In this document: in pieces, positions 1 through 44,217 of the stretch | How positions within the stretch are numbered: the stretch's first letter is position 1 | How the letters are laid out: every line of letters begins with the position of its first letter | Assembly (NCBI GenBank): GCA_964631365.1 | Contig: CAZVZW010000002.1 | Coordinates: 9,849-54,065, forward strand | Source: an uncultured Chloroflexota bacterium | GTDB taxonomy: Bacteria > Chloroflexota > UBA11872 > VXNJ01 | Direction of reading: 5' to 3' | Length of the DNA: 44,217 nt | The notes under the pieces: model-generated | What the model was told of the DNA's origin: nothing | Databases searched by the model: none | Seen by the model: only the letters and a program-made list of their open reading frames with translations | Made by a program: the position numbers and the translations under genes

Positions 1-126
1 GCCGGATCGCTGCGGCTGACGGTAGGGGCGGCGAACACGCCGGAGCAGATGCCGCGTGCTGTTGACATAATCTGCAGTCACATCGAGAGAATGCGGTCTC
101 TTCCGCCGCGAAATCGGTTAACATAA
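1..126 (+). CDS. 3' end of a PLP-dependent transferase-like gene (5' part lies outside the window)
   Basis: Frame 1 reads AGSLRLTVGAANTPEQMPRAVDIICSHIERMRSLPPRNRLT* with TAA at 124-126. The LRLTVGAxxTPEQMxxAVD tail resembles C-termini of fold-type I PLP enzymes (BioF/Kbl-like). Only 41 codons are visible. Confidence 0.3.
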   Translation, partial: AGSLRLTVGAANTPEQMPRAVDIICSHIERMRSLPPRNRLT

Positions 127-168
127 GGGCGGACTGACGGGAGGCAGTTTGACGGGAGTCGCTGTCTC

Positions 169-435
169 TTGGATTTGTTCTTACTCGTTCCCCCTTCGGT
201 GTATTTCGGCGTGGTGGTCGGGAGTGTGGTCGGTTTCGCGTTTCACGCGATAGTGGGGCATCAACGACGTTCGAGCCTCTTTTACCTGCCGTTTGGCCTG
301 ACCGGTTTCCTGGCCGGCGGCATGGCCGCGCAACGGATGGGGCTGGACTACATGCTAGTCGGGGATGTGTCGGTGCTGACCGGAATCCTGGGAGCCCTGA
401 TCGGGTTGACTCTTGCCCACCTGCTCTTTGCGTGA
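169..435 (+). CDS. small integral membrane protein, unknown function
   Basis: 88-aa ORF with a TTG start and three hydrophobic helices (LFLLVPPSVYFGVVVGSVVGFAF, LPFGLTGFLAGGMAA, VLTGILGALIGLTLAHLLF). I recognise no family. Confidence 0.4.
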   Translation: MDLFLLVPPSVYFGVVVGSVVGFAFHAIVGHQRRSSLFYLPFGLTGFLAGGMAAQRMGLDYMLVGDVSVLTGILGALIGLTLAHLLFA

Positions 436-468
436 TAGCTTCCACGGGCTCAGAAGGATTGCGAGGCT

Positions 469-585
469 ATGGCAGGAAAGACTCTCCGGTTATTAATCGG
501 TCTGATTGTCGGGGTAGTGGTGGCGACGGCCATGAAGGCCGCGCGTGGCGTGGGGGGCCCGTCCGAGGGCGTGACGACCGGCTGA
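469..585 (+). CDS. candidate 38-aa single-pass membrane micro-protein
   Basis: ATG at 469 is preceded by GAAGGA/GAGG. Translation is MAGKTLRLLIGLIVGVVVATAMKAARGVGGPSEGVTTG*, one TM helix flanked by K/R residues. It falls below the ORF-track size cut-off and has no homology support. Confidence 0.25.
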   Translation: MAGKTLRLLIGLIVGVVVATAMKAARGVGGPSEGVTTG

Positions 586-675
586 CCGACGGCGATTGTT
601 GAGGCCGCCGGCACCCACCAAATTTCCACGGCGAGCCTGTGGCGTGGCGCTAACCGCTGAGGCGAGGCTGACCCG

Positions 676-3300
676 ATGATGACCGGCGACACAATCCGCA
701 AGCGCTTCCTCGACTACTTCGAGTCCCAGCAGCACGCCATCCTGCCCAGTTCGTCGCTGGTGCCGGTGGACGACCCCAGCGTCCTGTTCACCAGCGCCGG
801 GATGCAGCAATTCAAGCCCTACTACTCGGGCGAGAAGATTCCGCCGAGCCCCCGGATCGCCACTACCCAGAAGTGCATGCGCACCAGCGATATCGAGTCG
901 GTGGGCGACACCAGTCACCTGACCTTTTTCGAGATGCTGGGCAATTTCTCCTTTGACGACTACTTCAAGCGCGAGTCGATCGAATTCGCCTGGGAACTGG
1001 TGACCGAGAAGCTGGGGCTAGATGGGGACCGGATCTGGCCGACCGTGTTTGGCGGCGAAGGCAACGTTCCGCGCGACGAAGAGTCGGCAGCGATCTGGGA
1101 AGACATCGGCGTGCCTCCGGAACGGATCCGGTTCTGCGACGAGAACTTCTGGGGGCCGACCGGCGACAGCGGCCCTTGCGGGCCCTGCTCGGAGTTGCAC
1201 TACCGGTTGCGGCCGCCGCCGGACGGCGCGGAAGATGTCGGCCCTAACCTGGGCGGTGAGCGCTTCCTGGAACTCTGGAACCTGGTGTTCAATCAGTTCC
1301 ACCAGGCGCTGGACGGCGCGCTGACCCCGCTGCCGGCGGTCGGGGTGGATACCGGGGCGGGGCTCGAGCGCTGGGTCACGCTGCTGCAGGACAAAGAAAA
1401 TGTGTACGGCACCGACCTCTTTGCCGACATCATGGGTGCGACGCGGGGCGCGATGGGGGTGAGCGGCGTGGAAGATGACGCGGCTTTGCGCGGATTGCGA
1501 ATCGTGGCCGAGCACTCCCGCGCCAGCGTGTTCCTGATCGGCGACGGCGTATTGCCGGGCAACGAAGGGCGCGGCTACGTGTTGCGACGGCTATTGCGCC
1601 GGGTGGTCGGAAGGGCGCGACAGTTCGGGCGCACCGACCCGTTCATCGCCGACGTGGCCGCGACCGCGATCGACGTGATGGGGCGTTTCTACCCGGAGGT
1701 CGAGCAGCGTCGCGAGCACATCCTGGCTGTGGTTGGGGAAGAAGAAGAGCGCTTCGGCAACACGCTGACGCGGGGGCTGAATTCACTGGAGACGGTGTTC
1801 GAAGAGCACGCGGCTGCGAAGCGCGTACCCGGGGACGTAGCATTCCGCTTTCACGACACTCACGGGGTGCCGTTTGACCTGCTGCGCGATGTGGCCGACG
1901 CGCGCGGATTCGAAGTCGACGCGGCCGGATTCGAAGCGGCGATGGCGAGCCAACGCGAGCGCAGCCGGGCCGGCGCGGCCGAGACCGCACTGCGCTTCCC
2001 GACCGGCCTGGGCGAGACGGAGTTCGGCGGCTACGAAGGAATCCTGGCGGAAGGTGCGAAGGTGCTGGCGATCGTGAGCGGCGGCGAGGCCGCTTCGCTG
2101 GCTCAGGCCGGCGAAGAAGTGAGCCTGGCGCTGGACCGGACCCCGTTCTACGCCGAGTCCGGCGGGCAGGTGGGCGACCAGGGGGTGCTGCGGGCCGGCG
2201 ATGTGCTGTTCCGGGTGGAGGACACCCAGACAGTTCCGGAGGGGACCCGTTTTCACGTCGGCCGGATGGAGCAGGGCGCGCTGGAAGTCGGCGACATCGT
2301 GACGGCCGAGGTCGAATCAACGGAGCGCATGGGCACGGCCCGCAACCACACCGCCACCCATCTGCTGCACGCCTCGCTGCGCGGGGTCGTGGGGACGCAC
2401 GCCCGGCAGGCCGGCTCGCTGGTTTCGCCGGAGCACCTGCGCTTCGACTTCACCCACGGCGAGGCGCTCAGCGAAGACGAACTGCGGCGGATCGAGGACG
2501 AGATCAACGAATGGGTGCTGGCGGCGCTGCCGGTGACGACCACCGAGACTGAGGTCAGTGCGGCCATCGAGGCCGGCGCGATGGCGCTGTTCGGTGAGAA
2601 GTACGGCGATGTGGTGCGGCTGGTGTCGATCGGCGAGGTGTCGCGGGAGTTGTGCGGCGGGACCCACGTCGGCAACACGGCCGAGATCGGCCTGGTATCG
2701 ATCCTGCGCGACGAGAACATCGGCTCGGGTCTGCGGCGGATCGAAGCGGTGACCGGCGCGGTGGCCGCCCGGCAGGCGCGTGCGCGACTGGAGACCGTGC
2801 AGGGCCTCGCGGCGTCGCTGGAGGTGGGGATTGATGATGTGACCGGACGGGTGGATCAAATCGTGGCCACCGGCGCCGAGCAACGCCGCGAGATCGCCCG
2901 GCTGCGCCGGCAACTGGCCGGCGGACAGGTGGACGCGCTGCTGGCGGGAGCCGCTGAAGTGGAAGGCGTGCGGGTGCTTGTGGCGGCGGTCGAAGCCGAA
3001 GATTCCGACTCCCTGCGCGACCTGAGCGAGCGCCTCCAGGCCGGCCTTGACGGCGACTGGTCCTACCTGATCGGCGCCGATGTGGGCGGGCGGCCGCTGT
3101 TCTTTGCGACGGCTTCCGAAACGGCGGTGGTACAGGGCGTGCACTGCGGCGACGCGGTGAAGGCAGCGGCGACGGTGGCGGGCGGAGGTGGCGGCGGACG
3201 GGCAAACCAGGCGAACGGCGGCGGCAAGGACGCGACCCTACTTGACGACGGACTCGAAGCGGGGCGCGCGGCAATCGAAGCAGCGCTGAAAGGCGGCTAG
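676..3300 (+). CDS. alaS: alanine--tRNA ligase
   Basis: 874 aa. Class II AlaRS core (FTSAGMQQFKPYY, CMRTSDIESVGDTSHLTFFEMLGNFSF), editing-domain HxxxH (NHTATHLLH) and CGGTHV motifs, plus a C-terminal DHHA1-like region with a GGGGG tract. Confidence 0.97.
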   Translation: MMTGDTIRKRFLDYFESQQHAILPSSSLVPVDDPSVLFTSAGMQQFKPYYSGEKIPPSPRIATTQKCMRTSDIESVGDTSHLTFFEMLGNFSFDDYFKRESIEFAWELVTEKLGLDGDRIWPTVFGGEGNVPRDEESAAIWEDIGVPPERIRFCDENFWGPTGDSGPCGPCSELHYRLRPPPDGAEDVGPNLGGERFLELWNLVFNQFHQALDGALTPLPAVGVDTGAGLERWVTLLQDKENVYGTDLFADIMGATRGAMGVSGVEDDAALRGLRIVAEHSRASVFLIGDGVLPGNEGRGYVLRRLLRRVVGRARQFGRTDPFIADVAATAIDVMGRFYPEVEQRREHILAVVGEEEERFGNTLTRGLNSLETVFEEHAAAKRVPGDVAFRFHDTHGVPFDLLRDVADARGFEVDAAGFEAAMASQRERSRAGAAETALRFPTGLGETEFGGYEGILAEGAKVLAIVSGGEAASLAQAGEEVSLALDRTPFYAESGGQVGDQGVLRAGDVLFRVEDTQTVPEGTRFHVGRMEQGALEVGDIVTAEVESTERMGTARNHTATHLLHASLRGVVGTHARQAGSLVSPEHLRFDFTHGEALSEDELRRIEDEINEWVLAALPVTTTETEVSAAIEAGAMALFGEKYGDVVRLVSIGEVSRELCGGTHVGNTAEIGLVSILRDENIGSGLRRIEAVTGAVAARQARARLETVQGLAASLEVGIDDVTGRVDQIVATGAEQRREIARLRRQLAGGQVDALLAGAAEVEGVRVLVAAVEAEDSDSLRDLSERLQAGLDGDWSYLIGADVGGRPLFFATASETAVVQGVHCGDAVKAAATVAGGGGGGRANQANGGGKDATLLDDGLEAGRAAIEAALKGG

Positions 3301-3320
3301 ACGGTCGAGGTAAGGCGACG

Positions 3321-4907
3321 GTGAGCACGGCGATCCAGGACAACCGGGCGGACGGGTCCGGCGGCACGTTGCTCCTGCGGGTGGGATCTCGGGACCATCC
3401 GGATCGGGTATTGCGCTCGCTTGGCGAACAGGGCGCCGGTGGGGTGGTGCTGATGGTGGGTGGGGTCGGGACACCGATGACCGGGGTGGTGGACCTGAAG
3501 CGGCTGGCGCGGGAACTACGTGAAAGACCGCGACCCTTCACGCTGGTTTCGACCGATCGGATTGTGAGGGCGGCGGCCCGGGAAGAGGGCCTGCACGCGG
3601 TGCCCTCGCTGGATGGGCGGGGCCATCTGCGGCGATTGCTGGAATTCCCGGCGCGGGCTACCTTGCGCACGGCGCGTTTGCTGGCGGGATACGGGGCTGC
3701 GACCGAGCCGGCAGCGCCACTGGCGAAGTTGCACGACGCGCTGCTGGGTCCGGTGCTGCTGCTTGGACTGATCGGGGTGCTGGTGGGGGCATTCCTGCTG
3801 GTCCTGTATCCGAGCGTGGACGTGGCCCTGCGGCTGACCAGCGCGCGGCCGGCGGTGCGGATCAAGGTGGTGGCGGAGCCGGCGCTGAATCTGGTGGACG
3901 TGGCGCGGGGGCGGGTGCCGGCGCGAATCGTGGACGCCGAACTGACCGGCAGCCGGCGGGCACCCGCGACCGGCCGGCGTACGGTGGCGGTGAGCCGGGC
4001 CACCGGGCAGGTCAAGCTGACCAACCTGACCGTGGGGGCGATCTACCTGCCGGCGGGATCAATTGTGTCCACTCCTGACGACCGTCGCTGCGTGACCGTT
4101 GTCGACGTGACCGTGCCGGGGACACGCGGCGCCGGCGAGGACCTGGAGCCGGGCGAACTGACCGTGGCGGTCGCGGCCGAAGCCAGCGGGGCGGACGGCA
4201 ACCTGGGTTCCGGCAACATCGACCGGATGGACGGGCCGTTGATGTTCTCGCTTGACGTCGAGCAGCCGGGGGCGATCGCCGGCGGAGCGGACCGCGAGTC
4301 GGTGTTCGTGACCGGGGAGGACCGGCGGGCGCTGCGCGATGACCTGCTGAACGATCTGACCGGCGAGGCGGCGGCCGAACTGGCGGCGACAGTGCAGAAG
4401 GGGGAGATCATGCGGGTCTGGCCACTCGGCGCGCAGAATCCGACCATCGTCGAGGCTTCGTTCGACGCGGCCGCGGACCAGGAAGTGGCAGAATTCGGGC
4501 TGGATCTGCGGGTGCGCTACTTCGCCACGGTCTTCCTGGAGGCGGATCTTCACGAACTGGTGCGGGGAACGCTGGTGGGTGATGTGCCGGGTGTGGAGCC
4601 GGAGTTTGAAATGGTGGGCGATTCGCTGGTGGTGAGCGAACCGGTGGTGGGCGGGGTGATCAGCGGGGCGGTGGCGGTGACGGTGGAGGGATCGGGAGTG
4701 CTGCGGCGGCGGATCGACGTGAACGAAATTCGCGACGCCCTCCTGGATGTACCGCTGGGCGAGGCGGACGCTTACCTGCAGGGCCTGGAAGGGGTGGCGG
4801 CCTACGACCTGCGGTTCTGGCCGGGGCACGCTGAGCGGACCACGCGGCTGCCGTTTCGGGTGAACGTGCGGATCGATCGCTCCTCGCCGTTCGCGGGCGC
4901 GCCGTGA
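3321..4907 (+). CDS. membrane protein with baseplate-J (gp47/GpJ)-like extracytoplasmic domain
   Basis: 528 aa with a GTG start 21 nt after alaS. It has a small N-terminal cytoplasmic domain and one TM helix (LLGPVLLLGLIGVLVGAFLLVLY). The segment ATGQVKLTNLTVGAIYLPAGSIVST...GELTVAVAAEASGADGNLGSGNI matches the Baseplate_J signature by eye. Its stop overlaps the ruvX start (GTGA). Confidence 0.65.
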   Translation: MSTAIQDNRADGSGGTLLLRVGSRDHPDRVLRSLGEQGAGGVVLMVGGVGTPMTGVVDLKRLARELRERPRPFTLVSTDRIVRAAAREEGLHAVPSLDGRGHLRRLLEFPARATLRTARLLAGYGAATEPAAPLAKLHDALLGPVLLLGLIGVLVGAFLLVLYPSVDVALRLTSARPAVRIKVVAEPALNLVDVARGRVPARIVDAELTGSRRAPATGRRTVAVSRATGQVKLTNLTVGAIYLPAGSIVSTPDDRRCVTVVDVTVPGTRGAGEDLEPGELTVAVAAEASGADGNLGSGNIDRMDGPLMFSLDVEQPGAIAGGADRESVFVTGEDRRALRDDLLNDLTGEAAAELAATVQKGEIMRVWPLGAQNPTIVEASFDAAADQEVAEFGLDLRVRYFATVFLEADLHELVRGTLVGDVPGVEPEFEMVGDSLVVSEPVVGGVISGAVAVTVEGSGVLRRRIDVNEIRDALLDVPLGEADAYLQGLEGVAAYDLRFWPGHAERTTRLPFRVNVRIDRSSPFAGAP

Positions 4908-5317
4908 GCGCGGGCGCGATTGTGGCGCTGGATATGGGCGGGAAGCGAATCGGGGTCGCGCGCTGCGATCCGACCCGGACCCTCGTGACGCCGGTGACAG
5001 TGTTCACGCGGACCGGGCGGGACGGCGACCAGGCGCGGCTGGCGGAATTGCTGGACGGACAGGAGGCCGGCACGATCGTGGTGGGATTGCCGCTGAACAT
5101 GGACGGTAGTGAAGGCGGACAGGCGAAAACGGCGCGGGCCGATGCCGCGGCATTTCTCGAAGGGCGGCGCGAGCGGATAATCTTCTGTGACGAGCGCCTG
5201 ACGACCTTCGAGGCCGACCGGCGCCAGGGTGGCCCGCAAAAAGGGGATGACGCCCGGGCGGCGGCGGTACTGTTGGAGGATTATTTGCGAACTCGCGAGG
5301 AGGACGATTGCGAGTAG
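4904..5317 (+). CDS. ruvX: YqgF/RuvX family putative pre-16S rRNA nuclease (Holliday junction resolvase-like)
   Basis: 137 aa. The N-terminal IVALDMGGKRIGVARCD matches the YqgF signature, and GLPLNMDGSEG is the typical second motif. Translationally coupled to the upstream gene. Confidence 0.9.
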   Translation: MSAGAIVALDMGGKRIGVARCDPTRTLVTPVTVFTRTGRDGDQARLAELLDGQEAGTIVVGLPLNMDGSEGGQAKTARADAAAFLEGRRERIIFCDERLTTFEADRRQGGPQKGDDARAAAVLLEDYLRTREEDDCE

Positions 5318-6348
5318 CCGGCCTAGCGCTACAGATGGTGGCCATCGGGATAGTGTCGCTCTTTGCGTTCATCTATGTCGCTTACTCGGCGGTGGCGCGT
5401 CTGGCGGAGCCGCCCACCGAGGTGGCCTACAAAACGCTGGTGTTCCAGGTCGAGCCCGGCGCCAGCGTGGGCGAGATCGGCAGCGATCTGCAGGACGCCG
5501 GGCTGATTCGTAACTCGCTGATTTTCCGGATGGCGGTCTCGCGTCGGGGCCTCGAGACGCAAATGCAGGCCGGCGACTACCTGCTGCGCGAAAACATGTC
5601 GATGAACCAGATCATCCAGGAACTCCAGCACGGCGAGGTCGAAGACAGCGTGATCACGGTGCTGGAGGGCTGGCGGGCCGAGGAGATCGCCGACGCGCTG
5701 GCCGAGGTGAGCCTGATCAGCCGGGAAGAGTTCATGCGGGTGGTGTGGGAGGGCCTGGCCACGTTCGACTACGACTTCCTGCCCGGACCTGGCGGCGGGC
5801 TTTCGCTGGAGGGCTTCCTGTTCCCGGACACCTACCGGGTTGGGGTGCAAACCACCGCCGAGGATTTCGTCGCCGCGATGCTGCTGCGATTTGACGAGGT
5901 GTATTCGCAGGCGATTCGCGACGCGGCTGAGGAACTGGGCCTGACCCCGCTGGAGGTAGTGACGCTGGCGTCAATCGTGGAGCGCGAGGCCTCGCTGGAC
6001 GACGAGCGGGCGCGGATCGCGGCGGTGTTCCTGAACCGGTTGGACCGGGGAATGCGGCTGGAGGCCGACCCGACGGTGCAATATGCCGTGGCGCCGGCGG
6101 GCGACGGGGGGTGGTGGGAGAGTGAGTTGACGGTCGCCCACCTGCAAACCGACTCCCCGTACAATACCTACTTTATCGAAGGGCTACCGGTGGGGCCGAT
6201 CGCCAATCCGGGCGTAAGTTCGATCCTGGCGGTGGTGGAACCGGAAGAGACCGAAGAACTGTTTTTCGTGGCGCGCGGGGATGACTCGCACGCCTTCGCG
6301 GAGACACTGGATGAACATGAGCGAAATATCGAACGCTACCTCCGCTAA
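5308..6348 (+). CDS. mltG: endolytic murein transglycosylase MltG (YceG-like)
   Basis: 346 aa. N-terminal TM helix followed by a YceG domain. The LASIVEREA catalytic-Glu motif and the DSPYNTY motif are present. Overlaps the ruvX 3' end by 10 nt (TTG start). Confidence 0.9.
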   Translation: MRVAGLALQMVAIGIVSLFAFIYVAYSAVARLAEPPTEVAYKTLVFQVEPGASVGEIGSDLQDAGLIRNSLIFRMAVSRRGLETQMQAGDYLLRENMSMNQIIQELQHGEVEDSVITVLEGWRAEEIADALAEVSLISREEFMRVVWEGLATFDYDFLPGPGGGLSLEGFLFPDTYRVGVQTTAEDFVAAMLLRFDEVYSQAIRDAAEELGLTPLEVVTLASIVEREASLDDERARIAAVFLNRLDRGMRLEADPTVQYAVAPAGDGGWWESELTVAHLQTDSPYNTYFIEGLPVGPIANPGVSSILAVVEPEETEELFFVARGDDSHAFAETLDEHERNIERYLR

Positions 6349-6358
6349 GCCGGCGATC

Positions 6359-7411
6359 ATGGACCGGGTGGGGCGGCTGGTGGCCGGGTTTGCGGCGGTG
6401 GAAATCGACGGCCTGCTGGCCGGGACCGAGTCAAATCGCCACTACCTGAGCGGCTTCGCCGGATCGGCCGGGTCGCTGCTGGTGACGCCGCAGCGACGGG
6501 TGCTGATAACCGACGGCCGCTACACCGAACAGGCCGGGATGCAGGCGCCGGACTACGAGATTGTGATTCACACCGGGCCGATCCTGGAGCAGGTGGCGGC
6601 TACGGTGACCGAGAGCGGCGTGCGACGGCTGGGTTTCGATCCGGGGACGACCACGGTGGCCACATTCCAGGATCTGGCGGAGCGGTTGGGCGAGGGGATC
6701 GAACTGGTGGCGACGCCGGGAATGGTGGAGACGCTGCGGCAGGTCAAGGACGAGCACGAACTGACCATCATGCGCCGGGCGATCGGCATGGCCGACGACG
6801 TCTTGGCGATGGTCGAAAGGGTGCTGGTGCCGGGTGCGAAAGAACGCGACGTGGCGACCCAGATCGAGCACGAGTTCCGGACCCTCGGGGCACAGAAGAC
6901 CTCCTTCGATGCCATCGTCGCCACGGGGACCAACGGGGCCATGCCGCATCACCTCCCCGATGACACCGTGGTGCAGGCTGGCGAGCCGGTGGTGGTGGAC
7001 ATCGGCGGCATTGTTGACGGCTACTGCTCGGACATCACGCGGACGTTCTGCCCGGGCGGGCGCACGGCGCACTTTGACGAGATCTACGCCATCGTGCTAG
7101 AGGCCGAGGAGGCGGCGATCGCCGGGGTAGCGGTGGGGATGGGCGGTTGGGAAGTGGATGCGCTGGCGCGGGCGGTGATCGCCGACGCGGGCTACGGCGA
7201 ATACTTCGGGCACGGCACCGGCCACGGCGTCGGAATCGACGTGCATGAGGCACCCCGGTTGGCGGAATCCGCCACGGATACGCTGGAGGCGGGTATGGTG
7301 CACTCGATTGAGCCCGGAATCTACCTGCCCGAGTGGGGCGGGGTGCGAATTGAAGATCTGCTGCTGGTCACCGCCGACGGGGTGGAAGTGCTGACGGCGG
7401 CGCCCAAATAA
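6359..7411 (+). CDS. Xaa-Pro aminopeptidase/dipeptidase (M24B family)
   Basis: Creatinase/prolidase N-domain plus the M24 pita-bread domain. Metal-ligand motifs are VVDIGG..YCSDITRT, HGTGHGVGIDVHE, EPGIY and VRIED. The ORF-track start at 6281 overlaps mltG. I prefer ATG 6359, 11 nt after the mltG stop; ATG 6317 is also possible. Confidence 0.85.
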   Translation: MDRVGRLVAGFAAVEIDGLLAGTESNRHYLSGFAGSAGSLLVTPQRRVLITDGRYTEQAGMQAPDYEIVIHTGPILEQVAATVTESGVRRLGFDPGTTTVATFQDLAERLGEGIELVATPGMVETLRQVKDEHELTIMRRAIGMADDVLAMVERVLVPGAKERDVATQIEHEFRTLGAQKTSFDAIVATGTNGAMPHHLPDDTVVQAGEPVVVDIGGIVDGYCSDITRTFCPGGRTAHFDEIYAIVLEAEEAAIAGVAVGMGGWEVDALARAVIADAGYGEYFGHGTGHGVGIDVHEAPRLAESATDTLEAGMVHSIEPGIYLPEWGGVRIEDLLLVTADGVEVLTAAPK

Positions 7412-7429
7412 CTACCCCGGGAGGGGCAA

Positions 7430-7987
7430 TTGCTCAACGCGAATGAGATCCGCCGCGGGATGGTCCTGCGGATGGACGACAAACTGGTGCACGTGGTGGA
7501 GGCCAACCACCGCAAGATCGGGCGGGGCGGGGCGATCTTGGAGATGAAGATCCGCGATATCGTCTCCGGGGCGACGATCGCGAAGACGTTTCCCGCCACC
7601 AAGCGCTACGAGCGCGTGCGGACCGAGTCGCGCGACGTGCAGTTCCTGTACTCCGACGGCAGCGGCTATCACTTCATGGATATGGAAACCTACGAGGAAT
7701 TGGACCTGGCGGTGGACCTGCTCGGCGAGATGGCGCGGTACCTGACCGATGGCCTGGAGATCGAGGTGGTGACCGACGGGGAGAATCCGATCTCGACCCA
7801 GTTCCCGCCCTCGGTGGTGCTGGATGTGACCGAGACCGACCCGGGGCACAAGGGAGACACGGCGTCGGGAGCGACCAAGCCGGCGACTACCGAGACCGGG
7901 CTGGTGGTGCAGGTGCCCTTGTTCGTGATCCAGGGCGACAAGGTTCGGGTAGACACCCGCAACGGTGAATACCAGGAGCGCATCTAG
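7430..7987 (+). CDS. efp: translation elongation factor P (Arg at the loop tip)
   Basis: 185 aa with a TTG start behind GGGAGGGG. Three-domain EF-P layout. The domain I loop reads HRKIGRGGA, with Arg32 (codon 7523-7525) where E. coli has Lys34 (PGKG). Confidence 0.95.
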   Translation: MLNANEIRRGMVLRMDDKLVHVVEANHRKIGRGGAILEMKIRDIVSGATIAKTFPATKRYERVRTESRDVQFLYSDGSGYHFMDMETYEELDLAVDLLGEMARYLTDGLEIEVVTDGENPISTQFPPSVVLDVTETDPGHKGDTASGATKPATTETGLVVQVPLFVIQGDKVRVDTRNGEYQERI

Positions 7988-7988
7988 G

Positions 7989-8474
7989 TTGGAGTCGCGC
8001 CTGTCACGGTCGGAATGGAACCGGGTGCTCGATGAGAACCTGGCGGCGATCTTGGCGGCGATTCGCGGCACCGACATCGAAGAGGTGGAGGTCGAGTCGG
8101 GCGACGAGTTGATCCGGGTGCGGATCGCGCCGGAGCTGGCCGGGCGCGAACTGTCCGGGGCGGTGGCGGAGGGGCCGGTGGAGGTTCCGGCGGATCGGGT
8201 AGGCACGTTCTTCCGGGCACTCGAGGAGGGTGAGCAACCTTCGATCAACGAGGGCGACGTGGTGGCGGCGGGAGACGCCATCGGCTATGTCGATTCGCTA
8301 CAGGTGCACCACGCGCTGAAGGCACCGAAGGCCGGAAAAGTGTTGCAATTCTTGGTGGAGGACGGCGAGGATGTGGAGTACGGGGAATTGATAGCGACGA
8401 TCGAGCCGGATGGCGGGGCGGTGGAGGAGGAAGCCGTGGGGCCGGGCGCGACCCCGGGGGCGATCCGGCTCTAG
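7989..8474 (+). CDS. biotin-carboxyl-carrier-protein-like protein lacking the biotinyl-lysine motif
   Basis: The C-terminal 80 aa align by eye to the BCCP biotinyl domain (RVGTFF..., GDVVAAGDAIGYV..., KAGKVLQFLVEDGEDVEYGELIATIE). The E-A-M-K-M position reads D-S-L-Q-V. An in-frame TTG at 7989, directly after the efp stop, is the likely start; the track ORF begins at 7965. Confidence 0.7.
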   Translation: MESRLSRSEWNRVLDENLAAILAAIRGTDIEEVEVESGDELIRVRIAPELAGRELSGAVAEGPVEVPADRVGTFFRALEEGEQPSINEGDVVAAGDAIGYVDSLQVHHALKAPKAGKVLQFLVEDGEDVEYGELIATIEPDGGAVEEEAVGPGATPGAIRL

Positions 8475-9367
8475 GCGGAGCGGCCGGTCCAGGGCAGCGT
8501 GCGATTGGCCCATTCGACCAGCAGGCAACTGGCGATAAAGATCGACGAATAAGTCCCGATGACCACGCCCACCAGCAGCGCCAGGGTGAACTCGCGGATG
8601 GTCTCGCCGCCGAGCATCAGCAGGGCGGCCAGCACGAAGGCGGCCGTGAGGGACGTATTCAAGGAGCGGTCGAGGGTCTGGTTGAGGCTGTAGTTGACCA
8701 CGTCCGCGAAGTTGGTGTCGCGATGGCGGCGGCGATTCTCGCGGATCCGGTCGAAGACCACGATGGTGTCGTGGACCGAGAAGCCGACCCCGGTCAGGAC
8801 GGCAGTGACAAACATCGAGTCAATCTCGATGCCGGCGACCTTGCCGAGCACCGAGAAGACGCCGATCAGGATCAGCGAGTCGTGGACCAGCGTGGCCACC
8901 GCGGCCACCCCGTAGCGGAAGGACCACTCCACGTTGCGGAAACCCCAGGTGAGGTAGAGCAGGATGGCCGCCGAGGCGACCAGGATGGCCAGGAGGGCCT
9001 TGCGGGTGAGTTCTGCGCCGATAACCGGCCCGACGGTGTTAGAGGACAGCGTCTCGGCGGCGGGGTAGAGCGTGCGCAGGGCATCTTCGATGAGAGTGCG
9101 CTCGGGGATGTCGATTGGTTCGGTGCGGATCAGGACGCTGGTGTCGCCGGCCGACTGCACGAAGGCGTCGCCAAAGCCGGCCGAAGAGACCAGGTTGGCG
9201 ACCGTGTCGGTCGCGGCGGTGGCGCCCAGGTCGACGCGCAGCAACGAGCCGCTAGTGAAGTCGATGCCGAGGTTGAGTCCGAAGATGGCCAGCGAGACGA
9301 TGGCGATCGTCAGCAGCAGCCCGGAGAAGGTGAAATACAGGTTGCGGCGGCCAACGATGTCGAACAT
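8471..9367 (-). CDS. secF: protein translocase subunit SecF
   Basis: Starts MFDIVGRRNLYFTFSGLLL and has six TM segments typical of SecF. ATG 9367 lies 4 nt after the secD stop; the track start 9403 would overlap secD. Confidence 0.9.
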   Translation of the reverse strand: MFDIVGRRNLYFTFSGLLLTIAIVSLAIFGLNLGIDFTSGSLLRVDLGATAATDTVANLVSSAGFGDAFVQSAGDTSVLIRTEPIDIPERTLIEDALRTLYPAAETLSSNTVGPVIGAELTRKALLAILVASAAILLYLTWGFRNVEWSFRYGVAAVATLVHDSLILIGVFSVLGKVAGIEIDSMFVTAVLTGVGFSVHDTIVVFDRIRENRRRHRDTNFADVVNYSLNQTLDRSLNTSLTAAFVLAALLMLGGETIREFTLALLVGVVIGTYSSIFIASCLLVEWANRTLPWTGRSA

Positions 9368-9371
9368 GGCG

Positions 9372-10688
9372 CTAGGCCCGCACGCCGCTGATACGGCCGA
9401 CACCGAACAGGGCGGCGTTGCGCAGACGCGGCCAGCGCACCAGTAACAGCAACATAGTGCGGCTGACGGTGATGGCGGAGAACATGCTTACCAGCACACC
9501 GATGGCCAGCGTGAGGGCGAAGCCCCGGACGATACCGGAGCCGAACTGCCAGAGGACAAAGCAGGTGATGAGCGTTGAGACGTTGGAGTCGCGGATGGAG
9601 TTCCAGGCGCGGCTGAAGCCGATCTGGATGGCGGACGTCAGGGTGAGGCCGCCGCGCAGTTCTTCCTTGCTGCGTTCAAAAATGAGGATGTTGGCATCGA
9701 CCGCCATGCCGACAGACAGGATGAATCCGGCGATGCCGGAAAGGGTGAGCGTCACCGGGATCAGCTTGAAGATCGCCAGCACCAGGGCGGTGTAGAGCGC
9801 CAGGGCGACGGCCGCGACCAGGCCGGGAAGCCGGTAATAGGCGACCATGAAGAGCGTCACGAGAATGGCGCCGACGATCCCGGCGCGGACGCTGCGGTCC
9901 AACGATTCCTGGCCGAGCGTTGGCCCGATGGTGAGGTTCTGCTCGACCCGCAGCGGCACCGGCAGGGCGCCGTAGCGGAGCTGAATGGCGACGTTGCGGG
10001 CCGTAATCGAGGTCAGCGAGCCGCTAATGGAGCCTGATGTGGATATCTGGGCCCGGATGACCGCCGTCTGGATGACCAGGCCGTCGAGGGCGATGGAGAG
10101 GTAGCTGTCGATGTTGTCACCGGTGTACTGAGCGAATCGCTCCGCGGCCTCGGGCTTGATCTGGAACTGGATTTCGGGGCTGCCCAGCTGGTCAAAGCCG
10201 ACCCGGGCGTCTTCCAGGCCGGCGCCGGTGATGACCAGTTCGACGCCCGGGTCGTCGGGACTGGCGATCAGGCCCTCTTCGAGGGGAATGAACCCGCTGC
10301 CCAGGAACTCCAGGCGGCCGGTTTCCTTGAATAGCTTGATGGCCTCGTCGGGATCGCTGACCCCGGGCAGTTCAACGATGATGCGGTCGTTACCTTCGAG
10401 CTGAATCACCGGCTCGGCGACGCCCAGGGCGTTGACCCGGTTCTCGATGATGGTGCGGACCGCCTCCATGGCGCCGTCGCCAATCTCTTTGCCGGGGGCC
10501 AGGTCGGCCTGCAGGACCACGTGCAGGCCGCCCTGCAGGTCTAGGCCGCGCTTGAGTTCGAGTTCGCGCAGATCGCGTTCGCCGAGGCTGAAGGGGAGGC
10601 CGGGAGTGCCGGGGACATCGATGTAGACGGCAAACGCGGTGAGGGTGATTATCAAGCCGAGGATGGTGAAAAGTCGGCGACGCATCAT
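9372..10688 (-). CDS. secD: protein translocase subunit SecD
   Basis: 438 aa starting from MMRRRLFTILGLIITL (ATGATG at 10688). Periplasmic P1 domain followed by six TM segments. The further 303 upstream codons of the 741-aa track ORF are R/P-rich read-through and not coding. Confidence 0.9.
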   Translation of the reverse strand: MMRRRLFTILGLIITLTAFAVYIDVPGTPGLPFSLGERDLRELELKRGLDLQGGLHVVLQADLAPGKEIGDGAMEAVRTIIENRVNALGVAEPVIQLEGNDRIIVELPGVSDPDEAIKLFKETGRLEFLGSGFIPLEEGLIASPDDPGVELVITGAGLEDARVGFDQLGSPEIQFQIKPEAAERFAQYTGDNIDSYLSIALDGLVIQTAVIRAQISTSGSISGSLTSITARNVAIQLRYGALPVPLRVEQNLTIGPTLGQESLDRSVRAGIVGAILVTLFMVAYYRLPGLVAAVALALYTALVLAIFKLIPVTLTLSGIAGFILSVGMAVDANILIFERSKEELRGGLTLTSAIQIGFSRAWNSIRDSNVSTLITCFVLWQFGSGIVRGFALTLAIGVLVSMFSAITVSRTMLLLLVRWPRLRNAALFGVGRISGVRA

Positions 10689-11247
10689 GCTCGGGAAACT
10701 GGCTCCGCTGGGGTGAGAAAACTCGGTGCCAATACTAACCGTGTTGCCGTCGAATGGAGCGGTGCTTCGGTGGGTGGGGACGGTCAGTCCTCGAGTCCAC
10801 GCGGATTTCGGCGCGGGACCGGGCTCTGGTCCGACAATAGAAGCGCAACGGAAACCGGCCCGGAGGTGCGCTTGTGAACAGGCGAGAGACGGCATACTGG
10901 TGGTGCGGCGGGGCGGGGAGCGTTCGTGCTCTTGCTCGCGGTCGCGGTGCTGATCGGGACCGGTTGCGAGCGATATCCGGCCGAAACCGGCGGCAGCACG
11001 CCGCTGGAACCAACCGCGTCGCCAGCGTCTTCCATGATAGAGATTCCGGTAGGGTGGGTGAGGACCTAGGAAGGGTCGATGTCGACGGCGGTTTTCATAC
11101 TGTGTCCATGGAGTAAGTAGGGAATTCCGGTCGGGGATTTTGTTCGCGGCCGGGGCTAGAATGTGCCGGGTCCGTGGCCCGCGGGCGGCGGTGGCGAATG
11201 GTAGCAGTGGGCGTGGATAGCAGCCTAGACGAAGGGCCAGGGAAGCT

Positions 11248-12360
11248 TTGCGAGAACGCATGTCGGCGGCGTCCGGGTTGCTGCCCGGCTTGGCGTTGAC
11301 GGCGACGGTAGCGTGGTTGGGGCTGGCGGCGAGCGGTTGGATCGGCAAGGATCTCCTCGGGTTTGAGAAGAGCCCGGTCTCGGGAATCATGCTGGCGATC
11401 GTGCTGGGAATGGTGGTGGGCAACGTCTTCCGGCTGCCGGCGGTCTTCGCCGGCGGGATCAAGTTCAGCCTGGTCCGCGTACTGCGTCTGGGGATCATCC
11501 TGCTGGGCATCCGTCTGGGGCTCGGTGAGGCGCTGAAGGTGGGAGTGGTGGCGATCCCGCTGATCGTGCTCTGCATCACCGCGGCCGGACTTATCACTTA
11601 CTGGCTCGGCAAGCGCCTAGCGCTGCCTCGCCGGATGAGCGTGTTGATCGCCGTCGGCACCAGTATCTGCGGGACGACGGCCATTGTTGCGACCGCGCCG
11701 GTGATCGGGGCCGAAGATGAAGAAACCGCCTACGCGGTGGCGAATATCACGGTGTTCGGGATTGTGGCGATGCTCTTCTACCCGTACCTGGCGGACGCGC
11801 TGTTTCCCGGCGATGCGGCCAGCGCCGGTCGGTTCCTGGGCACGGCGATCCACGAAACCGCCCAGGTGGCCGGCTCCGGATTGATCCATGGCCAGGTCTT
11901 TGGCGGGGACACCGTGCTGGACGTGGCGACCGTGATCAAGCTGGTGCGCAACCTGTTCATGGTGATTGTGATCCCCTTCCTGGGCTACCTGTACCACCGG
12001 CTGTCTGCGAGCGACAAGGGGTCCGTGGAGGAGGTGGATGTGCTGGGTCTGTTTCCGCTGTTCATCCTGGGTTTCGTGGCGCTGGCGGTAGTGCGGACGG
12101 TCGGGGATGCGACGCTTGAATCGGGCTCGGCCTTTGGGCTGTTCGACGCGGCGGCGTGGGGCGATCTGACCGGCGAGATCAAGCGCTGGGCCGAGCGTTG
12201 CTTGGCGGTGGCAATGGTCGGCGTGGGGTTGGGGATCAGCGTGCGCCAACTCCAAGGGCTGGGTCCGAAACCGTTCTATGTGGGGCTGGGGGCAGCGGTG
12301 TCGGTGGGGGTGGTGAGCCTGCTCGGGATCGCGGGCCTGAACCTGCTGGGGGTGGGCTAG
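11248..12360 (+). CDS. YeiH/UPF0324 family putative sulfate-exporter-type membrane protein
   Basis: 370 aa with about 10-11 TM helices. The GTSICGTTAIVATAP and HETAQVAG motifs are characteristic of the YeiH family. Confidence 0.8.
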   Translation: MRERMSAASGLLPGLALTATVAWLGLAASGWIGKDLLGFEKSPVSGIMLAIVLGMVVGNVFRLPAVFAGGIKFSLVRVLRLGIILLGIRLGLGEALKVGVVAIPLIVLCITAAGLITYWLGKRLALPRRMSVLIAVGTSICGTTAIVATAPVIGAEDEETAYAVANITVFGIVAMLFYPYLADALFPGDAASAGRFLGTAIHETAQVAGSGLIHGQVFGGDTVLDVATVIKLVRNLFMVIVIPFLGYLYHRLSASDKGSVEEVDVLGLFPLFILGFVALAVVRTVGDATLESGSAFGLFDAAAWGDLTGEIKRWAERCLAVAMVGVGLGISVRQLQGLGPKPFYVGLGAAVSVGVVSLLGIAGLNLLGVG

Positions 12361-12437
12361 GGGGTACGGAATTAGAGGTCGCGATGGTGCGATTACGCGG
12401 GATGCCGGTTGAAGTAGAATCTCGCCATGTTTGTCGG

Positions 12438-12578
12438 GTGAACAGTTGCGCGTTGGTGGGCCTCGAAGGGGTGACCGTCGATGTAGAAGTGGATATTTCG
12501 CGCAGACTGGCGGCGTTCAACATCGTCGGCCTGCCGGATGCGGACGTGCAGGAGTCCAAAGAGCGGGTGCGGGCGGCA
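12438..12578 (+). pseudogene. comM: 5' fragment (47 codons) of comM/yifB Mg-chelatase-like ATPase gene
   Basis: From a GTG start it reads VNSCALVGLEGVTVDVEVDISRRLAAFNIVGLPDADVQESKERVRAA, a near-textbook ComM/YifB N-terminus. The expected continuation (I-K/x-N-S-G...) is absent, and the remaining roughly 450 codons are missing. Confidence 0.65.
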
Positions 12579-13047
12579 TCAGGAGATAGCGCAGCCGCTC
12601 CAAATCGTCTAGGGTGGATATCAGGTGCTCCTGAGAACGGGGGACCAGGTAGTCATCCAGAAACGGGACATGGTCTCCGTAGAGCCAATCCTCCGTCTTA
12701 TTCACCCGGGTGCTCAACTCGCCGCCGGGGGTCTCGTACACCTTGCATGATGTGGGATAGAGATCCCCATCCCGGTCTTCCCGCCACTCGTGCACCGCGA
12801 CCTCCGGGTGAAGGCGCACGGGCAGACCCGTGAGGTCGGCGTGATCGGACTGGTCCCGCAGATATCTCGCCGGTATTTCGAGCATCGCATCCAGTCCGAG
12901 TTCCAGTTGCCGTTCAACAAATTCGAACGAGTCCTGACACTCGGCTCGGAGCGCGTCGTAGAGCATGAAGCAGCACGGCACATGGTCCGACTGCTGCCCC
13001 TGAATAGTCCGGAGCGTCCGTTCCCGGGAGGTAAGCGCTGCGGCCAT
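12517..13047 (-). pseudogene. truncated uroporphyrinogen-decarboxylase (URO-D/MtaA-like) family gene
   Basis: ATG 13047 sits behind AGGAG. The product MAAALTSRERTLRTIQGQQSDHVPCC...STLDDLERLRYLL (156 aa) resembles the N-terminal half of URO-D-family proteins. Similarity stops at about 12580. The last 20 codons are antisense to the comM fragment. Confidence 0.45.
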
Positions 13048-13213
13048 GGAGGATCTCCTGTCGGTCCGGCACCCGGGATCGTAGCAGCGCTCCCGTTCAA
13101 ATCCTTCGCGGCTTCGCATTCCTCCCTGCGGGTCGGCCGCAACCAGGCGCTCACCCCGCCGCCACCCCCGCAGCTGCCGCCCTCGCTGGTCCGGCGTCGG
13201 AGCCCACCGACGT

Positions 13214-13240
13214 CCCCGCTCCCACCCCGACCCCCACCCC
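13214..13240 (-). other. G-quadruplex-type motif inside a strongly strand-asymmetric C-rich spacer
   Basis: The minus strand reads GGGGTGGGGGTCGGGGTGGGAGCGGGG, five G3+ runs with loops of 1-3 nt. It sits in the 368-nt gap between the amidohydrolase stop (13416) and the URO-D-like start (13047). Confidence 0.4.
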
Positions 13241-13415
13241 AACGGCCCCTCTCCGGCCTGCCAACAAGCCCACCCAATCCGCCGTCCCAGTCCCCATCCC
13301 CACTCAGGCTCCCGAGACCCCGGCCGGCCTCCTCGCCCGGTTCACCGGACCGCCCGAGCTCGCCACCTCCGTCCTGTCGGCGGGCTCTTCCACGGCGACC
13401 CGCCCCTCGCCCCGC

Positions 13416-14324
13416 CTAGGCGTCCGCCTGATCCTCGTCCCATTCCGGGAAGAACTGCTTCCAGTTCTCATAGATGATCATGTCCTGCATTTCTTTCGGG
13501 ATCGTCGGCAGGCCGGTCCCCGCCACCGGCGCGTTGATGTTGCGCAGCCCGGTGATCACATTGTCGATAGTTCCCGACGGGAAATCCGACGCCAACAGGA
13601 TCTTGTGCATAATCCCGTACTCCATCGCATTGCTCATCGAGTGCCAGTAGCGCCAGGGGCGGTAGTGGACCGCCGAAATGTCGGTCCAGAGATGCGGCGA
13701 CTTCCGGATCAGCGCGATTAGGTCATCCTCCCAGGGGTGGCCCAGGTGGGCGATGACCATGCGCAGGTCGGGGAATTCCATGCAGATGTCTTCCAGCAGC
13801 AGTGGATTCGCCAGTCGCAGTTTTGACCGCGACGGGAACGTCGTCCCCTGGTGCCACATGACCGGCAGGTTATACTTCTGGCAGATTTCGAATACGCCCC
13901 AATACTGGCGGTCGGTAGGGTCGAAATCCTGGTAGACGGGGCCGAGCTTGAGTCCGCGCAGGCCTAGATCCTGAACGCAGCGCTCAAGTTCCTCCAGGTG
14001 TCCCGGTTGAGTCGGATCCACTGCCGCCCAGCCCACCAGTTTCTCCGGGTGCTCGGCCACGTAGTTGGCGATCACGTCGTTGGGCACCCAGAACCCGGTA
14101 GCCTTCGCCTGCATGCCAAAGACCACCACCCGGTCGGCCGTCGCGCTGACTTCCCAGTGGAGTTCCGGCGGTGAGTCGTAGGAATGCAGGTCCAGGCGCC
14201 CCTTGTAGGCCTGCCCGCCCGAGTACTTCAGCTTCACCAGCTTCGAAGCCAGCGCCTCCTGGGCAAACTCCTCGCTCTGGTGATCCGGATACCAGCCCAC
14301 GTGCGTATGCGCATCGACGATCAT
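13416..14324 (-). CDS. amidohydrolase_2 family metal-dependent hydrolase (TIM barrel; LigI/ACMSD-like)
   Basis: 302 aa. MIVDAHTHVG (HxH), AHLGHPW and LASDFP (Asp) motifs. Clear paralog of 22798-23637. Confidence 0.8.
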   Translation of the reverse strand: MIVDAHTHVGWYPDHQSEEFAQEALASKLVKLKYSGGQAYKGRLDLHSYDSPPELHWEVSATADRVVVFGMQAKATGFWVPNDVIANYVAEHPEKLVGWAAVDPTQPGHLEELERCVQDLGLRGLKLGPVYQDFDPTDRQYWGVFEICQKYNLPVMWHQGTTFPSRSKLRLANPLLLEDICMEFPDLRMVIAHLGHPWEDDLIALIRKSPHLWTDISAVHYRPWRYWHSMSNAMEYGIMHKILLASDFPSGTIDNVITGLRNINAPVAGTGLPTIPKEMQDMIIYENWKQFFPEWDEDQADA

Positions 14325-14358
14325 GTTCGGCCCCTATCGCGGTCTTGAATCCATAACA

Positions 14359-15300
14359 TCAGGAGGTTGGTTCAATTCCCAGTTCCAGCGGCATCTCCAG
14401 TCGCAGTGTCAGCGGCATCCCTCCGAAGGCTTGGCCGACCCGCAGGTCGCCGGCGATCGAAATCAACGCCAGCGCGTCGGCCGGCTCCAGCCCCAGGCAC
14501 GTTTCGATGGCGCGCATCATGTTGTCGACCGCCTCCCGCCGCGCCTCCGCGAAGCCCTCCGCGCAGGTCAGCACCATGATGCGGTCGCCCACCTGCACCC
14601 ACGGCCAGGACAGCGCCAACCCGGCCCGCAACCCGGCCTTCACCGTCACCTCCGCCGGGATCTCTAGCCCTACCCCCGAGAGTTCGCCATCGCCCTGGCA
14701 GGCGTGCACATCGCCGATCGACAGCAACGCCTCCGGTACCGCCACCGGCAGGAAGACCCGGCTACCCCGGCGCACCACCTTGTGGTCAAGGTTCCCGCCG
14801 TGGCGACCCGGTAGTCCGGTGATCACCGCTTCTCCAGCCGGTGCCGTTCCGATACAGCCGATCATCGGCTCCACCGGCAGCGCGATCCCATCGCCGTACT
14901 CGACCATTCCATCGACGACCCGACAGGTCCTGCCCAGTGGCCGCGGCACCCGTCCGACCGGAACCGGGCCCACATGCGCATGCCCGCCGCACCATCCCGG
15001 TGACCCCAGTTCAATCTCCAGCACATCCACCACCAGCGCGTCATCTGGCCGGGCACCGTCGATCGCCACCGGTCCGGTCACCGGATTGCCGGCTCCCGGA
15101 GTCGGTTGCGGCAGTTCGTAGACACTGCCGGTGGGCCGGTCCAGCAGTGCCCCGCTACGGGTGTCGCGGGTCGCGAACACGATCGTCGCCGGTGCGGCCA
15201 CGGCCAGTTGCGGCGCGAGCGCCGCGTCATAGGCAAACGCCGATTGGTCCCGGGCCAGGTGCGGCGGCCCGGTTCCCGCCTCCTCGCCGTCAACCGCCAT
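14359..15300 (-). CDS. acetamidase/formamidase family protein
   Basis: 313 aa starting from MAVDGEEAG. GNPVTGPV, GGNLDHK and CQGDGE blocks are typical of FmdA/AmdA. ATG 15300 lies 1 nt after the ATPase stop (TGAtATG). Confidence 0.8.
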   Translation of the reverse strand: MAVDGEEAGTGPPHLARDQSAFAYDAALAPQLAVAAPATIVFATRDTRSGALLDRPTGSVYELPQPTPGAGNPVTGPVAIDGARPDDALVVDVLEIELGSPGWCGGHAHVGPVPVGRVPRPLGRTCRVVDGMVEYGDGIALPVEPMIGCIGTAPAGEAVITGLPGRHGGNLDHKVVRRGSRVFLPVAVPEALLSIGDVHACQGDGELSGVGLEIPAEVTVKAGLRAGLALSWPWVQVGDRIMVLTCAEGFAEARREAVDNMMRAIETCLGLEPADALALISIAGDLRVGQAFGGMPLTLRLEMPLELGIEPTS

Positions 15301-15301
15301 A

Positions 15302-16411
15302 TCATTCACTCGAAAGATCTTCCTCAATTGCAAATGCGGCATCGATCGGCCAGTACAGCGTTACCGGCTTGCCAGCAGCAAGATCTTCCCGCTGTCCGGA
15401 ACTCACCAGCTGGGCCACTATCTGCCCCACGCTCGTCTCCACCAGGTACTGCGTCGTCGGCCCCAGGTAGATCTGGTTCGCGACCACTCCGTTCAGGCGC
15501 GCGTCGTCATCACGGCTGTCCCCGGCCGCCACAATCTCAATCCGTTCCGGCCGCACCGCCGCATGCACGGTATCGCCGGTGGCCGGTCGCGGGGCGATCT
15601 GCATCGGGATCACATCGCTGGCGTTCGGCCGCATCACCGCCACATCGCCGTCCAGTTCGTCCACCCGGAAATCAAACGCATTCAGCGTCCCCACGAAATC
15701 GGCCACGAACGCCGTCGAAGGTCGTTCGTAGATTTCGCGCGCCGTGCCCACCTGCAGCAGGCGGCCATCGTTCATGATGCCGATGCGATCGGACATCAAC
15801 AACGCCTCTTCCTGGTCGTGGGTGACGTACACGAACGTCGTCCCCAGCTCGTTCTGCATCGACTTGAGTTCGAGCTGCATGTGTTTTCTGAGTTTCACGT
15901 CCAGCGCGCTCAGCGGCTCATCCAGCAGCAGCACCATCGGGCGATTCACCAGTGCCCGCGCCAGGGCCACCCGCTGCTGCTGCCCACCGGAAAGCTGGTC
16001 CGCGCCGCGATTCTCCAGCCCGCCCACTCCGACCGTCTCCAGCATCTCGGAAACCCGCCCGGCGATCTCCTCCTTCGGCGTCTTCCTCACCTTCAACCCG
16101 TAGGCGACGTTGTCAAACACCGACATGTGTGGAAACAGCTCGTAGTTTTGGAAGACCATGTTCACCGGGCGCTTGTTGGGCGCCACATGAGTTACGTCCT
16201 CGCCACGCAAGTGGATGCTGCCCGAGTCCGGATACTCGAATCCCGCCAGCATGCGCAGCGTCGTCGTCTTTCCGCAGCCGCTCGGACCCAGGAGCGAGAA
16301 AAACTCTCCTTCGCGAATCTCCAGCTGCGCGTCAATGACCGCGCGGACGCTTCCAAAGCTCTTCGACACACCCTGCAGGTGGATGGCCACCTCCGTATTG
16401 CTATCGCTCAT
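15302..16411 (-). CDS. ABC transporter ATP-binding protein (PotA-like)
   Basis: Walker A GPSGCGKTT, signature LSGGQQQRVALARAL, Walker B LLLDEPLSALD, and a C-terminal TOBE-like domain. Confidence 0.9.
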   Translation of the reverse strand: MSDSNTEVAIHLQGVSKSFGSVRAVIDAQLEIREGEFFSLLGPSGCGKTTTLRMLAGFEYPDSGSIHLRGEDVTHVAPNKRPVNMVFQNYELFPHMSVFDNVAYGLKVRKTPKEEIAGRVSEMLETVGVGGLENRGADQLSGGQQQRVALARALVNRPMVLLLDEPLSALDVKLRKHMQLELKSMQNELGTTFVYVTHDQEEALLMSDRIGIMNDGRLLQVGTAREIYERPSTAFVADFVGTLNAFDFRVDELDGDVAVMRPNASDVIPMQIAPRPATGDTVHAAVRPERIEIVAAGDSRDDDARLNGVVANQIYLGPTTQYLVETSVGQIVAQLVSSGQREDLAAGKPVTLYWPIDAAFAIEEDLSSE

Positions 16412-17202
16412 TCGACCTCCTGGGTCATCCGGCGGGCAGCGAGAAACGCGAGGCCGGTGGTGGCGACCAGCAGGATCGCGCCGATGGCGTTCAGTGTCGG
16501 GTCGATGCCCTGGTTGATCCGTCCATACATCAGTAGAGGAAGGGTCTTCTCCTGGCCGGCGGTGAAGAAAGCGATTATGAACTCGTCAACCGAGATGGCC
16601 ATCGCCAGCATCATCGCCCCGATCACTGCCGGAAGGACAATCGGCAGCGTAATCGTGTAGAACGCTCTGAACCGGCCGGCCCCCAGATCGTAAGCGGCCT
16701 CCAGCAGGGAGAACCGAAAGCGGTCGAGTGCTGCGCCTATGACCAGGAACACAAATGGCAGAGCAACGACGACGTGACCGGCGATGGTCGCCCAGAGCGA
16801 GAAGCCGACATCAAGAGCGTGATACAAGACGGCCAGGCCGATGGAGTAGAGCAGCAACGGAAATGTTAGCGGCACCAGCGCGATTAGCAGTATGGTGCTC
16901 CGCGCCCGCCGGCCCAGGCGTGTCAGTCCCAGCGCCGCCATCAACCCCAATACGCCCGTCACCAGTCCGGTCGTGACCGCCGCGATCGCCGTTCGAACGA
17001 AGGCTCGCATCACCAGCACATCATTGAATATCTCGTCGTACCAACGCAGCGACAAGCCCTCGAACGGAAGGCTCATACGCGGGACCTGGTGAAACGAGAA
17101 TGTCACCATGATCAGGAGCGGCGTGAACAGGAAGAAGAGGATGATGCCAACATAGATGGCCGCGCCGACCGGTTTCCTACTGTGCCGCAACCGGGTAATC
17201 AT
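16408..17202 (-). CDS. ABC transporter permease (PotC-like)
   Basis: 264 aa, six TM helices, EAA loop (LLEAAYDLGAGRFRAFYTITLP). Overlaps both neighbouring genes by 4 nt. Confidence 0.85.
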   Translation of the reverse strand: MITRLRHSRKPVGAAIYVGIILFFLFTPLLIMVTFSFHQVPRMSLPFEGLSLRWYDEIFNDVLVMRAFVRTAIAAVTTGLVTGVLGLMAALGLTRLGRRARSTILLIALVPLTFPLLLYSIGLAVLYHALDVGFSLWATIAGHVVVALPFVFLVIGAALDRFRFSLLEAAYDLGAGRFRAFYTITLPIVLPAVIGAMMLAMAISVDEFIIAFFTAGQEKTLPLLMYGRINQGIDPTLNAIGAILLVATTGLAFLAARRMTQEVE

Positions 17203-18104
17203 CGCGATATCCAGCGCACGCCGGCCAGCAGCGCCGACAGTATCGCCACTACGACAAACACCAGCGATATTGCCAGCGCCGCACCAAGGGGCCAGTTGAG
17301 CCCGCCCCCGAACTGGAACGCAATCTGGTTACCGACCATCTGGTCTCCGGTTCCACCCACCATCGCCGGGGTCACCCACTCGGCGGCGGCGGCGATGAAA
17401 CTGAATGCGAACGCCGCGCTGACTCCCCGCATCGAAAGTGGCAGCACCACCTTCAACGCGGCGTGAATTTGACTGGAACCCAGATCGCGAGCCGCCTCGA
17501 TCAGGCGCGGAGAAATATTCTGCATGCTCGAGAAGATCGGAAGGACCCCCAGCGGAATGAGAAAATTCACCGATGTGATGACGATGGCGAACGGGCTGTT
17601 GAGAAAGAATCGGATCGGCTCGTCGACGACCCCCATGCCGATCAGGCTCTGGTTCAGGACGCCGGCGCGCCCCAGTATGTTGCGCCAGGCGTAGATCCGC
17701 ACCAGGTAGCCCCCGAACAGGCTGACCAGGACCAAAAAATACAGCAGCTGCCGGCGGCGCGGCATGACGTAGCTGATGATGTACGCGAACGGATAGCTGA
17801 CGAGCACCACGATGACCGAGATGATCGCCGCGATGCGCAGCGTACGGGCAAAAAACGCCCGCAGCGTGGAGCTGGTGATGACTTCCCAGTAGTTCTCGAG
17901 AGTCAGTTCGGGAACGAAATCGAAATTCCGGACCGAATAGAAGCTGAGCCCGATCAGAACCGTGATGGGCGCGACGAAAAAGACAAGAAAATAAAGAGAG
18001 GCGGGCGCCAGTTGGAGCCAGGCTCCAACCCGACGCCGCCTCCCTCGTAAGGGGCTCTTGCCGTCGGCCGCCTTCTCTGTGACGACCGCTCCGGTCGCGT
18101 GCAT
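17199..18104 (-). CDS. ABC transporter permease (PotB-like)
   Basis: 301 aa, six TM helices, EAA loop (LIEAARDLGSSQIHAALKVVLP). Confidence 0.85.
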   Translation of the reverse strand: MHATGAVVTEKAADGKSPLRGRRRRVGAWLQLAPASLYFLVFFVAPITVLIGLSFYSVRNFDFVPELTLENYWEVITSSTLRAFFARTLRIAAIISVIVVLVSYPFAYIISYVMPRRRQLLYFLVLVSLFGGYLVRIYAWRNILGRAGVLNQSLIGMGVVDEPIRFFLNSPFAIVITSVNFLIPLGVLPIFSSMQNISPRLIEAARDLGSSQIHAALKVVLPLSMRGVSAAFAFSFIAAAAEWVTPAMVGGTGDQMVGNQIAFQFGGGLNWPLGAALAISLVFVVVAILSALLAGVRWISR

Positions 18105-18124
18105 TCCGGTCGCCGACTAGGCTG

Positions 18125-19441
18125 CTATCCGGCCTTAATCGCCTGCCAGGCGTCCAGCCAGTCCTGGTATGACGTGTAGCCTTCTCCCGGATCTTCCGGA
18201 GGCGTGGCGTTCTTGAACATCGCTCCGGTGTCGGTGCCCAGGACTATCGAGTAGTCGTAGATCTGGGCACCGAGCTCGATCATGCCGATCGATTTCCGGT
18301 TGACCGTAGCCGAGATCAAATTCGTCGCCACCTGCGCCTGCACGTCCGGCGACAGCATCATGTCGATGTACTCGTACGCACAGTCCACGTCGTCGGCCGT
18401 GACGGGGATGGCCAGCCCATCCCACCAACCGCCGGCCGACTCCTGGAAGAAGCCGAAATCGAGCTTGACGCCCTTCTCGGCGGCCCAGGTGAGCATCGCT
18501 TCCCAACCGCCCATGGCCAGATCGATGTCGCCGGCGACAAGGCGGTCGGTGGCGTCCTGGTAGCCGGTGTTGAACGCCGACGCGTTCCCCACTATCACCG
18601 CGGCCTGCTCAACAATGACGTCCAATTGCTCAGGCGTGATGAGCGGTGCGTCTGGGGTCGCTACGTCGATGTACCCATCGGCGATACCAAGAAGGAAGTA
18701 GACCAGCGCGGGCGCGTCGAACAACACGAACCGGTCCTTCCATTCGGGTTCCATCATGTCGAGTATCGATGTTGGAGGGCTTTCAACCCGGGCCGGGTGG
18801 TAGACGTAGGGCCCGTCGCCCCAGGCGATCGGCGCGCCGTAAACGGTGCCGTCCGGGCCACGCAGGGATGAATTCTCCCGCAGGCCGGGCACCATGTCGT
18901 TCCAGTTCGACAGCCGGCTCGTGTCCAGGGGCTGGAGGATCCCGGACGCGATCATGCGCTGGGACCAGTGATACGGGATCGTCACCAGGTCGTATACATT
19001 GCCGACCTTGATCGAGGCGATCAATTCTGACCAGTTACCCGGCCAGGAGCCTTCCAGCGCCGTGTTCAGACCCTCACGCCAGGCGGCCAGTTCGACGTCA
19101 CCTTCTTCACCCGCAAGACCGATGAAGCTCAGCGTCGCGTCCTGGCAGGCCGACACCGTCGGCGGCGGAGTCACCAGTTTCTCTACCTCGACGATCTTCT
19201 CGACCTCCACCACCTTCTCCACCTCGACCACCGTCTCGACCTCAACGGTCTTCGTCGCACCGGGAACCTCCACCTCGACCACCCTGGTCTCGCCGGGAAC
19301 CTCCACCTCTTTTATGACCTCAACCGGAACTTCTTTGATAACTTCGCGAATCTCCGTGTCGCCACAAGCCGCCAGCGCCGCCATTCCTACCGTGCCGACG
19401 CCGATGCCTCGCAACAGCCCTCGTCTGGTCAGGTGCTCCAC
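18125..19441 (-). CDS. TAT-signal lipoprotein, extracellular solute-binding protein (family 1, PotD/PotF-like)
   Basis: GTG start. Signal peptide MEHLTRRGLLRGIGVGTVGMAALAAC carries a twin-Arg and the lipobox LAAC. An EV-rich linker follows, then a periplasmic binding fold. Confidence 0.85.
   Translation of the reverse strand: MEHLTRRGLLRGIGVGTVGMAALAACGDTEIREVIKEVPVEVIKEVEVPGETRVVEVEVPGATKTVEVETVVEVEKVVEVEKIVEVEKLVTPPPTVSACQDATLSFIGLAGEEGDVELAAWREGLNTALEGSWPGNWSELIASIKVGNVYDLVTIPYHWSQRMIASGILQPLDTSRLSNWNDMVPGLRENSSLRGPDGTVYGAPIAWGDGPYVYHPARVESPPTSILDMMEPEWKDRFVLFDAPALVYFLLGIADGYIDVATPDAPLITPEQLDVIVEQAAVIVGNASAFNTGYQDATDRLVAGDIDLAMGGWEAMLTWAAEKGVKLDFGFFQESAGGWWDGLAIPVTADDVDCAYEYIDMMLSPDVQAQVATNLISATVNRKSIGMIELGAQIYDYSIVLGTDTGAMFKNATPPEDPGEGYTSYQDWLDAWQAIKAG
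19154..19360 (-). repeat. low-complexity Glu/Val/Lys-rich tether encoded by degenerate short tandem units
   Basis: Residues 28-96 of the SBP read DTEIREVIKEVPVEVIKEVEVPGETRVVEVEVPGATKTVEVETVVEVEKVVEVEKIVEVEKLVTPPPTV. The DNA shows repeated ctcgacctccaccac-type units. Confidence 0.7.
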
Positions 19442-19543
19442 AATATCCCTCCATGGGTTGCTGAATTCACTCTCGCAACGGTGAGCGCAAGCTATGCCCT
19501 CAACCGTGACCCCCTTGTCTCCGGCCGGTGCCCCCCTTCTAAT

Positions 19544-19562
19544 CGTTGCGCAGAACGCAACG
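19544..19562. promoter_or_regulatory. candidate IclR operator, perfect palindrome CGTTGCG-N5-CGCAACG (site 1)
   Basis: cgttgcgcagaacgcaacg lies in the divergent region, 103 nt upstream of the SBP start and 129 nt upstream of iclR. Extra half-sites occur nearby: gcaacg near 19477 and cgttgc near 19612. Confidence 0.45.
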
Positions 19563-19690
19563 CCGGTGCACTCTGATGCTATTCTGGCCCCCCCGGATAG
19601 CCTCAGTCAAACCGTTGCATCACTTGGGTTAGGCTGTCCCGCCCGCCCGCACATCCACTAGGGGGCATCTATTATGCCCAGCAGGAGCCA

Positions 19691-20515
19691 GTGCCCGCCG
19701 GACCGACTGGTGCCGATTTCGGCAAAGGAACACAGAATTTGGCGAATCTACAATCTGCCGCCCGGGTAGTCCATGCCTTGGAGTTCCTTGCCCGGGTCGA
19801 GGGCGCCGGCCTTGACGAGGTCGCCACCGAGCTCGGCGTCCACAAATCAAACGCCCTCCGTCTCCTCGCCACCCTGCGCGATTTCGACTGGGTTACCCTC
19901 GACCGCACCCGGTCCCGGTACTCCCTCGGCCCCCGGCTCGTCACCATTGGGCAGGCCGCCACCTCCGGGCAGCAGTTCGAACAGGCGATTGGCCTCGCCC
20001 GGGAGGTGCGCGACCTCACCGGTGAAACCGCTCATATCTGCGTGCCCTACGGCGACCGCATGCTGGTCGTCGGCCGGGTCGACAGCACCACGCCCCTAAA
20101 AGTAACCACCGACGTCGGTTGGGAAGACCACCTGCACGCCTCCGCCGTCGGCAAAGTCTTCCTTGCCACCCTGTCCGACGGCGAACTCGAACTCGTGCTC
20201 AACCGGCTCGACCTGGCGAAGCTCACCCCTTCCAGCATCGATTCCCGGGACGCCCTCCTCGAAGACATCCGGCTGATCCGCGAGCGCGGCTACGCCATCA
20301 ACCAGGAAGAGCAACAATCGGGAACCACCGCCATCGGCGTCGCCCTCGGATTCGGAGTCGGACCGCTCTCCATCATCTCGCTATCCGCCAGCGGCCCCGC
20401 CAATCGTTTCTCCCCCGCCGTAATGGAGGGTTTCGCCCCGGCGATTCTGGAGATCGTCCGCCCGTATCAGGCGCTGGACGGCCTGCCTGGGTTGGCCGAC
20501 GGCGAAAACGCGTAA
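19691..20515 (+). CDS. IclR family transcriptional regulator
   Basis: 274 aa. N-terminal winged HTH (AARVVHALEFLARVEGAGLDEVATELGVHKSNALRLLATL) and a C-terminal IclR effector domain. The 3' end overlaps the convergent enolase gene by 49 nt. Confidence 0.85.
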   Translation: MPAGPTGADFGKGTQNLANLQSAARVVHALEFLARVEGAGLDEVATELGVHKSNALRLLATLRDFDWVTLDRTRSRYSLGPRLVTIGQAATSGQQFEQAIGLAREVRDLTGETAHICVPYGDRMLVVGRVDSTTPLKVTTDVGWEDHLHASAVGKVFLATLSDGELELVLNRLDLAKLTPSSIDSRDALLEDIRLIRERGYAINQEEQQSGTTAIGVALGFGVGPLSIISLSASGPANRFSPAVMEGFAPAILEIVRPYQALDGLPGLADGENA

Positions 20516-21612
20516 CGCGCCAGCGCCTCCCGATCCAGCTCGATCCCCAGCCCCGGTCCGGCCGGCAATCTCGCCCCGGTCCAACCGACGAAGCTTGCAT
20601 CGGCGACCAGCGTCGACTCGAAATACAGCGGTCCGATCAAATCCGCCGGCATCGCCGTGCTCAGGCGCGGGCACACCGCCGCGACCTGGGCCAGCGCCGC
20701 CGCCCCGATCCCCAGCTCCAGGTTCGACCCGAACGTCACTTCGAGCCCCAAGTCCAGCGCCGTCCGCGCCATCCGCAAGCAGCGCCGCAGCCCGCCGCAC
20801 TTCCCCGGATAGACGCTAACGGTATCGAACGACCCCGCCCGCCAGGCCGCCGCCACATCCTCCAGCGTCCAGATCGACTCATCCCCCACGATCGCCGCCG
20901 CCGTCATCTCGCGCAGTCCCGCCGATTCCGAATCCGCTCCCCTGGGCAATGGTTGTTCAAAGGCCGCCACCCCCAGCTTCGTCAGGGCCGCCACCCCGAC
21001 CTTCGCGTCCTCCTCGCGCCAGCCCTCGTTGGCATCCACCGTCAACTGCATCGCCTCGCCAACCTCGCGTCGAACGGCTGCGACCCGTTCAATGTCCTCG
21101 CCCACATCCAGGCCGACCTTCACCTTCAGTGTCGACGGGCCCAGGCCCGCGGCGTCGCGCGCCATTTCCATCACCAAATCCGTCGCCCGCGCCGGCAGCA
21201 CCAGTTTCGTTGGAATTCGCTCCCGGACCGGCCCGCCCAGCAGATCGGCCACCGAAGCCCCCAGCCGTTTCCCGGTCAGGTCCAGGCACGCCATCTCGAT
21301 CGCCGCTCGCAGAAACGGCCGGCCCTCTAGCAATGGGTCGATCGCGGCTGCCAGCCGGTTCCAGTTCGCCGGGTCCGTCCCCACCAACCGGCTGCCAACG
21401 TCGCCCTCCAGCAACTCCGTCGAGCCGGCCGCGTCCTCACCGCTCCAGGTCGGCGAGCAGGTCACCTCCGCCAGCCCCACCGCCCCATTGTCCGTGCCCA
21501 ACTCAAGGATCACATACTCACTGGCGGTGACCTCGCCGTGGGCCGTCCGCGGAAGGAACCGGGTCAGCCGCGGCACCCGCACCGGCGTCGCCCGGACGGT
21601 GGTGATCTTCAT
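20467..21612 (-). CDS. enolase-superfamily enzyme (mandelate racemase/muconate lactonizing family), paralog 2
   Basis: 381 aa starting from MKITTVRATPV. Motifs: KxK (LKVKVG), metal ligands VDANEGW / FEQP / GDES, then SVYPGKCGG. The upstream 71 codons of the track ORF are not coding. Confidence 0.85.
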   Translation of the reverse strand: MKITTVRATPVRVPRLTRFLPRTAHGEVTASEYVILELGTDNGAVGLAEVTCSPTWSGEDAAGSTELLEGDVGSRLVGTDPANWNRLAAAIDPLLEGRPFLRAAIEMACLDLTGKRLGASVADLLGGPVRERIPTKLVLPARATDLVMEMARDAAGLGPSTLKVKVGLDVGEDIERVAAVRREVGEAMQLTVDANEGWREEDAKVGVAALTKLGVAAFEQPLPRGADSESAGLREMTAAAIVGDESIWTLEDVAAAWRAGSFDTVSVYPGKCGGLRRCLRMARTALDLGLEVTFGSNLELGIGAAALAQVAAVCPRLSTAMPADLIGPLYFESTLVADASFVGWTGARLPAGPGLGIELDREALARYAFSPSANPGRPSSA

Positions 21613-21661
21613 CGGCTTTGCCCCGCCTTCAGCCGGCCGTTCGGAGCCGGCCGCCGTGCCG

Positions 21662-22783
21662 TCATTGCCCGTCGCGATGCCGTTCGATCGCCGCCTGGTC
21701 CAGCTCCACGCCGAGCCCCGGTCCGGTGGTCGGCCCCACATAGCCCGCCTCCACCGGCAACTCCCCCTTGACCACGTCGTCCAGGTAGTAGAACCGCGAG
21801 ATGATGTCGCAGGGCACGATGTCATCCGCCAGGCCCGGCACCGACAGCGCCAGCTGGATGTGGGCCGACGTCGCGATGCCGAGTTCCAGGTTGCTGCCGA
21901 TCATCCAGCCCAGTCCTGCCGCGTGCGCCATCGAGGCGATCGCCCGCGCTGGCGCCAGTCCCCCCGACATGCCCACGTAGACCGACAGGATGTCCGCCGC
22001 CCCGGCGCGAATGATCGCCGCCGCCTCGGCCGGCGTCCCGTTGGACTCATCCGCTACCAGGGGCACCGGCAGTCCCCGGCGCAGCTCCGCCATCCCTTCC
22101 AGGTCCGCCGCCGTCAGTGGCTGCTCCAGGAACGCCATCCCCAGGTCCAGCAGCGGCGGGATCGCCCGGTTCACCTGGTCCCGCGTCCACCCGCCATTCG
22201 CATCTACCCCCACCGTCACCTCGTCACCCACCGCCTCCCGCACCGTTGCGAACCGCGCCAGGTCCGCCTCGTGCCCGCCCACCGCCAGCTTCACCTTCAT
22301 CGTCGTGAACCCCTGGTCCTTCGCCCATCCCGCCGCCGTAGCCGACCGTTCCAGCGTCGCCCCGGTCACCGAGAATTTCGTCCGCGCGCGGGGCCGCACC
22401 GGCCCGCCGAACAGTTCGTGCACCGGCATGTCGTGCACCTTGCCCACCAGGTCCCACAGGGCCATCTCCACCCCGGCCTTGGTGAAGTAGTGTCCCGCCA
22501 CCGCCCCGTTCAGCACCTCCGACACCGCCAGGACCCTGGTCGGGTCCAGCCCCGTCAACGCCGGCGCTAGGTAGCTATCCACGATGTGCGCCGCCGTACT
22601 CCCGTCCTCGCCGCTCCACAGATGCGTCCCCGACACCTCCCCCAACCCCACCAGGCCCTCATCCGTGTTCACCACCACGATCCCAAACGGCGACCTCGCG
22701 TGGGTACCGCGGGCGCTGGTAATCACTCGCGCCGGGTCCATCGGGACTATCACCGGGATGACTTCGATGGAGGTGATCTTCAT
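21662..22783 (-). CDS. enolase-superfamily enzyme (mandelate racemase/muconate lactonizing family), paralog 1
   Basis: 373 aa starting from MKITSIEVIPV, with AAAGGAAAG as RBS. Motifs: KxK (MKVKLA), VDANGGW / LEQP / ADES, then SVYVGMSGG. Confidence 0.85.
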   Translation of the reverse strand: MKITSIEVIPVIVPMDPARVITSARGTHARSPFGIVVVNTDEGLVGLGEVSGTHLWSGEDGSTAAHIVDSYLAPALTGLDPTRVLAVSEVLNGAVAGHYFTKAGVEMALWDLVGKVHDMPVHELFGGPVRPRARTKFSVTGATLERSATAAGWAKDQGFTTMKVKLAVGGHEADLARFATVREAVGDEVTVGVDANGGWTRDQVNRAIPPLLDLGMAFLEQPLTAADLEGMAELRRGLPVPLVADESNGTPAEAAAIIRAGAADILSVYVGMSGGLAPARAIASMAHAAGLGWMIGSNLELGIATSAHIQLALSVPGLADDIVPCDIISRFYYLDDVVKGELPVEAGYVGPTTGPGLGVELDQAAIERHRDGQ

Positions 22784-22797
22784 GGCTTTCCTTTGCC

Positions 22798-23637
22798 TCA
22801 ATCCAGGCCCAGCAGGGTCACGCTGTCACGTTCGATGATTCCCTCGATTACCTCCGCCGGAATCGGCGGCATCCCCGTTCCCGCGACGACCGCGTTGACA
22901 TTGCGCAGCGCGTCGATACTCTGTTCGAGGGTTGAAAACGGGTAGTCCGAGCCCAGCAAGATTTTGTCCGTCACCCGGTATTCGACTGCCGCGTTCAGCG
23001 CCAGGTAGAACTGCATCGGCCGCGTGTGCAGCGCCGATACGTCGCTGTACATCCGCGGATGCTTGCGGATGACCGCCATGTTCTCCTCGCACCAGGGGTG
23101 TCCCAGGTGCGCCAGGCAGATCGCCAGCCCCGGAAACGCGATGCCCACCTCGTCCATCAGCCAGGGTCGCGCGTGGCGCAGTGGCGACTTCTGCACAAAC
23201 GTTGTCGCCATGTGCGTCAGCACCGGTATCCCCAGCCGTTCGGCCTCCCCGTACAGCGCCATCGCCCCCGGCCCCACCGGATTCGCATCCTGGTAGATCG
23301 GCGCTAGCTTCAGGCCGCGCAGCGGCAGCGTCTCCACCGCATGCCGGAGCCGCTCCACGCCATCCGCACGATTCGGATCCACGCTTGCGAACCCGATCAG
23401 CTTCTCCGGGTGCTGGGCGACGTAGTTGGCCACGTATTCATTGGGCACCTCGAAACCGGCCGCCGGCGCGTCGAACGCCACCACGATCGCCCGTTCCGCC
23501 CCCCGGACCGCCTCCCAGTGATCCTCCAGCGTGCGCCCTTCCCAGCGCACCTCGCCCCAGGCCTTCGCCAGGTCTGCCGCGAACTGGCCCGAGTAGTGCT
23601 CCGCCGCGCCCACGTGGGTGTGGCAATCAATCGGCAT
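22798..23637 (-). CDS. amidohydrolase_2 family metal-dependent hydrolase, paralog of 13416-14324
   Basis: 279 aa starting from MPIDCHTHVG, with GGAGG as RBS. AHLGHPW and LGSDYP motifs. Collinear similarity to the other copy (for example YVAQHPEKLIGFASVDP against YVAEHPEKLVGWAAVDP). Confidence 0.8.
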   Translation of the reverse strand: MPIDCHTHVGAAEHYSGQFAADLAKAWGEVRWEGRTLEDHWEAVRGAERAIVVAFDAPAAGFEVPNEYVANYVAQHPEKLIGFASVDPNRADGVERLRHAVETLPLRGLKLAPIYQDANPVGPGAMALYGEAERLGIPVLTHMATTFVQKSPLRHARPWLMDEVGIAFPGLAICLAHLGHPWCEENMAVIRKHPRMYSDVSALHTRPMQFYLALNAAVEYRVTDKILLGSDYPFSTLEQSIDALRNVNAVVAGTGMPPIPAEVIEGIIERDSVTLLGLD

Positions 23638-23667
23638 CGGCAACCTCCTGCCGGCGTGCAATCGCGG

Positions 23668-24837
23668 TTAGCTCATCCCCGCCGCCAGCGCCAAGCTGAT
23701 CCGCGCCGATGCCACCAGTTCCTCGATCTCCACAAACTGATCCGGCGCGTCGTGCCACTGGCCAATGCCGTAGACCACCGTCTCCAGCCCCGCTCGCGCA
23801 AGGTCTGCCGCGTCCGTGATGAACGCCTGCCCCGGGAGCTCGTTGGTCACCCGCGGCGCGCAGCCCAGCGCCTCCGTGTGCGCCTCCGAAATCGAATCGA
23901 TCAGCTTGCCCTCAGTCGCGCCCATGAACGGATTCTGCACCGCCGTGATCATGACCCGGCGCTCGATGTTGTCCGGGCACACCCGGTCCACCGTCTCCTT
24001 GATGCGGGCCTTCACGTTGTAGCGATCCATGCCCGGTACGTACCGCAGGTCGCCGCGCACGAACGCCTCATCGGCCACCGATCCGGGCGCGAATCCGCCC
24101 TGTATTTGGCCTTTCACGAGACGCGGCAAGTCCGGCAGCCGGTCGGACGGTTCGTAATCGAACGTCTCGACATTTATCGCGTTGTATACATCCACCGCCG
24201 CCGCCAGCGCGTCCGCCGCCAGTTCCTGCCGGGATATGTGGGCTGTCTCGCCGCGCAGGCGTACTTCCCACTTCAGCGCCCCACCGTTGCCGGTGTGAAT
24301 CGCCATCCCCGACGGCTCCCCACAGATCGCATAGCCCTCGTTCGGACCCTCACTCGCCAGTACGTACTTCGTCCCCAACCCGATCGTGTCGTGATGTATC
24401 ACCGCCTGCAAGATCAGATCCCCCGGCAGCGGCCCCATCGTCGGCGCCACCTCCACCGCCGCCACCATCGCCGCCACCGCCCCCAGCATGTCGGTGATGC
24501 CGAATCCGTACACCCGCTCGTTTTCGATCCAGGGGTCCAGCGGGTCGTGGCTCCACGGCCCCGGGTGAGCGTGGGCGTCCATGTGGCCGTTCAGAACCAG
24601 CGGCGGTCGCTCGCCGGTCCCTTTCACCCGGGCGATTACGTTCGGCCGTCCCGGCACCAGCTCCATCAGGTGCAACTCGATCCCGGGTCGATCCAACGCC
24701 TCCGCCACGATCTCCGCCACCGCCCCTTCTTTGCCGTCCGGCGTCGGCGCCCCACAGATCATCCGCGTTAGTTCCACCACTCGATCTTCCTTCACCGCCT
24801 CCGTCGCCGCCTTCAGCGCTCCCGCTACGTCACTCAT
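23668..24837 (-). CDS. M20 family metallo-amidohydrolase (ArgE/DapE/aminoacylase-like)
   Basis: 389 aa starting from MSDVAGALK; the track start 24867 is also possible. LVLNGHMDAH, GFGITDMLG and CGEPS motifs plus a central dimerisation domain. Confidence 0.8.
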   Translation of the reverse strand: MSDVAGALKAATEAVKEDRVVELTRMICGAPTPDGKEGAVAEIVAEALDRPGIELHLMELVPGRPNVIARVKGTGERPPLVLNGHMDAHAHPGPWSHDPLDPWIENERVYGFGITDMLGAVAAMVAAVEVAPTMGPLPGDLILQAVIHHDTIGLGTKYVLASEGPNEGYAICGEPSGMAIHTGNGGALKWEVRLRGETAHISRQELAADALAAAVDVYNAINVETFDYEPSDRLPDLPRLVKGQIQGGFAPGSVADEAFVRGDLRYVPGMDRYNVKARIKETVDRVCPDNIERRVMITAVQNPFMGATEGKLIDSISEAHTEALGCAPRVTNELPGQAFITDAADLARAGLETVVYGIGQWHDAPDQFVEIEELVASARISLALAAGMS

Positions 24838-25090
24838 GATTCCGAATTCGCTCCTGCTACCGGGCATCGCTGCCCATTGCCTGACCCGGGTGACGCGACC
24901 CTCGCGTCATCCCTCTTTCCTGTACCGGCCGATCGTTGCGCGGGCTCTGCCGTCGGGTTCGCCGCCCCGGCCGACGCTCCCGCACAATAACCGTCGAGCC
25001 TGTCCCGGCCGCGGTCCATCCGGTCCTCATTTCGCCGGCTCCGAACCCGCCCTGAAATCCCGCTTGGCCGTCATTGCGGGCAGTCTTGCG

Positions 25091-25109
25091 CGTTGCGCCC
25101 TTCGCAACT
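25091..25109. promoter_or_regulatory. candidate IclR operator, CGTTGCG-N5-CGCAACt (site 2)
   Basis: cgttgcgcccttcgcaact lies in the divergent region between the M20 operon (start 24837) and the Gfo/Idh/MocA operon (start 25239). Confidence 0.4.
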
Positions 25110-25238
25110 ATGATGCGCAGACGAGGGCAATTCTCCCGACCCGGCAAGGCGATGTCAAACCACCCCGGCACCCGCCCGGCAGCCCACGGGCCGCCCCCGC
25201 AGCAGCGTGAAACGGCCGGGGGCAGGGGGCCGCTCACC

Positions 25239-26264
25239 GTGAACCCGGTACGCTGCGCCGTCGTCGGGCTCGGCATGATCGGCAGTGTCCACGCCGCGGT
25301 GCTCCATGAGCATCCCCTCGCCGACCTGGTGGCCGCCTGCGACCTGGACCCTGCCACCCGCTCCGCCGTTCCGCCGGGTGTGCCCCTCATAGATAGTCCC
25401 GAGCGCCTCTTCGACGAGTACAAACTCGAAGCCGTCTTCATCTGCACCCCGCAGGCCCATCACCGAGAGGTCGTCGAAGTCGCCCTGCGCCGTGGGCTCG
25501 CGGTGTTCTGCGAAAAACCGATAGCCCACGACCTGGAAGACGCCGACGCCATCATCGCCGCCGCCGATCGCGGCCCCGGCCGCCTGGTGATCGGCCACAC
25601 CCTGCGCTTCGATCCCGCCTACGTCCAACTTGCGGCCGCCATCGCCGCCGGCGACATCGGCGAGGTCGTTTCCATCGCCGCCCGCCGCAACGTCCCTTCC
25701 TTCGAAGGTCGCGTCATCGCCGGCCGCACCACCCTGGCGACCGAAATTGCCGTACACGATCTCGATGTCGCCCGTTGGATAGCCGGCGACATCGTCCGCG
25801 TCCACGCTGAGCAATCCCGGCGCGGCGTCGTCGGCGAGGGCTTCGCCGACGCCATCGTAGCCACCATCCGCTTCGCCGGTGGCGCGGTCGGCGTCATGGA
25901 TTTCAACTGGACCATGAGCGCCGAAAGCGGCGTCAGTTCGGACCATCGATTCGCCGCCTTCGGTTCCGACGGCTCCGCCTACGCCGATTCACGTACCCCG
26001 TCGGTCGCAATCTTCAGCACCACCGCCACCTCGTTCATCCGCACCGATTGGCTCGCCGAGCTATACGGCGTCTACGCTGGAGTCCTGCGCACCGAGGACG
26101 AATACGTCTTGCGAACCATCCGCGAAAATCTCGAATGGCCCATCAGCCTCGGCGACGCGCGCGCCGCGCTCGACGCCGCGCTCGCCCTCGATTGTTCCCT
26201 CGCCACCGGCGAGCCTGTCACCGTCAGCACTCCGCCCGATCCCGTCCCGGCCGTTGCCAACTAG
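25239..26264 (+). CDS. Gfo/Idh/MocA family NAD(P)-dependent oxidoreductase, paralog 1
   Basis: The GTG start was chosen because VNPVRCAVVGLGMIGSVHAAVL aligns with the N-terminus of paralog 2 (MEPVNVALFGIGMIGREHARIL). Rossmann GxGxxG and the FCEKPIA (EKP) motif are present. Confidence 0.8.
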   Translation: MNPVRCAVVGLGMIGSVHAAVLHEHPLADLVAACDLDPATRSAVPPGVPLIDSPERLFDEYKLEAVFICTPQAHHREVVEVALRRGLAVFCEKPIAHDLEDADAIIAAADRGPGRLVIGHTLRFDPAYVQLAAAIAAGDIGEVVSIAARRNVPSFEGRVIAGRTTLATEIAVHDLDVARWIAGDIVRVHAEQSRRGVVGEGFADAIVATIRFAGGAVGVMDFNWTMSAESGVSSDHRFAAFGSDGSAYADSRTPSVAIFSTTATSFIRTDWLAELYGVYAGVLRTEDEYVLRTIRENLEWPISLGDARAALDAALALDCSLATGEPVTVSTPPDPVPAVAN

Positions 26265-26302
26265 AGGAGAGAACACTGGAATATTCCGTTCAAGTTCTGA
26301 GC

Positions 26303-27061
26303 ATGGGCCAGTCGCTGATCGCCGGGCCCGAAGTCTTCTGGATGAGTCACTGGGATGAAGAGCTGCCGCTGGCCTTCAACGTCACCCTCATCCGCGGTCA
26401 CGGCATCACCGCCCTGGTCAACACCTCCCCACCCGACACCACCGAATACGTTGAAGAGCACTTCCCGGCCATGCGCTACCTGCACGACGCCCCGAAGGGC
26501 GACCTCGTCCGCGAAGACGGCCACTACATTGAAGCCGCCCTCGCCGCCGCGGATCTCACTCCCGACGACATCACGCACGTCTTCCTCACCCCGCTTGAGA
26601 TGTACACCACCGGCACGCTGGACAAGTTCCGCCGCGCCCAGATCGGGATCGCCAGGCGCGGCTGGATCCACTTCCACGTCACCCACGACCATCCCCACGA
26701 TTCCCGCTGGCGGTCCTTCACCCCGGAGACAATGGTCGACTTGATCACCGACTCCTGGGATCGCGTCCGCCTCCTCGAAGACGAAGACCAGATCGCGCCC
26801 GGGCTGCGCACCTGGTGGTCTGGCGCCCACCACCGCGAGTCAATGGTGGTCGAAGTCGATACCGCCGCCGGCGTCGTCGCCATCTCCGACTCGTTCTTCT
26901 ACTACGAAAACGTCGAAGACGGTCAGATGCTGGGCCTTTGCGAGAACATGTACGAGGCTCTCGAGGCCAACCGCCGCGTCCTGGCCACCGCCGACCACAT
27001 CGTTCCCGTCCACGACCCCAAAGTGTTCGATCGCTACCCCGGCGGCATAATCGCCGATTGA
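26303..27061 (+). CDS. metallo-beta-lactamase-fold, AHL-lactonase-like protein with a degenerate HxHxDH motif
   Basis: Collinear by eye with AiiA-type lactonases, but the HxHxDH position reads TPLEMYTTG. GAHH, SDS and VHD elements are retained. The start is uncertain: ATG 26303, or CTG 26276 directly behind GAGGAG, which would add LEYSVQVLS. Confidence 0.6.
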   Translation: MGQSLIAGPEVFWMSHWDEELPLAFNVTLIRGHGITALVNTSPPDTTEYVEEHFPAMRYLHDAPKGDLVREDGHYIEAALAAADLTPDDITHVFLTPLEMYTTGTLDKFRRAQIGIARRGWIHFHVTHDHPHDSRWRSFTPETMVDLITDSWDRVRLLEDEDQIAPGLRTWWSGAHHRESMVVEVDTAAGVVAISDSFFYYENVEDGQMLGLCENMYEALEANRRVLATADHIVPVHDPKVFDRYPGGIIAD

Positions 27062-27080
27062 CCCCAACCACGGAGAGACC

Positions 27081-28091
27081 ATGGAACCTGTAAACGTCGC
27101 CCTCTTCGGCATCGGCATGATCGGGCGCGAGCATGCCCGCATCCTCGACGCCAATCCCGGCGCCAACCTGCTCGCCGTCTGCGACACCGATCCCGACGCC
27201 GCCCAGTATGTGCCCGACGGCGTCGAGTTCACCACCGATCTCGACGCCGCTCTGGGCACTCCGGGTCTCGAAGCCGTCTGGGTCTGCACTCCCCAGGCAT
27301 TCCACCTGCCGGTGGTCGAAGCCGCCCTGGACCGTGGCCTGGCGGTGTTTTGCGAGAAGCCCATCGCCGCCTCCATCGAGGACGCCAACGCCATGCTGGT
27401 CGCCGCCGAGCGCAATCCCGGCCCCCTGGCCATCGGCCACACGTTGCGCTTCGACCCCAACTACATCGCCGTGCACGATGCCGTCGCCGCCGGCGAACTC
27501 GGCGAGATCGTCCACCTCGCCGCGCGTTGGAACGCTCCCGATTACGAAGGCCGCATCATCTCCGGCCGCACCACCGTCCCGGCCGAGATGGCCATCCACG
27601 ACCTTGACATAATGCGCTGGCTCGTCGGCCCTATCGAACGCATCTACGCCGAGGCGGCCGGCATGGAAGTCGTCGGGCCCGGCCCCGACGCCGCCGTAGG
27701 GACCGTGCGCTTCGCCTCCGGCGCGGTCGGAGCCCTCGATCACAACTGGATCCTGCCCGGTGAAAGCGGAGTCAAATCGGACCATCGCCTGGCGGTTTTC
27801 GGCTCGCGCGGCTCGGCCTACGTCGAGTCCCGCGAGACCCCGGCGGTCATCTTTACCGAAGATTCCACCCGCTTCCTTAACACCACCTACTATTCGTACC
27901 CCAACGGCATCCCTTTCGGTGCCCTGCCCACCGCGGACGCCTACCTCCTGGCCATGGTCCGCGACGGCCGCCCGTGGCCCATCAGCCTCGAAGACGCCCG
28001 CGCCGCCCTGGTCGCGGCGACCGCCATGGAGAAGTCCATCGAAACCGGCCGCCCCGTGTTGCTCGCCGACGTCGAAGCCGGCCGTGTTTGA
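27081..28091 (+). CDS. Gfo/Idh/MocA family NAD(P)-dependent oxidoreductase, paralog 2
   Basis: 336 aa. FGIGMIGREH, FCEKPIA and GHTLRFDP blocks. Long collinear identity with 25239-26264. Confidence 0.85.
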   Translation: MEPVNVALFGIGMIGREHARILDANPGANLLAVCDTDPDAAQYVPDGVEFTTDLDAALGTPGLEAVWVCTPQAFHLPVVEAALDRGLAVFCEKPIAASIEDANAMLVAAERNPGPLAIGHTLRFDPNYIAVHDAVAAGELGEIVHLAARWNAPDYEGRIISGRTTVPAEMAIHDLDIMRWLVGPIERIYAEAAGMEVVGPGPDAAVGTVRFASGAVGALDHNWILPGESGVKSDHRLAVFGSRGSAYVESRETPAVIFTEDSTRFLNTTYYSYPNGIPFGALPTADAYLLAMVRDGRPWPISLEDARAALVAATAMEKSIETGRPVLLADVEAGRV

Positions 28092-28190
28092 GTCCCGGGC
28101 ACGAGAACAAGTGATCCAACTACCTTCCCCGACCGCGCCACCATCCTCCCCGTTCGCTTCACCCGACCCGCAATCAACAAGGAAATTTCA

Positions 28191-29240
28191 ATGAGCCATG
28201 TGATGACCGTTCGCGGCCCCATCGACCCATCGGAAGTCGGTCCCACGCTCACCCACGAGCACATCTTCATGGACGGCCGTCCGGGCTGGGACCCGTCCGA
28301 GTTGCACGATCGCTCCATCGGCGAGCGCCCCCTCTCACCCCGCACCGCTGGCATCGCGCGCTGGAACGGCTCCGGCATTCGCGACAACCTGGCACTGCTC
28401 CATGACGACGACTACGACCTGATGCGTGGCGAAGTCGCCGAATTCGTGGAAGCCACCGACGGCAAGGGAGTCCTCGTCGAACTCACCATCGTCGGGATAA
28501 ATCCCCAGCCTGCCGCCCTCCTCAAGCTGTCCAACAACCTCGACCTGCACATCGTCGAAGGTTGCGGCTACTACGTCCACTCCACCCATCCTGAGTCGCT
28601 TGAAGACCAGAGCGTCGACGAGATCGCCGACGAGCTCCACAGGATCGTCACCGAAGGGTTCGACGGCACCCCGGTTCGTCCCGGGCTCATCGGCGAGATC
28701 GGCACCTCCGAGGAGCTTCAACCTTGCGAAGAGCGCGTCCTGCAGGCCTCGGCCCGGGTCGCCATCAAGACTGGGCTCCCGATCAACATCCACGCCCATC
28801 CGCCGAAGCTCCCGGTACTGATGCGCATCCTCGACATCCTCGAGGAAGCCGGCCACGATCTCCGCCGCACCTCGATCTCCCACCTCGACGAAATCTGGGA
28901 CCTCGACTATCACATTCAAGTCCTGAGGCGCGGCGTCATCACCGGCTTCGACAGCTTCGGCCAGGACGGTTACTTCAGCCCCACCTGGAAGTCGATGAGC
29001 GACCACACCAAGATGACCACCATGGTCGCCCTGATCGATCACGGTTTCGAAGACCAGTTGGTCATGTCACAGGACATCTGCAAGAAGCACTACCTGCTCG
29101 AATTCGGCGGCCTCGGGTACGACCACGTTGTCCGCCGCATCGTCCCGCGCCTGAAGAGTGTCTTCGGCGTCGACGACGCGACTATCGACAAGCTACTCGT
29201 GCAGACTCCGCGGCGTTTCCTGACCATCGACAGGGACTAG
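28191..29240 (+). CDS. phosphotriesterase-family (Php/PTER-like) hydrolase, copy 1
   Basis: 349 aa. MSHVMTVRGPI, THEHI (HxH), GEIGTSE, NIHAH, SHLDE and SQD ligand pattern. Confidence 0.9.
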   Translation: MSHVMTVRGPIDPSEVGPTLTHEHIFMDGRPGWDPSELHDRSIGERPLSPRTAGIARWNGSGIRDNLALLHDDDYDLMRGEVAEFVEATDGKGVLVELTIVGINPQPAALLKLSNNLDLHIVEGCGYYVHSTHPESLEDQSVDEIADELHRIVTEGFDGTPVRPGLIGEIGTSEELQPCEERVLQASARVAIKTGLPINIHAHPPKLPVLMRILDILEEAGHDLRRTSISHLDEIWDLDYHIQVLRRGVITGFDSFGQDGYFSPTWKSMSDHTKMTTMVALIDHGFEDQLVMSQDICKKHYLLEFGGLGYDHVVRRIVPRLKSVFGVDDATIDKLLVQTPRRFLTIDRD

Positions 29241-29243
29241 CCG

Positions 29244-29279
29244 CCCCGGCGACGCGCCGGGGGCCGGAGCGCCGGCCCC
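29244..29279. terminator. two overlapping perfect GC hairpins between convergent genes (candidate bidirectional terminator)
   Basis: ccccggcg-acg-cgccgggg (29244-29262) and ggggccgg-agcg-ccggcccc (29260-29279). Each has an 8-bp perfect stem. There is no U-tract. Confidence 0.35.
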
Positions 29280-29306
29280 GCCCGGCAACCACCGGAGGAA
29301 CTACGC

Positions 29307-30353
29307 CTAGGCCGGGTCCGGGCGCGTCAGCAGCCGGCGCGGAGTCTCCAGCAGTGCCTTGTCGATCGCCGTCTGCGACAGCCCCATGTGCTCCCGCATG
29401 CGCGGGATCACCCGCTCCAGCACGTGGTCATAGCCCATCCCCGCGTAGCGACGCAGGTAGTGCTTCTTGCCCATGTCCTGCGCCACCACCAACTGATCCT
29501 CAAATCCGCGCTCGGCCAGAGACACCATCGTCTGCGCCTTTTCCTGGTCGCTCAGCGATTTCCACGTCGGCGTGAAATAGCCGTCCTGGCCAAAGCTGTC
29601 GAACCCGGTCACCACGCCCTTTTCCAGCACCTGGGTGTGGTAGTCGAGGTCCATGATCTCATCCAGGTGCGACAGGTAGATCCGGTCGGCCGGCAGTCCC
29701 TCTTCCAGAAGTAGATCGATGATGCGTAGTGTCACCGCCAGCTTTGGCGGATGGCAGTGCACGTTCACTGCCGTCCCCGTCGCCAGCCCTGCCCGCGCCG
29801 ATGCCCGCAGCACCCGTTCCTCACAATCCTGCAGCGTTTCCGACGTCCCGATCTCGCCGAGAATTCCGGGCCGCACATCGGTGTCCAGTAAGCCCTCGTT
29901 CAGTTGCGTCAGGAAGTACTCGGTCATCCGCTCCACGGAGGCGTCCTCCAGCCACTCCGGGTGACAATCGTGCACGTAGAAGCCCAGCCCCGCCACCACG
30001 TTCAGGTCCAGTTCCTCGGACAGTTGGCGCATCTTCGCCGGCGCCGGTGAGATACCCTCGATCGTCAACTCCACTAGGCAATTGCCGCCCGCCTCCTTAA
30101 AATGCCCCACCTCTTCTAGGATGAGCAGGTAGTCCCTGTCCGGCGACGCCACCAGGTCGTCCAGGTAGGCCCCGTTGTCCCAGCGCGCCAGCGCCGCTAG
30201 GCTTGCGTCGATCGGCTGCCGGCCGTCCTCCGGATCGGCCAGTCCCGACGGGTCCCAGAACTGACTGGCATCGAAGAATATGTGCTCGTGCATCATCGTC
30301 GGACCCAGGTCCCCGGGTCGGATTGGCCCCCGTACCGTCATGATATGACTCAT
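29307..30353 (-). CDS. phosphotriesterase-family (Php/PTER-like) hydrolase, copy 2
   Basis: 348 aa. MSHIMTVRGPI, MHEHI, GEIGTSE, NVHCH, SHLDE and AQD. Confidence 0.9.
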   Translation of the reverse strand: MSHIMTVRGPIRPGDLGPTMMHEHIFFDASQFWDPSGLADPEDGRQPIDASLAALARWDNGAYLDDLVASPDRDYLLILEEVGHFKEAGGNCLVELTIEGISPAPAKMRQLSEELDLNVVAGLGFYVHDCHPEWLEDASVERMTEYFLTQLNEGLLDTDVRPGILGEIGTSETLQDCEERVLRASARAGLATGTAVNVHCHPPKLAVTLRIIDLLLEEGLPADRIYLSHLDEIMDLDYHTQVLEKGVVTGFDSFGQDGYFTPTWKSLSDQEKAQTMVSLAERGFEDQLVVAQDMGKKHYLRRYAGMGYDHVLERVIPRMREHMGLSQTAIDKALLETPRRLLTRPDPA

Positions 30354-30393
30354 CGCAGTCCCCTTCGTTTGCTACTTCCCGAAACAATCCCGG

Positions 30394-31443
30394 CTACGCG
30401 TCGCCGTCCCGCGTCAACAGCCGTCGCGGTGTGCCCACCAGCGCCTTGTCGATCGCCGCCTGCGACACGCCCATGAACTTCTTCATCCGCGGCATCACCC
30501 GTTCGATCACGTGGTCATAGCCCATCCCGCCGTAGCACCGCATGTAGCGTTTTCGACCGATGTCCTGGGCCACCACCAGCTGATCCTCGAATCCCCGATC
30601 AATTAACGCCACCATCATCTGCATCTTCTCGAGGTCGCTCCGCGACTTCCAGGTGGGCGTGAAATGCCCATCCTGGCCAAAGCTGTCGAACCCCGTCACC
30701 ACGCCCCGTTCCAGAACCTGGGTGTGGTAGTCCAGGTCCATGATCTCGTCCAGGTGGGAGAGGTATACCCGGTCCGCCGGCAGCCCTTCCCCGATCAGGG
30801 TATCGATGATCCGCAGCGTCACCTCCAGCGCCGGGGGATGGCAGTGCACGTTCACCGTCGTGCCCGTCGCCACCCCGGACCGCCCCGCCGCCTGCAAGAC
30901 CCGGATCTCACAGTCGTAGATCTCCTCCGATGTTCCGATCTCGCCCACGATCCCCGGCCGCACGTCCGTACCCAGCAACCCGCCGTGTAGTTGTTTCAGG
31001 AAGTAGTCGGTGAGCTCCTCCACCGACGCGTTGTCCACCCACGGCGGATGCACCGCGTGCACGTAGAAACCGAGCCCGGCGACCACGTGGAGATCTACCT
31101 CCTCCGACAGATCACGCACCCGTAGCGGCGCCGGCTCAATGCCCTCGACGGACAGCTCGACGAGGCAGCTGCCGCCGCAGGCTTTGTAGTGCCCGACCTC
31201 CTCAACTAACAGGTCGTAGTCGGCATCCGGCAACATCACGACATCGTCCAGAAACCCGGTGCCGTGCCATCGGGCGAGGCCCCCCAGGCTGGCGTCAATG
31301 GGCCTTCTGCCAACCTCCGGATCCGTCATTTCGGACGGGTCCCAGAAGTCCGCGTTCGTAGTCTTGAAGATGTGCTCGTGCATCATCGTCGGCCCTAGAT
31401 CCTCGGGGCGGATCGGCCCCCGCACAGTCATGATGTGACTCAT
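30394..31443 (-). CDS. phosphotriesterase-family (Php/PTER-like) hydrolase, copy 3
   Basis: 349 aa with the same ligand pattern as copy 2. RBS GAAGGGG. Lies 40 nt upstream of copy 2. Confidence 0.9.
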   Translation of the reverse strand: MSHIMTVRGPIRPEDLGPTMMHEHIFKTTNADFWDPSEMTDPEVGRRPIDASLGGLARWHGTGFLDDVVMLPDADYDLLVEEVGHYKACGGSCLVELSVEGIEPAPLRVRDLSEEVDLHVVAGLGFYVHAVHPPWVDNASVEELTDYFLKQLHGGLLGTDVRPGIVGEIGTSEEIYDCEIRVLQAAGRSGVATGTTVNVHCHPPALEVTLRIIDTLIGEGLPADRVYLSHLDEIMDLDYHTQVLERGVVTGFDSFGQDGHFTPTWKSRSDLEKMQMMVALIDRGFEDQLVVAQDIGRKRYMRCYGGMGYDHVIERVMPRMKKFMGVSQAAIDKALVGTPRRLLTRDGDA

Positions 31444-31467
31444 CTCAAAACCCCCTTCGTTGGACAG

Positions 31468-32535
31468 CTAGTCAGACCATTGGTCCCGGCCGTCGCCGAC
31501 CCGGGTCAGCAGCCGCCGCGGCGTATCCACCAGCGCCTTGTCAATGGCCGTCTGCGACACGCCCAGGTGCTTCTTCATCCGCGGCATCACCCGCTCGATC
31601 ACGTGGTCGTAGCCCATGCCGCCGTAGCGTCGCATGTAGTGCTTCTTGCCGATGTCCTGGGCCACCACCAGCTGATCCTCGAATCCCCGGTCGATCAACG
31701 CCACCATCATCTGCATCTTCTCGAGGTCGCTCCGCGACTTCCACGTCGGCGTGAAGTACCCGTCCTGGCCAAAGCTGTCGAACCCCGTCACGACCCCTCG
31801 CTCCAGCACCTTCGTGTGGTATTCAACGTCGTCGATTTCGTCGAGGTGGGAAAGGTAGACCCGGTCCGCCGGAAGCCCCTGGCCGGTCAGCGTGTCAATA
31901 ATTAGCAGCGTCGTGTCCAGGACCGGCGGATGGCAGTGCACGTTCACTGCCGTGCCCGTTGCCACCCCGGCTCTCCCCGCCGCCTGCAGAACCCGAATCT
32001 CGCAGTCGACGATGTCTTCCGACGTCCCGATCTCGCCAATGATCCCCGGCCGCACGTCCGTACCCAGTAACCCTTCGTTCAGTTGCTTCACGAAGTAGTC
32101 CGTCAACTCCTCCACCGACGCATTGTCCACCCAGGGTGGGTGGATCGCGTGCACGTAGAAACCGAGCCCGGCCACCACGTGCAGATCGAGCTCCTGGGAC
32201 AGGTCGCGCATGCGCACCGGCGCCGGTTTGATGCCCTCGATCGACAGCTCCACGATGCAACCGCCGCCGCACGATTTGTAGTGCCCCAGTTCCTCGATCA
32301 TCAGGTCGTAATCGGCGTCGGGCAACAACACGATATCGTCACGAAACATGCTGCCGTTCCACCGGGCGAGCCCCGAAAGGCTGGCGTTCATCAACTTTTC
32401 GCCAAGTTCCGGATCTTCGAGATCGGACGGGTCCCAGAACGCTGCACTGGTGTCTTTAAAGATGTGCTCATGCATCATCGTGGGGCCGACTTCTTCGGGC
32501 GAAATCGGACCGCGTACGGTCATTACGTGGCTCAT
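31468..32535 (-). CDS. phosphotriesterase-family (Php/PTER-like) hydrolase, copy 4
   Basis: 355 aa with the same ligand pattern. Lies 24 nt upstream of copy 3 and shares long identical DNA blocks with it. Confidence 0.9.
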   Translation of the reverse strand: MSHVMTVRGPISPEEVGPTMMHEHIFKDTSAAFWDPSDLEDPELGEKLMNASLSGLARWNGSMFRDDIVLLPDADYDLMIEELGHYKSCGGGCIVELSIEGIKPAPVRMRDLSQELDLHVVAGLGFYVHAIHPPWVDNASVEELTDYFVKQLNEGLLGTDVRPGIIGEIGTSEDIVDCEIRVLQAAGRAGVATGTAVNVHCHPPVLDTTLLIIDTLTGQGLPADRVYLSHLDEIDDVEYHTKVLERGVVTGFDSFGQDGYFTPTWKSRSDLEKMQMMVALIDRGFEDQLVVAQDIGKKHYMRRYGGMGYDHVIERVMPRMKKHLGVSQTAIDKALVDTPRRLLTRVGDGRDQWSD

Positions 32536-32614
32536 TCCAACCTCCCGGCTCCGTCCCGGCCGGGCCCTTACCCGGGTTCCGGCCTGCCCGACGGATCACT
32601 CGTGGCGGCCTGGC

Positions 32615-32632
32615 TGTTGCGCAGACCGCAAT
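32615..32632. promoter_or_regulatory. candidate IclR operator, tGTTGCG-N5-CGCAAt (site 3)
   Basis: tgttgcgcagaccgcaat lies 80 nt upstream of PTE copy 4 (start 32535) and 188 nt upstream of the creatininase-family gene (start 32820). Confidence 0.35.
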
Positions 32633-32819
32633 GGCGATGCGGAATTATAGCCACAACGGCCCCCGGTTCCCGTCGGTCGGCCATGGCAGTGGCTCCGTCC
32701 GGGAAGAGCCGATCTTGCGGCGCCGTGCAACCGATGGAGGAACGGACGCCCGCGTCTATGCAAGAATTCGCGGGGCCGCGAGTTTGACGCGAACTGGCGG
32801 TACCGGAAAGTGGCTGCAC

Positions 32820-33587
32820 ATGAACGACGCGACGACAATCCACCAGATTCAGGATCTCACCCGCGAGGAAGTCGCCCGCATCGCCCCGGATGCCGTGGCC
32901 GTCTTCCCGACCAGCTCGACCGAGCAGCACGGGCCGCACCTCGCGGTCCGGGTCGACGCGCTCCTCGTCGGCGAAGTTGTTCAACGGGCCATGCGGCGCG
33001 TTGCGACCTCCCGCCCCGTCGTGCTCGTACCGCCCCTAGTGTTCGGCGCTTCCGATCACCACCGACCTTGGGCCGGGACGTTGTCACTGAACCTGGACAC
33101 CTACATGCGGGTCGTCCGGGACGTTTGCGAATCGCTTTCTCTCAACGGCTTTCGACGGGTGCTACTGATGAATGGACACGGTGGCAACGACGCCCCGAAC
33201 ATAGTCGCCGCTCGCGACGTCGCCAATCGCTTTGACATCCGCATCGACGCCTACTCCTACTGGAACATCAACCGGGACGCGCTGCTAGCCCTCGCACCGG
33301 GCGAATTCGGCGCCCTGCCCGGTCACGCTTCAGATTTTGAGACCTCCTGCATGCTCGCCGTCGATCCCAACTCGGTCCGTCCCGATTTTGAATCCCTGAT
33401 AGGTGCGGCGATGGCCGCCACAATCGACGGCGAGACCGCCGACTTCGGAATCGCCGGGCCCGCCGGCAAGCCAACTCTCGGTTTCTCCGACGACTCCAGC
33501 CACGCCAACGCGGAGATTGGTGAAGCGTTCTTGGATCGGGCCGGACAGAGCTTGGCCGAGTACATCGATCGCGAGTTCGGCGGGTAG
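32820..33587 (+). CDS. creatininase (creatinine amidohydrolase/MftE-like) family protein
   Basis: 255 aa starting from MNDATTIHQI. STEQHGPHL and LLMNGHGGN motifs are characteristic of the creatininase family. The upstream 63 codons of the track ORF are unlikely to be coding. Confidence 0.8.
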   Translation: MNDATTIHQIQDLTREEVARIAPDAVAVFPTSSTEQHGPHLAVRVDALLVGEVVQRAMRRVATSRPVVLVPPLVFGASDHHRPWAGTLSLNLDTYMRVVRDVCESLSLNGFRRVLLMNGHGGNDAPNIVAARDVANRFDIRIDAYSYWNINRDALLALAPGEFGALPGHASDFETSCMLAVDPNSVRPDFESLIGAAMAATIDGETADFGIAGPAGKPTLGFSDDSSHANAEIGEAFLDRAGQSLAEYIDREFGG

Positions 33588-33612
33588 CCCCCGGGCTCCA
33601 GGTCCGGCCGAA

Positions 33613-34563
33613 TCAGTCCAGCGCCGCGATCAGCCCGCTCATATAGCCCACCGCGTGCGCCCGCGCCCGGTGGCCGTAGGTCGAATCGTTCACCATTCCC
33701 GGCACGTGATCGTCGATGAGGTAGCCATCGAATCCGGCCTCATGCAGCGTCCGAATCACCTCCGCCAGGTCCAGGTTCCCCTCGCCCAGGAAGCACTCTT
33801 CGAAGCTCTCGGCGGTCCCGCGAACGTCACGGAAGTGGACGTAGCAGATTCGCTCCCGCTCAGCGAAGTAGCGCACCGCTTCCAGGCAGTCGGAACCCAT
33901 CATCGCCGACCACGAACCGGTGCAGAACTGCATGCCCAGGTTCGGGCTCGGAGCCGTCGCGAACAGCCGCTTGAACGCCTCAAAATCGATGAGCGCCCGC
34001 CCCACTCCGCCCAGCAACGGCACCGGCGGATCGTCCGGGTGGACCGCCAGTCGCACCCCGGTCGCTTCCGCAACCGGCAGCACCGCGTCCAGGAAGTATT
34101 CGAGATTCGCCCACATTTCCGCGACCGGGTAGGTCCGCCCGTGCGACACCGGAGCCCGCTGCGCCAGTTCCAGGTCGAAATCCGCCACCCGGGCTCCTCC
34201 TCGCCCCCGCTTTGCCCGGGATGTTCGCCAGACCCCGTCCGTCATCCAGTGAAAGCCCAGTATCGGGATGCCCGCCCGGCCCACGTTGCGGATGGTCGCG
34301 CAATAGTCCTCGATCTGCTCATCGCGCCCCGGCAACCCGAGCAGGGGGCGGTCGTAGAAGGTTGGATAAGAGGACTCGACCGCGAACAACTCCAATCCCG
34401 CCGATTCAACCCGCCGGCGATGACGGAGCAGGTCCGCGTACTCCCAGCGCTTTTCGCCGGGCAGTTCTGGGGTGTTCAACTGGATACCGGTCGCGCCCAG
34501 CTGAGCCGCGAACGTCAGCGCCTCATCATCCAGTTGCTTGAGTTGTCCGACGCCGACCCGCAT
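33613..34563 (-). CDS. xylose-isomerase-like TIM-barrel protein resembling mannonate dehydratase (UxuA family)
   Basis: 316 aa. GLPGRDEQIEDYCATIRNVGRAGIPILGFHWM resembles the UxuA block RDE.IENY..T.RN...AGI.V.CYNFM, and the C-terminal CYVHFRDV is also UxuA-like. Assignment is by eye only. Confidence 0.55.
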   Translation of the reverse strand: MRVGVGQLKQLDDEALTFAAQLGATGIQLNTPELPGEKRWEYADLLRHRRRVESAGLELFAVESSYPTFYDRPLLGLPGRDEQIEDYCATIRNVGRAGIPILGFHWMTDGVWRTSRAKRGRGGARVADFDLELAQRAPVSHGRTYPVAEMWANLEYFLDAVLPVAEATGVRLAVHPDDPPVPLLGGVGRALIDFEAFKRLFATAPSPNLGMQFCTGSWSAMMGSDCLEAVRYFAERERICYVHFRDVRGTAESFEECFLGEGNLDLAEVIRTLHEAGFDGYLIDDHVPGMVNDSTYGHRARAHAVGYMSGLIAALD

Positions 34564-35026
34564 CGACCCTCCCGGTGTCCATCGCCCAAATCGCGGCCAC
34601 TATACCGGGCTGCTCGCGACCAATCCGGGCGCTGGCTTCAGCCGCTCGCCCGCCGACTCGTCACGTCCCGCGGCCGCCTAGCTCAGGCCGCGGCAGTTCA
34701 CGCAGCGTCGCTTGACCCGGTCCAGCACCTCGTCGAAGTCCCCGCCGTCCTCCAGGAGCACTGCCCCCACCTTCTGCAGCATCGCGTTCGGCGTGATCGG
34801 ATTTCCTAACACCTCGCACAGAGCCTCGGCATCGCCCAGGTGCTAGGCGAGGGGCTGCAACTGCCGCGGCGGGCCGGTCGTAGCGATACAGGGATAAGGT
34901 ACAGGTCATACCGACCCGACGGGCGGGTGTACGTCGGTATGGGCCACCGGTGGCAGGACCCCGGGACAGCCCTATGCGGTTGCCGGGCCCTCCCCCGGGT
35001 GGAAATCGGGAGGGCCTTGGATGCGG

Positions 35027-35100
35027 TCGGGGCGAAAGGATTTGAACCTTCGGCCTCATCGACCCGAACGATGCGCTCTGCCAAGCTGAGCTACGCCCCG
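35027..35100 (-). tRNA. tRNA-Pro (anticodon CGG)
   Basis: The reverse complement folds as a cloverleaf: acceptor CGGGGCG/CGCCCCG, D arm GCUC-AGCUUGGCA-GAGC, anticodon arm CAUCG-UUCGGGU-CGAUG (C34 G35 G36, G37), variable loop AGGCC, T arm GAAGG-UUCAAAU-CCUUU, discriminator A. 74 nt. CCA is not fully encoded. Confidence 0.92.
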
Positions 35101-35147
35101 CGAGGAGGCAGTTTAGCGGGTTGGCGGGCGGGCCGCCACGGGTTCTT

Positions 35148-36260
35148 TCAGGGGGTGCGGCGGATCGGGCTCAGCGCGCGAACGGCGGGCGCGAGGTGGT
35201 CGGAGATCGCCAGGCCGCCGAAGCCTGGCCCAGCGGTGATTGGGGCGGCGCCGGCGCCGGCGATGAGGGCCGCGAGAGCGTCAGGATCGACCCCGCTGGC
35301 AAAGCCTCGGCGTTGCAGTGGCAGCGACACAAAGGCGATGTTTTCAGGACCGGGCCAGCGGGCCAGTTCGGCCACGATGCGGCGTCCGGTGGCTGGTCCG
35401 CAGTTCCAGATGAGTATGGCTGCGGCGGCGGCGCAGGCCCGCAGCGCCGGCGGTTCGAGATCGGTCGCACCGATCGGGAAGCGCTCCTGCAGCAAAGACG
35501 CGAGGCGATCGACCCCGGCGGTGCGGCCGGCGAAGCGCACGGTGGCGGCGGTCGGGATGGTGGCGGTGCCGGCGAAGGTGAGACGTTCGACGATTTCCAG
35601 TTCAGCGTGCGCCAGGGCTAGCACCGCCGTCGTGTCGCCCGCATCGGATAGGGCGATGGTGACAGCCCGCCGGGCCTCGGGTTGCCGTTCGAGACGCAGC
35701 CGTAACGTGGCCGGGATGCCGATCTCGCCGCCGACCCCGGCGGCGGCGCGGGTCAACTCGTAGCCGGCCGAGTTCTTGATGGTTCCGCCACCGGCCGGGA
35801 TGCAGAGCCCGCCGCCGGCGATCAGGTCGGCGCCGAGGACCCAGTGCCGCAGGTCGGGGAAGCGCCCGGACCTTCCCAGCGCCAACCCGGACAGGAAGGA
35901 AGCGGCCAGGGTCGCGTGCCCGGGCAGGGGAGCGACCGGCCAGTAAAGGCCGAGCTGGGTCAGGGCGTCGCCGAGCGCGGCGTGGGTGACCCCGGGCTCG
36001 ACCAAAGCGGTCAGATTGTCGGCGTCGATATCGAAAATGCGGTCCAGGCGCCGCAGGCTCAGGCGGGCGGCGGGCGATGCTGGGGCATCGTCAAGCGACA
36101 GGCGAAACCGTCCCTCGGCAACCAGCCGCGCCAGACTCTCCAGCGCCTCGCTGGAACCGGGTGCGAGGACCGAAACGCCGGCCGCGTCCCGGGACAGGCC
36201 GTCACGACCTAGAATTGATTCGAGTTCATCCCTAGGGACCGAATCGCTGGCGATCTGCAA
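35148..36260 (-). CDS. FAD-binding PCMH-type oxidase subunit-like protein (GlcE-like)
   Basis: 370 aa. VLGADLIAGGGLCIPAGGGTIKNSAGYELTRAAAGVGGEIGIPATLRLRLERQP aligns by eye with the E. coli GlcE block (GGEVMKNVAGYDLSRL..G..G). The N-terminal part is divergent. Confidence 0.55.
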   Translation of the reverse strand: MQIASDSVPRDELESILGRDGLSRDAAGVSVLAPGSSEALESLARLVAEGRFRLSLDDAPASPAARLSLRRLDRIFDIDADNLTALVEPGVTHAALGDALTQLGLYWPVAPLPGHATLAASFLSGLALGRSGRFPDLRHWVLGADLIAGGGLCIPAGGGTIKNSAGYELTRAAAGVGGEIGIPATLRLRLERQPEARRAVTIALSDAGDTTAVLALAHAELEIVERLTFAGTATIPTAATVRFAGRTAGVDRLASLLQERFPIGATDLEPPALRACAAAAAILIWNCGPATGRRIVAELARWPGPENIAFVSLPLQRRGFASGVDPDALAALIAGAGAAPITAGPGFGGLAISDHLAPAVRALSPIRRTP

Positions 36261-36346
36261 TCAGCCTTCGTGGAGTCGGCGTGTGGCCCCGGTAGTGTAC
36301 GGCAGGACCCGGTCCCGAAGGTTCGGGATAATGTGAGGATTGATAC

Positions 36347-37723
36347 TTGCGGCACGTGATCGCGGCATTTGCCGGCAAGCTCGCCGGCACGGCCATCCGG
36401 CGCTCGGGCCGGGGCGGGGGCACGGCCACCCCGGGACTGATCGCCGATCGGGTTAGCCCGGGCTACCTGCACGAGTTGCTGCGGGCGATCCCGGGTGGCT
36501 ACGCACTGCTGTCGGGCACCAACGGCAAGACGACCTCGGCGGCGATGCTGGCCGCCGTGCTCGCCGAGTCGGGACAGCCGGTGATCGGCAACCCCAGCGG
36601 ATCGAACCTGGTGCGGGGGCTGCTGTCGGAGCTTTTACGGCGTACGGACTGGCGGGGGCGGCTGCGAGTCGAACCGGACACCGTCGGGGTGCTGGAAGTC
36701 GACGAGGCGGCGTTGATTCCGCTGCTGCCACCGGCGCTGCCCGAGGTCCTTCTACTGACGAATCTCTTTCGCGACCAGCTGGATCGGTACGGCGAACTGG
36801 ACTCCATCGCGCGGCGCTGGCGGACGGCGATCGGGGAGTCCGAAGGGCGATTCACCCTAGTAGCCAACGCCGATGACCCGGCGGTGACCCACGCGGCCGG
36901 CAGCCATCGCGGGGAGACGATCTTTTTCGGCGTCGAGGACTCGACCGGAGACGGCCCGGACGAGTGGGCTGACGCCACGCTCTGCCCGGTCTGCGGAGCG
37001 ATGCTGGACTACGCCCGCGTGAATTACTCGCATCTGGGGTACTACGAGTGCCCGGACTGCGGTTTCGCGCGGCCGGAAGCACGGGTGGTGGCGCGGGACA
37101 TCGAACGGCACGGCCTGGAGGCCACCTCGTTCGTAGTCGAGGCCGACGGCGAGCGGCTGCCGATGCGGCTGCGGCTGCCCGGGACCTACAACGTCTACAA
37201 CGCGGTGGGGGCGATGGCGGTGGCGGGGGCGATGGGCGCCGGCGGCGAGGCCATGCGCCGGGCCCTGGAAGGCTTCGCGCCGGCCTTTGGGCGCGCCGAG
37301 GAGGCGCGGGTCGACGGCCAGCACCTCACGCTGCTGCTGATCAAGAATCCCACCGGCGCCAACGAAGTGATCCGCTCGCTGGCCGGGTTGGAAGGTGAAG
37401 AGGATTACCTGGTGCTCCTCAACGACCAGGTGGCCGACGGCGAGGATGTCTCCTGGATCTGGGATGTGGGCTTCGGCCGGCTGCGACCGCGCTCGATGGT
37501 GGTTTCCGGGCGGCGGGCGGCGGATATGGCGCTGCGTCTCAAATATGCCGGACTCGATCCGGTCCGAGGAATCGCGACAGAGCCTGACCTGGCGGCGGCG
37601 CTGGATCGGGCGCTGGCCGGGGCGACCGGACGGCTCTACGTGCTGACCACCTACACGGCGATGCTGGAATTCCGCGCGCTGCTGGTCCGGCGCGGGGCAT
37701 TGCGGGAGTACTGGCAGGAATGA
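36347..37723 (+). CDS. murT: lipid II isoglutaminyl synthase, Mur-ligase-like subunit MurT
   Basis: 458 aa with a TTG start. Mur ligase P-loop GTNGKTT, Cys4 ribbon CPVCG...CPDCG, and a C-terminal DUF1727-like domain. Overlaps gatD by 4 nt. Confidence 0.85.
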   Translation: MRHVIAAFAGKLAGTAIRRSGRGGGTATPGLIADRVSPGYLHELLRAIPGGYALLSGTNGKTTSAAMLAAVLAESGQPVIGNPSGSNLVRGLLSELLRRTDWRGRLRVEPDTVGVLEVDEAALIPLLPPALPEVLLLTNLFRDQLDRYGELDSIARRWRTAIGESEGRFTLVANADDPAVTHAAGSHRGETIFFGVEDSTGDGPDEWADATLCPVCGAMLDYARVNYSHLGYYECPDCGFARPEARVVARDIERHGLEATSFVVEADGERLPMRLRLPGTYNVYNAVGAMAVAGAMGAGGEAMRRALEGFAPAFGRAEEARVDGQHLTLLLIKNPTGANEVIRSLAGLEGEEDYLVLLNDQVADGEDVSWIWDVGFGRLRPRSMVVSGRRAADMALRLKYAGLDPVRGIATEPDLAAALDRALAGATGRLYVLTTYTAMLEFRALLVRRGALREYWQE

Positions 37724-38475
37724 AGCTGACGGTGGGACACCTGTACCCCGAGTTGATGAACATCTATGCCGATCGCGGCAACGTGGAGTGCCTGCGGCGA
37801 CGCTGCGAGTGGCGGGGGATCGAGGTCGATGTCCGGGCGATCACCGCCGGCGGCGCCTTCGCGCCGGATGAGATTGACATAATCCTTCTGGGTGGCGGGC
37901 AGGATCGGCAGCAACGGGCGGCCAGCGAGGATCTGGAGGAGGCCACCGGCGACTGCGTGCGCGGCGCGGTGGAGGCAGGGGCGGTGTTGCTGGGTATTTG
38001 CGGCGGCTACCAGTTGCTGGGGAACGTCTATGTGGATGCCGACGGGACGGAACTGACCGGACTGGGCCTGCTGGACCTGGAGACGCGGCACCCGGGATTC
38101 GAGGCGGCGCGCTGCATCGGGAATATCGCGATGGAGTGGGAGGGCGGGACGCTGGTCGGGTTCGAGAATCACGGCGGGCGGACCTACCTGGGAGCGACGG
38201 CTGCGCCGCTGGGACGGGTGTTGTCCGGCGGGGGCAACAACGCCGAAGATGGCGGCGAGGGGGCCGTGCGTGACCGGGTATTCGGGACCTACCTGCACGG
38301 ATCGCTGCTGCCGAAGAACGCGCACTTTGCGGATCACCTACTGCAACTGGCGATCAATCGTCGGGACCCGGGCTTTGAGCTTGCCCCCCTGGAAGATGCG
38401 GCCGAGTGGTCGGCGCACCGGGCGGTGCTGTCGCTGCTGGGGATTCGTGAAACGGGCGGTGGCGGAGCGGGCTAG
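37720..38475 (+). CDS. gatD: lipid II isoglutaminyl synthase, glutaminase subunit GatD (CobB/CobQ-like GATase)
   Basis: 251 aa. MKLTVGHLYPELMNIYADRGN N-terminus, nucleophile GICGGYQLLG, and His in TYLHGSLLPKN. Confidence 0.85.
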   Translation: MKLTVGHLYPELMNIYADRGNVECLRRRCEWRGIEVDVRAITAGGAFAPDEIDIILLGGGQDRQQRAASEDLEEATGDCVRGAVEAGAVLLGICGGYQLLGNVYVDADGTELTGLGLLDLETRHPGFEAARCIGNIAMEWEGGTLVGFENHGGRTYLGATAAPLGRVLSGGGNNAEDGGEGAVRDRVFGTYLHGSLLPKNAHFADHLLQLAINRRDPGFELAPLEDAAEWSAHRAVLSLLGIRETGGGGAG

Positions 38476-39395
38476 CTGGAAGGGTGGCGTGCGACGAAAT
38501 CCCGGAACAGACGGGCGACCTCGTCGGGGCGCTCGTTCGCTGGAAAGTGGCCGCAGCCTGGCAGCAGATTCAGATCGCCGCCGGTCTGCATGCGCAGCCG
38601 TTCAGCGACGATGGCAGGAGCCAGGCGGTCGTCGAGGCCGCGGACGATGAGCAGCGGTTTGCCGGGTGGGGGTGAGAAGTCATCGCTGTCAGTGAGATTA
38701 CCGGCGGTGAGGGACGCCGCCAGGGCGTTGGCAGAACCCGCGGTGCGGGCCGGGATCATGAAGGCATCCAACAGGGTCTGGTCGACTTGCCGGCCCGGCC
38801 CGGCGGCCGCTCGCAGGGCAACGCCGACCAGCCGGCGGCTGCGCAGAGCGGTCGTGGTCAGGTTGGCGATACGCAGCGCCCAATCTTCGGAAATGCCGGG
38901 CGGGCCGGCTTTGAGCACCGGGGCGAGTAGGGCGGCGCCGGCAAAGAGGTCGGGGCGCTGGGCCATCGCGGCTAGGGCGACGCGGGCGCTGGCCGAGGTG
39001 GCGACGAGCCAGGCTGATTCGGCACCGATCTGCGTCGCGAAGGCGGTGACGGCGCGGGCCTGGGCGGCCGGCGCGTAGTTGCGGTCGGCCGGCTTGTCGG
39101 ACAGGCCGGAGCCGGGCAGGTCGACGGCAAAGGACGTGAAATGCGGTTCGAGGCGGGCGGTGAGATCAGCCCAGACGCCGGCGGAGCCGAGCAGACCATG
39201 AATGAAGATGACCGGCGGGCCGGACCCGCGCTCCTCAAAGTGCAGGCGGACGCCGTCGGCTTCGACAAAGCGGCCGCCGGCGACGAGGGCATCGGTGGCG
39301 GTAGGTTCCGACGAGGCGTTCAGCAGAGCGCTAAGGCGGCGGAATGCCCAGGCCAGACCGGCGAGCAACCCGAGGCGAATAATCCAGCGCATCAA
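38472..39395 (-). CDS. alpha/beta hydrolase fold protein with N-terminal membrane anchor or signal
   Basis: 307 aa. MMRWIIRLGLLAGLAWAF anchor, oxyanion-region FIHGLLGS, an atypical nucleophile elbow VATSASA, and C-terminal GCGHFP (catalytic His). Confidence 0.75.
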   Translation of the reverse strand: MMRWIIRLGLLAGLAWAFRRLSALLNASSEPTATDALVAGGRFVEADGVRLHFEERGSGPPVIFIHGLLGSAGVWADLTARLEPHFTSFAVDLPGSGLSDKPADRNYAPAAQARAVTAFATQIGAESAWLVATSASARVALAAMAQRPDLFAGAALLAPVLKAGPPGISEDWALRIANLTTTALRSRRLVGVALRAAAGPGRQVDQTLLDAFMIPARTAGSANALAASLTAGNLTDSDDFSPPPGKPLLIVRGLDDRLAPAIVAERLRMQTGGDLNLLPGCGHFPANERPDEVARLFRDFVARHPSS

Positions 39396-39407
39396 CGGGC
39401 GGCGCGG

Positions 39408-40712
39408 CTACCGCGGAAACCCGGCGAGCAGGTCGTCGTAGGTCTCGCGGCGGCGGGACAGACGGGCCTGGCCATCGTTGACGACGACCACCGCCGGTCG
39501 CAAGGACATGTTGTAGTTGCTGGCCAGCGCTAGGCTGTAGGCCCCGGCGGTGGGCATTGCCAGCAGGTCGCCGCGCCGCAGGTCTGGCAGGTCGATGTCG
39601 TGGATCAGGATGTCGCCGCTCTCGCAGTAGCGCCCGACGATGGTGACCGTGGAGGTGGGGCCTGTTGGGGCGCGACCGGCGAGGATGGCGGTGTATTCAG
39701 CCTGGTAGAGGGCAGGCCGGATGTTGTCGGCCATGCCGCCATCGACGGCCACGTAGGTGCGGACGCCCGGGATGGTCTTGACGGTGCCGACCCCGTACAT
39801 GGCGACGCCGGCCGGGGCGATGATCGAGCGGCCGGGTTCTAGGATCAGTTCGGGCTCGTGGCCCGGGGGCAGGGCGGCCCGGACCGCATCGGTGATGGCT
39901 GTTACCAGCCGGCCGATGTCGAGTCCATCGTCAGCGCCGACGTAGCGGACCCCGCCGCCCCCGCCCGGGGATAGCACCGAGAAGGTGGCGCCGTGGCGCT
40001 CCTGCATGGCGAGCGCGAACTCGACAAGGGTGGTGGAGTTATCGGCCAGGGGCTCGACATCGAAGATCTGCGAGCCGATGTGCGCGTGGTAGCCGATCAA
40101 CTCGATGCCCGGGCTGTCCAGCGCCAACCGGACGAGGCGCTCGGCGTCGCCGGTGGAGATCGGCGTGCCGAATTTGGAATCGAGCATGCCGGTGCGTATG
40201 TATTCGTGGGTGTGGGCGGAGATGCCCGGGGTCAGTCGTAGGATTACGCGGGCGGTGCGGCCGGTCTCGGCGGCGAGGGCAGAAAGCGCGCGGAGGTCGT
40301 CTTCCCCATCCACGGCGAAGCGGCCGACCCCGGCGTCGAGCGCGAGTGCGATTTCGGCCGGGAGCTTGTTATTACCGTGAAAGACGATGTCCGCGGCCGG
40401 GAAGCCGGCCGCGAGCGCCAGCGTGATCTCGCCGCCGCTGACGGCGTCCAGTCCCAGGCCTTCTTCGCGAACAATCCCCAGAATGGTGGGATCCAAGTAG
40501 GCCTTGCCGGCGTAGGTGATGCTGGAGTTTGGGTAGCGCTCACGGAGCGGCCGCGAGTAGGCGTGGCAGTTGGCGCGGATGGTCGCCTCGTCATAGATGT
40601 AGAGCGGGGTGCCGAATTGGGCGGCGAGGTCGACTACGTCGCAGCCGCCGACGGTCAGGTGGCCGGCGGCGTCGCGGACGGTATCGATCGGGAAGATATC
40701 GAGTTCGTTCAT
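39408..40712 (-). CDS. lysA: diaminopimelate decarboxylase
   Basis: 434 aa starting from MNELDIFPI. Fold-type III PLP enzyme: YAGKAY (PLP Lys), HAHIGSQ, EPGRSI and CESGD motifs. The track ORF start 40832 adds 40 unlikely codons. Confidence 0.9.
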   Translation of the reverse strand: MNELDIFPIDTVRDAAGHLTVGGCDVVDLAAQFGTPLYIYDEATIRANCHAYSRPLRERYPNSSITYAGKAYLDPTILGIVREEGLGLDAVSGGEITLALAAGFPAADIVFHGNNKLPAEIALALDAGVGRFAVDGEDDLRALSALAAETGRTARVILRLTPGISAHTHEYIRTGMLDSKFGTPISTGDAERLVRLALDSPGIELIGYHAHIGSQIFDVEPLADNSTTLVEFALAMQERHGATFSVLSPGGGGGVRYVGADDGLDIGRLVTAITDAVRAALPPGHEPELILEPGRSIIAPAGVAMYGVGTVKTIPGVRTYVAVDGGMADNIRPALYQAEYTAILAGRAPTGPTSTVTIVGRYCESGDILIHDIDLPDLRRGDLLAMPTAGAYSLALASNYNMSLRPAVVVVNDGQARLSRRRETYDDLLAGFPR

Positions 40713-40865
40713 GATGAGGTTGGGAATGGGTTGGCGCCGGTGGGGCGACAAGCGGGGACGCTGCGGGAAGTCTAGGCGGCGCACGCCGGTGGCGTCACCT
40801 GAATACGGCGGCGACCGGGCGTCACCCCCCACTGGCCGGCGGCGTCGGCAAAGCGGCCGCGCTGT

Positions 40866-42326
40866 CTAGCGGGCGGCGGCTTCCTTGGCCAGCCGGGCCT
40901 CGGCCTTTTTGCGCTTGCGCAGTTCACGCTGGCTCCTGGTGGAGGCCGGCGTAGCGGAGGCGGAGGAGGCCTGCCCCACCAGGGCGGTGCCCGAAGCGAT
41001 GGCTTCGCGGAACCTATGCCCGCCGGGCCGCAGGGACGCTAGGGTGAGCGAGGCCATCTGGAGCGACCATGCCCGAAAGAGCTTGGCGGTTGTGGGAGCG
41101 CTGCGATGGCGGGCGTTGATCATGACGATCATGTCGCTCGGCTCCCAGCGCGCCGGCGGGTCGTCGGGTCCGTCGCTGAGGCTGAAGTCGACGCGAATGC
41201 CGGGTCGGCCGAGGCGCAGTTTGGACTCGGCATCGCTCGTGCCGGCGCGATAGGGGATGTCCAGGACGTCCCAGCGTTCGCCGGTCTCTTGCTTCTTTTC
41301 GTGAATCGGGGCCAGCTCGGGGCGCCCACGGACAGCCTTGGATAGGCGCTGGGTGAGGTCGCTGGAGAGGCGCGCCAGCCAGCGGGGATCGCGCCGACCC
41401 TCTATTCTAGCCTCGCCGAGGGTGCCGAGAATCAGCTGCCGGGCGGCTTTGAGGAAGGCACGGGTAGGGCCGCGATTCGCCAGTCGCAAGGAGCCGGGCT
41501 GGTATTCGAACCAGTTGCCCGTCTGGAACCAGCCGCTCAGGCGACCAAGGTTGGTGGTGCGGACCGGCAGGCCGAGGGTGCCGCGGTAGGCGACGGTTTC
41601 GCCCTGGATGATATCCACGCCGGGAGCCGCGGAGCGGACCCGGCCCTTCGGCACCGAGTCGAGCAGGCTCAGGCGATACCTGACGGAGCCCTTGTGCTCT
41701 TCGCCGGCCTCGCGCCAGGCAAAGGGCAGGTCGCCCTCGGTAAGCAGCGAGCCGGCGTAGGTTCGGGTTGAGACCGGGGCGCGGCCGGCGCCATCATCCA
41801 GGTAGACGGTCAGGTTGCGGCCGAGCGGCAGGCGCTGGAGCGCACCGACAATGCGCACGTCCTGCATGTCGGTCCGCAGCCCCCGGGCTACAAACACGAC
41901 GGGTTCACCCGAGGGCAGGTCCGATGCGACGGTGGCCGAATCCGCGGCGAGTCGAGCGGTGCCGGGGTCCCAGCGGACGATCGTGGCGCTTGGCTGTCCG
42001 CGGGTGGCGATTTCAAGTTGTTCGGCAGCGGTGGCCGGAGGCAACAGGTTTAGCTTGGATTCGGCGGCACCTGCCGCGCCCAGCAGCGACTGCAGCGTGG
42101 CCTCGTCGGGAGCGCGGCCGTCGTGGGAGCAGAAGAGATTGCGCGGTCGGCCCGAGTCGTCCCGGGTGATGGTGATGGAAATCGTGCGGGCACCGGCTTC
42201 GAGGGCCAGGGTGCCAAGGCCGAACAAGATGGTGCCCATGTTGCCGGGATCGAGGCGCGGAATCTGCTCCAGCGCACTCGGGGATAGGGATAGTTCGGCG
42301 GCTCTAGCAGTCATTGATCGACCCAC
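40866..42326 (-). CDS. hypothetical protein (orphan; weak GHKL/HATPase_c_3-like N-terminal layout; basic C-terminal tail)
   Basis: 486-aa ORF with protein-like composition. LALEAGARTISITITRDDSG...SHDGRAPDEATLQSLLG loosely mirrors E..N..DAGA..I.I....DNG.GM of MORC/Hsp90-like ATPases, but the key residues are not evident. It ends in RELRKRKKAEARLAKEAAAR. Confidence 0.55.
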   Translation of the reverse strand: MGRSMTARAAELSLSPSALEQIPRLDPGNMGTILFGLGTLALEAGARTISITITRDDSGRPRNLFCSHDGRAPDEATLQSLLGAAGAAESKLNLLPPATAAEQLEIATRGQPSATIVRWDPGTARLAADSATVASDLPSGEPVVFVARGLRTDMQDVRIVGALQRLPLGRNLTVYLDDGAGRAPVSTRTYAGSLLTEGDLPFAWREAGEEHKGSVRYRLSLLDSVPKGRVRSAAPGVDIIQGETVAYRGTLGLPVRTTNLGRLSGWFQTGNWFEYQPGSLRLANRGPTRAFLKAARQLILGTLGEARIEGRRDPRWLARLSSDLTQRLSKAVRGRPELAPIHEKKQETGERWDVLDIPYRAGTSDAESKLRLGRPGIRVDFSLSDGPDDPPARWEPSDMIVMINARHRSAPTTAKLFRAWSLQMASLTLASLRPGGHRFREAIASGTALVGQASSASATPASTRSQRELRKRKKAEARLAKEAAAR

Positions 42327-42646
42327 AATCCGGATAGTTCAGTTTCATATTGCGTGCTCGCTGCATTGTACGAAAGTCTCCGTAGATCGCCCTCTTACCA
42401 TTCACATTCCATTACCCGGTTTGCTCCCCACACCAGCCATAGCATGTTCCCCGAGGCACCAACCCTGAAGGACACACACACTGATTGGACCGGGGCGTGC
42501 ATCGCTCCCTGGGAGCGCCTTCCACTTGCTTGCCGGTCACCGTAGTCTGGCCACGCCTTCTCTGGGCCACGTAACTAACGGCGCGGCCATTTCAGACTAC
42601 GGATTGAAGACGGCCGGTCCCGCGTGGCGGGGCCAGGCGGCTTCGG

Positions 42647-43711
42647 CTACAGGCCCTCGCCACCCCATTCGAGGACGAACGCGCCTTCGGCGTCGAATCG
42701 CTGGATCCGGTTGTTGCCGGTGTCGGCGACGTAGACGCCGATCACGCCGGCCTGGATGCCGGTTGGGCCATTGAACTCACCGGGCCCGGCGCCCTCGCCC
42801 CCCCATTTGAGATGGAGGGCGCCGTCGATGCCAAAGCGGCGAATCTCGTTCTCTTCGGGCATAATCACGAAGTACCGTTCTTTGCGGTCGACCGAGAAGC
42901 GACCGGGCATGGTGTCCACGCCTTCGAGGTCGGCGCGGAATTCCAGGCCGGTGTCGTCGCGCGAGCGTCCGAATCCTCCGGCGAGCCATTCGTAGATCTT
43001 GGCGACGCCTTCGTCGGGCAACCAGAGCAGGGCAAAGACCTCACCGGAGATCGGGACCACGGTGATGCCGGTCCAGATTCCGCCGGGCTCGGGCGATTCG
43101 ATCAGTTCCTCGCCGCTGCCATCAAGGGCGACGTAGGTGCGCATCTCGCCAATGTCGTTGATGGTGAAGGGCTGACCCTCGGCGCTGGCGCGGAGCTGGC
43201 GCATGCCGGTGGCGGTCCAGATGGTGGGCTTGGGTAGATAACCCTCGGGGTTGCCCAGGTAGAGGCCGTATTTTTGGATACGACTATTGCCGGAGTCGAC
43301 GACCCAGAGTTGACGGCTGCGGTCCTGGGTGGTGTCGGTGGGGGCATCGAACGCCCAGTCATCAGTGGGGGTGGCACCGTCGGTCCAGAAGTGGAAAACG
43401 CCGTTCTTGTCGAATTCGTAGAGCTTGTTGTCGCCGGTGACGACGTAGATGTCCTTGCGTTCGTCGTTTTGCCCAATGCCGATAGGGGCAACCATAGGCG
43501 CGGGTTCCAGATGGAACGGGGGCCCACCGGCCAGTTCGACCGAGGGGCCTCCACCGCTGCGCTCTGAGGCGGCAGTTTCAATGCCGCCCTTGAGGCGCTC
43601 GGGGTCGGCGGCGCCTTCTCCGACTCCGCAGGCGGCGACGGCTAGGGTGGCTGAGGCCGAGAGAAGGCCGACGAAGGCGCGCCGGCTCATCCGGCTGGAA
43701 TCTATTTTCAT
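42647..43711 (-). CDS. TAT-signal lipoprotein with NHL-repeat beta-propeller
   Basis: 354 aa starting from MKIDSSRMSRRAFVGLLSASATLAVAAC (twin-Arg plus lipobox). Repeated ...Y V(A/V)D.GN.RIQ(K/R)F... units (WVVDSGNSRIQKY, YVADTGNNRIQRF) are typical NHL blades. Confidence 0.75.
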   Translation of the reverse strand: MKIDSSRMSRRAFVGLLSASATLAVAACGVGEGAADPERLKGGIETAASERSGGGPSVELAGGPPFHLEPAPMVAPIGIGQNDERKDIYVVTGDNKLYEFDKNGVFHFWTDGATPTDDWAFDAPTDTTQDRSRQLWVVDSGNSRIQKYGLYLGNPEGYLPKPTIWTATGMRQLRASAEGQPFTINDIGEMRTYVALDGSGEELIESPEPGGIWTGITVVPISGEVFALLWLPDEGVAKIYEWLAGGFGRSRDDTGLEFRADLEGVDTMPGRFSVDRKERYFVIMPEENEIRRFGIDGALHLKWGGEGAGPGEFNGPTGIQAGVIGVYVADTGNNRIQRFDAEGAFVLEWGGEGL

Positions 43712-44128
43712 GCCCGCAAAGCTCCTGGTTGCATTGTCTACGTAGGGGGAGGCCTGAATGCGATGTCCGGCGTTGGGGGGAACTCCCGGCCTAGTGTAGC
43801 CAGCCGGCCGGACCCCGCCAAGGCCGGGCCTGCACCCGGTTTGATCAGCTACTCCACCACACACGGGTACCTATTATGACCCAACTATTTCGGATTGGCG
43901 AACAGCCTGCCCTTTTCCAGATTTTAGGAGTACAGAGCGTCCAAGGCGGGTGCCGCGGGGTGAGTTGGGAAGGGGGCTCGAGCGCGGTTATTCCCTGTGC
44001 AACCCGCTTGACACATGGGGGATTCCCCTGCATCATCACTCGCCTAGGGAGGTTCTATGCATCGACCCGGTCCTTCCCCGGCCAGGTTTCTAGCATGACC
44101 TCATGTGTTATCGATTTGGGGGACAGAT

Positions 44129-44217
44129 TTGCGGTTAACACGAAGACGAGTACTTACTGGGATGGCCGGTACAGCTGGCATAGCCGTTCTCGCTGCTTGC
44201 GGCGAGGAAGAAAAGGC
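44129..44217 (+). CDS. 5' end of a TAT-signal lipoprotein gene (possibly another solute-binding protein); continues beyond the window
   Basis: TTG sits behind GGGGGA. The product reads (M)RLTRRRVLTGMAGTAGIAVLAACGEEEK, with a twin-Arg n-region and the lipobox LAAC. Only 29 codons are visible. Confidence 0.4.
   Translation, partial: MRLTRRRVLTGMAGTAGIAVLAACGEEEK

Follow-up and report, generated by a model that had tools for sequence, protein, structure and literature searches.

Branch migration in natural transformation is driven by the helicase ComM (PMC6158740), which DprA recruits (PMC12012524). Mobile elements are known to target the comM gene (PMC11441513; PMC10083194). For example, comM is the target of AbaR/Tn6022 islands in Acinetobacter baumannii (PMC11441513), and 12.4% of predicted site-specific serine integrases have their target in homologs of the Mg-chelatase/ATP-dependent protease type (Durrant et al. 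2022, PMC10083194). The window discussed here, a stretch of 44,217 nt (G000:C2:9849-54065) from an uncultured marine Chloroflexota bacterium, carries a broken comM gene at the left edge of a large block of catabolic genes, and so invites comparison with both. Its source is a metagenome-assembled genome (MAG), G000, of 2.05 Mb in 247 pieces, with a completeness of 78% and a contamination of 0.39%. Like an AbaR/Tn6022 island, the locus combines an inactivated comM with a large accessory segment at the break (PMC11441513). However, AbaR keeps both comM halves and carries a Tn7-like transposition module (PMC11441513), whereas in the window 90% of comM is gone, there are no transposition genes or end repeats, and dprA has been removed too. 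Elements of large serine recombinases (LSRs) in Mg-chelatase/ComM (YifB) genes (PMC10083194) share the target gene, and in three genomes (G007, G009 and G011) they occur in the same bacterial family. Those of the relatives have a fixed cut at codon 349 with a recombinase gene at the joint, whereas the window is broken at codon 51 and has no recombinase.

The locus can also be compared with the microhomology-mediated deletions of bacterial genome reduction. Here the likenesses include a common sequence of 7-8 nt that coincides exactly with the joint, a pair of truncated genes without the hallmarks of a mobile element, stubs that decay further, and a parallel case with a 13-nt match at the same locus of a congener, G004. 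Unlike in those deletions, the parental sequences are represented by proxies, and the joint also forms the edge of a 22-kb segment. The feature is a scar of an ordinary kind, left by a deletion or rearrangement between what are now two pseudogene stubs, and the joint at 12571-12578 very probably goes back to illegitimate recombination at a short common sequence. With respect to the hexameric ComM helicase and its partner DprA, the stub in the window corresponds to the start of the N-terminal ChlI/Lon-like domain, and comM and dprA are adjacent in the relative G002, which matches their functional partnership. Unlike the helicase gene, the window copy retains only 9% of its length, so no helicase can be made from it.

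The joint and its two pseudogene stubs

The joint is a tail-to-tail fusion of the 5' stub of comM with a convergent 5' stub of a URO-D-family gene. The first-pass annotation had proposed a rearrangement breakpoint between two gene fragments, each lacking its 3' part, and these claims hold: the joint is reproduced in many independent assemblies, both reading frames are short of family length (515 aa for ComM and ~395 aa for the URO-D family in full-length relatives), and the missing pieces were not found in the 78%-complete MAG.

The comM stub occupies 12427-12578 on the plus strand, with the ancestral ATG at 12427, a 1-nt frameshift, and a ComM-like frame of 47 codons at 12438-12578 whose translation is VNSCALVGLEGVTVDVEVDISRRLAAFNIVGLPDADVQESKERVRAA. 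Its identification as a ComM/YifB N-terminus ending at 12578 is confirmed by its 91% identity to positions 5-51 of the G002 ComM, an intact protein of 515 aa to which it is clearly orthologous. The Pfam ChlI profile (PF13541) is matched above its cut-off (E=5e-8; 33.3 bits, with a cut-off of 27), but only over profile positions 1-33 of 121. The G002 protein has the architecture ChlI, Mg_chelatase and Mg_chelatase_C in Pfam. At the DNA level, the alignment with three congeners is unbroken from the yeiH-comM spacer to ..GTGCGGGCGGC and ends there (12577/12578). The start of the gene reads ATG TTT GTC GGG TGA at 12427-12441, where relatives have ATG CTT GCC CGG GTG; a 1-nt deletion has cost the stub its native ATG frame, and this is further decay. 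The AAA+ Mg_chelatase domain (PF01078) and Mg_chelatase_C (PF13335) are found neither in the window nor anywhere else in the MAG at its 78% completeness, and a MAG-wide search for the comM 3' part brought up only other AAA+ proteins, Lon and RadA. The comM stub is a pseudogene and not a member protein of the ComM/YifB family.

The URO-D-family stub lies on the minus strand at 12571-13047 and keeps ~159 of ~395 codons. The first 156 of these (13047-12580) match the N-termini of ~395-aa proteins with the URO-D domain PF01208, residues 1-156 aligning to residues 1-156 of relatives in phmmer. Among 76 such relatives, nearly all are 384-419 aa long and have PF01208; the fragment alone falls below the Pfam PF01208 threshold, which full-length homologs pass. 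The best full-length match, at 80% amino acid identity, is P0002 from TARA assemblies. The fragment had first been described as ending at ..LERLRYLL (12580). Its 156 codons stand, but the similarity runs three codons further (..RYLLMPP) to 12571 at both the protein and the DNA level. The full URO-D fold of ~350-400 aa is not there, as residues 1-159 of ~395 are kept, and the open frame continues into antisense comM, where it meets a stop at 12517; the resulting ORF has 176 aa. Population SNPs within the stub are radical nonsynonymous changes in both of two cases (W121R and S144P). For the missing 3' part, the 78%-complete MAG yielded only paralogs of 27-37% identity, and the stub had no homologs in 40 relatives. 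Judging from gene order, the stub gene was probably the last of the block's run of minus-strand genes. Like the comM stub, it is a pseudogene.

A glimpse of what may have lain past the URO-D stub comes from the TARA contig of P0002 (L028), where the start of a same-strand gene, aconitase-X/DUF521-like by eye, follows the URO-D gene at 1401-1634. This gene has no homolog in G000 and hints at what was lost.

Because the URO-D homology is three codons longer than first described, the two homologies overlap by 7-8 nt. The two fragments had been thought to abut within about 3 nt at 12,579; there is an overlap in place of an abutment, with URO-D homology reaching 12571 and comM homology reaching 12578. 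The overlap is the junction microhomology GGGCGGC(A) at 12571-12578, which is present in both parental sequences. In the DNA alignment, comM of relatives reads GTGCGGGCGGCCATC at the joint, and the reverse complement of the P0002 URO-D homolog reads GAGGGCGGCATCAG; GGGCGGC, possibly with the next A, is found in both, and DNA homology to the contig of P0002 stops exactly at 12571. The parental sequences were represented by proxies, namely the comM of G002 and P0002, the latter at 84% nucleotide identity; no pre-deletion haplotype was found in the collections, and the nearest intact URO-D homolog, with 80% amino acid identity, sits on contigs of 1.4-1.6 kb. A scan for promoters and terminators across 12100-13500 gave nothing above shuffled expectation, and the joint itself is probably without function.

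The catabolic segment and the history of the joint

The ancestral gene order of the genus, as read from the synteny of congeners, is yeiH-comM-dprA-rpiB-protease...tRNA-Pro-murB-murT-gatD. G002 has yeiH, an intact comM (515 aa, three Pfam domains), dprA, rpiB and an S1 protease gene, after which its contig ends. In G004, secF, secD, yeiH and comM(1-94) share one contig, and the next begins with comM(95-265) fused to the middle of dprA, followed by rpiB, the protease gene, others, tRNA-Pro, murB, murT and gatD. G001 has yeiH, comM(7-108), a fragment of another gene, tRNA-Pro, murB, murT, gatD and four more genes, those after tRNA-Pro being collinear and co-oriented with the right side of the window. 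Both flanks of this order can be recognized in the window. On the left is a yeiH-like membrane protein gene (Cons_hypoth698, Pfam PF03601, E=1.5e-61) at 11248-12360 on the plus strand, whose orthologs, with 72-90% amino acid identity, adjoin comM in G001, G002 and G004. The conserved right flank begins with a tRNA-Pro(CGG) at 35025-35100 on the minus strand (ARAGORN; 61.7 bits in Rfam), which is 94.7% identical in G001, and with ~50 nt of its 3' flank: homology with G004 extends from 35207 to 34974, that is, ~50 nt beyond the 3' end of the tRNA. It continues with a murB-like gene (minus strand), murT and gatD (both plus strand) at 35148-38475, recognized by Pfam; tblastn synteny shows that G001 and G004 have these genes arranged and oriented likewise. 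Since the conserved right flank starts at 34974, the interval 12571-34973 (22.4 kb) replaces comM codons 52-515, dprA, rpiB and the protease gene. A catabolic segment has taken the place of the whole stretch between comM codon 52 and a point ~50 nt downstream of tRNA-Pro, and its left edge is the junction, as the first-pass annotation had stated.

The segment (12571-34973), delimited by Pfam content, by synteny with G001, G002 and G004 and by composition, encodes an ABC transporter, an iclR regulator, two enolase-superfamily proteins, two amidohydrolase_2 proteins, M20, FmdA, two Gfo/Idh/MocA proteins, four PTE-family proteins, a creatininase and a uxuA-like gene. In composition it does not stand out from the remaining genome (GC 65.2% vs 66.2%, tetranucleotide r=0.983), and the idea that the block is compositionally foreign was rejected on these grounds. 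Both ends of the segment cut through genes. At the right end, a suspected gene remnant at 34681-34839 on the minus strand was verified by tblastn as the last ~52 codons of the gene of a 545-aa protein with an Fe-S/FlpD domain; it has 81% identity to residues 492-544 of a gene on G002:C17, and DNA homology ends at 34835. The full-length gene is intact beside uxuA in G002:C17. The right-hand junction lies within 34840-34973, a stretch with no match to G002:C17, G004 or G001.

Parts of the segment recur in congeners at 74-93% nucleotide identity, full of deletions, at a locus on the side of typA. Reduced versions of the block stand beside typA at G000:C75:3650-6800 and G002:C17:8000-13700 (L043). 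The former consists of typA, creatininase and a remnant of the Fe-S gene and is 79% identical to the window copy at the nucleotide level; the latter additionally has deleted uxuA, SBP and amidohydrolase_2 fragments. The two creatininase copies of G000 are likewise just 79% identical in nucleotides. The window block may be an old duplication or a transfer from a relative.

How the joint came about can be approached by elimination and by example. With inversion, simple insertion and site-specific integration discounted, illegitimate recombination at GGGCGGC(A) remains. A deletion mechanism is further supported by G004, in which the same process is directly visible: comM breaks off at codon 265 and, across a 1.5-kb deletion, runs straight into the middle of dprA, with a microhomology of 13 nt, GCTGAT(C/T)ACGGCG, where the two meet; G002 has both parental sequences (G004:C50/C54, L045 and L046, vs G002:C30, L022). 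Within the overall explanation a two-step history is the most likely, with a somewhat better than even chance. First, the segment would have ended up in the interval from the protease gene to tRNA-Pro. Two GGGCGGC(A) motifs would then have served as the endpoints of a deletion that took the URO-D 3' part and anything beyond it, together with the comM 3' part, dprA, rpiB and the protease gene. The G004 deletion, for its part, inactivates comM and dprA in one event.

Alternatively, the replacement could have happened in one step, with DNA of a related strain that carried the catabolic segment spliced in at both ends simultaneously, displacing the comM 3' part, dprA, rpiB and the protease gene without a later deletion. 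Such an event would account for the gene cuts at both segment ends, and it would suit a segment that has no orthologous position in congeners, leaves remnants at the typA locus, and contains genes not found in sister genera. It needs two simultaneous illegitimate joins, however, whereas microhomology deletions are directly documented at this very locus in G004, and the native composition of the segment also speaks against it. One-step replacement is rather unlikely, although the data are compatible with either history; it differs from the two-step history in the order of events alone and implies the same kind of joint.

Far less probable is that the segment is a mobile genomic island, integrated site-specifically in comM (by an AbaR/Tn6022-type element or a serine recombinase) or at tRNA-Pro. 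The first-pass annotation had pointed to comM as an integration hotspot, and this is right for comM in general and within the family, where sister genera (G007, G009 and G011) have the gene split at codon 349 and, in the latter two genomes, a gene for a large serine recombinase at the joint; the position of tRNA-Pro at the right edge, with its 3' end toward the block, could also suggest an island. The joint in the window nevertheless does not look like one of site-specific integration. Its break follows codon 51 (G002 numbering), not 349, and the comM 3' part is absent at the far end. No recombinase or transposase gene appears in the Pfam annotation of the 27 proteins called in 12438-38475, a set that leaves out stretches such as 26276-27061, and the MAG has no ortholog of the large serine recombinase of the sister genera. 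The edges share no terminal, att or target-site repeats, a search for repeats at the edges and of the tRNA-Pro 3' end giving only 12-nt matches at chance level. As homology with G004 continues past the tRNA, the tRNA is not the crossover site, and neither a partial tRNA copy nor an integrase accompanies it. Both edges also cut genes of cargo type, and the composition is, again, native.

The comM loci of the sister genera are of interest in their own right. In G007 (L145, L146), G009:C1 (L129, L130) and G011:C1 the gene is cut after codon 349, between ..AAMNPC and PCGY.., the two G011:C1 loci being at ~3178000-3182000 (L127) and ~2772800-2773400 (L128). The large serine recombinase gene at the joint in G009 and G011 encodes Resolvase, Recombinase and Zn_ribbon domains, and the G011 copy has a tyrosine integrase-like gene and cas2-cas1-cas9 behind it. 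In both genomes an unusually large gap of 230-407 kb separates the two parts of comM, which are on the same strand. The distance of the 3' part from dprA is within 4 kb in G011 and 30-45 kb in G009, and in G007 the two are adjacent on a separate contig; G009 has two comM 3' remnants. The codon-349 element is of a known kind, with a site and mechanism other than those of the window joint, and such LSR elements show that comM is under repeated attack in the lineage. The catabolic block was also considered as cargo of these comM-targeting elements and rejected as such, since its SBP and PTE genes have no homologs in G006, G007, G009, G011 or G013 at E<=1e-20.

Deletion, inversion and insertion had all been offered at first as possible sources of the breakpoint. 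The breakpoint is real, and two of these options fall away. Plain insertion into comM is ruled out by the disappearance of the comM 3' part, dprA, rpiB and the protease gene. A single inversion with breakpoints in comM and the URO-D-like gene would, between two same-strand genes, give exactly such a tail-to-tail pair of 5' fragments. Yet it is scarcely credible and can be excluded, given that the right flank is not inverted, the order and orientation of tRNA-Pro-murB-murT-gatD...g42647 relative to yeiH being as in G001 and G004, and that the reciprocal comM 3'/URO-D 3' junction is found neither in the window nor in the MAG. Moreover, dprA, rpiB and the protease gene are missing and not displaced.

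The joint in independent assemblies

The 176-aa read-through ORF is possible only with the joint and can therefore be used to trace it. ENA, NCBI and Logan assemblies together contribute 23 contigs with this ORF, and a public protein collection has it in three allelic forms. Fifteen of the 23 contigs were checked at the nucleotide level: ENA scaffolds of three FUCH22-1 samples and one FUCH17-1 sample, one TARA scaffold, four contigs with MEGAHIT-style k-mer names, one SPAdes node, four NCBI metagenome assemblies and one Logan contig. Each of the 15 runs continuously through 12560-12600, with 98.8-100% identity; SNPs occur to either side of the joint, there are three allelic variants, and several contigs extend past the joint to the yeiH-like gene. 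For instance, between the window and a 25-kb ENA scaffold there are 15 SNPs and an indel of 16 nt, distributed on both sides. An exact 36-nt junction pattern had no match in JGI metagenome contigs; the joint was recovered via the protein index instead. Marine metagenomes, TARA among them, are the source of identical or related contigs, and the nearest named ComM homologs are distant ones from Chloroflexota, at <=56% identity. The joint is real and is inherited by diverged strains, and, at the level of assemblies, it is fixed in a widespread marine Chloroflexota population.

Misassembly is already refuted at the level of assemblies: although the MAG is scaffolded from 247 pieces with N gaps (one of 2.7 kb, and 100 N just ahead of the window start), a chimeric or scaffolding join of two unrelated contigs is practically inconceivable, as there is no N at the joint, the 15 checked contigs carry it across various samples and assemblers with allelic differences, and the two sides share just 7-8 nt, which is insufficient for a collapse of the de Bruijn graph.

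Variation among these strains has some further features. A 16-nt indel polymorphism at 13195-13210, in a C-rich spacer upstream of the URO-D stub, distinguishes the window from the ENA scaffold L019. Near the 5' end of secD, seven substitutions fall within 23 nt (10633-10655) between the window and L019/L020, and the rest of the 12.7 kb compared has eight scattered SNPs; this cluster may be a small patch of recombination or conversion.

Competence genes in the genus and its relatives

The fate of comM in the window can be set beside that of other competence genes. In G000, at 78% completeness, neither the comM AAA+ domain (PF01078) nor dprA (PF02481) nor comEC (PF03772) was found. G001 has a comM stub and a remnant of dprA, and its comEC was not found; in G003, comM and dprA were not found, and comEC has an in-frame TGA (G003:C221:3281-4024). 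G004 has the comM::dprA fusion and a comEC profile match in two pieces (G004:C17:10555-11271). All three genes are intact in G002 and in most of eight genomes searched from a sister family (f2). In the 1.9-2.4-Mb genomes of the genera g2 and g5, almost none of these genes were found. The genomes compared are in part incomplete.

Within the genus, comM is broken at three different codons, namely 51 in the window, 108 in G001 and 265 in G004, and these breaks are independent. On the G001 contig (G001:C14; L021 17826-18755), the truncated gene abuts a fragment of ~88 codons from another gene that has a homolog on G000:C97, and tRNA-Pro and murB follow ~280 nt further.

The consequence of the scar would be the loss of ComM and DprA. 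With comEC not found either, the gene content of the lineage points to a loss of natural transformation. Decay in the genus appears to affect comEC alongside comM and dprA. The pattern fits repeated loss of competence in small-genome lineages, the scar being one such event. It is possible, though we would not put it at even chances, that natural transformation has been lost convergently, perhaps under selection, in small-genome marine Chloroflexota, with the comM locus hit independently several times. If true, these lineages would offer a natural test case of the conflict between competence and mobile or accessory DNA, as has been proposed for AbaR islands.

In itself the scar is minor, a well-resolved example of gene loss via short sequence matches. 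It also carries a warning to annotators, as the 176-aa ORF present in public collections is an artefact of reading through from one pseudogene into another. The wider use of the scar is as a dated, population-fixed marker of an abundant uncultured marine Chloroflexota lineage without ComM, DprA and, apparently, ComEC, whose close relatives have lost the same competence genes through different events. This bears on how genes are exchanged in streamlined lineages, and on how accessory blocks such as the 22-kb catabolic cluster are kept or lost.

Follow-up and report, generated by a model that had tools for sequence, protein, structure and literature searches.

The window analysed here, a 44,217-nucleotide stretch from an uncultured Chloroflexota bacterium, contains a 22-kb block (12585–34973) of 20 intact genes between a truncated comM/URO-D junction and a tRNA-Pro(CGG) gene (Table 1). 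Pfam assigned 19 of the 20 genes to the families named in a preliminary description made from the sequence alone, and the structural model of the twentieth has the MBL fold, so the list of families stands as first given. Amino-acid identities between paralogs are 54–82% for PTE, 52% for GFO, 39% for enolase and 44% for Amidohydro_2.

Table 1. Features of the block and its borders, by window position.
Feature	Position	Strand	Remarks
comM 5' remnant	12429–12584	+	~52 codons of a 515-codon gene; ChlI-domain match
URO-D-family gene remnant	12585–13047	-	N-terminal 159 aa of a ~395-aa protein, cut by the junction
Amidohydro_2 paralog a	13416–14324	-	PF04909, 1.9e-30; last gene of transporter operon
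Short FmdA/AmdA-family (formamidase/acetamidase-like) hydrolase	14359–15300	-	PF03069, 1.6e-22
ABC ATPase	15302–16411	-	passes TIGR01187 potA subfamily cut-off (385 vs 355.6)
Permease	16408–17202	-	PotABCD-type importer
Permease	17199–18104	-	PotABCD-type importer
TAT-lipoprotein SBP	18125–19441	-	best matches PotD, YdcS, PotF
Operator-like palindrome 1, GTTGCGCAGAACGCAAC	19545–19561		SBP/iclR gap
IclR-family regulator	19691–20515	+	HTH_IclR and IclR_C domains
MLE-subgroup enolase-superfamily paralog	20467–21612	-	MR_MLE_N and MR_MLE_C domains
MLE-subgroup enolase-superfamily paralog	21662–22783	-	MR_MLE_N and MR_MLE_C domains
Amidohydro_2 paralog b	22798–23637	-	PF04909, 5.6e-28
M20 (ArgE/DapE-type) deacylase	23668–24867	-	Peptidase_M20 and M20_dimer; first gene of Unit B
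Operator-like palindrome 2, GTTGCGCCCTTCGCAAC	25092–25108		M20/GFO gap
GFO/IDH/MocA oxidoreductase a	25248–26264	+	three GFO Pfam domains
Pfam-less lactonase-like MBL-fold protein	26261–27061	+	lacks HxHxDH; predicted structure
GFO/IDH/MocA oxidoreductase b	27081–28091	+	52% identical to a
PTER/Rsp3690-clade PTE paralog 1	28191–29240	+	PF02126, 3.2e-57
PTER-clade PTE paralog	29307–30353	-	tandem of three
PTER-clade PTE paralog	30394–31443	-	tandem of three
PTER-clade PTE paralog	31468–32535	-	tandem of three
Operator-like palindrome 3, GTTGCGCAGACCGCAAT	32616–32632		PTE4/creatininase gap; 1 mismatch
Creatininase-family hydrolase	32820–33587	+	PF02633, 2.3e-50
Short UxuA-like/xylose-isomerase-like TIM-barrel protein	33613–34563	-	UxuA and AP_endonuc_2 domains
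Orphan C-terminal ORF fragment, 54 aa	34678–34842	-	right end of block
Native right flank start	34974–35100	-	51-nt hairpin-containing spacer and tRNA-Pro(CGG), 35025–35100

The comM and URO-D remnants converge at the left junction (~12582–12584). The comM fragment covers residues 2 to ~52 of the 515-residue orthologue and ends at ~12584; tblastn with ComM from a relative (L018; loci from other contigs carry L numbers) recovered only residues 2–72, and DNA homology to this relative and to L017 stops at 12584. The URO-D remnant itself has no Pfam match. Its full-length homologues, collected by exhaustive HMMER search, are 385–405 residues long and match PF01208, which bears out the URO-D label, and a profile built from them matched the window only over positions 3–144 of 379. 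The orphan fragment did not match this profile and was ruled out as a URO-D piece. As previously described, the 3' end of the tRNA, on the minus strand, points toward the block; the right breakpoint lies 51 nt beyond this end and not inside the tRNA, and the tRNA is reassigned, with those 51 nt, to the native flank. Twelve distinct contigs, from 12 samples or assemblies, read across the left junction and two across the right one, all at ≥99.6% identity; the junctions are thus not an assembly artefact. Since all coding space in the block is assigned, it holds no integrase or transposase, and the tRNA end has no direct repeat, both as noted before.

The transporter operon begins with a binding protein whose N-terminus carries TRRGLL and LAAC, consistent with the TAT lipoprotein already recognised, and the PotD/PotA-type character of the importer points to an amine-bearing substrate. 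The FmdA/AmdA-family hydrolase scores 62 bits against the FmdA equivalog (cut-off 500), and its family also occurs in the transporter operon of L117. Amidohydro_2 paralog a, with a 68% orthologue in L103, has weak PDB matches to decarboxylase-type members and BB4693. The regulator best matches BhcR and KdgR in NCBIfam, both under their cut-offs; its gene occupies the equivalent position in L115 and L116 and is also present in L026 and L027.

Several enzyme assignments differ from those first proposed. The PTE-family proteins had been taken as possible lactonases, a reading that we reject as PTER and Rsp3690 are closer: paralog 1 matches PDB entries 3k2g (6e-60) and 9efa (1.8e-53) far above Php and parathion hydrolases, and all four paralogs fall among the amide/ester hydrolases of the PTER/Rsp3690 clade, with 71–82% identity within the tandem three. 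The enolases, earlier presented as acid-sugar dehydratases, fall instead in the MLE subgroup (cycloisomerase, N-acyl-amino-acid racemase, dipeptide epimerase); their best NCBIfam matches are mucon_cyclo, cis-3-OH-Pro dehydratase and DgcA, and their best PDB matches (chloro)muconate cycloisomerases, NSAR and Ala-Glu epimerase. The LigI or fuconolactonase type suggested for Amidohydro_2 was undetectable in either gene by PDB comparison; the sole PDB match of paralog b is the uncharacterised BB4693, and M20 and enolase genes adjoin this paralog in L025, L103, L104 and L115. The M20 deacylase scores 161 bits against TIGR01910 (cut-off 217.6), with homologues of 56–59% identity in L025–L027, L103 and L104 and M20 genes also called in L115–L117. 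The creatininase-family hydrolase, under all NCBIfam cut-offs with a PDB creatininase match of 8.6e-21, recurs in all these loci. The UxuA-like protein scores 161 bits against PRK03906 (cut-off 191) and has no homologue in the fetched cluster loci. GFO a, whose start was placed from its domain boundary and orthologue lengths, best matches IolG in NCBIfam (155 bits, cut-off 355). No block enzyme reaches an NCBIfam equivalog cut-off, and each metabolic step is therefore a family-level guess.

The best-conserved member of the cluster is the MBL-like protein, which has no Pfam or NCBIfam match and belongs to a family of at least 514 members, nearly all annotated ‘hypothetical’. Its AF2 model (pLDDT 94.4) retrieved with Foldseek the AHL lactonases AiiA, GcL and AiiB as well as 4-pyridoxolactonase (TM 0.74–0.81). 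The description ‘AiiA-like MBL fold’ is thus right at the level of the fold; motif mapping found no HxHxDH. GFO a ends in a stop codon that overlaps this gene's likely start, an arrangement that fits an oxidation followed by ring opening. This part of the stepwise scheme envisaged earlier is retained, with the PTE, enolase and Amidohydro_2 steps corrected as above.

Within the window, the palindrome GTTGCG-N5-CGCAAC is confined to the block, where it lies in three divergent promoter gaps. Against these three sites with at most one mismatch, 0.15 are expected by chance, and not one of 100 shuffles gave three. Promoter-like elements lie 20–40 nt upstream of two of the three sites: a hexamer pair for the minus-strand importer operon at 19610–19581, just upstream of palindrome 1, and a minus-strand element at 25158–25130, near palindrome 2. 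The palindrome is also found in the SBP/IclR gap of L115 and L116 and in the M20/GFO-equivalent gap of L115, L116 and L104, against a background of three matches in 642 kb. Its sharing by the block's gaps and the equivalent gaps of homologous clusters supports one IclR regulon, in line with the single functional unit with a shared operator put forward before. Some of the 20 genes may fall outside this regulon, because the UxuA-like gene, with no palindrome upstream, and the two end fragments lack both an operator and counterparts in homologous clusters.

Homologues of at least 13 of the 20 genes recur side by side in other genomes. PTE homologues at 48–62% identity accompany the same SBP, permeases and ATPase, with varying subsets of MBL-like, M20, GFO, IclR, creatininase-like, enolase and Amidohydro_2 genes; those at ≤38% identity are not in such importer/hydrolase neighbourhoods. 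MBL-like family members on contigs of 3.1 Mb, 5.9 Mb, 124 kb and 227 kb have the same neighbours, and the gene order of L115 is that of window 16.4–27 kb. The core found in diverse genomes comprises a PotD-type importer, GFO, the Pfam-less protein, PTE, M20, Amidohydro_2, enolase and a creatininase-like enzyme. Judged from these neighbourhoods, the cluster is a real, widespread but uncharacterised catabolic module with versions in many bacteria.

The block had been viewed as an accessory island at the tRNA, and comparison of its composition with the flanks had been proposed. GC3 is equal in block and flanks, and mean GC3 skew is mirrored (+0.263 in the flanks vs -0.266 in the block), as is bulk GC skew (+0.15 vs -0.16 to -0.2), independently of gene strand; the cumulative GC skew has its minimum at 34837. 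In tetranucleotide usage the block in its present orientation correlates with the flanks at r = 0.60, and its reverse complement at 0.97; same-lineage loci give 0.975–0.987, and unrelated high-GC loci do not exceed 0.86. In the transporter sub-block (16401–19441) skew is nearly absent and the host signature is at its weakest. We reject a foreign island, the composition being host-like in reversed orientation. The preliminary description had also suggested looking in relatives for an intact comM next to tRNA-Pro: L018 continues past the left site with an intact comM, followed not by the tRNA but by dprA, which is missing from the window, and L022 is collinear with window 39124–34974, including the same tRNA, with other genes past 34974. 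In the relatives, the skew does not flip at these two points. Because the skew is mirrored, the reverse complement matches the host and relatives differ at both sites, it is largely shown that the block is DNA native to the host lineage, relocated against the direction of replication and breaking the competence gene comM; a donor strain closely related to the host and sharing its mutational bias is conceivable. The junction is present in all eight contigs carrying an identical YeiH-like gene, and in the sampled population the rearrangement has gone to fixation.

Taken together, we consider it somewhat probable (about 0.6) that the block is one IclR-type regulon on native relocated DNA, a lineage-expanded copy of the widespread cluster. 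Without inducer, the IclR protein would bind the palindrome just downstream of the divergent operon promoters. The lipoprotein SBP and PotABC-like transporter would take up a compound or family of compounds that is small and polar and probably bears an amine, the GFO enzymes would oxidise a hydroxyl or hemiacetal group, and the MBL-like and PTER-like enzymes would open ester or lactone bonds, whether formed by this oxidation or already present. Acyl or amide groups could be removed by the M20, FmdA-like, creatininase-like and Amidohydro_2 enzymes, and acid products epimerised or cycloisomerised by the MLE-type enolases. The core hydrolases of the PTER/Rsp3690 clade, one or more per cluster, are binuclear-metal enzymes, and the four diverged copies here may widen the substrate range. 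A sugar or lactone substrate, instead of an amine or amide, would better fit the sugar-acid contexts of more distant MBL-like family members (L105, L118).

Neither NCBIfam equivalogs nor the literature yielded a characterised pathway of this gene composition, as the preliminary description had held. That description reasonably linked the block to the expansion of paralogs in marine Chloroflexota: relatives of the host are Chloroflexota MAGs, one from the Arabian Sea oxygen-deficient zone, and SAR202 paralog sets have been proposed to make up parallel pathways for sugars, lactones and sugar acids (PMC10444878). The host is a marine Chloroflexota, with cluster genes, apparently under a single regulator, for import, oxidation and hydrolysis of what would be a small nitrogen-bearing nutrient. 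The known enzymes nearest to all four PTE paralogs are PTER, an N-acetyltaurine amidohydrolase, and Rsp3690, a carboxylesterase. When PTER residues, among them Arg209, His305 and the sulfonate-binding Arg238 (PMC12873775), were mapped on the four paralogs, all six metal ligands, Tyr131 and Phe270 were kept; Arg238 is Glu in all four, Arg209 is K/K/A/V and His305 is C/G/G/G.

A six-frame ORF listing combined with Pfam scans delineated 20 intact genes at ~13.4-34.6 kb of the window, confirming the gene units and families of the preliminary description, which was made from the sequence alone. Other labels of that description also held: tRNA-Pro(CGG) was found by both ARAGORN and Rfam, the substrate-binding protein (SBP) of the importer, labeled a TAT-lipoprotein, starts with a twin-arginine motif and then a lipobox (MEHLTRRGLLRG...LAAC), and the truncated gene at the left end of the block was rightly named URO-D. 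For this fragment, Pfam and PDB searches were empty and a word-index homologue search returned only the fragment itself; an exhaustive HMMER search led to full-length homologues of 385-405 amino acids, which match PF01208 (URO-D). The Rfam scan for riboswitches or other known RNA elements gave none besides the tRNA. Within the SBP, the stretch joining the lipobox to the folded domain is a linker rich in E, V and K (VEVEKVVEVEKIVEVEKLV...), encoded by tandem repeats of 18 nt. An apparently non-coding, very C-rich tract (local skew ~-0.3, GC 0.73) separates the Amidohydro_2 gene from the URO-D remnant. The flanks contain a 528-amino-acid ORF, odd among housekeeping genes, with a weak Baseplate_J-like match (E 2.8e-5) and kept in conspecific contigs, as well as, on the right side, a MurT/GatD pair (lipid II amidation) followed by a 482-amino-acid gene matching neither Pfam nor NCBIfam.

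Features of the block and its surroundings in window coordinates (GFO, Gfo/Idh/MocA oxidoreductase; PTE, phosphotriesterase family; MBL-like, the Pfam-less ORF of Unit C)
Feature	Position	Strand	Content or location
528-aa ORF	3321-4907	plus	alaS-ruvX interval
secD-YeiH indel	~11018-11027		between secD and YeiH-like gene
URO-D remnant	13047-12585		left end of block
12-nt match to tRNA-Pro T-arm	13095-13106		inverted
C-rich tract	13150-13330		
Unit A		minus	SBP, two permeases, ATPase, FmdA/AmdA-like, Amidohydro_2
perm1-perm2-SBP	16401-19441		sub-block of Unit A
18-nt tandem repeats	19172-19312		SBP linker
Operator site 1	19545-19561		SBP-iclR gap
iclR		plus	
Unit B		minus	M20, Amidohydro_2, two MR_MLE enolases
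Operator site 2	25092-25108		M20-GFO gap
Unit C		plus	GFO, MBL-like, GFO, PTE
MBL-like ORF	26261-27061	plus	Unit C
Four PTE paralogs	28191-32535		Units C and D
Unit D		minus	three PTE genes in tandem
Operator site 3	32616-32632		PTE4-creatininase gap
Creatininase-family gene		plus	
UxuA-like gene		minus	
Orphan 54-aa ORF fragment	34678-34842	minus	right end of block
tRNA-Pro(CGG)	35025-35100	minus	
MurT/GatD pair	36347-38475		right flank
482-aa gene	40866-42314	minus	right flank

Relatives of the left flank were found by scanning reference genomes with its YeiH-like gene, which returned two Chloroflexota MAGs with amino-acid identities of 91% and 84% (flank loci L017 and L018), and a relative of the right flank (L022) via its FAD-binding gene, the orthologue of which is 77% identical; their aligned flank segments share ~81-89% nucleotide identity with the window. 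DNA homology of L017 and L018 ends at 12584. Past this junction L018 continues with an intact 515-amino-acid comM and then dprA, while the window retains approximately the first 52 comM codons, and tblastn found no remaining comM or dprA sequence elsewhere in it. On the other side, collinearity with L022 extends from window position 39124 to 34974; it takes in the shared tRNA-Pro and ends 51 nt past the 3' end of that gene, beyond which Crp-like, NHL, Pyr_redox_2 and NUDIX genes occupy the place of the block in L022. In neither relative does the skew flip where the homologous point lies. These homology limits, together with the absent flip, define the block as 12585-34973 and the tRNA as native flank. 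The contigs of the relatives are too short to show whether the two flanks adjoin there, and tblastx returned nothing but noise. An assembly chimera or a mis-oriented scaffold piece would account for the two abrupt skew changes and for the truncated genes at the left junction, but this explanation, to which we give practically no credence, is refuted by the junctions themselves, the left one being spanned by 12 distinct contigs from 12 samples or assemblies, produced with different assemblers, and the right one by 2, all at 99.6% identity or more. None of the 8 contigs with an identical YeiH-like protein has an intact comM, and no empty-site allele occurs among them.

The composition of the block mirrors that of its surroundings. 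Bulk GC skew is +0.15 to +0.19 in the flanks and -0.16 to -0.21 over most of the block, regardless of gene strand, and the cumulative skew has its maximum at 12673 and its minimum at 34837. Read on the plus strand, GC3 skew is positive in 15 of 15 flank genes (mean +0.263) and negative in 19 of the 20 block genes (mean -0.266), GC3 itself being equal (0.78-0.89 in the block, 0.79-0.91 in the flanks). The strand-specific tetranucleotide correlation with the flanks is 0.60 for the block as placed and 0.97 for its reverse complement; as controls, same-lineage loci in matching orientation gave 0.975-0.987, and unrelated high-GC loci, including the homologous clusters of other taxa, at most 0.86. 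The deviations in GC, GC3 and oligonucleotides that mark a foreign island are thus not seen, the reversed value (0.971) grouping with the same-lineage loci and lying above the unrelated maximum of 0.86. The mirrored skew and the reversed tetranucleotide match imply that the block is DNA of the host lineage, or DNA with the same mutational signature, and a foreign origin is rejected on GC3 parity and the reverse-complement match. The block is now replicated in the opposite direction and its composition is not foreign; its native but relocated status is shown in silico, which still leaves room for a very close relative as donor. The case shows cleanly how strand-aware composition can tell relocated native DNA apart from a foreign island, and it is a caution for island hunting.

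Two further observations concern composition. The perm1-perm2-SBP sub-block has GC3 skews of -0.01, +0.02 and -0.03, a GC of ~0.61 and the weakest host-like signature in the block (reverse-complement r = 0.82), and may have a history separate from the rest. Replication-type skew is unusually strong for a lineage of 65-70% GC (0.15-0.2 in bulk, ~0.26 at third codon positions); it is common to the relatives L017, L018 and L022 and below 0.03 in magnitude in other taxa with a homologous cluster.

Several routes of arrival were considered and set aside. A single in-place inversion is rejected because comM codons from ~53 on and the last ~235 URO-D residues are at neither junction nor elsewhere in the window (tblastn and profile search). 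A circular intermediate or permutation is rejected because the orphan fragment at the right end gave no match to the profile of the URO-D family, although E<=10 was allowed and filtering was switched off. Integration of an island at the tRNA, in line with the possibly mobile tRNA-adjacent accessory segment of the preliminary description, does not hold either: the block is host-like in composition, no recombinase domain, integrase or att repeat was found among its ORFs and ends, the breakpoint lies 51 nt past the tRNA, and shared 12-mers are at chance level. One such 12-mer, an inverted match to the tRNA-Pro T-arm (GTTCAAATCCTT), lies ~510 nt inside the left end, at neither breakpoint, where ~0.7 are expected by chance. 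Both end genes of the block are truncated. The orphan C-terminal fragment of 54 residues (HLGDAEALCEV...RRCVNCRGLS-stop), with no Pfam match, is presumably the stump of another gene severed by the rearrangement. The data support the excision of native DNA with illegitimate ends and its pasting between approximately comM codon 52 and the point 51 nt past tRNA-Pro, with replacement of the prior content; the event postdates the divergence from the L017, L018 and L022 lineages and predates the diversification of the sampled population. The rearrangement destroyed comM and put the block at the place that dprA has in a relative, which bears on the natural competence of the lineage. A second inter-lineage indel lies ~1.5 kb from the junction, where the relatives hold ~2.4-2.7 kb that are missing in the window (L018 4759-7170, with an FG-GAP-like ORF; L017 2904-5591).

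The genes of the block are predicted to be largely one functional unit under one IclR regulon. Three copies of the palindrome GTTGCG-N5-CGCAAC, each with one mismatch at most, are present in the window, all of them inside the block and in its divergent gaps (chance expectation 0.15; three sites reached in 0 of 100 shuffles), with promoter-like hexamer pairs facing the minus-strand operons 20-40 nt upstream of two of the three sites. The regulator carries HTH_IclR and IclR_C domains and would act on these candidate operators; it scores below every equivalog cut-off, the best being BhcR (136 bits against 350). In other genomes the motif recurs at equivalent gaps, between SBP and IclR genes and upstream of GFO at loci L115/L116 and between creatininase and GFO genes at L104, against a background of 3 in 642 kb. 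Neither an operator nor conserved linkage was seen for the UxuA-like gene or the end fragments.

The same gene neighborhood was sought elsewhere by querying metagenomes with the four PTE paralogs as an alignment, which brought in 80 loci; among them, the context of the window is found only with the closest PTE homologues (48-62% identity). With these, SBP, permease, ATPase and PTE genes are found jointly, at L026-L028 in a single same-strand run, and varying subsets of MBL-like, M20, GFO, IclR, creatininase-like, enolase and Amidohydro_2 genes flank them; long-contig members of the MBL-like family have the same neighbors. The order at L115 is that of the window (SBP, IclR, enolase-enolase-Amidohydro_2-M20, GFO-MBL-like), and the transporter operon of L117 holds FmdA, PTE and GFO genes. 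The genomes with homologous clusters range from 46 to 75% GC and have no strong skew, indicating that the module is phylogenetically widespread; gene order varies among the clusters, and the MBL-like protein is the best-conserved member throughout (57-79% identity). The UxuA-like gene, the URO-D-like gene (searched in all fetched loci), the second GFO and the extra PTE copies are not shared with the homologous clusters, and the tandem PTE triplet is 71-82% identical, pointing to a lineage-specific PTE expansion. Regulon and conserved linkage are thereby shown in silico. A limited literature search found no described pathway with this gene combination.

The MBL-like protein has no Pfam or NCBIfam match, but its AlphaFold model, built from a 53-sequence alignment (pLDDT 94.4, pTM 0.92), and Foldseek agree with the AiiA-like metallo-beta-lactamase label it had been given. 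The best PDB matches of the model are AHL lactonases (8x78, AiiA, GcL, AiiB) and 4-pyridoxolactonase (TM 0.74-0.81, probability 1.0), and the protein is predicted to adopt the alpha-beta/beta-alpha MBL fold. Neither the HxHxDH motif nor the Pfam Lactamase_B signature is present, the motif position reading T-P-[LF]-[EQ]-L-Y-T-T in a profile alignment with 8x78, AiiB and GcL. H190, D210 and H251 of the family align with MBL motifs 3-5 at 14-19% identity to the lactonases, and a family insertion carries the invariant residues H137, H139, H144, H146 and D147. On the basis of the model, this Pfam-less family with a non-canonical motif appears to be a new element. Its more distant members occur in sugar-acid contexts: at L105 beside DHDPS and enolase genes, and at L118 (6555-11603) in an operon of fucosidase, RhaM, AKR, Amidohydro_2, enolase, MBL-like and SDR genes, where the 60%-identical member stands between enolase and SDR. 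No gene for an FAH-type diketo-acid hydrolase was seen within 10 kb on either side at L118, and the MBL-like family could supply the missing step of this L-fucose-type operon.

The PTE paralogs, read as lactonases in the preliminary description, are closest to the PTER/Rsp3690 clade and not to the PLL lactonases, and the lactonase assignment is rejected. Their matches to PDB entries 3k2g and 9efa (E 1e-47 to 6e-60, 163-207 bits) exceed those to Php, parathion hydrolases and PLL-type entries (79-113 bits), and both NCBIfam equivalogs, OPH and Php, score well under cut-off. All four match PF02126 (175-196 bits), align with 9efa and 3k2g over the full length, including the helical insertion, and show the HEH, GIIGEIG, H, SHLDE and QD motifs of the binuclear metal ligands and bridging Glu. 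Entry 9efa is a 'phosphotriesterase-related protein'; 3k2g is Rsp3690, a non-specific carboxylesterase that PMC5341072 cites as metal-stimulated. PTER itself is an N-acetyltaurine amidohydrolase (PMC11374699) that also acts on N-acetyl-beta-alanine (PMC11374699, PMC13311154). The structure of the sponge enzyme (PMC12873775) provides the metal-ligand numbering, which agrees with the 9efa chain once shifted by two residues, and assigns Arg209 and Arg238 to sulfonate binding and His305 to proton donation. When these residues were mapped by alignment, Phe270, the oxyanion residue Tyr131 and all six metal ligands were found to be kept, whereas every one of the four paralogs has Glu in place of Arg238, with K/K/A/V at Arg209 and C/G/G/G at His305. 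With these three positions altered, the paralogs are not orthologous N-acetyltaurine hydrolases, a function we reject, but PTER-clade enzymes with a different, non-sulfonate substrate; they also differ mutually at pocket positions.

No block enzyme reaches an NCBIfam equivalog cut-off, and the one subfamily model passed is potA, by the ATPase (TIGR01187, 385 bits against 355.6). With its TOBE domain and two BPD_transp_1 permeases, the importer is of the PotABCD type, known for polyamines and opines; the SBP matches PotD, YdcS and PotF best, far under the equivalog cut-offs. For the enolases, the best NCBIfam models are mucon_cyclo (171 and 198 bits), cis-3-OH-L-Pro dehydratase and N-acetyl-D-Glu racemase, and the best PDB entries are (chloro)muconate cycloisomerases, N-succinyl-amino-acid racemase (NSAR) and Ala-Glu epimerase, which places both in the MLE subgroup. 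The acid-sugar dehydratase models (GalD, ManD, FucD, RhamD, GlucD) gave 23-117 bits, under cut-off, and the dehydratase role previously suggested is not supported. By eye, both paralogs appear to have KVK at strand 2, the D/E/D metal ligands and 'SVY' at the strand-6 position, where we take MLE-subgroup enzymes to carry a catalytic Lys. The Amidohydro_2 proteins belong to the Pfam family and have weak PDB matches (BB4693, gamma-resorcylate decarboxylase, ACMSD, LigW), with none to LigI or fuconolactonase at E<=1e-3. The M20 protein is of the ArgE/DapE type and shares its operon with an Amidohydro_2 gene and both enolases. A Thermotoga-type oxidative inositol pathway (IolG, IolM, IolN, IolO) is unsupported, IolG scoring 155-165 bits against a cut-off of 355 and IolN 47.7 against 245, below the creatininase and MftE matches. 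The block holds no 2-keto-3-deoxy-acid aldolase, dehydrogenase or hydrolase, and no acyltransferase or amino-acid catabolic gene.

In our preferred reading, a single IclR-controlled module would import a family of small polar, probably amine-bearing compounds, which the GFO enzymes would oxidize; the MBL-like and PTER-like enzymes may open ester or lactone bonds hydrolytically, the M20, FmdA-like, creatininase-like and Amidohydro_2 enzymes may deacylate or cleave amides, and the MLE-type enolases could perform a stereochemical or cyclo-isomerization step. The order of steps and the substrate class derive from family membership, and our confidence in them is low. A bolder reading, to which we give a probability of about 0.3, would make the conserved module a widespread and as yet undescribed pathway for an abundant polar nitrogen-bearing metabolite (e.g. 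amino-sugar-like, opine-like or an N-acyl-amine), nucleated by a new MBL-fold family whose canonical HxHxDH metal site is replaced by a relocated His cluster and widened in this marine Chloroflexota lineage by a four-fold PTER-clade radiation with altered pockets.

For the GFO/MBL/enolase core, an emphasis on lactones and sugar acids is a live rival. In its full form, as first described, it makes the block a regulon for the ring-opening of lactones, lactams or sugar acids, with PTE, Amidohydro_2 and MBL proteins as lactonases, enolases and UxuA as acid-sugar dehydratases, and possibly a mobile accessory segment next to the tRNA. The coherence of the module and its pairing of GFO with a lactonase fold stand, the GFO stop codon overlapping the likely start of the lactonase-fold gene; distant MBL-like members lie in an L-fucose-type operon and beside a DHDPS aldolase and an enolase, the paralog sets of SAR202 have been proposed for sugar, lactone and sugar-acid pathways (PMC10444878), and the block is absent from the site in relatives. 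Against the roles given to the PTE and enolase proteins stand their PTER/Rsp3690-clade and MLE-subgroup sequences, the Amidohydro_2 proteins gave no PDB match to LigI or fuconolactonase at E<=1e-3, the importer is polyamine-type with no 2-keto-3-deoxy-acid enzymes at its side, and the island idea fails on composition, integrase and breakpoint, so that this reading as a whole is possible but unlikely. The other live rival, an amide-centered salvage of N-acylated amines or amino acids (N-acetyl-polyamine-like, N-acyl amino acid or dipeptide-like), with the PTER-like, M20, FmdA-like and creatininase-like enzymes as deacylases and the enolases as N-acyl-amino-acid racemases or dipeptide epimerases, would suit the PotD/PotA-type importer, the cleavage of N-acetyltaurine and N-acetyl-beta-alanine by PTER (PMC11374699, PMC13311154), the Glu for Arg238 in all four paralogs, which would favor a cationic or neutral group, the NSAR and dipeptide epimerases among the nearest enolase structures, and the ArgE/DapE-type M20 in the operon of Amidohydro_2 and both enolases. 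It is nevertheless decidedly unlikely: the His305 that has been proposed to protonate the leaving amine in PTER is replaced by Gly or Cys, a trait shared with the esterase-like relatives, no role is left for the two GFO dehydrogenases or the lactonase-fold protein, the most conserved pair, and acyltransferase and amino-acid catabolic genes are missing from the block.

The disfavored and highly improbable notion of a patchwork, in which unrelated small operons are neighbors through paralog richness and have no common pathway or regulator, could draw on the dozens of such paralogs in SAR202-type genomes (PMC10444878), on the UxuA-like gene and end fragments that have no operator or conserved linkage, and on the differing gene order among homologous clusters; it is countered by an operator that is restricted to the block in the window and positionally conserved elsewhere, and by the co-occurrence of the same families across genomes of 46-75% GC. 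The block as a whole is an object of ordinary kind, a transporter-linked catabolic regulon made of known superfamilies in a lineage known for such paralogs (PMC10444878). What appears to be new, judged from sequence, is a conserved, widespread module with its operator, an MBL-fold family outside Pfam with a non-canonical motif, PTER-clade paralogs whose pockets are altered, and an 'island' that is relocated native DNA and that broke comM. Some ten families, together with a single regulator, a single operator and a single binding protein, none with an assigned function, make a defined target for enzyme discovery; the SBP offers a handle for ligand screening, the IclR-operator pair for effector screening, and the MBL-fold family, which numbers at least 514 proteins labeled 'hypothetical', for structural work. 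Among the varied genomes that carry the module are those of marine Chloroflexota, a group in which expanded paralog sets have been proposed to influence how dissolved organic matter is turned over.

Among known systems, tRNA-associated or comM-inserted islands resemble the block in being a segment between a broken comM and a tRNA gene that is absent there in related species, whereas here integrase, transposase and att-type direct repeat are lacking, the breakpoint is 51 nt beyond the tRNA, and the block is host-like once reverse-complemented and truncated at both ends. IclR catabolic operons (the KdgR, PcaR/PcaU and BhcR regulons) share a regulator divergent from a transporter or catabolic operon and a palindrome repeated in several promoter regions, but the regulator of the block is under all equivalog cut-offs and its operator binding is predicted. 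PTER and Rsp3690 are the best structural relatives of the four paralogs, full-length with the insertion, with a Glu-bridged binuclear site and Tyr131/Phe270, from which the paralogs depart by Glu for Arg238, K/K/A/V for Arg209 and Gly/Cys for His305. The MBL-fold lactonases (AiiA, AiiB, GcL, 4-pyridoxolactonase) are alike in predicted fold and motifs 3-5, with a likely gene start overlapping a dehydrogenase stop in the block, and differ in that the block protein has no HxHxDH or Lactamase_B match and carries an extra His/Asp insertion. A further comparison is with the paralog-rich non-phosphorylative sugar, lactone and sugar-acid loci of SAR202 (Lim et al. 2023, PMC10444878) and the bacterial non-phosphorylative L-fucose/L-rhamnose pathway (PMC11199699), with which the block shares a marine Chloroflexota host, clustered dehydrogenase, enolase and Amidohydro_2 paralogs, a pair of dehydrogenase and lactonase-like proteins, and a distant MBL-like member in a fucose-type operon. 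Unlike these, the block has a PotD-type importer in place of an MFS or sugar ABC transporter, MLE-subgroup enolases and no KD-acid aldolase, dehydrogenase or hydrolase, and it adds a set of amide or ester hydrolases (four PTER-like, M20, FmdA-like and creatininase-like).

Follow-up and report, generated by a model that had tools for sequence, protein, structure and literature searches.

A three-box palindromic motif as the predicted operator of an adjacent IclR-family regulator in a gene block of an uncultured Chloroflexota bacterium

We identified three copies of a palindromic motif, GTTGCG-N5-CGCAA, in a 44,217-nucleotide stretch of DNA (hereafter "the window") from an uncultured Chloroflexota bacterium. 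Judged from the arrangement of sites, genes and promoter-like sequences, we consider it likely that all three serve as operators for the neighbouring IclR-family regulator, which would act as an effector-released repressor of three minus-strand operons. The motif is unique to this gene cluster and confined to intergenic DNA, it co-occurs with orthologues of the IclR protein, and the geometry of promoter and operator is conserved.

The exact pattern was detected at positions 19545-19560, 25092-25107 and 32616-32631, and the window holds no other copy. Each falls in intergenic DNA, and a stretch of 13 kb holds all three. Their letters and places are as first described: site 1 is a perfect 7+7 palindrome (cgttgcg-cagaa-cgcaacg, 19544-19562), and sites 2 and 3 read cgttgcg-ccctt-cgcaact and tgttgcg-cagac-cgcaat. 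The original prediction further held that the motif is far beyond chance in the window and noted no full copy in coding sequence on reading, and both points were borne out. The three sites give five strand-matches, compared with a mean of 0.03 in 100 dinucleotide-preserving shuffles of the window (0 of 100 reached five), and the exact search returned intergenic sites only, with none of the coding copies that would be scattered about in the case of a generic repeat. Allowing one mismatch added a single copy in the window, at 22245, inside an enolase gene. We also searched the whole metagenome-assembled genome of this Chloroflexota bacterium (2.05 Mb in 247 contigs, 66% G+C, 78% complete), whose AlaRS shares 93% identity with that of 'Chloroflexota bacterium Arabian11_MAG_64'; the exact pattern was found only at the three window sites, and a reversed-pattern control had no match. 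The three sites are thus the only exact copies under an exhaustive search of window and genome. High G+C content, and relatives with 0-9 chance copies per genome, might suggest that the motif recurs by chance or belongs to a generic dispersed repeat, but the expectation of 0.03 against three sites, the lack of copies elsewhere in the genome and the retention of the motif in foreign loci exclude this explanation.

Each site lies between divergently transcribed genes. Site 1 separates the SBP/ABC genes from iclR, site 2 separates the M20/amidohydrolase/enolase genes from a group running from Gfo to PTE, and site 3 separates three PTE genes from a creatininase-family gene, which is on the plus strand to the right of the tandem PTE genes. 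These gene identities had been proposed from the sequence and were upheld by Pfam. The block is flanked by housekeeping genes, with alaS, ruvX, yceG and secDF to the left and murT and gatD to the right. At its right edge, a UxuA/xylose-isomerase-like TIM-barrel gene (33613-34563, minus strand) converges on the creatininase gene; we found no operator upstream of this gene. The features of the block are listed in Table 1.

For four genes the start of the longest ORF is probably wrong, and the ranges concerned are 19691-19739, 24836-24867, 25074-25240 and 32631-32758. The true start of iclR is likely the TTG at 19739 (M-A-N-L-Q-S-A...) rather than the GTG at 19691, and that of the M20 gene is likely the ATG at 24836, which follows an AGGAG ribosome-binding site. 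The Gfo gene probably starts at the GTG at 25240 and the creatininase gene at about the ATG at 32758; orthologue alignment, ribosome-binding sites and Pfam domain offsets were considered for the four genes together. The iclR start was revised from the alignment of orthologues, and that of M20 from comparison with a same-genus genome. With the revised start codons, the sites are 79-255 nt from the divergent starts, in agreement with the 80-260 nt given originally.

Table 1. Predicted operators, promoter elements, target operons and regulator gene of the block, in window coordinates.
Feature	Coordinates	Strand	Description
Operator O1 (predicted)	19545..19570	-	GTTGCG-cagaa-CGCAAC-gccgg-TGCA; upstream of the SBP/ABC operon; PWM score 26.2
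Operator O2 (predicted)	25092..25117	-	GTTGCG-ccctt-CGCAAC-tatga-TGCG; upstream of the M20/amidohydrolase_2/enolase x2 operon; PWM score 29.4, best of the genome
Operator O3 (predicted)	32616..32641	-	GTTGCG-cagac-CGCAAT-ggcga-TGCG; upstream of the three tandem PTE genes; PWM score 29.1
Predicted promoter of the SBP/ABC/FmdA/amidohydrolase operon	19581..19610	-	TTGACT (19610-19605), 18 nt, CAGAAT (19586-19581); consensus scan
Predicted promoter of the M20 operon	25130..25158	-	TTGACA (25158-25153), 17 nt, GAGAAT (25135-25130); 10/12 consensus matches
Perfect TATAAT -10 hexamer	32644..32649	-	2 nt before the third box of O3
Target operon 1 (predicted)	13416..19441	-	SBP, two permeases, ABC ATPase, FmdA/AmdA-like amidase, amidohydrolase_2; Pfam
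Target operon 2 (predicted)	20467..24836	-	M20 peptidase, amidohydrolase_2, two enolase-superfamily genes
Target operon 3 (predicted)	29307..32535	-	Three tandem PTE-family hydrolase genes
Possible further target (by inference only)	25240..29240	+	Gfo/Idh/MocA, unknown, Gfo, PTE operon
IclR-family regulator gene, candidate binder	19739..20515	+	Pfam HTH_IclR and IclR_C

The candidate binder has the make-up of the IclR family, namely an N-terminal winged helix-turn-helix (PF09339, E = 9.5e-8) and a C-terminal IclR_C domain (PF01614, E = 6.2e-27) in a protein of about 250 amino acids, and it matches the solved IclR structures 5tjj, 1mkm and 2g7u. Its orthologues, of about 245-257 amino acids, start where LQSA aligns, and they share a recognition helix (GVHKSNALRLL) that hardly varies. 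In a protein search, the orthologue group extends to 43% identity, after which there is a sharp drop to 33%. A search of genome contigs with the IclR protein gave no related locus. None of the 40 nearest relatives has an orthologue at E<=1e-30, and a sample of 400 genomes of the phylum contained one, in the genome G077; thus, the cluster is accessory.

The full motif proved longer than first noted, GTTGCG-N5-CGCAAY-N5-TGCR, and comprises three boxes. We aligned 32 sites (three from the window and 29 foreign) and found the third box, TGCG, exactly 5 nt past the palindrome, with T in 29, G in 27, C in 29 and G in 23 of them. In the window, it is on the high-coordinate side at all three sites (19567-19570, 25114-25117 and 32638-32641) and reads TGCA at site 1, which on the minus strand is TGCA-N5-GTTGCG-N5-CGCAAC. 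The O1 block is identical in L007, the nearest orthologous locus. A fourth box that would complete a second palindrome is not conserved overall among the 32 aligned sites, and a tetramer footprint is an assumption for this reason; complete second palindromes with a period of 19-20 bp occur in L010, L014 and L018. Additional TTGCG/CGCAA half-sites were also considered in the three intergenic regions. Six occur beyond the palindromes in 922 bp, against a background of 2.2 per kb; the pair at 19473-19491 is not conserved in L007, and we took these half-sites as chance.

We compared the window with ten independent loci that encode IclR orthologues (L007, L008, L010 and L012-L018) and with the locus of the GTDB genome G077. 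In our own alignment, the IclR proteins of the ten loci are 46-76% identical to the window protein. These loci share a neighbourhood of SBP/ABC/FmdA/amidohydrolase genes, IclR, enolase/M20/creatininase genes and Gfo/RraA/aldehyde dehydrogenase genes, often with PTE. Footprinting in relatives had been suggested as a check on the motif, and the operator is indeed kept at equivalent intergenic regions in nine of the ten syntenic loci, as well as in G077. With up to one mismatch, 17 of the 18 copies in the ten loci fall in the 7.8% of the DNA that is intergenic (binomial p ~3e-18), and the 18th lies 39 nt inside the start of an RraA gene, where the start was probably mis-called. Sites precede SBP or FmdA genes in L007, L008, L010, L012, L014, L016 and L018, PTE genes in L008 (1171) and L016 (10335), and operons equivalent to the Gfo operon (Gfo/unk261/RraA) in L008, L012, L014, L016 and L017. 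A position weight matrix (PWM) built from the 29 foreign sites only ranked the three window sites first to third genome-wide (scores in Table 1), with the next hit at 21.6.

In L013 we found no motif, either at a low threshold or by eye. In this locus (JGI 3300037755 contig, 1-12500; 73% G+C), the ABC, M20 and creatininase genes are split or shortened and an SBP gene is missing; either the cluster is decaying there or the assembly is rich in errors. In L008, L010, L015 and L016, the operator is also found ahead of genes for DMFA2_C (dimethylformamidase-like), aldehyde dehydrogenase, RraA-like and YjgF/RidA proteins, and ahead of those for an EamA exporter, SBP_bac_3 and SBP_bac_5 transporters and an acetyltransferase. 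By its predicted sites, the regulon is a conserved core with a variable periphery. The next-best PWM hit of the genome is a palindrome at C107:2557-2582 (L019; ATTGCA-gagaa-TGCAAC, score 21.6). Its half-site is related to that of the window sites but not the same, a third box is lacking, and we did not count it as a regulon member. It lies in a 74-nt gap between two ORFs of ~500 amino acids whose N-termini appear sulfatase-like by eye, and it may be the site of another regulator.

The same comparison bears on which protein binds the motif. Further regulators may be unassembled in a genome that is 78% complete, and another transcription factor, encoded elsewhere, might bind the sites, with the proximity of iclR being coincidental. 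We regard this as very unlikely, given that the IclR orthologue is the sole regulator common to the syntenic loci, that the presence of the motif tracks that of IclR across loci of 58-72% GC, and that both the motif type and the three-box layout are typical of IclR proteins. Moreover, an actinobacterial IclR group with the same HKS helix signature is predicted, in the supplement of PMC8222616, to bind GTTGCG-N5-CGCAAC. In 40 relatives without the IclR gene, counts of the pattern equal those of the reversed-pattern control, at 0-9 copies per genome. The adjacent IclR protein, named in the original prediction as the obvious candidate, therefore keeps that place as the predicted binder.

A same-genus genome, G004, contains the M20/amidohydrolase/enolase operon with ~90% DNA identity on its contig C29 (L021:1-2855), which begins inside O2. 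All 29 aligned O2 bases are identical in G004, and the leader after the operator has diverged. The presence of this operon indicates that the cluster exists in the genus, though the iclR search gave no match in this genome (a fragmented assembly, 89% complete). Transcription from the predicted promoter would give the M20 operon a leader of ~287 nt (24837-25123, minus strand). Most of it has diverged between the window and G004; a G+C-rich stem-loop at 24888-24912 (GGGTGACGCGACCCTCGCGTCATCC) and the block around the start codon are kept.

The promoters reported for the window are sigma-70 consensus matches only. At all three window sites the third box faces such a sigma-70-like promoter on the minus strand. 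The predicted -10 of the SBP operon ends 10 nt before the third box of O1, and this promoter is conserved in L007; when the SBP-iclR spacers of the two loci are compared, the conserved island consists of the -35, the -10, the third box and the palindrome. The predicted -10 of the M20 operon ends 12 nt before the third box of O2, and its TTGAC is 41 nt before that box. For O3, a good -35 was sought to accompany the TATAAT hexamer and was not found. Across loci, TTGAC occurs 37-41 nt before the third box at 11 of 34 sites, compared with 1 of 34 on the opposite (control) side, and both G077 sites have a perfect TATAAT 8 nt before the third box. Because the third boxes lie 2-12 nt past the -10 hexamers, the operators cover approximately +1 to +26. 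In other loci, as few as 13-25 nt separate the end of the palindrome from the start codon that it faces, too short a distance for a promoter to lie between the two. This order of -35, -10 and operator over ~+1 to +26 ahead of the three minus-strand operons points to a repressor. Gene direction lends the orientation rule little weight, since the majority of sites are located between divergent genes and suit either orientation; in tandem-gene regions, four sites agree with the rule and one disagrees (L016:10335).

IclR-family members can also activate, and the sites might be IclR operators with an activating or dual role, for example activating iclR, the Gfo operon and the creatininase gene from upstream. 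All three window sites are in divergent regions, 125-176 nt upstream of plus-strand starts, and the window holds no other site that could serve the plus-strand operons. Among IclR-family activators there are some, PcaU for one, that require a third box (PMC8222616). At O2 we noted by eye a candidate plus-strand promoter that is below the scan threshold, TTGCGC (25086-25091), 17 nt, TATGAT (25109-25114), in which the palindrome forms the spacer. O2 is also 255 nt from the M20 start and closer to the Gfo start, which we counted against a firm assignment between the two divergent operons. Plus-strand promoters for iclR and creatininase that overlap O1 and O3 were looked for, and none was convincing. 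Activation fits poorly with sites only 13-25 nt from the faced start codon in other loci, and a consensus -35 and -10 directly upstream of the third box fits occlusion of the promoter, not activation; we therefore consider an activating or dual role unlikely. The promoter layout supports assigning the predicted operators primarily to the three minus-strand operons as repressor sites, with iclR, the Gfo operon and the creatininase gene as candidates for control from the same operators.

The repressor layout has the sites transcribed (+1 to +26), and GUUGCG-N5-CGCAAC is foldable, with box 2 able to pair alternatively with the third box. The palindrome might thus act as RNA rather than as protein-binding DNA, by forming a 6-bp hairpin in the 5′ leaders with an effect on stability or attenuation. 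We measured paired cells, compensatory changes and a covariation score over 34 sites and found no covariation: 125-238 of 500 column shuffles reached the observed values, in a test that is biased by the sites having been picked by sequence pattern. There were 23 unpaired cells against three compensated ones, indicating that base identity is kept rather than pairing, and the stems would be just 4-6 bp. We regard a function as RNA as very unlikely.

We return to the adjacent IclR protein as a repressor. Along the direction of transcription, each predicted operator would present three boxes of alternating direction, (C/T)GCA-N5-GTTGCG-N5-CGCAAC. This corresponds to a palindrome of 17 bp followed, at a distance of 20 bp, by the first half of another, an arrangement compatible with an IclR dimer-of-dimers bound to one helical face. 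With no effector present, the regulator would stay bound and keep RNA polymerase from the SBP/ABC-amidase, M20/amidohydrolase/enolase and tandem PTE promoters, and the substrate of the pathway or an intermediate would release the regulator. Binding by IclR, the repressor mode, the tetramer and the effector are what we infer from the motif and its setting.

The individual elements of this arrangement have precedents. Suvorova and Gelfand (2021, Front Microbiol 12:675815; PMC8222616) describe the IclR motif class GTNCG-N5-6-CGNAC, in which TphR is included, and report three-box sites of alternating direction in 32 orthologous groups. Binding can depend on the extra box, PcaU being the example (Popp et al. 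2002, cited in PMC8222616), and tandem IclR sites 18-22 bp apart fit tetramers (PMC8222616). The half-site, the spacing and the three-box/tandem layout of the predicted operators match these catalogued motif types (PMC8222616). An IclR-type operator has inverted (G/T)TnCG half-sites with a 5-6 bp spacer, and TTGCG-N5-CGCAA at the three window and 31 foreign sites is of this form. An alternating third box, or a second palindrome 18-22 bp away, is present as well, and the sites are upstream of regulator-linked genes and conserved in orthologous loci.

Among the closest known systems is the predicted regulog of the actinobacterial IclR group ROP_14880 / RHA1_ro01811 (also Mflv_3080, MMAR_4420 and Svir_18740), in the PMC8222616 supplement. 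The sites given there have the same half-site and spacing (e.g., cGTTGCGttcTaCGCAACA and cGTcGCGCATaGCGCAACA) and include tandem sites, spaced by ~19 bp, upstream of divergent genes. The window IclR and this group have the recognition helix signature GVHKS(T/N) in common (GVHKST in the latter), and the DNA-binding regions are 34% identical over 61 amino acids, a figure for the HTH stretch only. The exact helix string HKSNA of the window protein is absent from the part of the supplement that was searched. Unlike the sites given for this group, those of the window have a 20 bp period and a degenerate fourth box, which leaves three boxes per site. Host phylum (here Chloroflexota) and regulon content are likewise not those of the actinobacterial group.

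TphR activates the catabolism of aromatic acids in a proteobacterium. As in the window, an IclR-family regulator adjoins the genes concerned, in this case its own catabolic operon. Its operator in Comamonas sp. E6 (terephthalate genes), TTTTTGCGCATAGCGCAAAAA (Table 1 of PMC8222616), has the same core, TTGCG-N5-CGCAA, with the same spacing; unlike for the window sites, no third box is given in PMC8222616. The three-repeat operators of PcaU and PobR (Acinetobacter) and HmgR combine a palindrome with a required external half-site repeat (PMC8222616), similar to the three-box logic of the window, but they have a GTNCG-type box and are upstream of or within the promoter, not at +1 to +26, and PcaU is both activator and repressor. 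TtgV of Pseudomonas putida, an IclR repressor that binds as a tetramer to a promoter-overlapping site of ~40 bp, provides a model for a dimer-of-dimers (PMC8222616), although its operator sequence is unrelated, as is its effector class (aromatic solvents). The structures matched by the window IclR at E-values up to 1e-10 did not include TtgV.

Judged by sequence, the motifs are most likely binding sites of a known kind, an example that is well supported but in no way unusual. What is known of IclR proteins is unchanged by them, because the motif class, the three-box/tandem layout and the repressor geometry were already established. A further reading, which we put forward only tentatively and think somewhat less probable than its opposite, is that operator and regulator define a conserved, previously undescribed regulon, in uncultured Chloroflexota and other lineages (58-72% GC), for breaking down a nitrogen-containing marine compound. 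Its members would be the ABC importer, FmdA-like and M20 amidases, creatininase-like, amidohydrolase_2 and enolase-superfamily proteins, Gfo/RraA/aldehyde-dehydrogenase proteins and PTER-like hydrolases. If this is true, the IclR-operator pair would be a ready biosensor for identifying the compound and the orphan PTER-like enzymes.

For the bacterium itself, the analysis brings the hydrolase, dehydratase and oxidoreductase genes of a little-understood 21-kb block together in one predicted regulon that recurs in unrelated metagenomic lineages. To this regulon we assign a predicted repressor, a three-box operator of 26 bp and three predicted promoter-operator units with their positions. The predicted regulator and its operators would offer a handle on the substrate of the pathway and on the four PTER-like paralogues.

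Follow-up and report, generated by a model that had tools for sequence, protein, structure and literature searches.

A four-copy phosphotriesterase-family gene array with mosaic sequence in an uncultured Chloroflexota bacterium: a probable lineage-specific tandem expansion

The window, a 44,217-nucleotide stretch of DNA from an uncultured Chloroflexota bacterium, contains four intact genes of the phosphotriesterase family (PF02126). An ORF check placed all four at the coordinates given by the original prediction and matched its layout exactly, with copy 1 on the plus strand and copies 2-4 in tandem on the minus strand with spacers of 40 nt (c2/c3) and 24 nt (c3/c4). Copy 1 (c1; 28191-29240, 349 aa) encodes a PTER/Rsp3690-like amidohydrolase and is the final gene of the operon Gfo1-unk26-Gfo2-c1. 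Across 66 nt it converges on the tandem, which is led by c4 (31468-32535, 355 aa), continues with c3 (30394-31443, 349 aa) and closes with c2 (29307-30353, 348 aa). The closest pair is c3 and c4, with 82% protein identity. The most derived copy is c3: with L81_a, a gene of the related locus L081 (see below), as the reference, c3 has 109 private differences versus 49 in c4. The GYF motif of loop 7 carries a Y-to-H change in c3, and the c3 TAG stop codon (30394-30396) is polymorphic within the population. The array is a tidy, unsurprising instance of gene-family expansion in this uncultured marine bacterium.

We found that the four proteins belong to the PTER/Rsp3690 side of the family. All four gave full-length matches to PF02126, with scores of 175-196 bits (194.7 bits for c1; gathering cut-off 22.4). 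Scores against the NCBIfam equivalog models were below threshold: 115-131 bits for Php (NF007373; cut-off 486), 73-88 bits for OPH/PTE (NF041153; cut-off 500), and 52-73 bits for the Lmo2620-type phospho-furanose lactonase (NF045706; cut-off 630). In phmmer searches of the PDB, E values were 1e-47 to 6e-60 for 3k2g and 9efa (the top match of c1 was 3k2g, at 6e-60) and 1e-30 for Php. An AF2 model of c4 (pLDDT 95.9) contained eight strand/helix units, making a (beta/alpha)8 barrel. Foldseek aligned this model to 9efa, 3k2g and 4qsf with TM scores of 0.89-0.91, and across PTE-family structures with scores of 0.75-0.91 (for 3pnz, TM 0.78 and 22% identity). Among solved structures, sponge PTER (9efa) and Rsp3690 (3k2g) come closest, each at a TM of about 0.9. 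The genes had been described as Php-like, a label that did not hold up, as PTER and Rsp3690 are closer (TM 0.9 versus 0.75). Orthology with Php was rejected on its E value, TM score, equivalog score far under the cut-off, and loop-1 length. In a neighbor-joining tree, c2-c4 formed a clade with 100% bootstrap support, as did c1 with its L081 counterpart L81_c; Rsp3690 joined Rhizobium-type genes, outside the clade containing c1-c4.

The motifs HEH, GEIGTSE, N[VI]H[CA]H, SHLDE and [AS]QD were present in all four copies (4/4). The corresponding ligands aligned with His12/His14/Glu125/His158/His186/Asp243 of Php and with Glu174/His206/His235/Asp303 of sponge PTER. As originally proposed, the full set of six predicted binuclear-metal ligands, with Glu in the bridging position, is kept in every copy, and aligning the copies properly with Php and sponge PTER revealed no loss. 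By alignment, the ligands are H22, H24, E169, H201, H231 and D295 in c1 (plus Tyr128), H22, H24, E167, H199, H229 and D293 in c2, and H22, H24, E168, H200, H230 and D294 in c4 (plus Tyr127). In c4 numbering, we predict that H22/H24/E168/H200/H230/D294 hold two metals. From homology we infer a mechanism in which a hydroxide bridging the two metals would attack the carbonyl of an ester, lactone or N-acyl amide; a phosphoryl centre is less likely. Asp294 would be the general base and Tyr127 the oxyanion stabiliser, as proposed for PTER. We speculate that the substrates are small and carry a cationic amine, rather than being N-acetyltaurine. This is weakly suggested because an invariant Glu replaces the sulfonate-binding Arg238 of PTER and because the surrounding gene cluster encodes a PotABCD-type transporter. 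The idea thus draws on one residue and a transporter family.

The four proteins might instead be orthologues of Php, an organophosphate hydrolase, a phospho-sugar lactonase or PTER, and share the substrate of that enzyme. They have the same fold and metal ligands, PTER is one of the two best structural matches, and the oxyanion Tyr is kept. However, the equivalog scores given above fall far from orthology with the first three, Glu stands in place of the carboxylated Lys, and the taurine contacts of PTER (Arg238, Arg209, Tyr268 and His305) are altered in the alignment. We consider shared orthology and substrate distinctly unlikely.

The original prediction that four copies are unusual was supported by a survey of 80 related loci. 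Most relatives have a single such gene in the cluster, including one copy each in the syntenic clusters of loci L001-L009. In only 7 of the 80 loci did a 10-kb span hold more than one copy, three being the maximum, and none of the 80 had a four-copy array outside this population. The array in L081 has three genes: one of the c1 type (L81_c; 79% protein identity to c1), one of the c2 type (L81_b; 79% to c2), and one of the c3/c4 type (L81_a; 83% to c4). Copy number is one in most relatives, three in L081 and four in this population.

The array or its mosaic structure could in principle be an artefact of metagenome assembly, with paralogues mis-joined or copy number mis-estimated. One record from the same population fits this. 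L087, a 1.5-kb contig that is a metagenome scaffold by its record name, is a clean c4::c2 hybrid with its junction in an identical 21-nt block, GGCGAGATCGGGACGTCGGAA, which encodes GEIGTSE and lies at 32017-32037 (minus strand) in c4 and at 29838-29858 in c2. A join in a repeat this short is a possible product of a de Bruijn assembler. In contrast, three other, independent assemblies (loci L084, L085 and L086; assemblies ENA ERZ27232244, NCBI GCA_002896335.2 and NCBI GCA_024712145.1) contain these four genes in unchanged order and are collinear with the window over 16.7 kb (99.87% identity), free of indels. A cluster look-up added more contigs, 25-29 kb long, that encode these proteins. In addition, the copies should be easy to assemble apart because they differ by 18-45% at the DNA level. 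An artefact is extremely unlikely.

We found that the duplicates are old, intact and under purifying selection. Between copies, dS was 0.55-1.06 and dN/dS was 0.14-0.31. For c3 and c4, dS was 0.68 overall and 1.06 in codons 1-124, and pS was at least 0.29 in every 40-codon window. The proposal of a very recent duplication fails on these values. Differences among the copies cluster in the catalytic-face loops L1, L4, L5, L6 and L8. As had been noted by eye, the N-terminal segment and the loop after GEIGTSE differ most: c3 and c4 are identical at 29 of 48 positions in the N-terminal loop (residues 24-71), versus 82% overall, and at 2-3 of the 5 residues directly after GEIGTSE. Residues specific to the c1, c2 and c4 types were found again in the L081 orthologues, which suggests from sequence comparison that at least three copies have been maintained as functionally distinct enzymes.

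The reported identical stretches in c3 and c4 were confirmed. A 47-mer (30605-30651 in c3, 31697-31743 in c4) and a 39-mer (30559-30597 and 31651-31689) are both exact. Together they make up a 93-nt block on the minus strand (30559-30651 in c3; counterpart 31651-31743 in c4) that encodes WKSRSDLEKMQMMVALIDRGFEDQLVVAQDI and has three mismatches, at third positions. In a GENECONV-style permutation of polymorphic sites, the longest c3/c4 run gave p of about 0.05 with the four window copies, and about 0.003 when L081 orthologues were added (five sequences, 10 pairs); both values are uncorrected. The identical runs alone are marginal evidence; the mosaic is better shown by breakpoint tests.

The original prediction of a mosaic made by recombination or gene conversion was supported by a switch in the nearest relative of c4. 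Divergence was not uniform along the gene; a breakpoint was found instead. MaxChi placed it at alignment nt 369 to 375 (about nt 370): up to that point c4 groups with its L081 orthologue, and beyond it with c3. Triplet site patterns likewise supported the mosaic. MaxChi and a 3SEQ-like test of c4 against c3 versus L81_a gave counts of 32:57 on the left and 110:52 on the right (p <= 0.0005, all sites). The switch was also seen at synonymous codons (12:19 left, 68:22 right; p = 0.0035). In the 5' third of c4 (32171-32535, minus strand), identity was 82% to L81_a (65% at third positions) versus 75% to c3 (57% at third positions). From about gene nt 366 to the end (30397-31078 in c3 and 31471-32170 in c4, both minus strand), c3 and c4 are mutual closest relatives, with 85% nucleotide identity, 70% identity at third positions, and pS of 0.39; shared codon bias raises within-genome third-position similarity, yet it cannot produce a positional breakpoint. 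There was a parallel signal in L081, in the comparison of L81_a against L81_b versus c4. The start of c3 has a different affinity: its first ~90 nt resemble c2, and over the first 40 codons pS was 0.86 for c3/c4 versus 0.53 for c2/c3. These patterns indicate that the tandem copies have exchanged sequence: c3 and c4 are homogenised over their 3' two-thirds, and the loop-1-encoding 5' third keeps another history.

We weighed two explanations that do not invoke exchange. In the first, c3 and c4 arose by very recent tandem duplication, the identical blocks are undiverged remnants, and the variable segments evolved fast under positive selection. L081 has a single c3/c4-type gene, so duplication after the split is parsimonious, and c3 and c4 are the closest pair. 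However, their dS and windowed pS contradict a recent origin, and their dN/dS of 0.14-0.16 gives no sign of positive selection. The third positions in the 5' third, nearer to L81_a than to c3, and the high c3/c4 pS over the first 40 codons also run against it. We regard this explanation as very improbable. In the second, the mosaic reflects uneven constraint, with a conserved barrel core and variable loops. Comparisons with c1 likewise show their strongest conservation in the high-identity region at nt 720-960, and a test on synonymous sites of the window copies alone was not significant (p = 0.19). Uneven constraint alters rates but not the nearest relative, which for c4 changes from L81_a to c3, on synonymous codons as well. 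Furthermore, the 47-mer segment encodes differing amino acids in c1 and c2. Uneven constraint by itself is therefore unlikely.

Between genomes, synonymous sites approach saturation (pS 0.6-0.75), which obscures donor and direction in the individual exchanges and means that c3 and c4 may have duplicated either before or after the split from L081. For the 5' third of c4 versus L81_a, pS was 0.45, compared to 0.67-0.76 for the c1 and c2 orthologue pairs. This low value could also indicate exchange between lineages.

The array is part of a catabolic cluster (13416-34563; Pfam and NCBIfam annotation) that is syntenic with L001-L009 and L081. The cluster contains two Amidohydro_2 genes, a formamidase-like gene, a PotABCD-type ABC transporter (PotA subfamily model 385, cut-off 355.6), an IclR-family gene, two MLE-type enolase-superfamily genes, an ArgE/DapE-type M20 deacylase gene, two IolG-like Gfo/Idh/MocA dehydrogenase genes, an MBL-like gene (26303-27061), a creatininase-family gene and a UxuA-like gene. 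Its nearest relatives are in another phylum, in Acidimicrobiia MAGs, some of which are named as sponge-associated. In the 22-kb block, which adjoins a tRNA-Pro gene, GC skew runs opposite to that of the flanks.

The cluster is probably a single candidate IclR regulon. We found the palindrome GTTGCG-N5-CGCAA(C/T) at 19545, 25092 and 32616 and nowhere else in the 44 kb; 0.03 exact matches are expected by chance. The first site (GTTGCGCAGAACGCAAC, 19545-19561) is between the gene for the ABC-transporter binding protein and the IclR gene, the second (GTTGCGCCCTTCGCAAC, 25092-25108) is between the divergent M20 and Gfo1 genes, upstream of the c1-terminated operon, and the third (GTTGCGCAGACCGCAAT, 32616-32632), a candidate IclR operator, is between the divergent c4 and creatininase genes, roughly 80 nt upstream of c4. 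The third site also precedes the PTE array in L081-L085, L087 and L088, and the palindrome is kept at corresponding sites in L081 and L001-L009. The candidate regulator (19691-20515, plus strand) has the Pfam domains HTH_IclR and IclR_C, and its matches to BhcR/KdgR-like NCBIfam models are under the curated cut-offs. Because each of the three divergent promoter regions has the operator-like palindrome, and related loci keep it, the earlier idea of one regulon gains support. Co-regulation of the operons is predicted from this motif.

Taken together, our results indicate that the array is probably a lineage-specific tandem expansion of a PTER/Rsp3690-like hydrolase with a Glu bridge, in a conserved and probably IclR-controlled catabolic cluster of an uncultured marine Chloroflexota bacterium. 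A more specific possibility is that the four enzymes are specialised deacylases or lactonases, maintained as a set that acts on related small cationic metabolites, which may come from a host or from dissolved organic matter. The barrel core would be kept uniform by gene conversion, and selection would preserve the divergent loop-1 caps encoded in the 5' third. Taken jointly with gene conversion and the island described next, this proposal is tentative and rather doubtful. If true, it would provide a case from nature of bacterial enzymes whose specialisation is limited by gene conversion, within the enzyme branch from which animal PTER arose, and the relatives in another phylum, the opposite GC skew and the tRNA-Pro gene would mark a horizontally shared catabolic island.

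Expansions of paralogues in catabolic enzyme families are known from SAR202 marine Chloroflexota (PMC6946804, PMC10444878), where the likeness of host is at the phylum level only. As to the phylum, every named relative of MurT is from Chloroflexi or Chloroflexota, and one cluster member carries a Chloroflexota label. The array cluster likewise has duplicated enolase-superfamily, Gfo/Idh/MocA and Amidohydro_2 genes. PF02126 is absent from both papers (zero occurrences of 'phosphotriesterase').

E. coli Php (1bf6/4lef) resembles the array proteins in its Glu125-type bridge, in AEIGTSE versus GEIGTSE, and in the alignment of all six ligands. In contrast to the array copies (348-355 aa), Php has 292 aa and is without the ~55-residue loop-1 insertion; it aligns with the copies at the HxH strand and then only from residue ~76-89 on.

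The closest solved bacterial structures (TM 0.90-0.91) are Rsp3690 (3k2g, Rhodobacter sphaeroides) and Pmi1525 (3rhg/4qsf, Proteus mirabilis), two PF02126 members for which promiscuous esterase activities, on carboxylate and methylphosphonate esters, have been reported (cited in PMC5341072). The Glu bridge, equal length and loop-1 insertion are common to them and the array proteins, at just 27-38% identity. Rsp3690 has CHMNP where the array proteins have SHLDE, and its loops 5 and 7 are unlike theirs.

PTER, the animal N-acetyltaurine/N-acetyl-beta-alanine amidohydrolase (sponge structures 9efa and 9efb), has the same (beta/alpha)8 fold with a long loop-1 insertion. Sponge PTER (9efa; TM 0.89 and 32% identity to the c4 model) has the two strand-1 His, the bridging Glu174, His206, His235 and Asp303 in common with the copies. 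For the roles of other residues (taurine contacts, proton donor and oxyanion Tyr131) we followed PMC12873775. Tyr131 is kept in the array proteins as Tyr127/128. In contrast, Arg209, Arg238, Tyr268 and His305 are not conserved in any copy by sequence alignment, which is the basis of the comparison in loops 5 and 7 (rather than superposition): Arg238 is replaced by Glu, Arg209 by Pro, and His305 by Cys in c1 and Gly in c2-c4, and Tyr268 falls in a gap. A further difference from PTER is that the array genes are present in four copies, within a catabolic cluster of multiple hydrolases.

We found that the array is an expansion of tandem paralogues that have evolved partly in concert, in a bacterial branch of the PTER/Rsp3690 group. 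The four predicted open reading frames were present exactly as described. The plus-strand gene c1 (28191-29240, 349 aa) converges on three tandem minus-strand genes, c2 (29307-30353, 348 aa), c3 (30394-31443, 349 aa) and c4 (31468-32535, 355 aa). The convergent c1/c2 spacer is 66 nt, and the c2/c3 and c3/c4 spacers are 40 and 24 nt. Every copy has its own Shine-Dalgarno sequence. The sequence ACGAAGGGG is found upstream of both c2 and c3, so the ribosome-binding site was part of the duplicated unit. A scan for promoter and terminator consensus sequences gave nothing beyond shuffled expectation, and the fold of the 66-nt spacer was unremarkable (z = -0.16).

That the array is an assembly artefact is strongly argued against by contigs of the same population from three other assemblies (L084, L085 and L086). 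These contain the same four genes and are collinear with the window, without indels, at 99.87% identity over up to 16.7 kb. We also observed that the c3 stop codon, TAG in the window (30394-30396), is TGG in three other same-population assemblies (position 30395). Read-through of the TGG form yields a 448-aa product overlapping the c2 start out of frame, and each form occurs in at least two assemblies. In the TGG-stop assemblies W353 of c4 (TGG) is TGA (position 31477), and c4 is three residues shorter.

The copies are old. Protein identity is 82% for c3/c4, 73% for c2/c3, 71% for c2/c4 and 55% for c1 against c2-c4; the corresponding nucleotide identities are 82, 74, 73 and 61%. The 47-nt and 39-nt identical blocks reported for c3 and c4 were exact on checking, and they lie in a single 93-nt stretch whose three mismatches are all at third positions. 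The original prediction had read such blocks as a possible sign of very recent duplication. However, dS for c3/c4 is 0.68 over the whole gene (1.06 in codons 1-124, 0.55 beyond them), and dN/dS is 0.04-0.34 across all pairs and 0.14-0.34 in the within-window pairs tested. These values indicate copies that are old and maintained, not recent duplicates. The most derived copy is c3, with 109 private differences compared to 49 for c4 (reference L81_a, a gene of the related array described below).

Multiple copies are uncommon among relatives. In a scan of species-representative genomes, the closest relatives were 58-61% identical and came from Acidimicrobiia MAGs (two of them labelled Candidatus Spongiisociaceae), unclassified bacterial MAGs and one Streptosporangiaceae MAG. 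Each has one PTE-family gene, and the surrounding cluster is syntenic, with Amidohydro_2, MBL-like unknown, Gfo/Idh/MocA, creatininase-family, M20 and enolase-superfamily genes. Of 80 loci, 7 have at least two copies inside 10 kb, and none reaches four. No relative was found when JGI metagenome contigs were scanned with c4. One related genome, L081, has a three-copy array (L81_a, L81_b and L81_c) in DNA ~75% identical to the window. Protein identities are 79% for L81_c/c1, 79% for L81_b/c2, 83% for L81_a/c4 and 78% for L81_a/c3, and we took L81_c as the orthologue of c1, L81_b as that of c2, and L81_a as that of c4 and c3. In a neighbour-joining tree, c2-c4 grouped with L81_a and L81_b, and c1 with L81_c, each with 100% bootstrap support; both groups were placed among single-copy genes.

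We found that the nearest relative of c4 changes along the gene, as expected from the gene conversion proposed earlier. Where c4 matches either c3 or L81_a but not both, the matching partner switches at approximately nt 370. To the left, c4 sides with c3 at 32 sites and with L81_a at 57; to the right, the counts are 110 and 52. The switch is significant by permutation (p ≤ 0.0005 for all sites; p = 0.0035 when restricted to codons that are synonymous across the three sequences). Across the breakpoint, third-position identity falls from 65% to 50% for c4/L81_a and rises from 57% to 70% for c3/c4. The mirror pattern is seen in L081, where the 3' part of L81_a has been homogenised with that of L81_b. 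The first ~90 nt of c3 are 85% identical to c2 and 72% to c4 (pS of 0.53 vs 0.86). Within the window alone, the test of c3 with c2 and c4 as parents gave p = 0.001 for all sites and p = 0.19 for synonymous sites, and the longest identical run gave p = 0.05. These comparisons indicate that the mosaic is real, the signal being clearest with L081 as the reference and weaker within the window alone. We conclude that the tandem copies have exchanged sequence, mainly in the 3' two-thirds; because between-genome synonymous sites are near saturation, donors and directions of exchange are not resolvable. The array does not overturn current understanding. It is a clean example, backed by statistical tests, of bacterial tandem genes evolving partly in concert, and orthologous arrays with one, three or four copies are at hand for comparison.

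Variation within and beyond the population was also seen. Between the window and L084 there are 11 SNPs in the 4.3-kb array (28191-32535), nearly all synonymous, and 12 in the flanking 12.4 kb, making the array ~2.6 times denser. At the 13 SNPs that separate the window from L084-L086, many alternative alleles match a paralogue's base. Chance alone would produce such matches, given three paralogues and third positions rich in GC, and the comparison is uninformative about ongoing conversion. A short contig ~100% identical to the window (L087, positions 1-1538; ENA ERZ23491369) contains a single hybrid gene that is c4 to nt 504 and c2 from nt 526, flanked by the c4 upstream region and c1. The junction lies inside a 21-nt block encoding GEIGTSE (window 32017-32037 / 29838-29858). 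This contig is either an unequal-crossing-over deletion allele or a short-k-mer assembly chimera. A TARA Oceans metagenome contig (L088) comes from a more distant relative and places the lineage in open-ocean samples; its gene in the c4 position (696-1745) is 83% identical to c4. Nt ~60-200 of this gene are 88-93% identical to window c2 and only 60-67% to c4. This patch, in the loop-1 coding region, indicates a probable further paralogue exchange (or a chimera).

The copies differ mostly in the loops of the catalytic face, as judged by mapping c1-c4 on the model secondary structure. The loop divergence noted earlier holds: in loop 1 (residues 24-71) c3 and c4 are identical at 29 of 48 positions, and loop 4 is variable directly behind GEIGTSE. 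The residue behind HPP in loop 5 is K in c1 and c2, A in c3 and V in c4; that behind HLDEI in loop 6 is W in c1, M in c2 and c3, and D in c4. Loop 8 is variable beside the catalytic Asp, and loop 7 hardly varies. Type-specific residues of c1, c2 and c4 are also present in their L081 orthologues, which fits maintained functional differences among these three types. The locus is a convenient test system, with four natural variants that share a catalytic core and differ in their cap loops.

The array lies in a catabolic cluster that extends from ~13.4 to 34.6 kb. The cluster contains a PotABCD-type ABC transporter (PotA subfamily model above cut-off), an IclR regulator, two MLE-type enolase-superfamily genes, an ArgE/DapE-type M20 deacylase, two Amidohydro_2 genes and a formamidase-like gene, two IolG-like dehydrogenases, a creatininase-family gene, a UxuA-like gene and an MBL-like unknown (26303-27061, plus strand, 252 aa). 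None of the cluster's enzymes reached an equivalog cut-off. The 252-aa protein had no Pfam or NCBIfam match and faint similarity to the metallo-beta-lactamase fold (4v0h, E 1.6e-4; AiiB 2r2d, E 0.09); its gene is the cluster's best conserved across phyla (72-77% identity in L002-L008). A 17-bp palindrome, GTTGCG-N5-CGCAA(C/T), occurs at exactly three sites in the 44 kb (19545, 25092 and 32616; 0.03 expected by chance), one per divergent promoter region, and is kept at the equivalent positions in L081 and in nine related loci with one PF02126 gene each (L001-L009). This distribution supports the earlier suggestion that the genes would form one regulon. Since c1-c4 lie beside a transporter, a regulator and an identifiable candidate operator, expression and binding assays could reveal the pathway inducer and the substrates.

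The host is a member of the Chloroflexota, despite the Acidimicrobiia homologues of the cluster. These homologues had suggested an Acidimicrobiia sponge symbiont, a reading that was rejected: every named relative of its MurT, a housekeeping protein, is from Chloroflexi or Chloroflexota, and the c4 cluster has a member with a Chloroflexota label. For 13416-34563, the closest homologues (L001-L009) have 55-77% protein identity, come from Acidimicrobiia and Streptosporangiaceae MAGs, and have the same gene set and operator. This suggests that the cluster may have spread horizontally between phyla. Third-codon-position GC skew across 13000-35100 tracks the DNA strand rather than the coding strand. 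Plus-strand skew is -0.1 to -0.6 over the 22-kb cluster (~13.0-35.0 kb) and +0.02 to +0.48 in both flanks, suggesting an inversion or insertion. A tRNA-Pro(CGG) gene (35025-35100, minus strand) lies at one edge of the block. A 12-nt match to its T-arm at the other edge (13095-13106) was rejected as an att site, with ~0.1 expected by chance.

All four proteins match Pfam PF02126 end to end (175-196 bits). In HMMER alignments, HEH, GEIGTSE, HxH, SHLDE and xQD align with His12/His14, Glu125, His158, His186 and Asp243 of Php and with the ligands of sponge PTER, so the full metal-ligand set predicted for every copy holds (H22, H24, E168, H200, H230 and D294 in c4). The description of the genes as Php-like did not survive. 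Scores against the NCBIfam Php equivalog were 115-131 bits (cut-off 486); those against the OPH and phospho-furanose-lactonase equivalogs were 73-88 bits (cut-off 500) and 52-73 bits (cut-off 630). Among solved structures, Rsp3690 (3k2g) and sponge PTER (9efa/9efb) come closest, with E values of 1e-47 to 6e-60 compared to 1e-30 for Php. The AlphaFold model of c4 (pLDDT 95.9) has TM scores of 0.89-0.91 to 9efa, 3k2g and Pmi1525, and 0.75 to Php. Equivalog scores, E values and TM scores thus rule out Php orthology. PTER, Rsp3690 and c1-c4 have a ~55-residue insertion behind strand 1, whereas Php does not.

The function of PTER was first assigned in 2024 and its structure came in 2026; to our knowledge, no physiological substrate is known for its bacterial relatives (Rsp3690, Pmi1525 and the c1-c4 clade). 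Promiscuous esterase activities of Rsp3690 and Pmi1525 are cited in PMC5341072. In PTER, Tyr131 stabilises the oxyanion, Asp303 is the base and His305 the proton donor, and Arg209, Arg238 and Tyr268 contact the taurine sulfonate (PMC12873775). Tyr131 and Asp303 are kept in c1-c4. In contrast, the substrate contacts are not conserved: all four copies have Glu in place of Arg238 (the SHLDE glutamate, which at least 90% of 53 relatives share). At the His305 position the c1 type has Cys and c2-c4 have Gly. With the catalytic residues Tyr131 and Asp303 kept and the substrate contacts changed, the chemistry of c1-c4 is probably PTER-like, on a substrate other than N-acetyltaurine.
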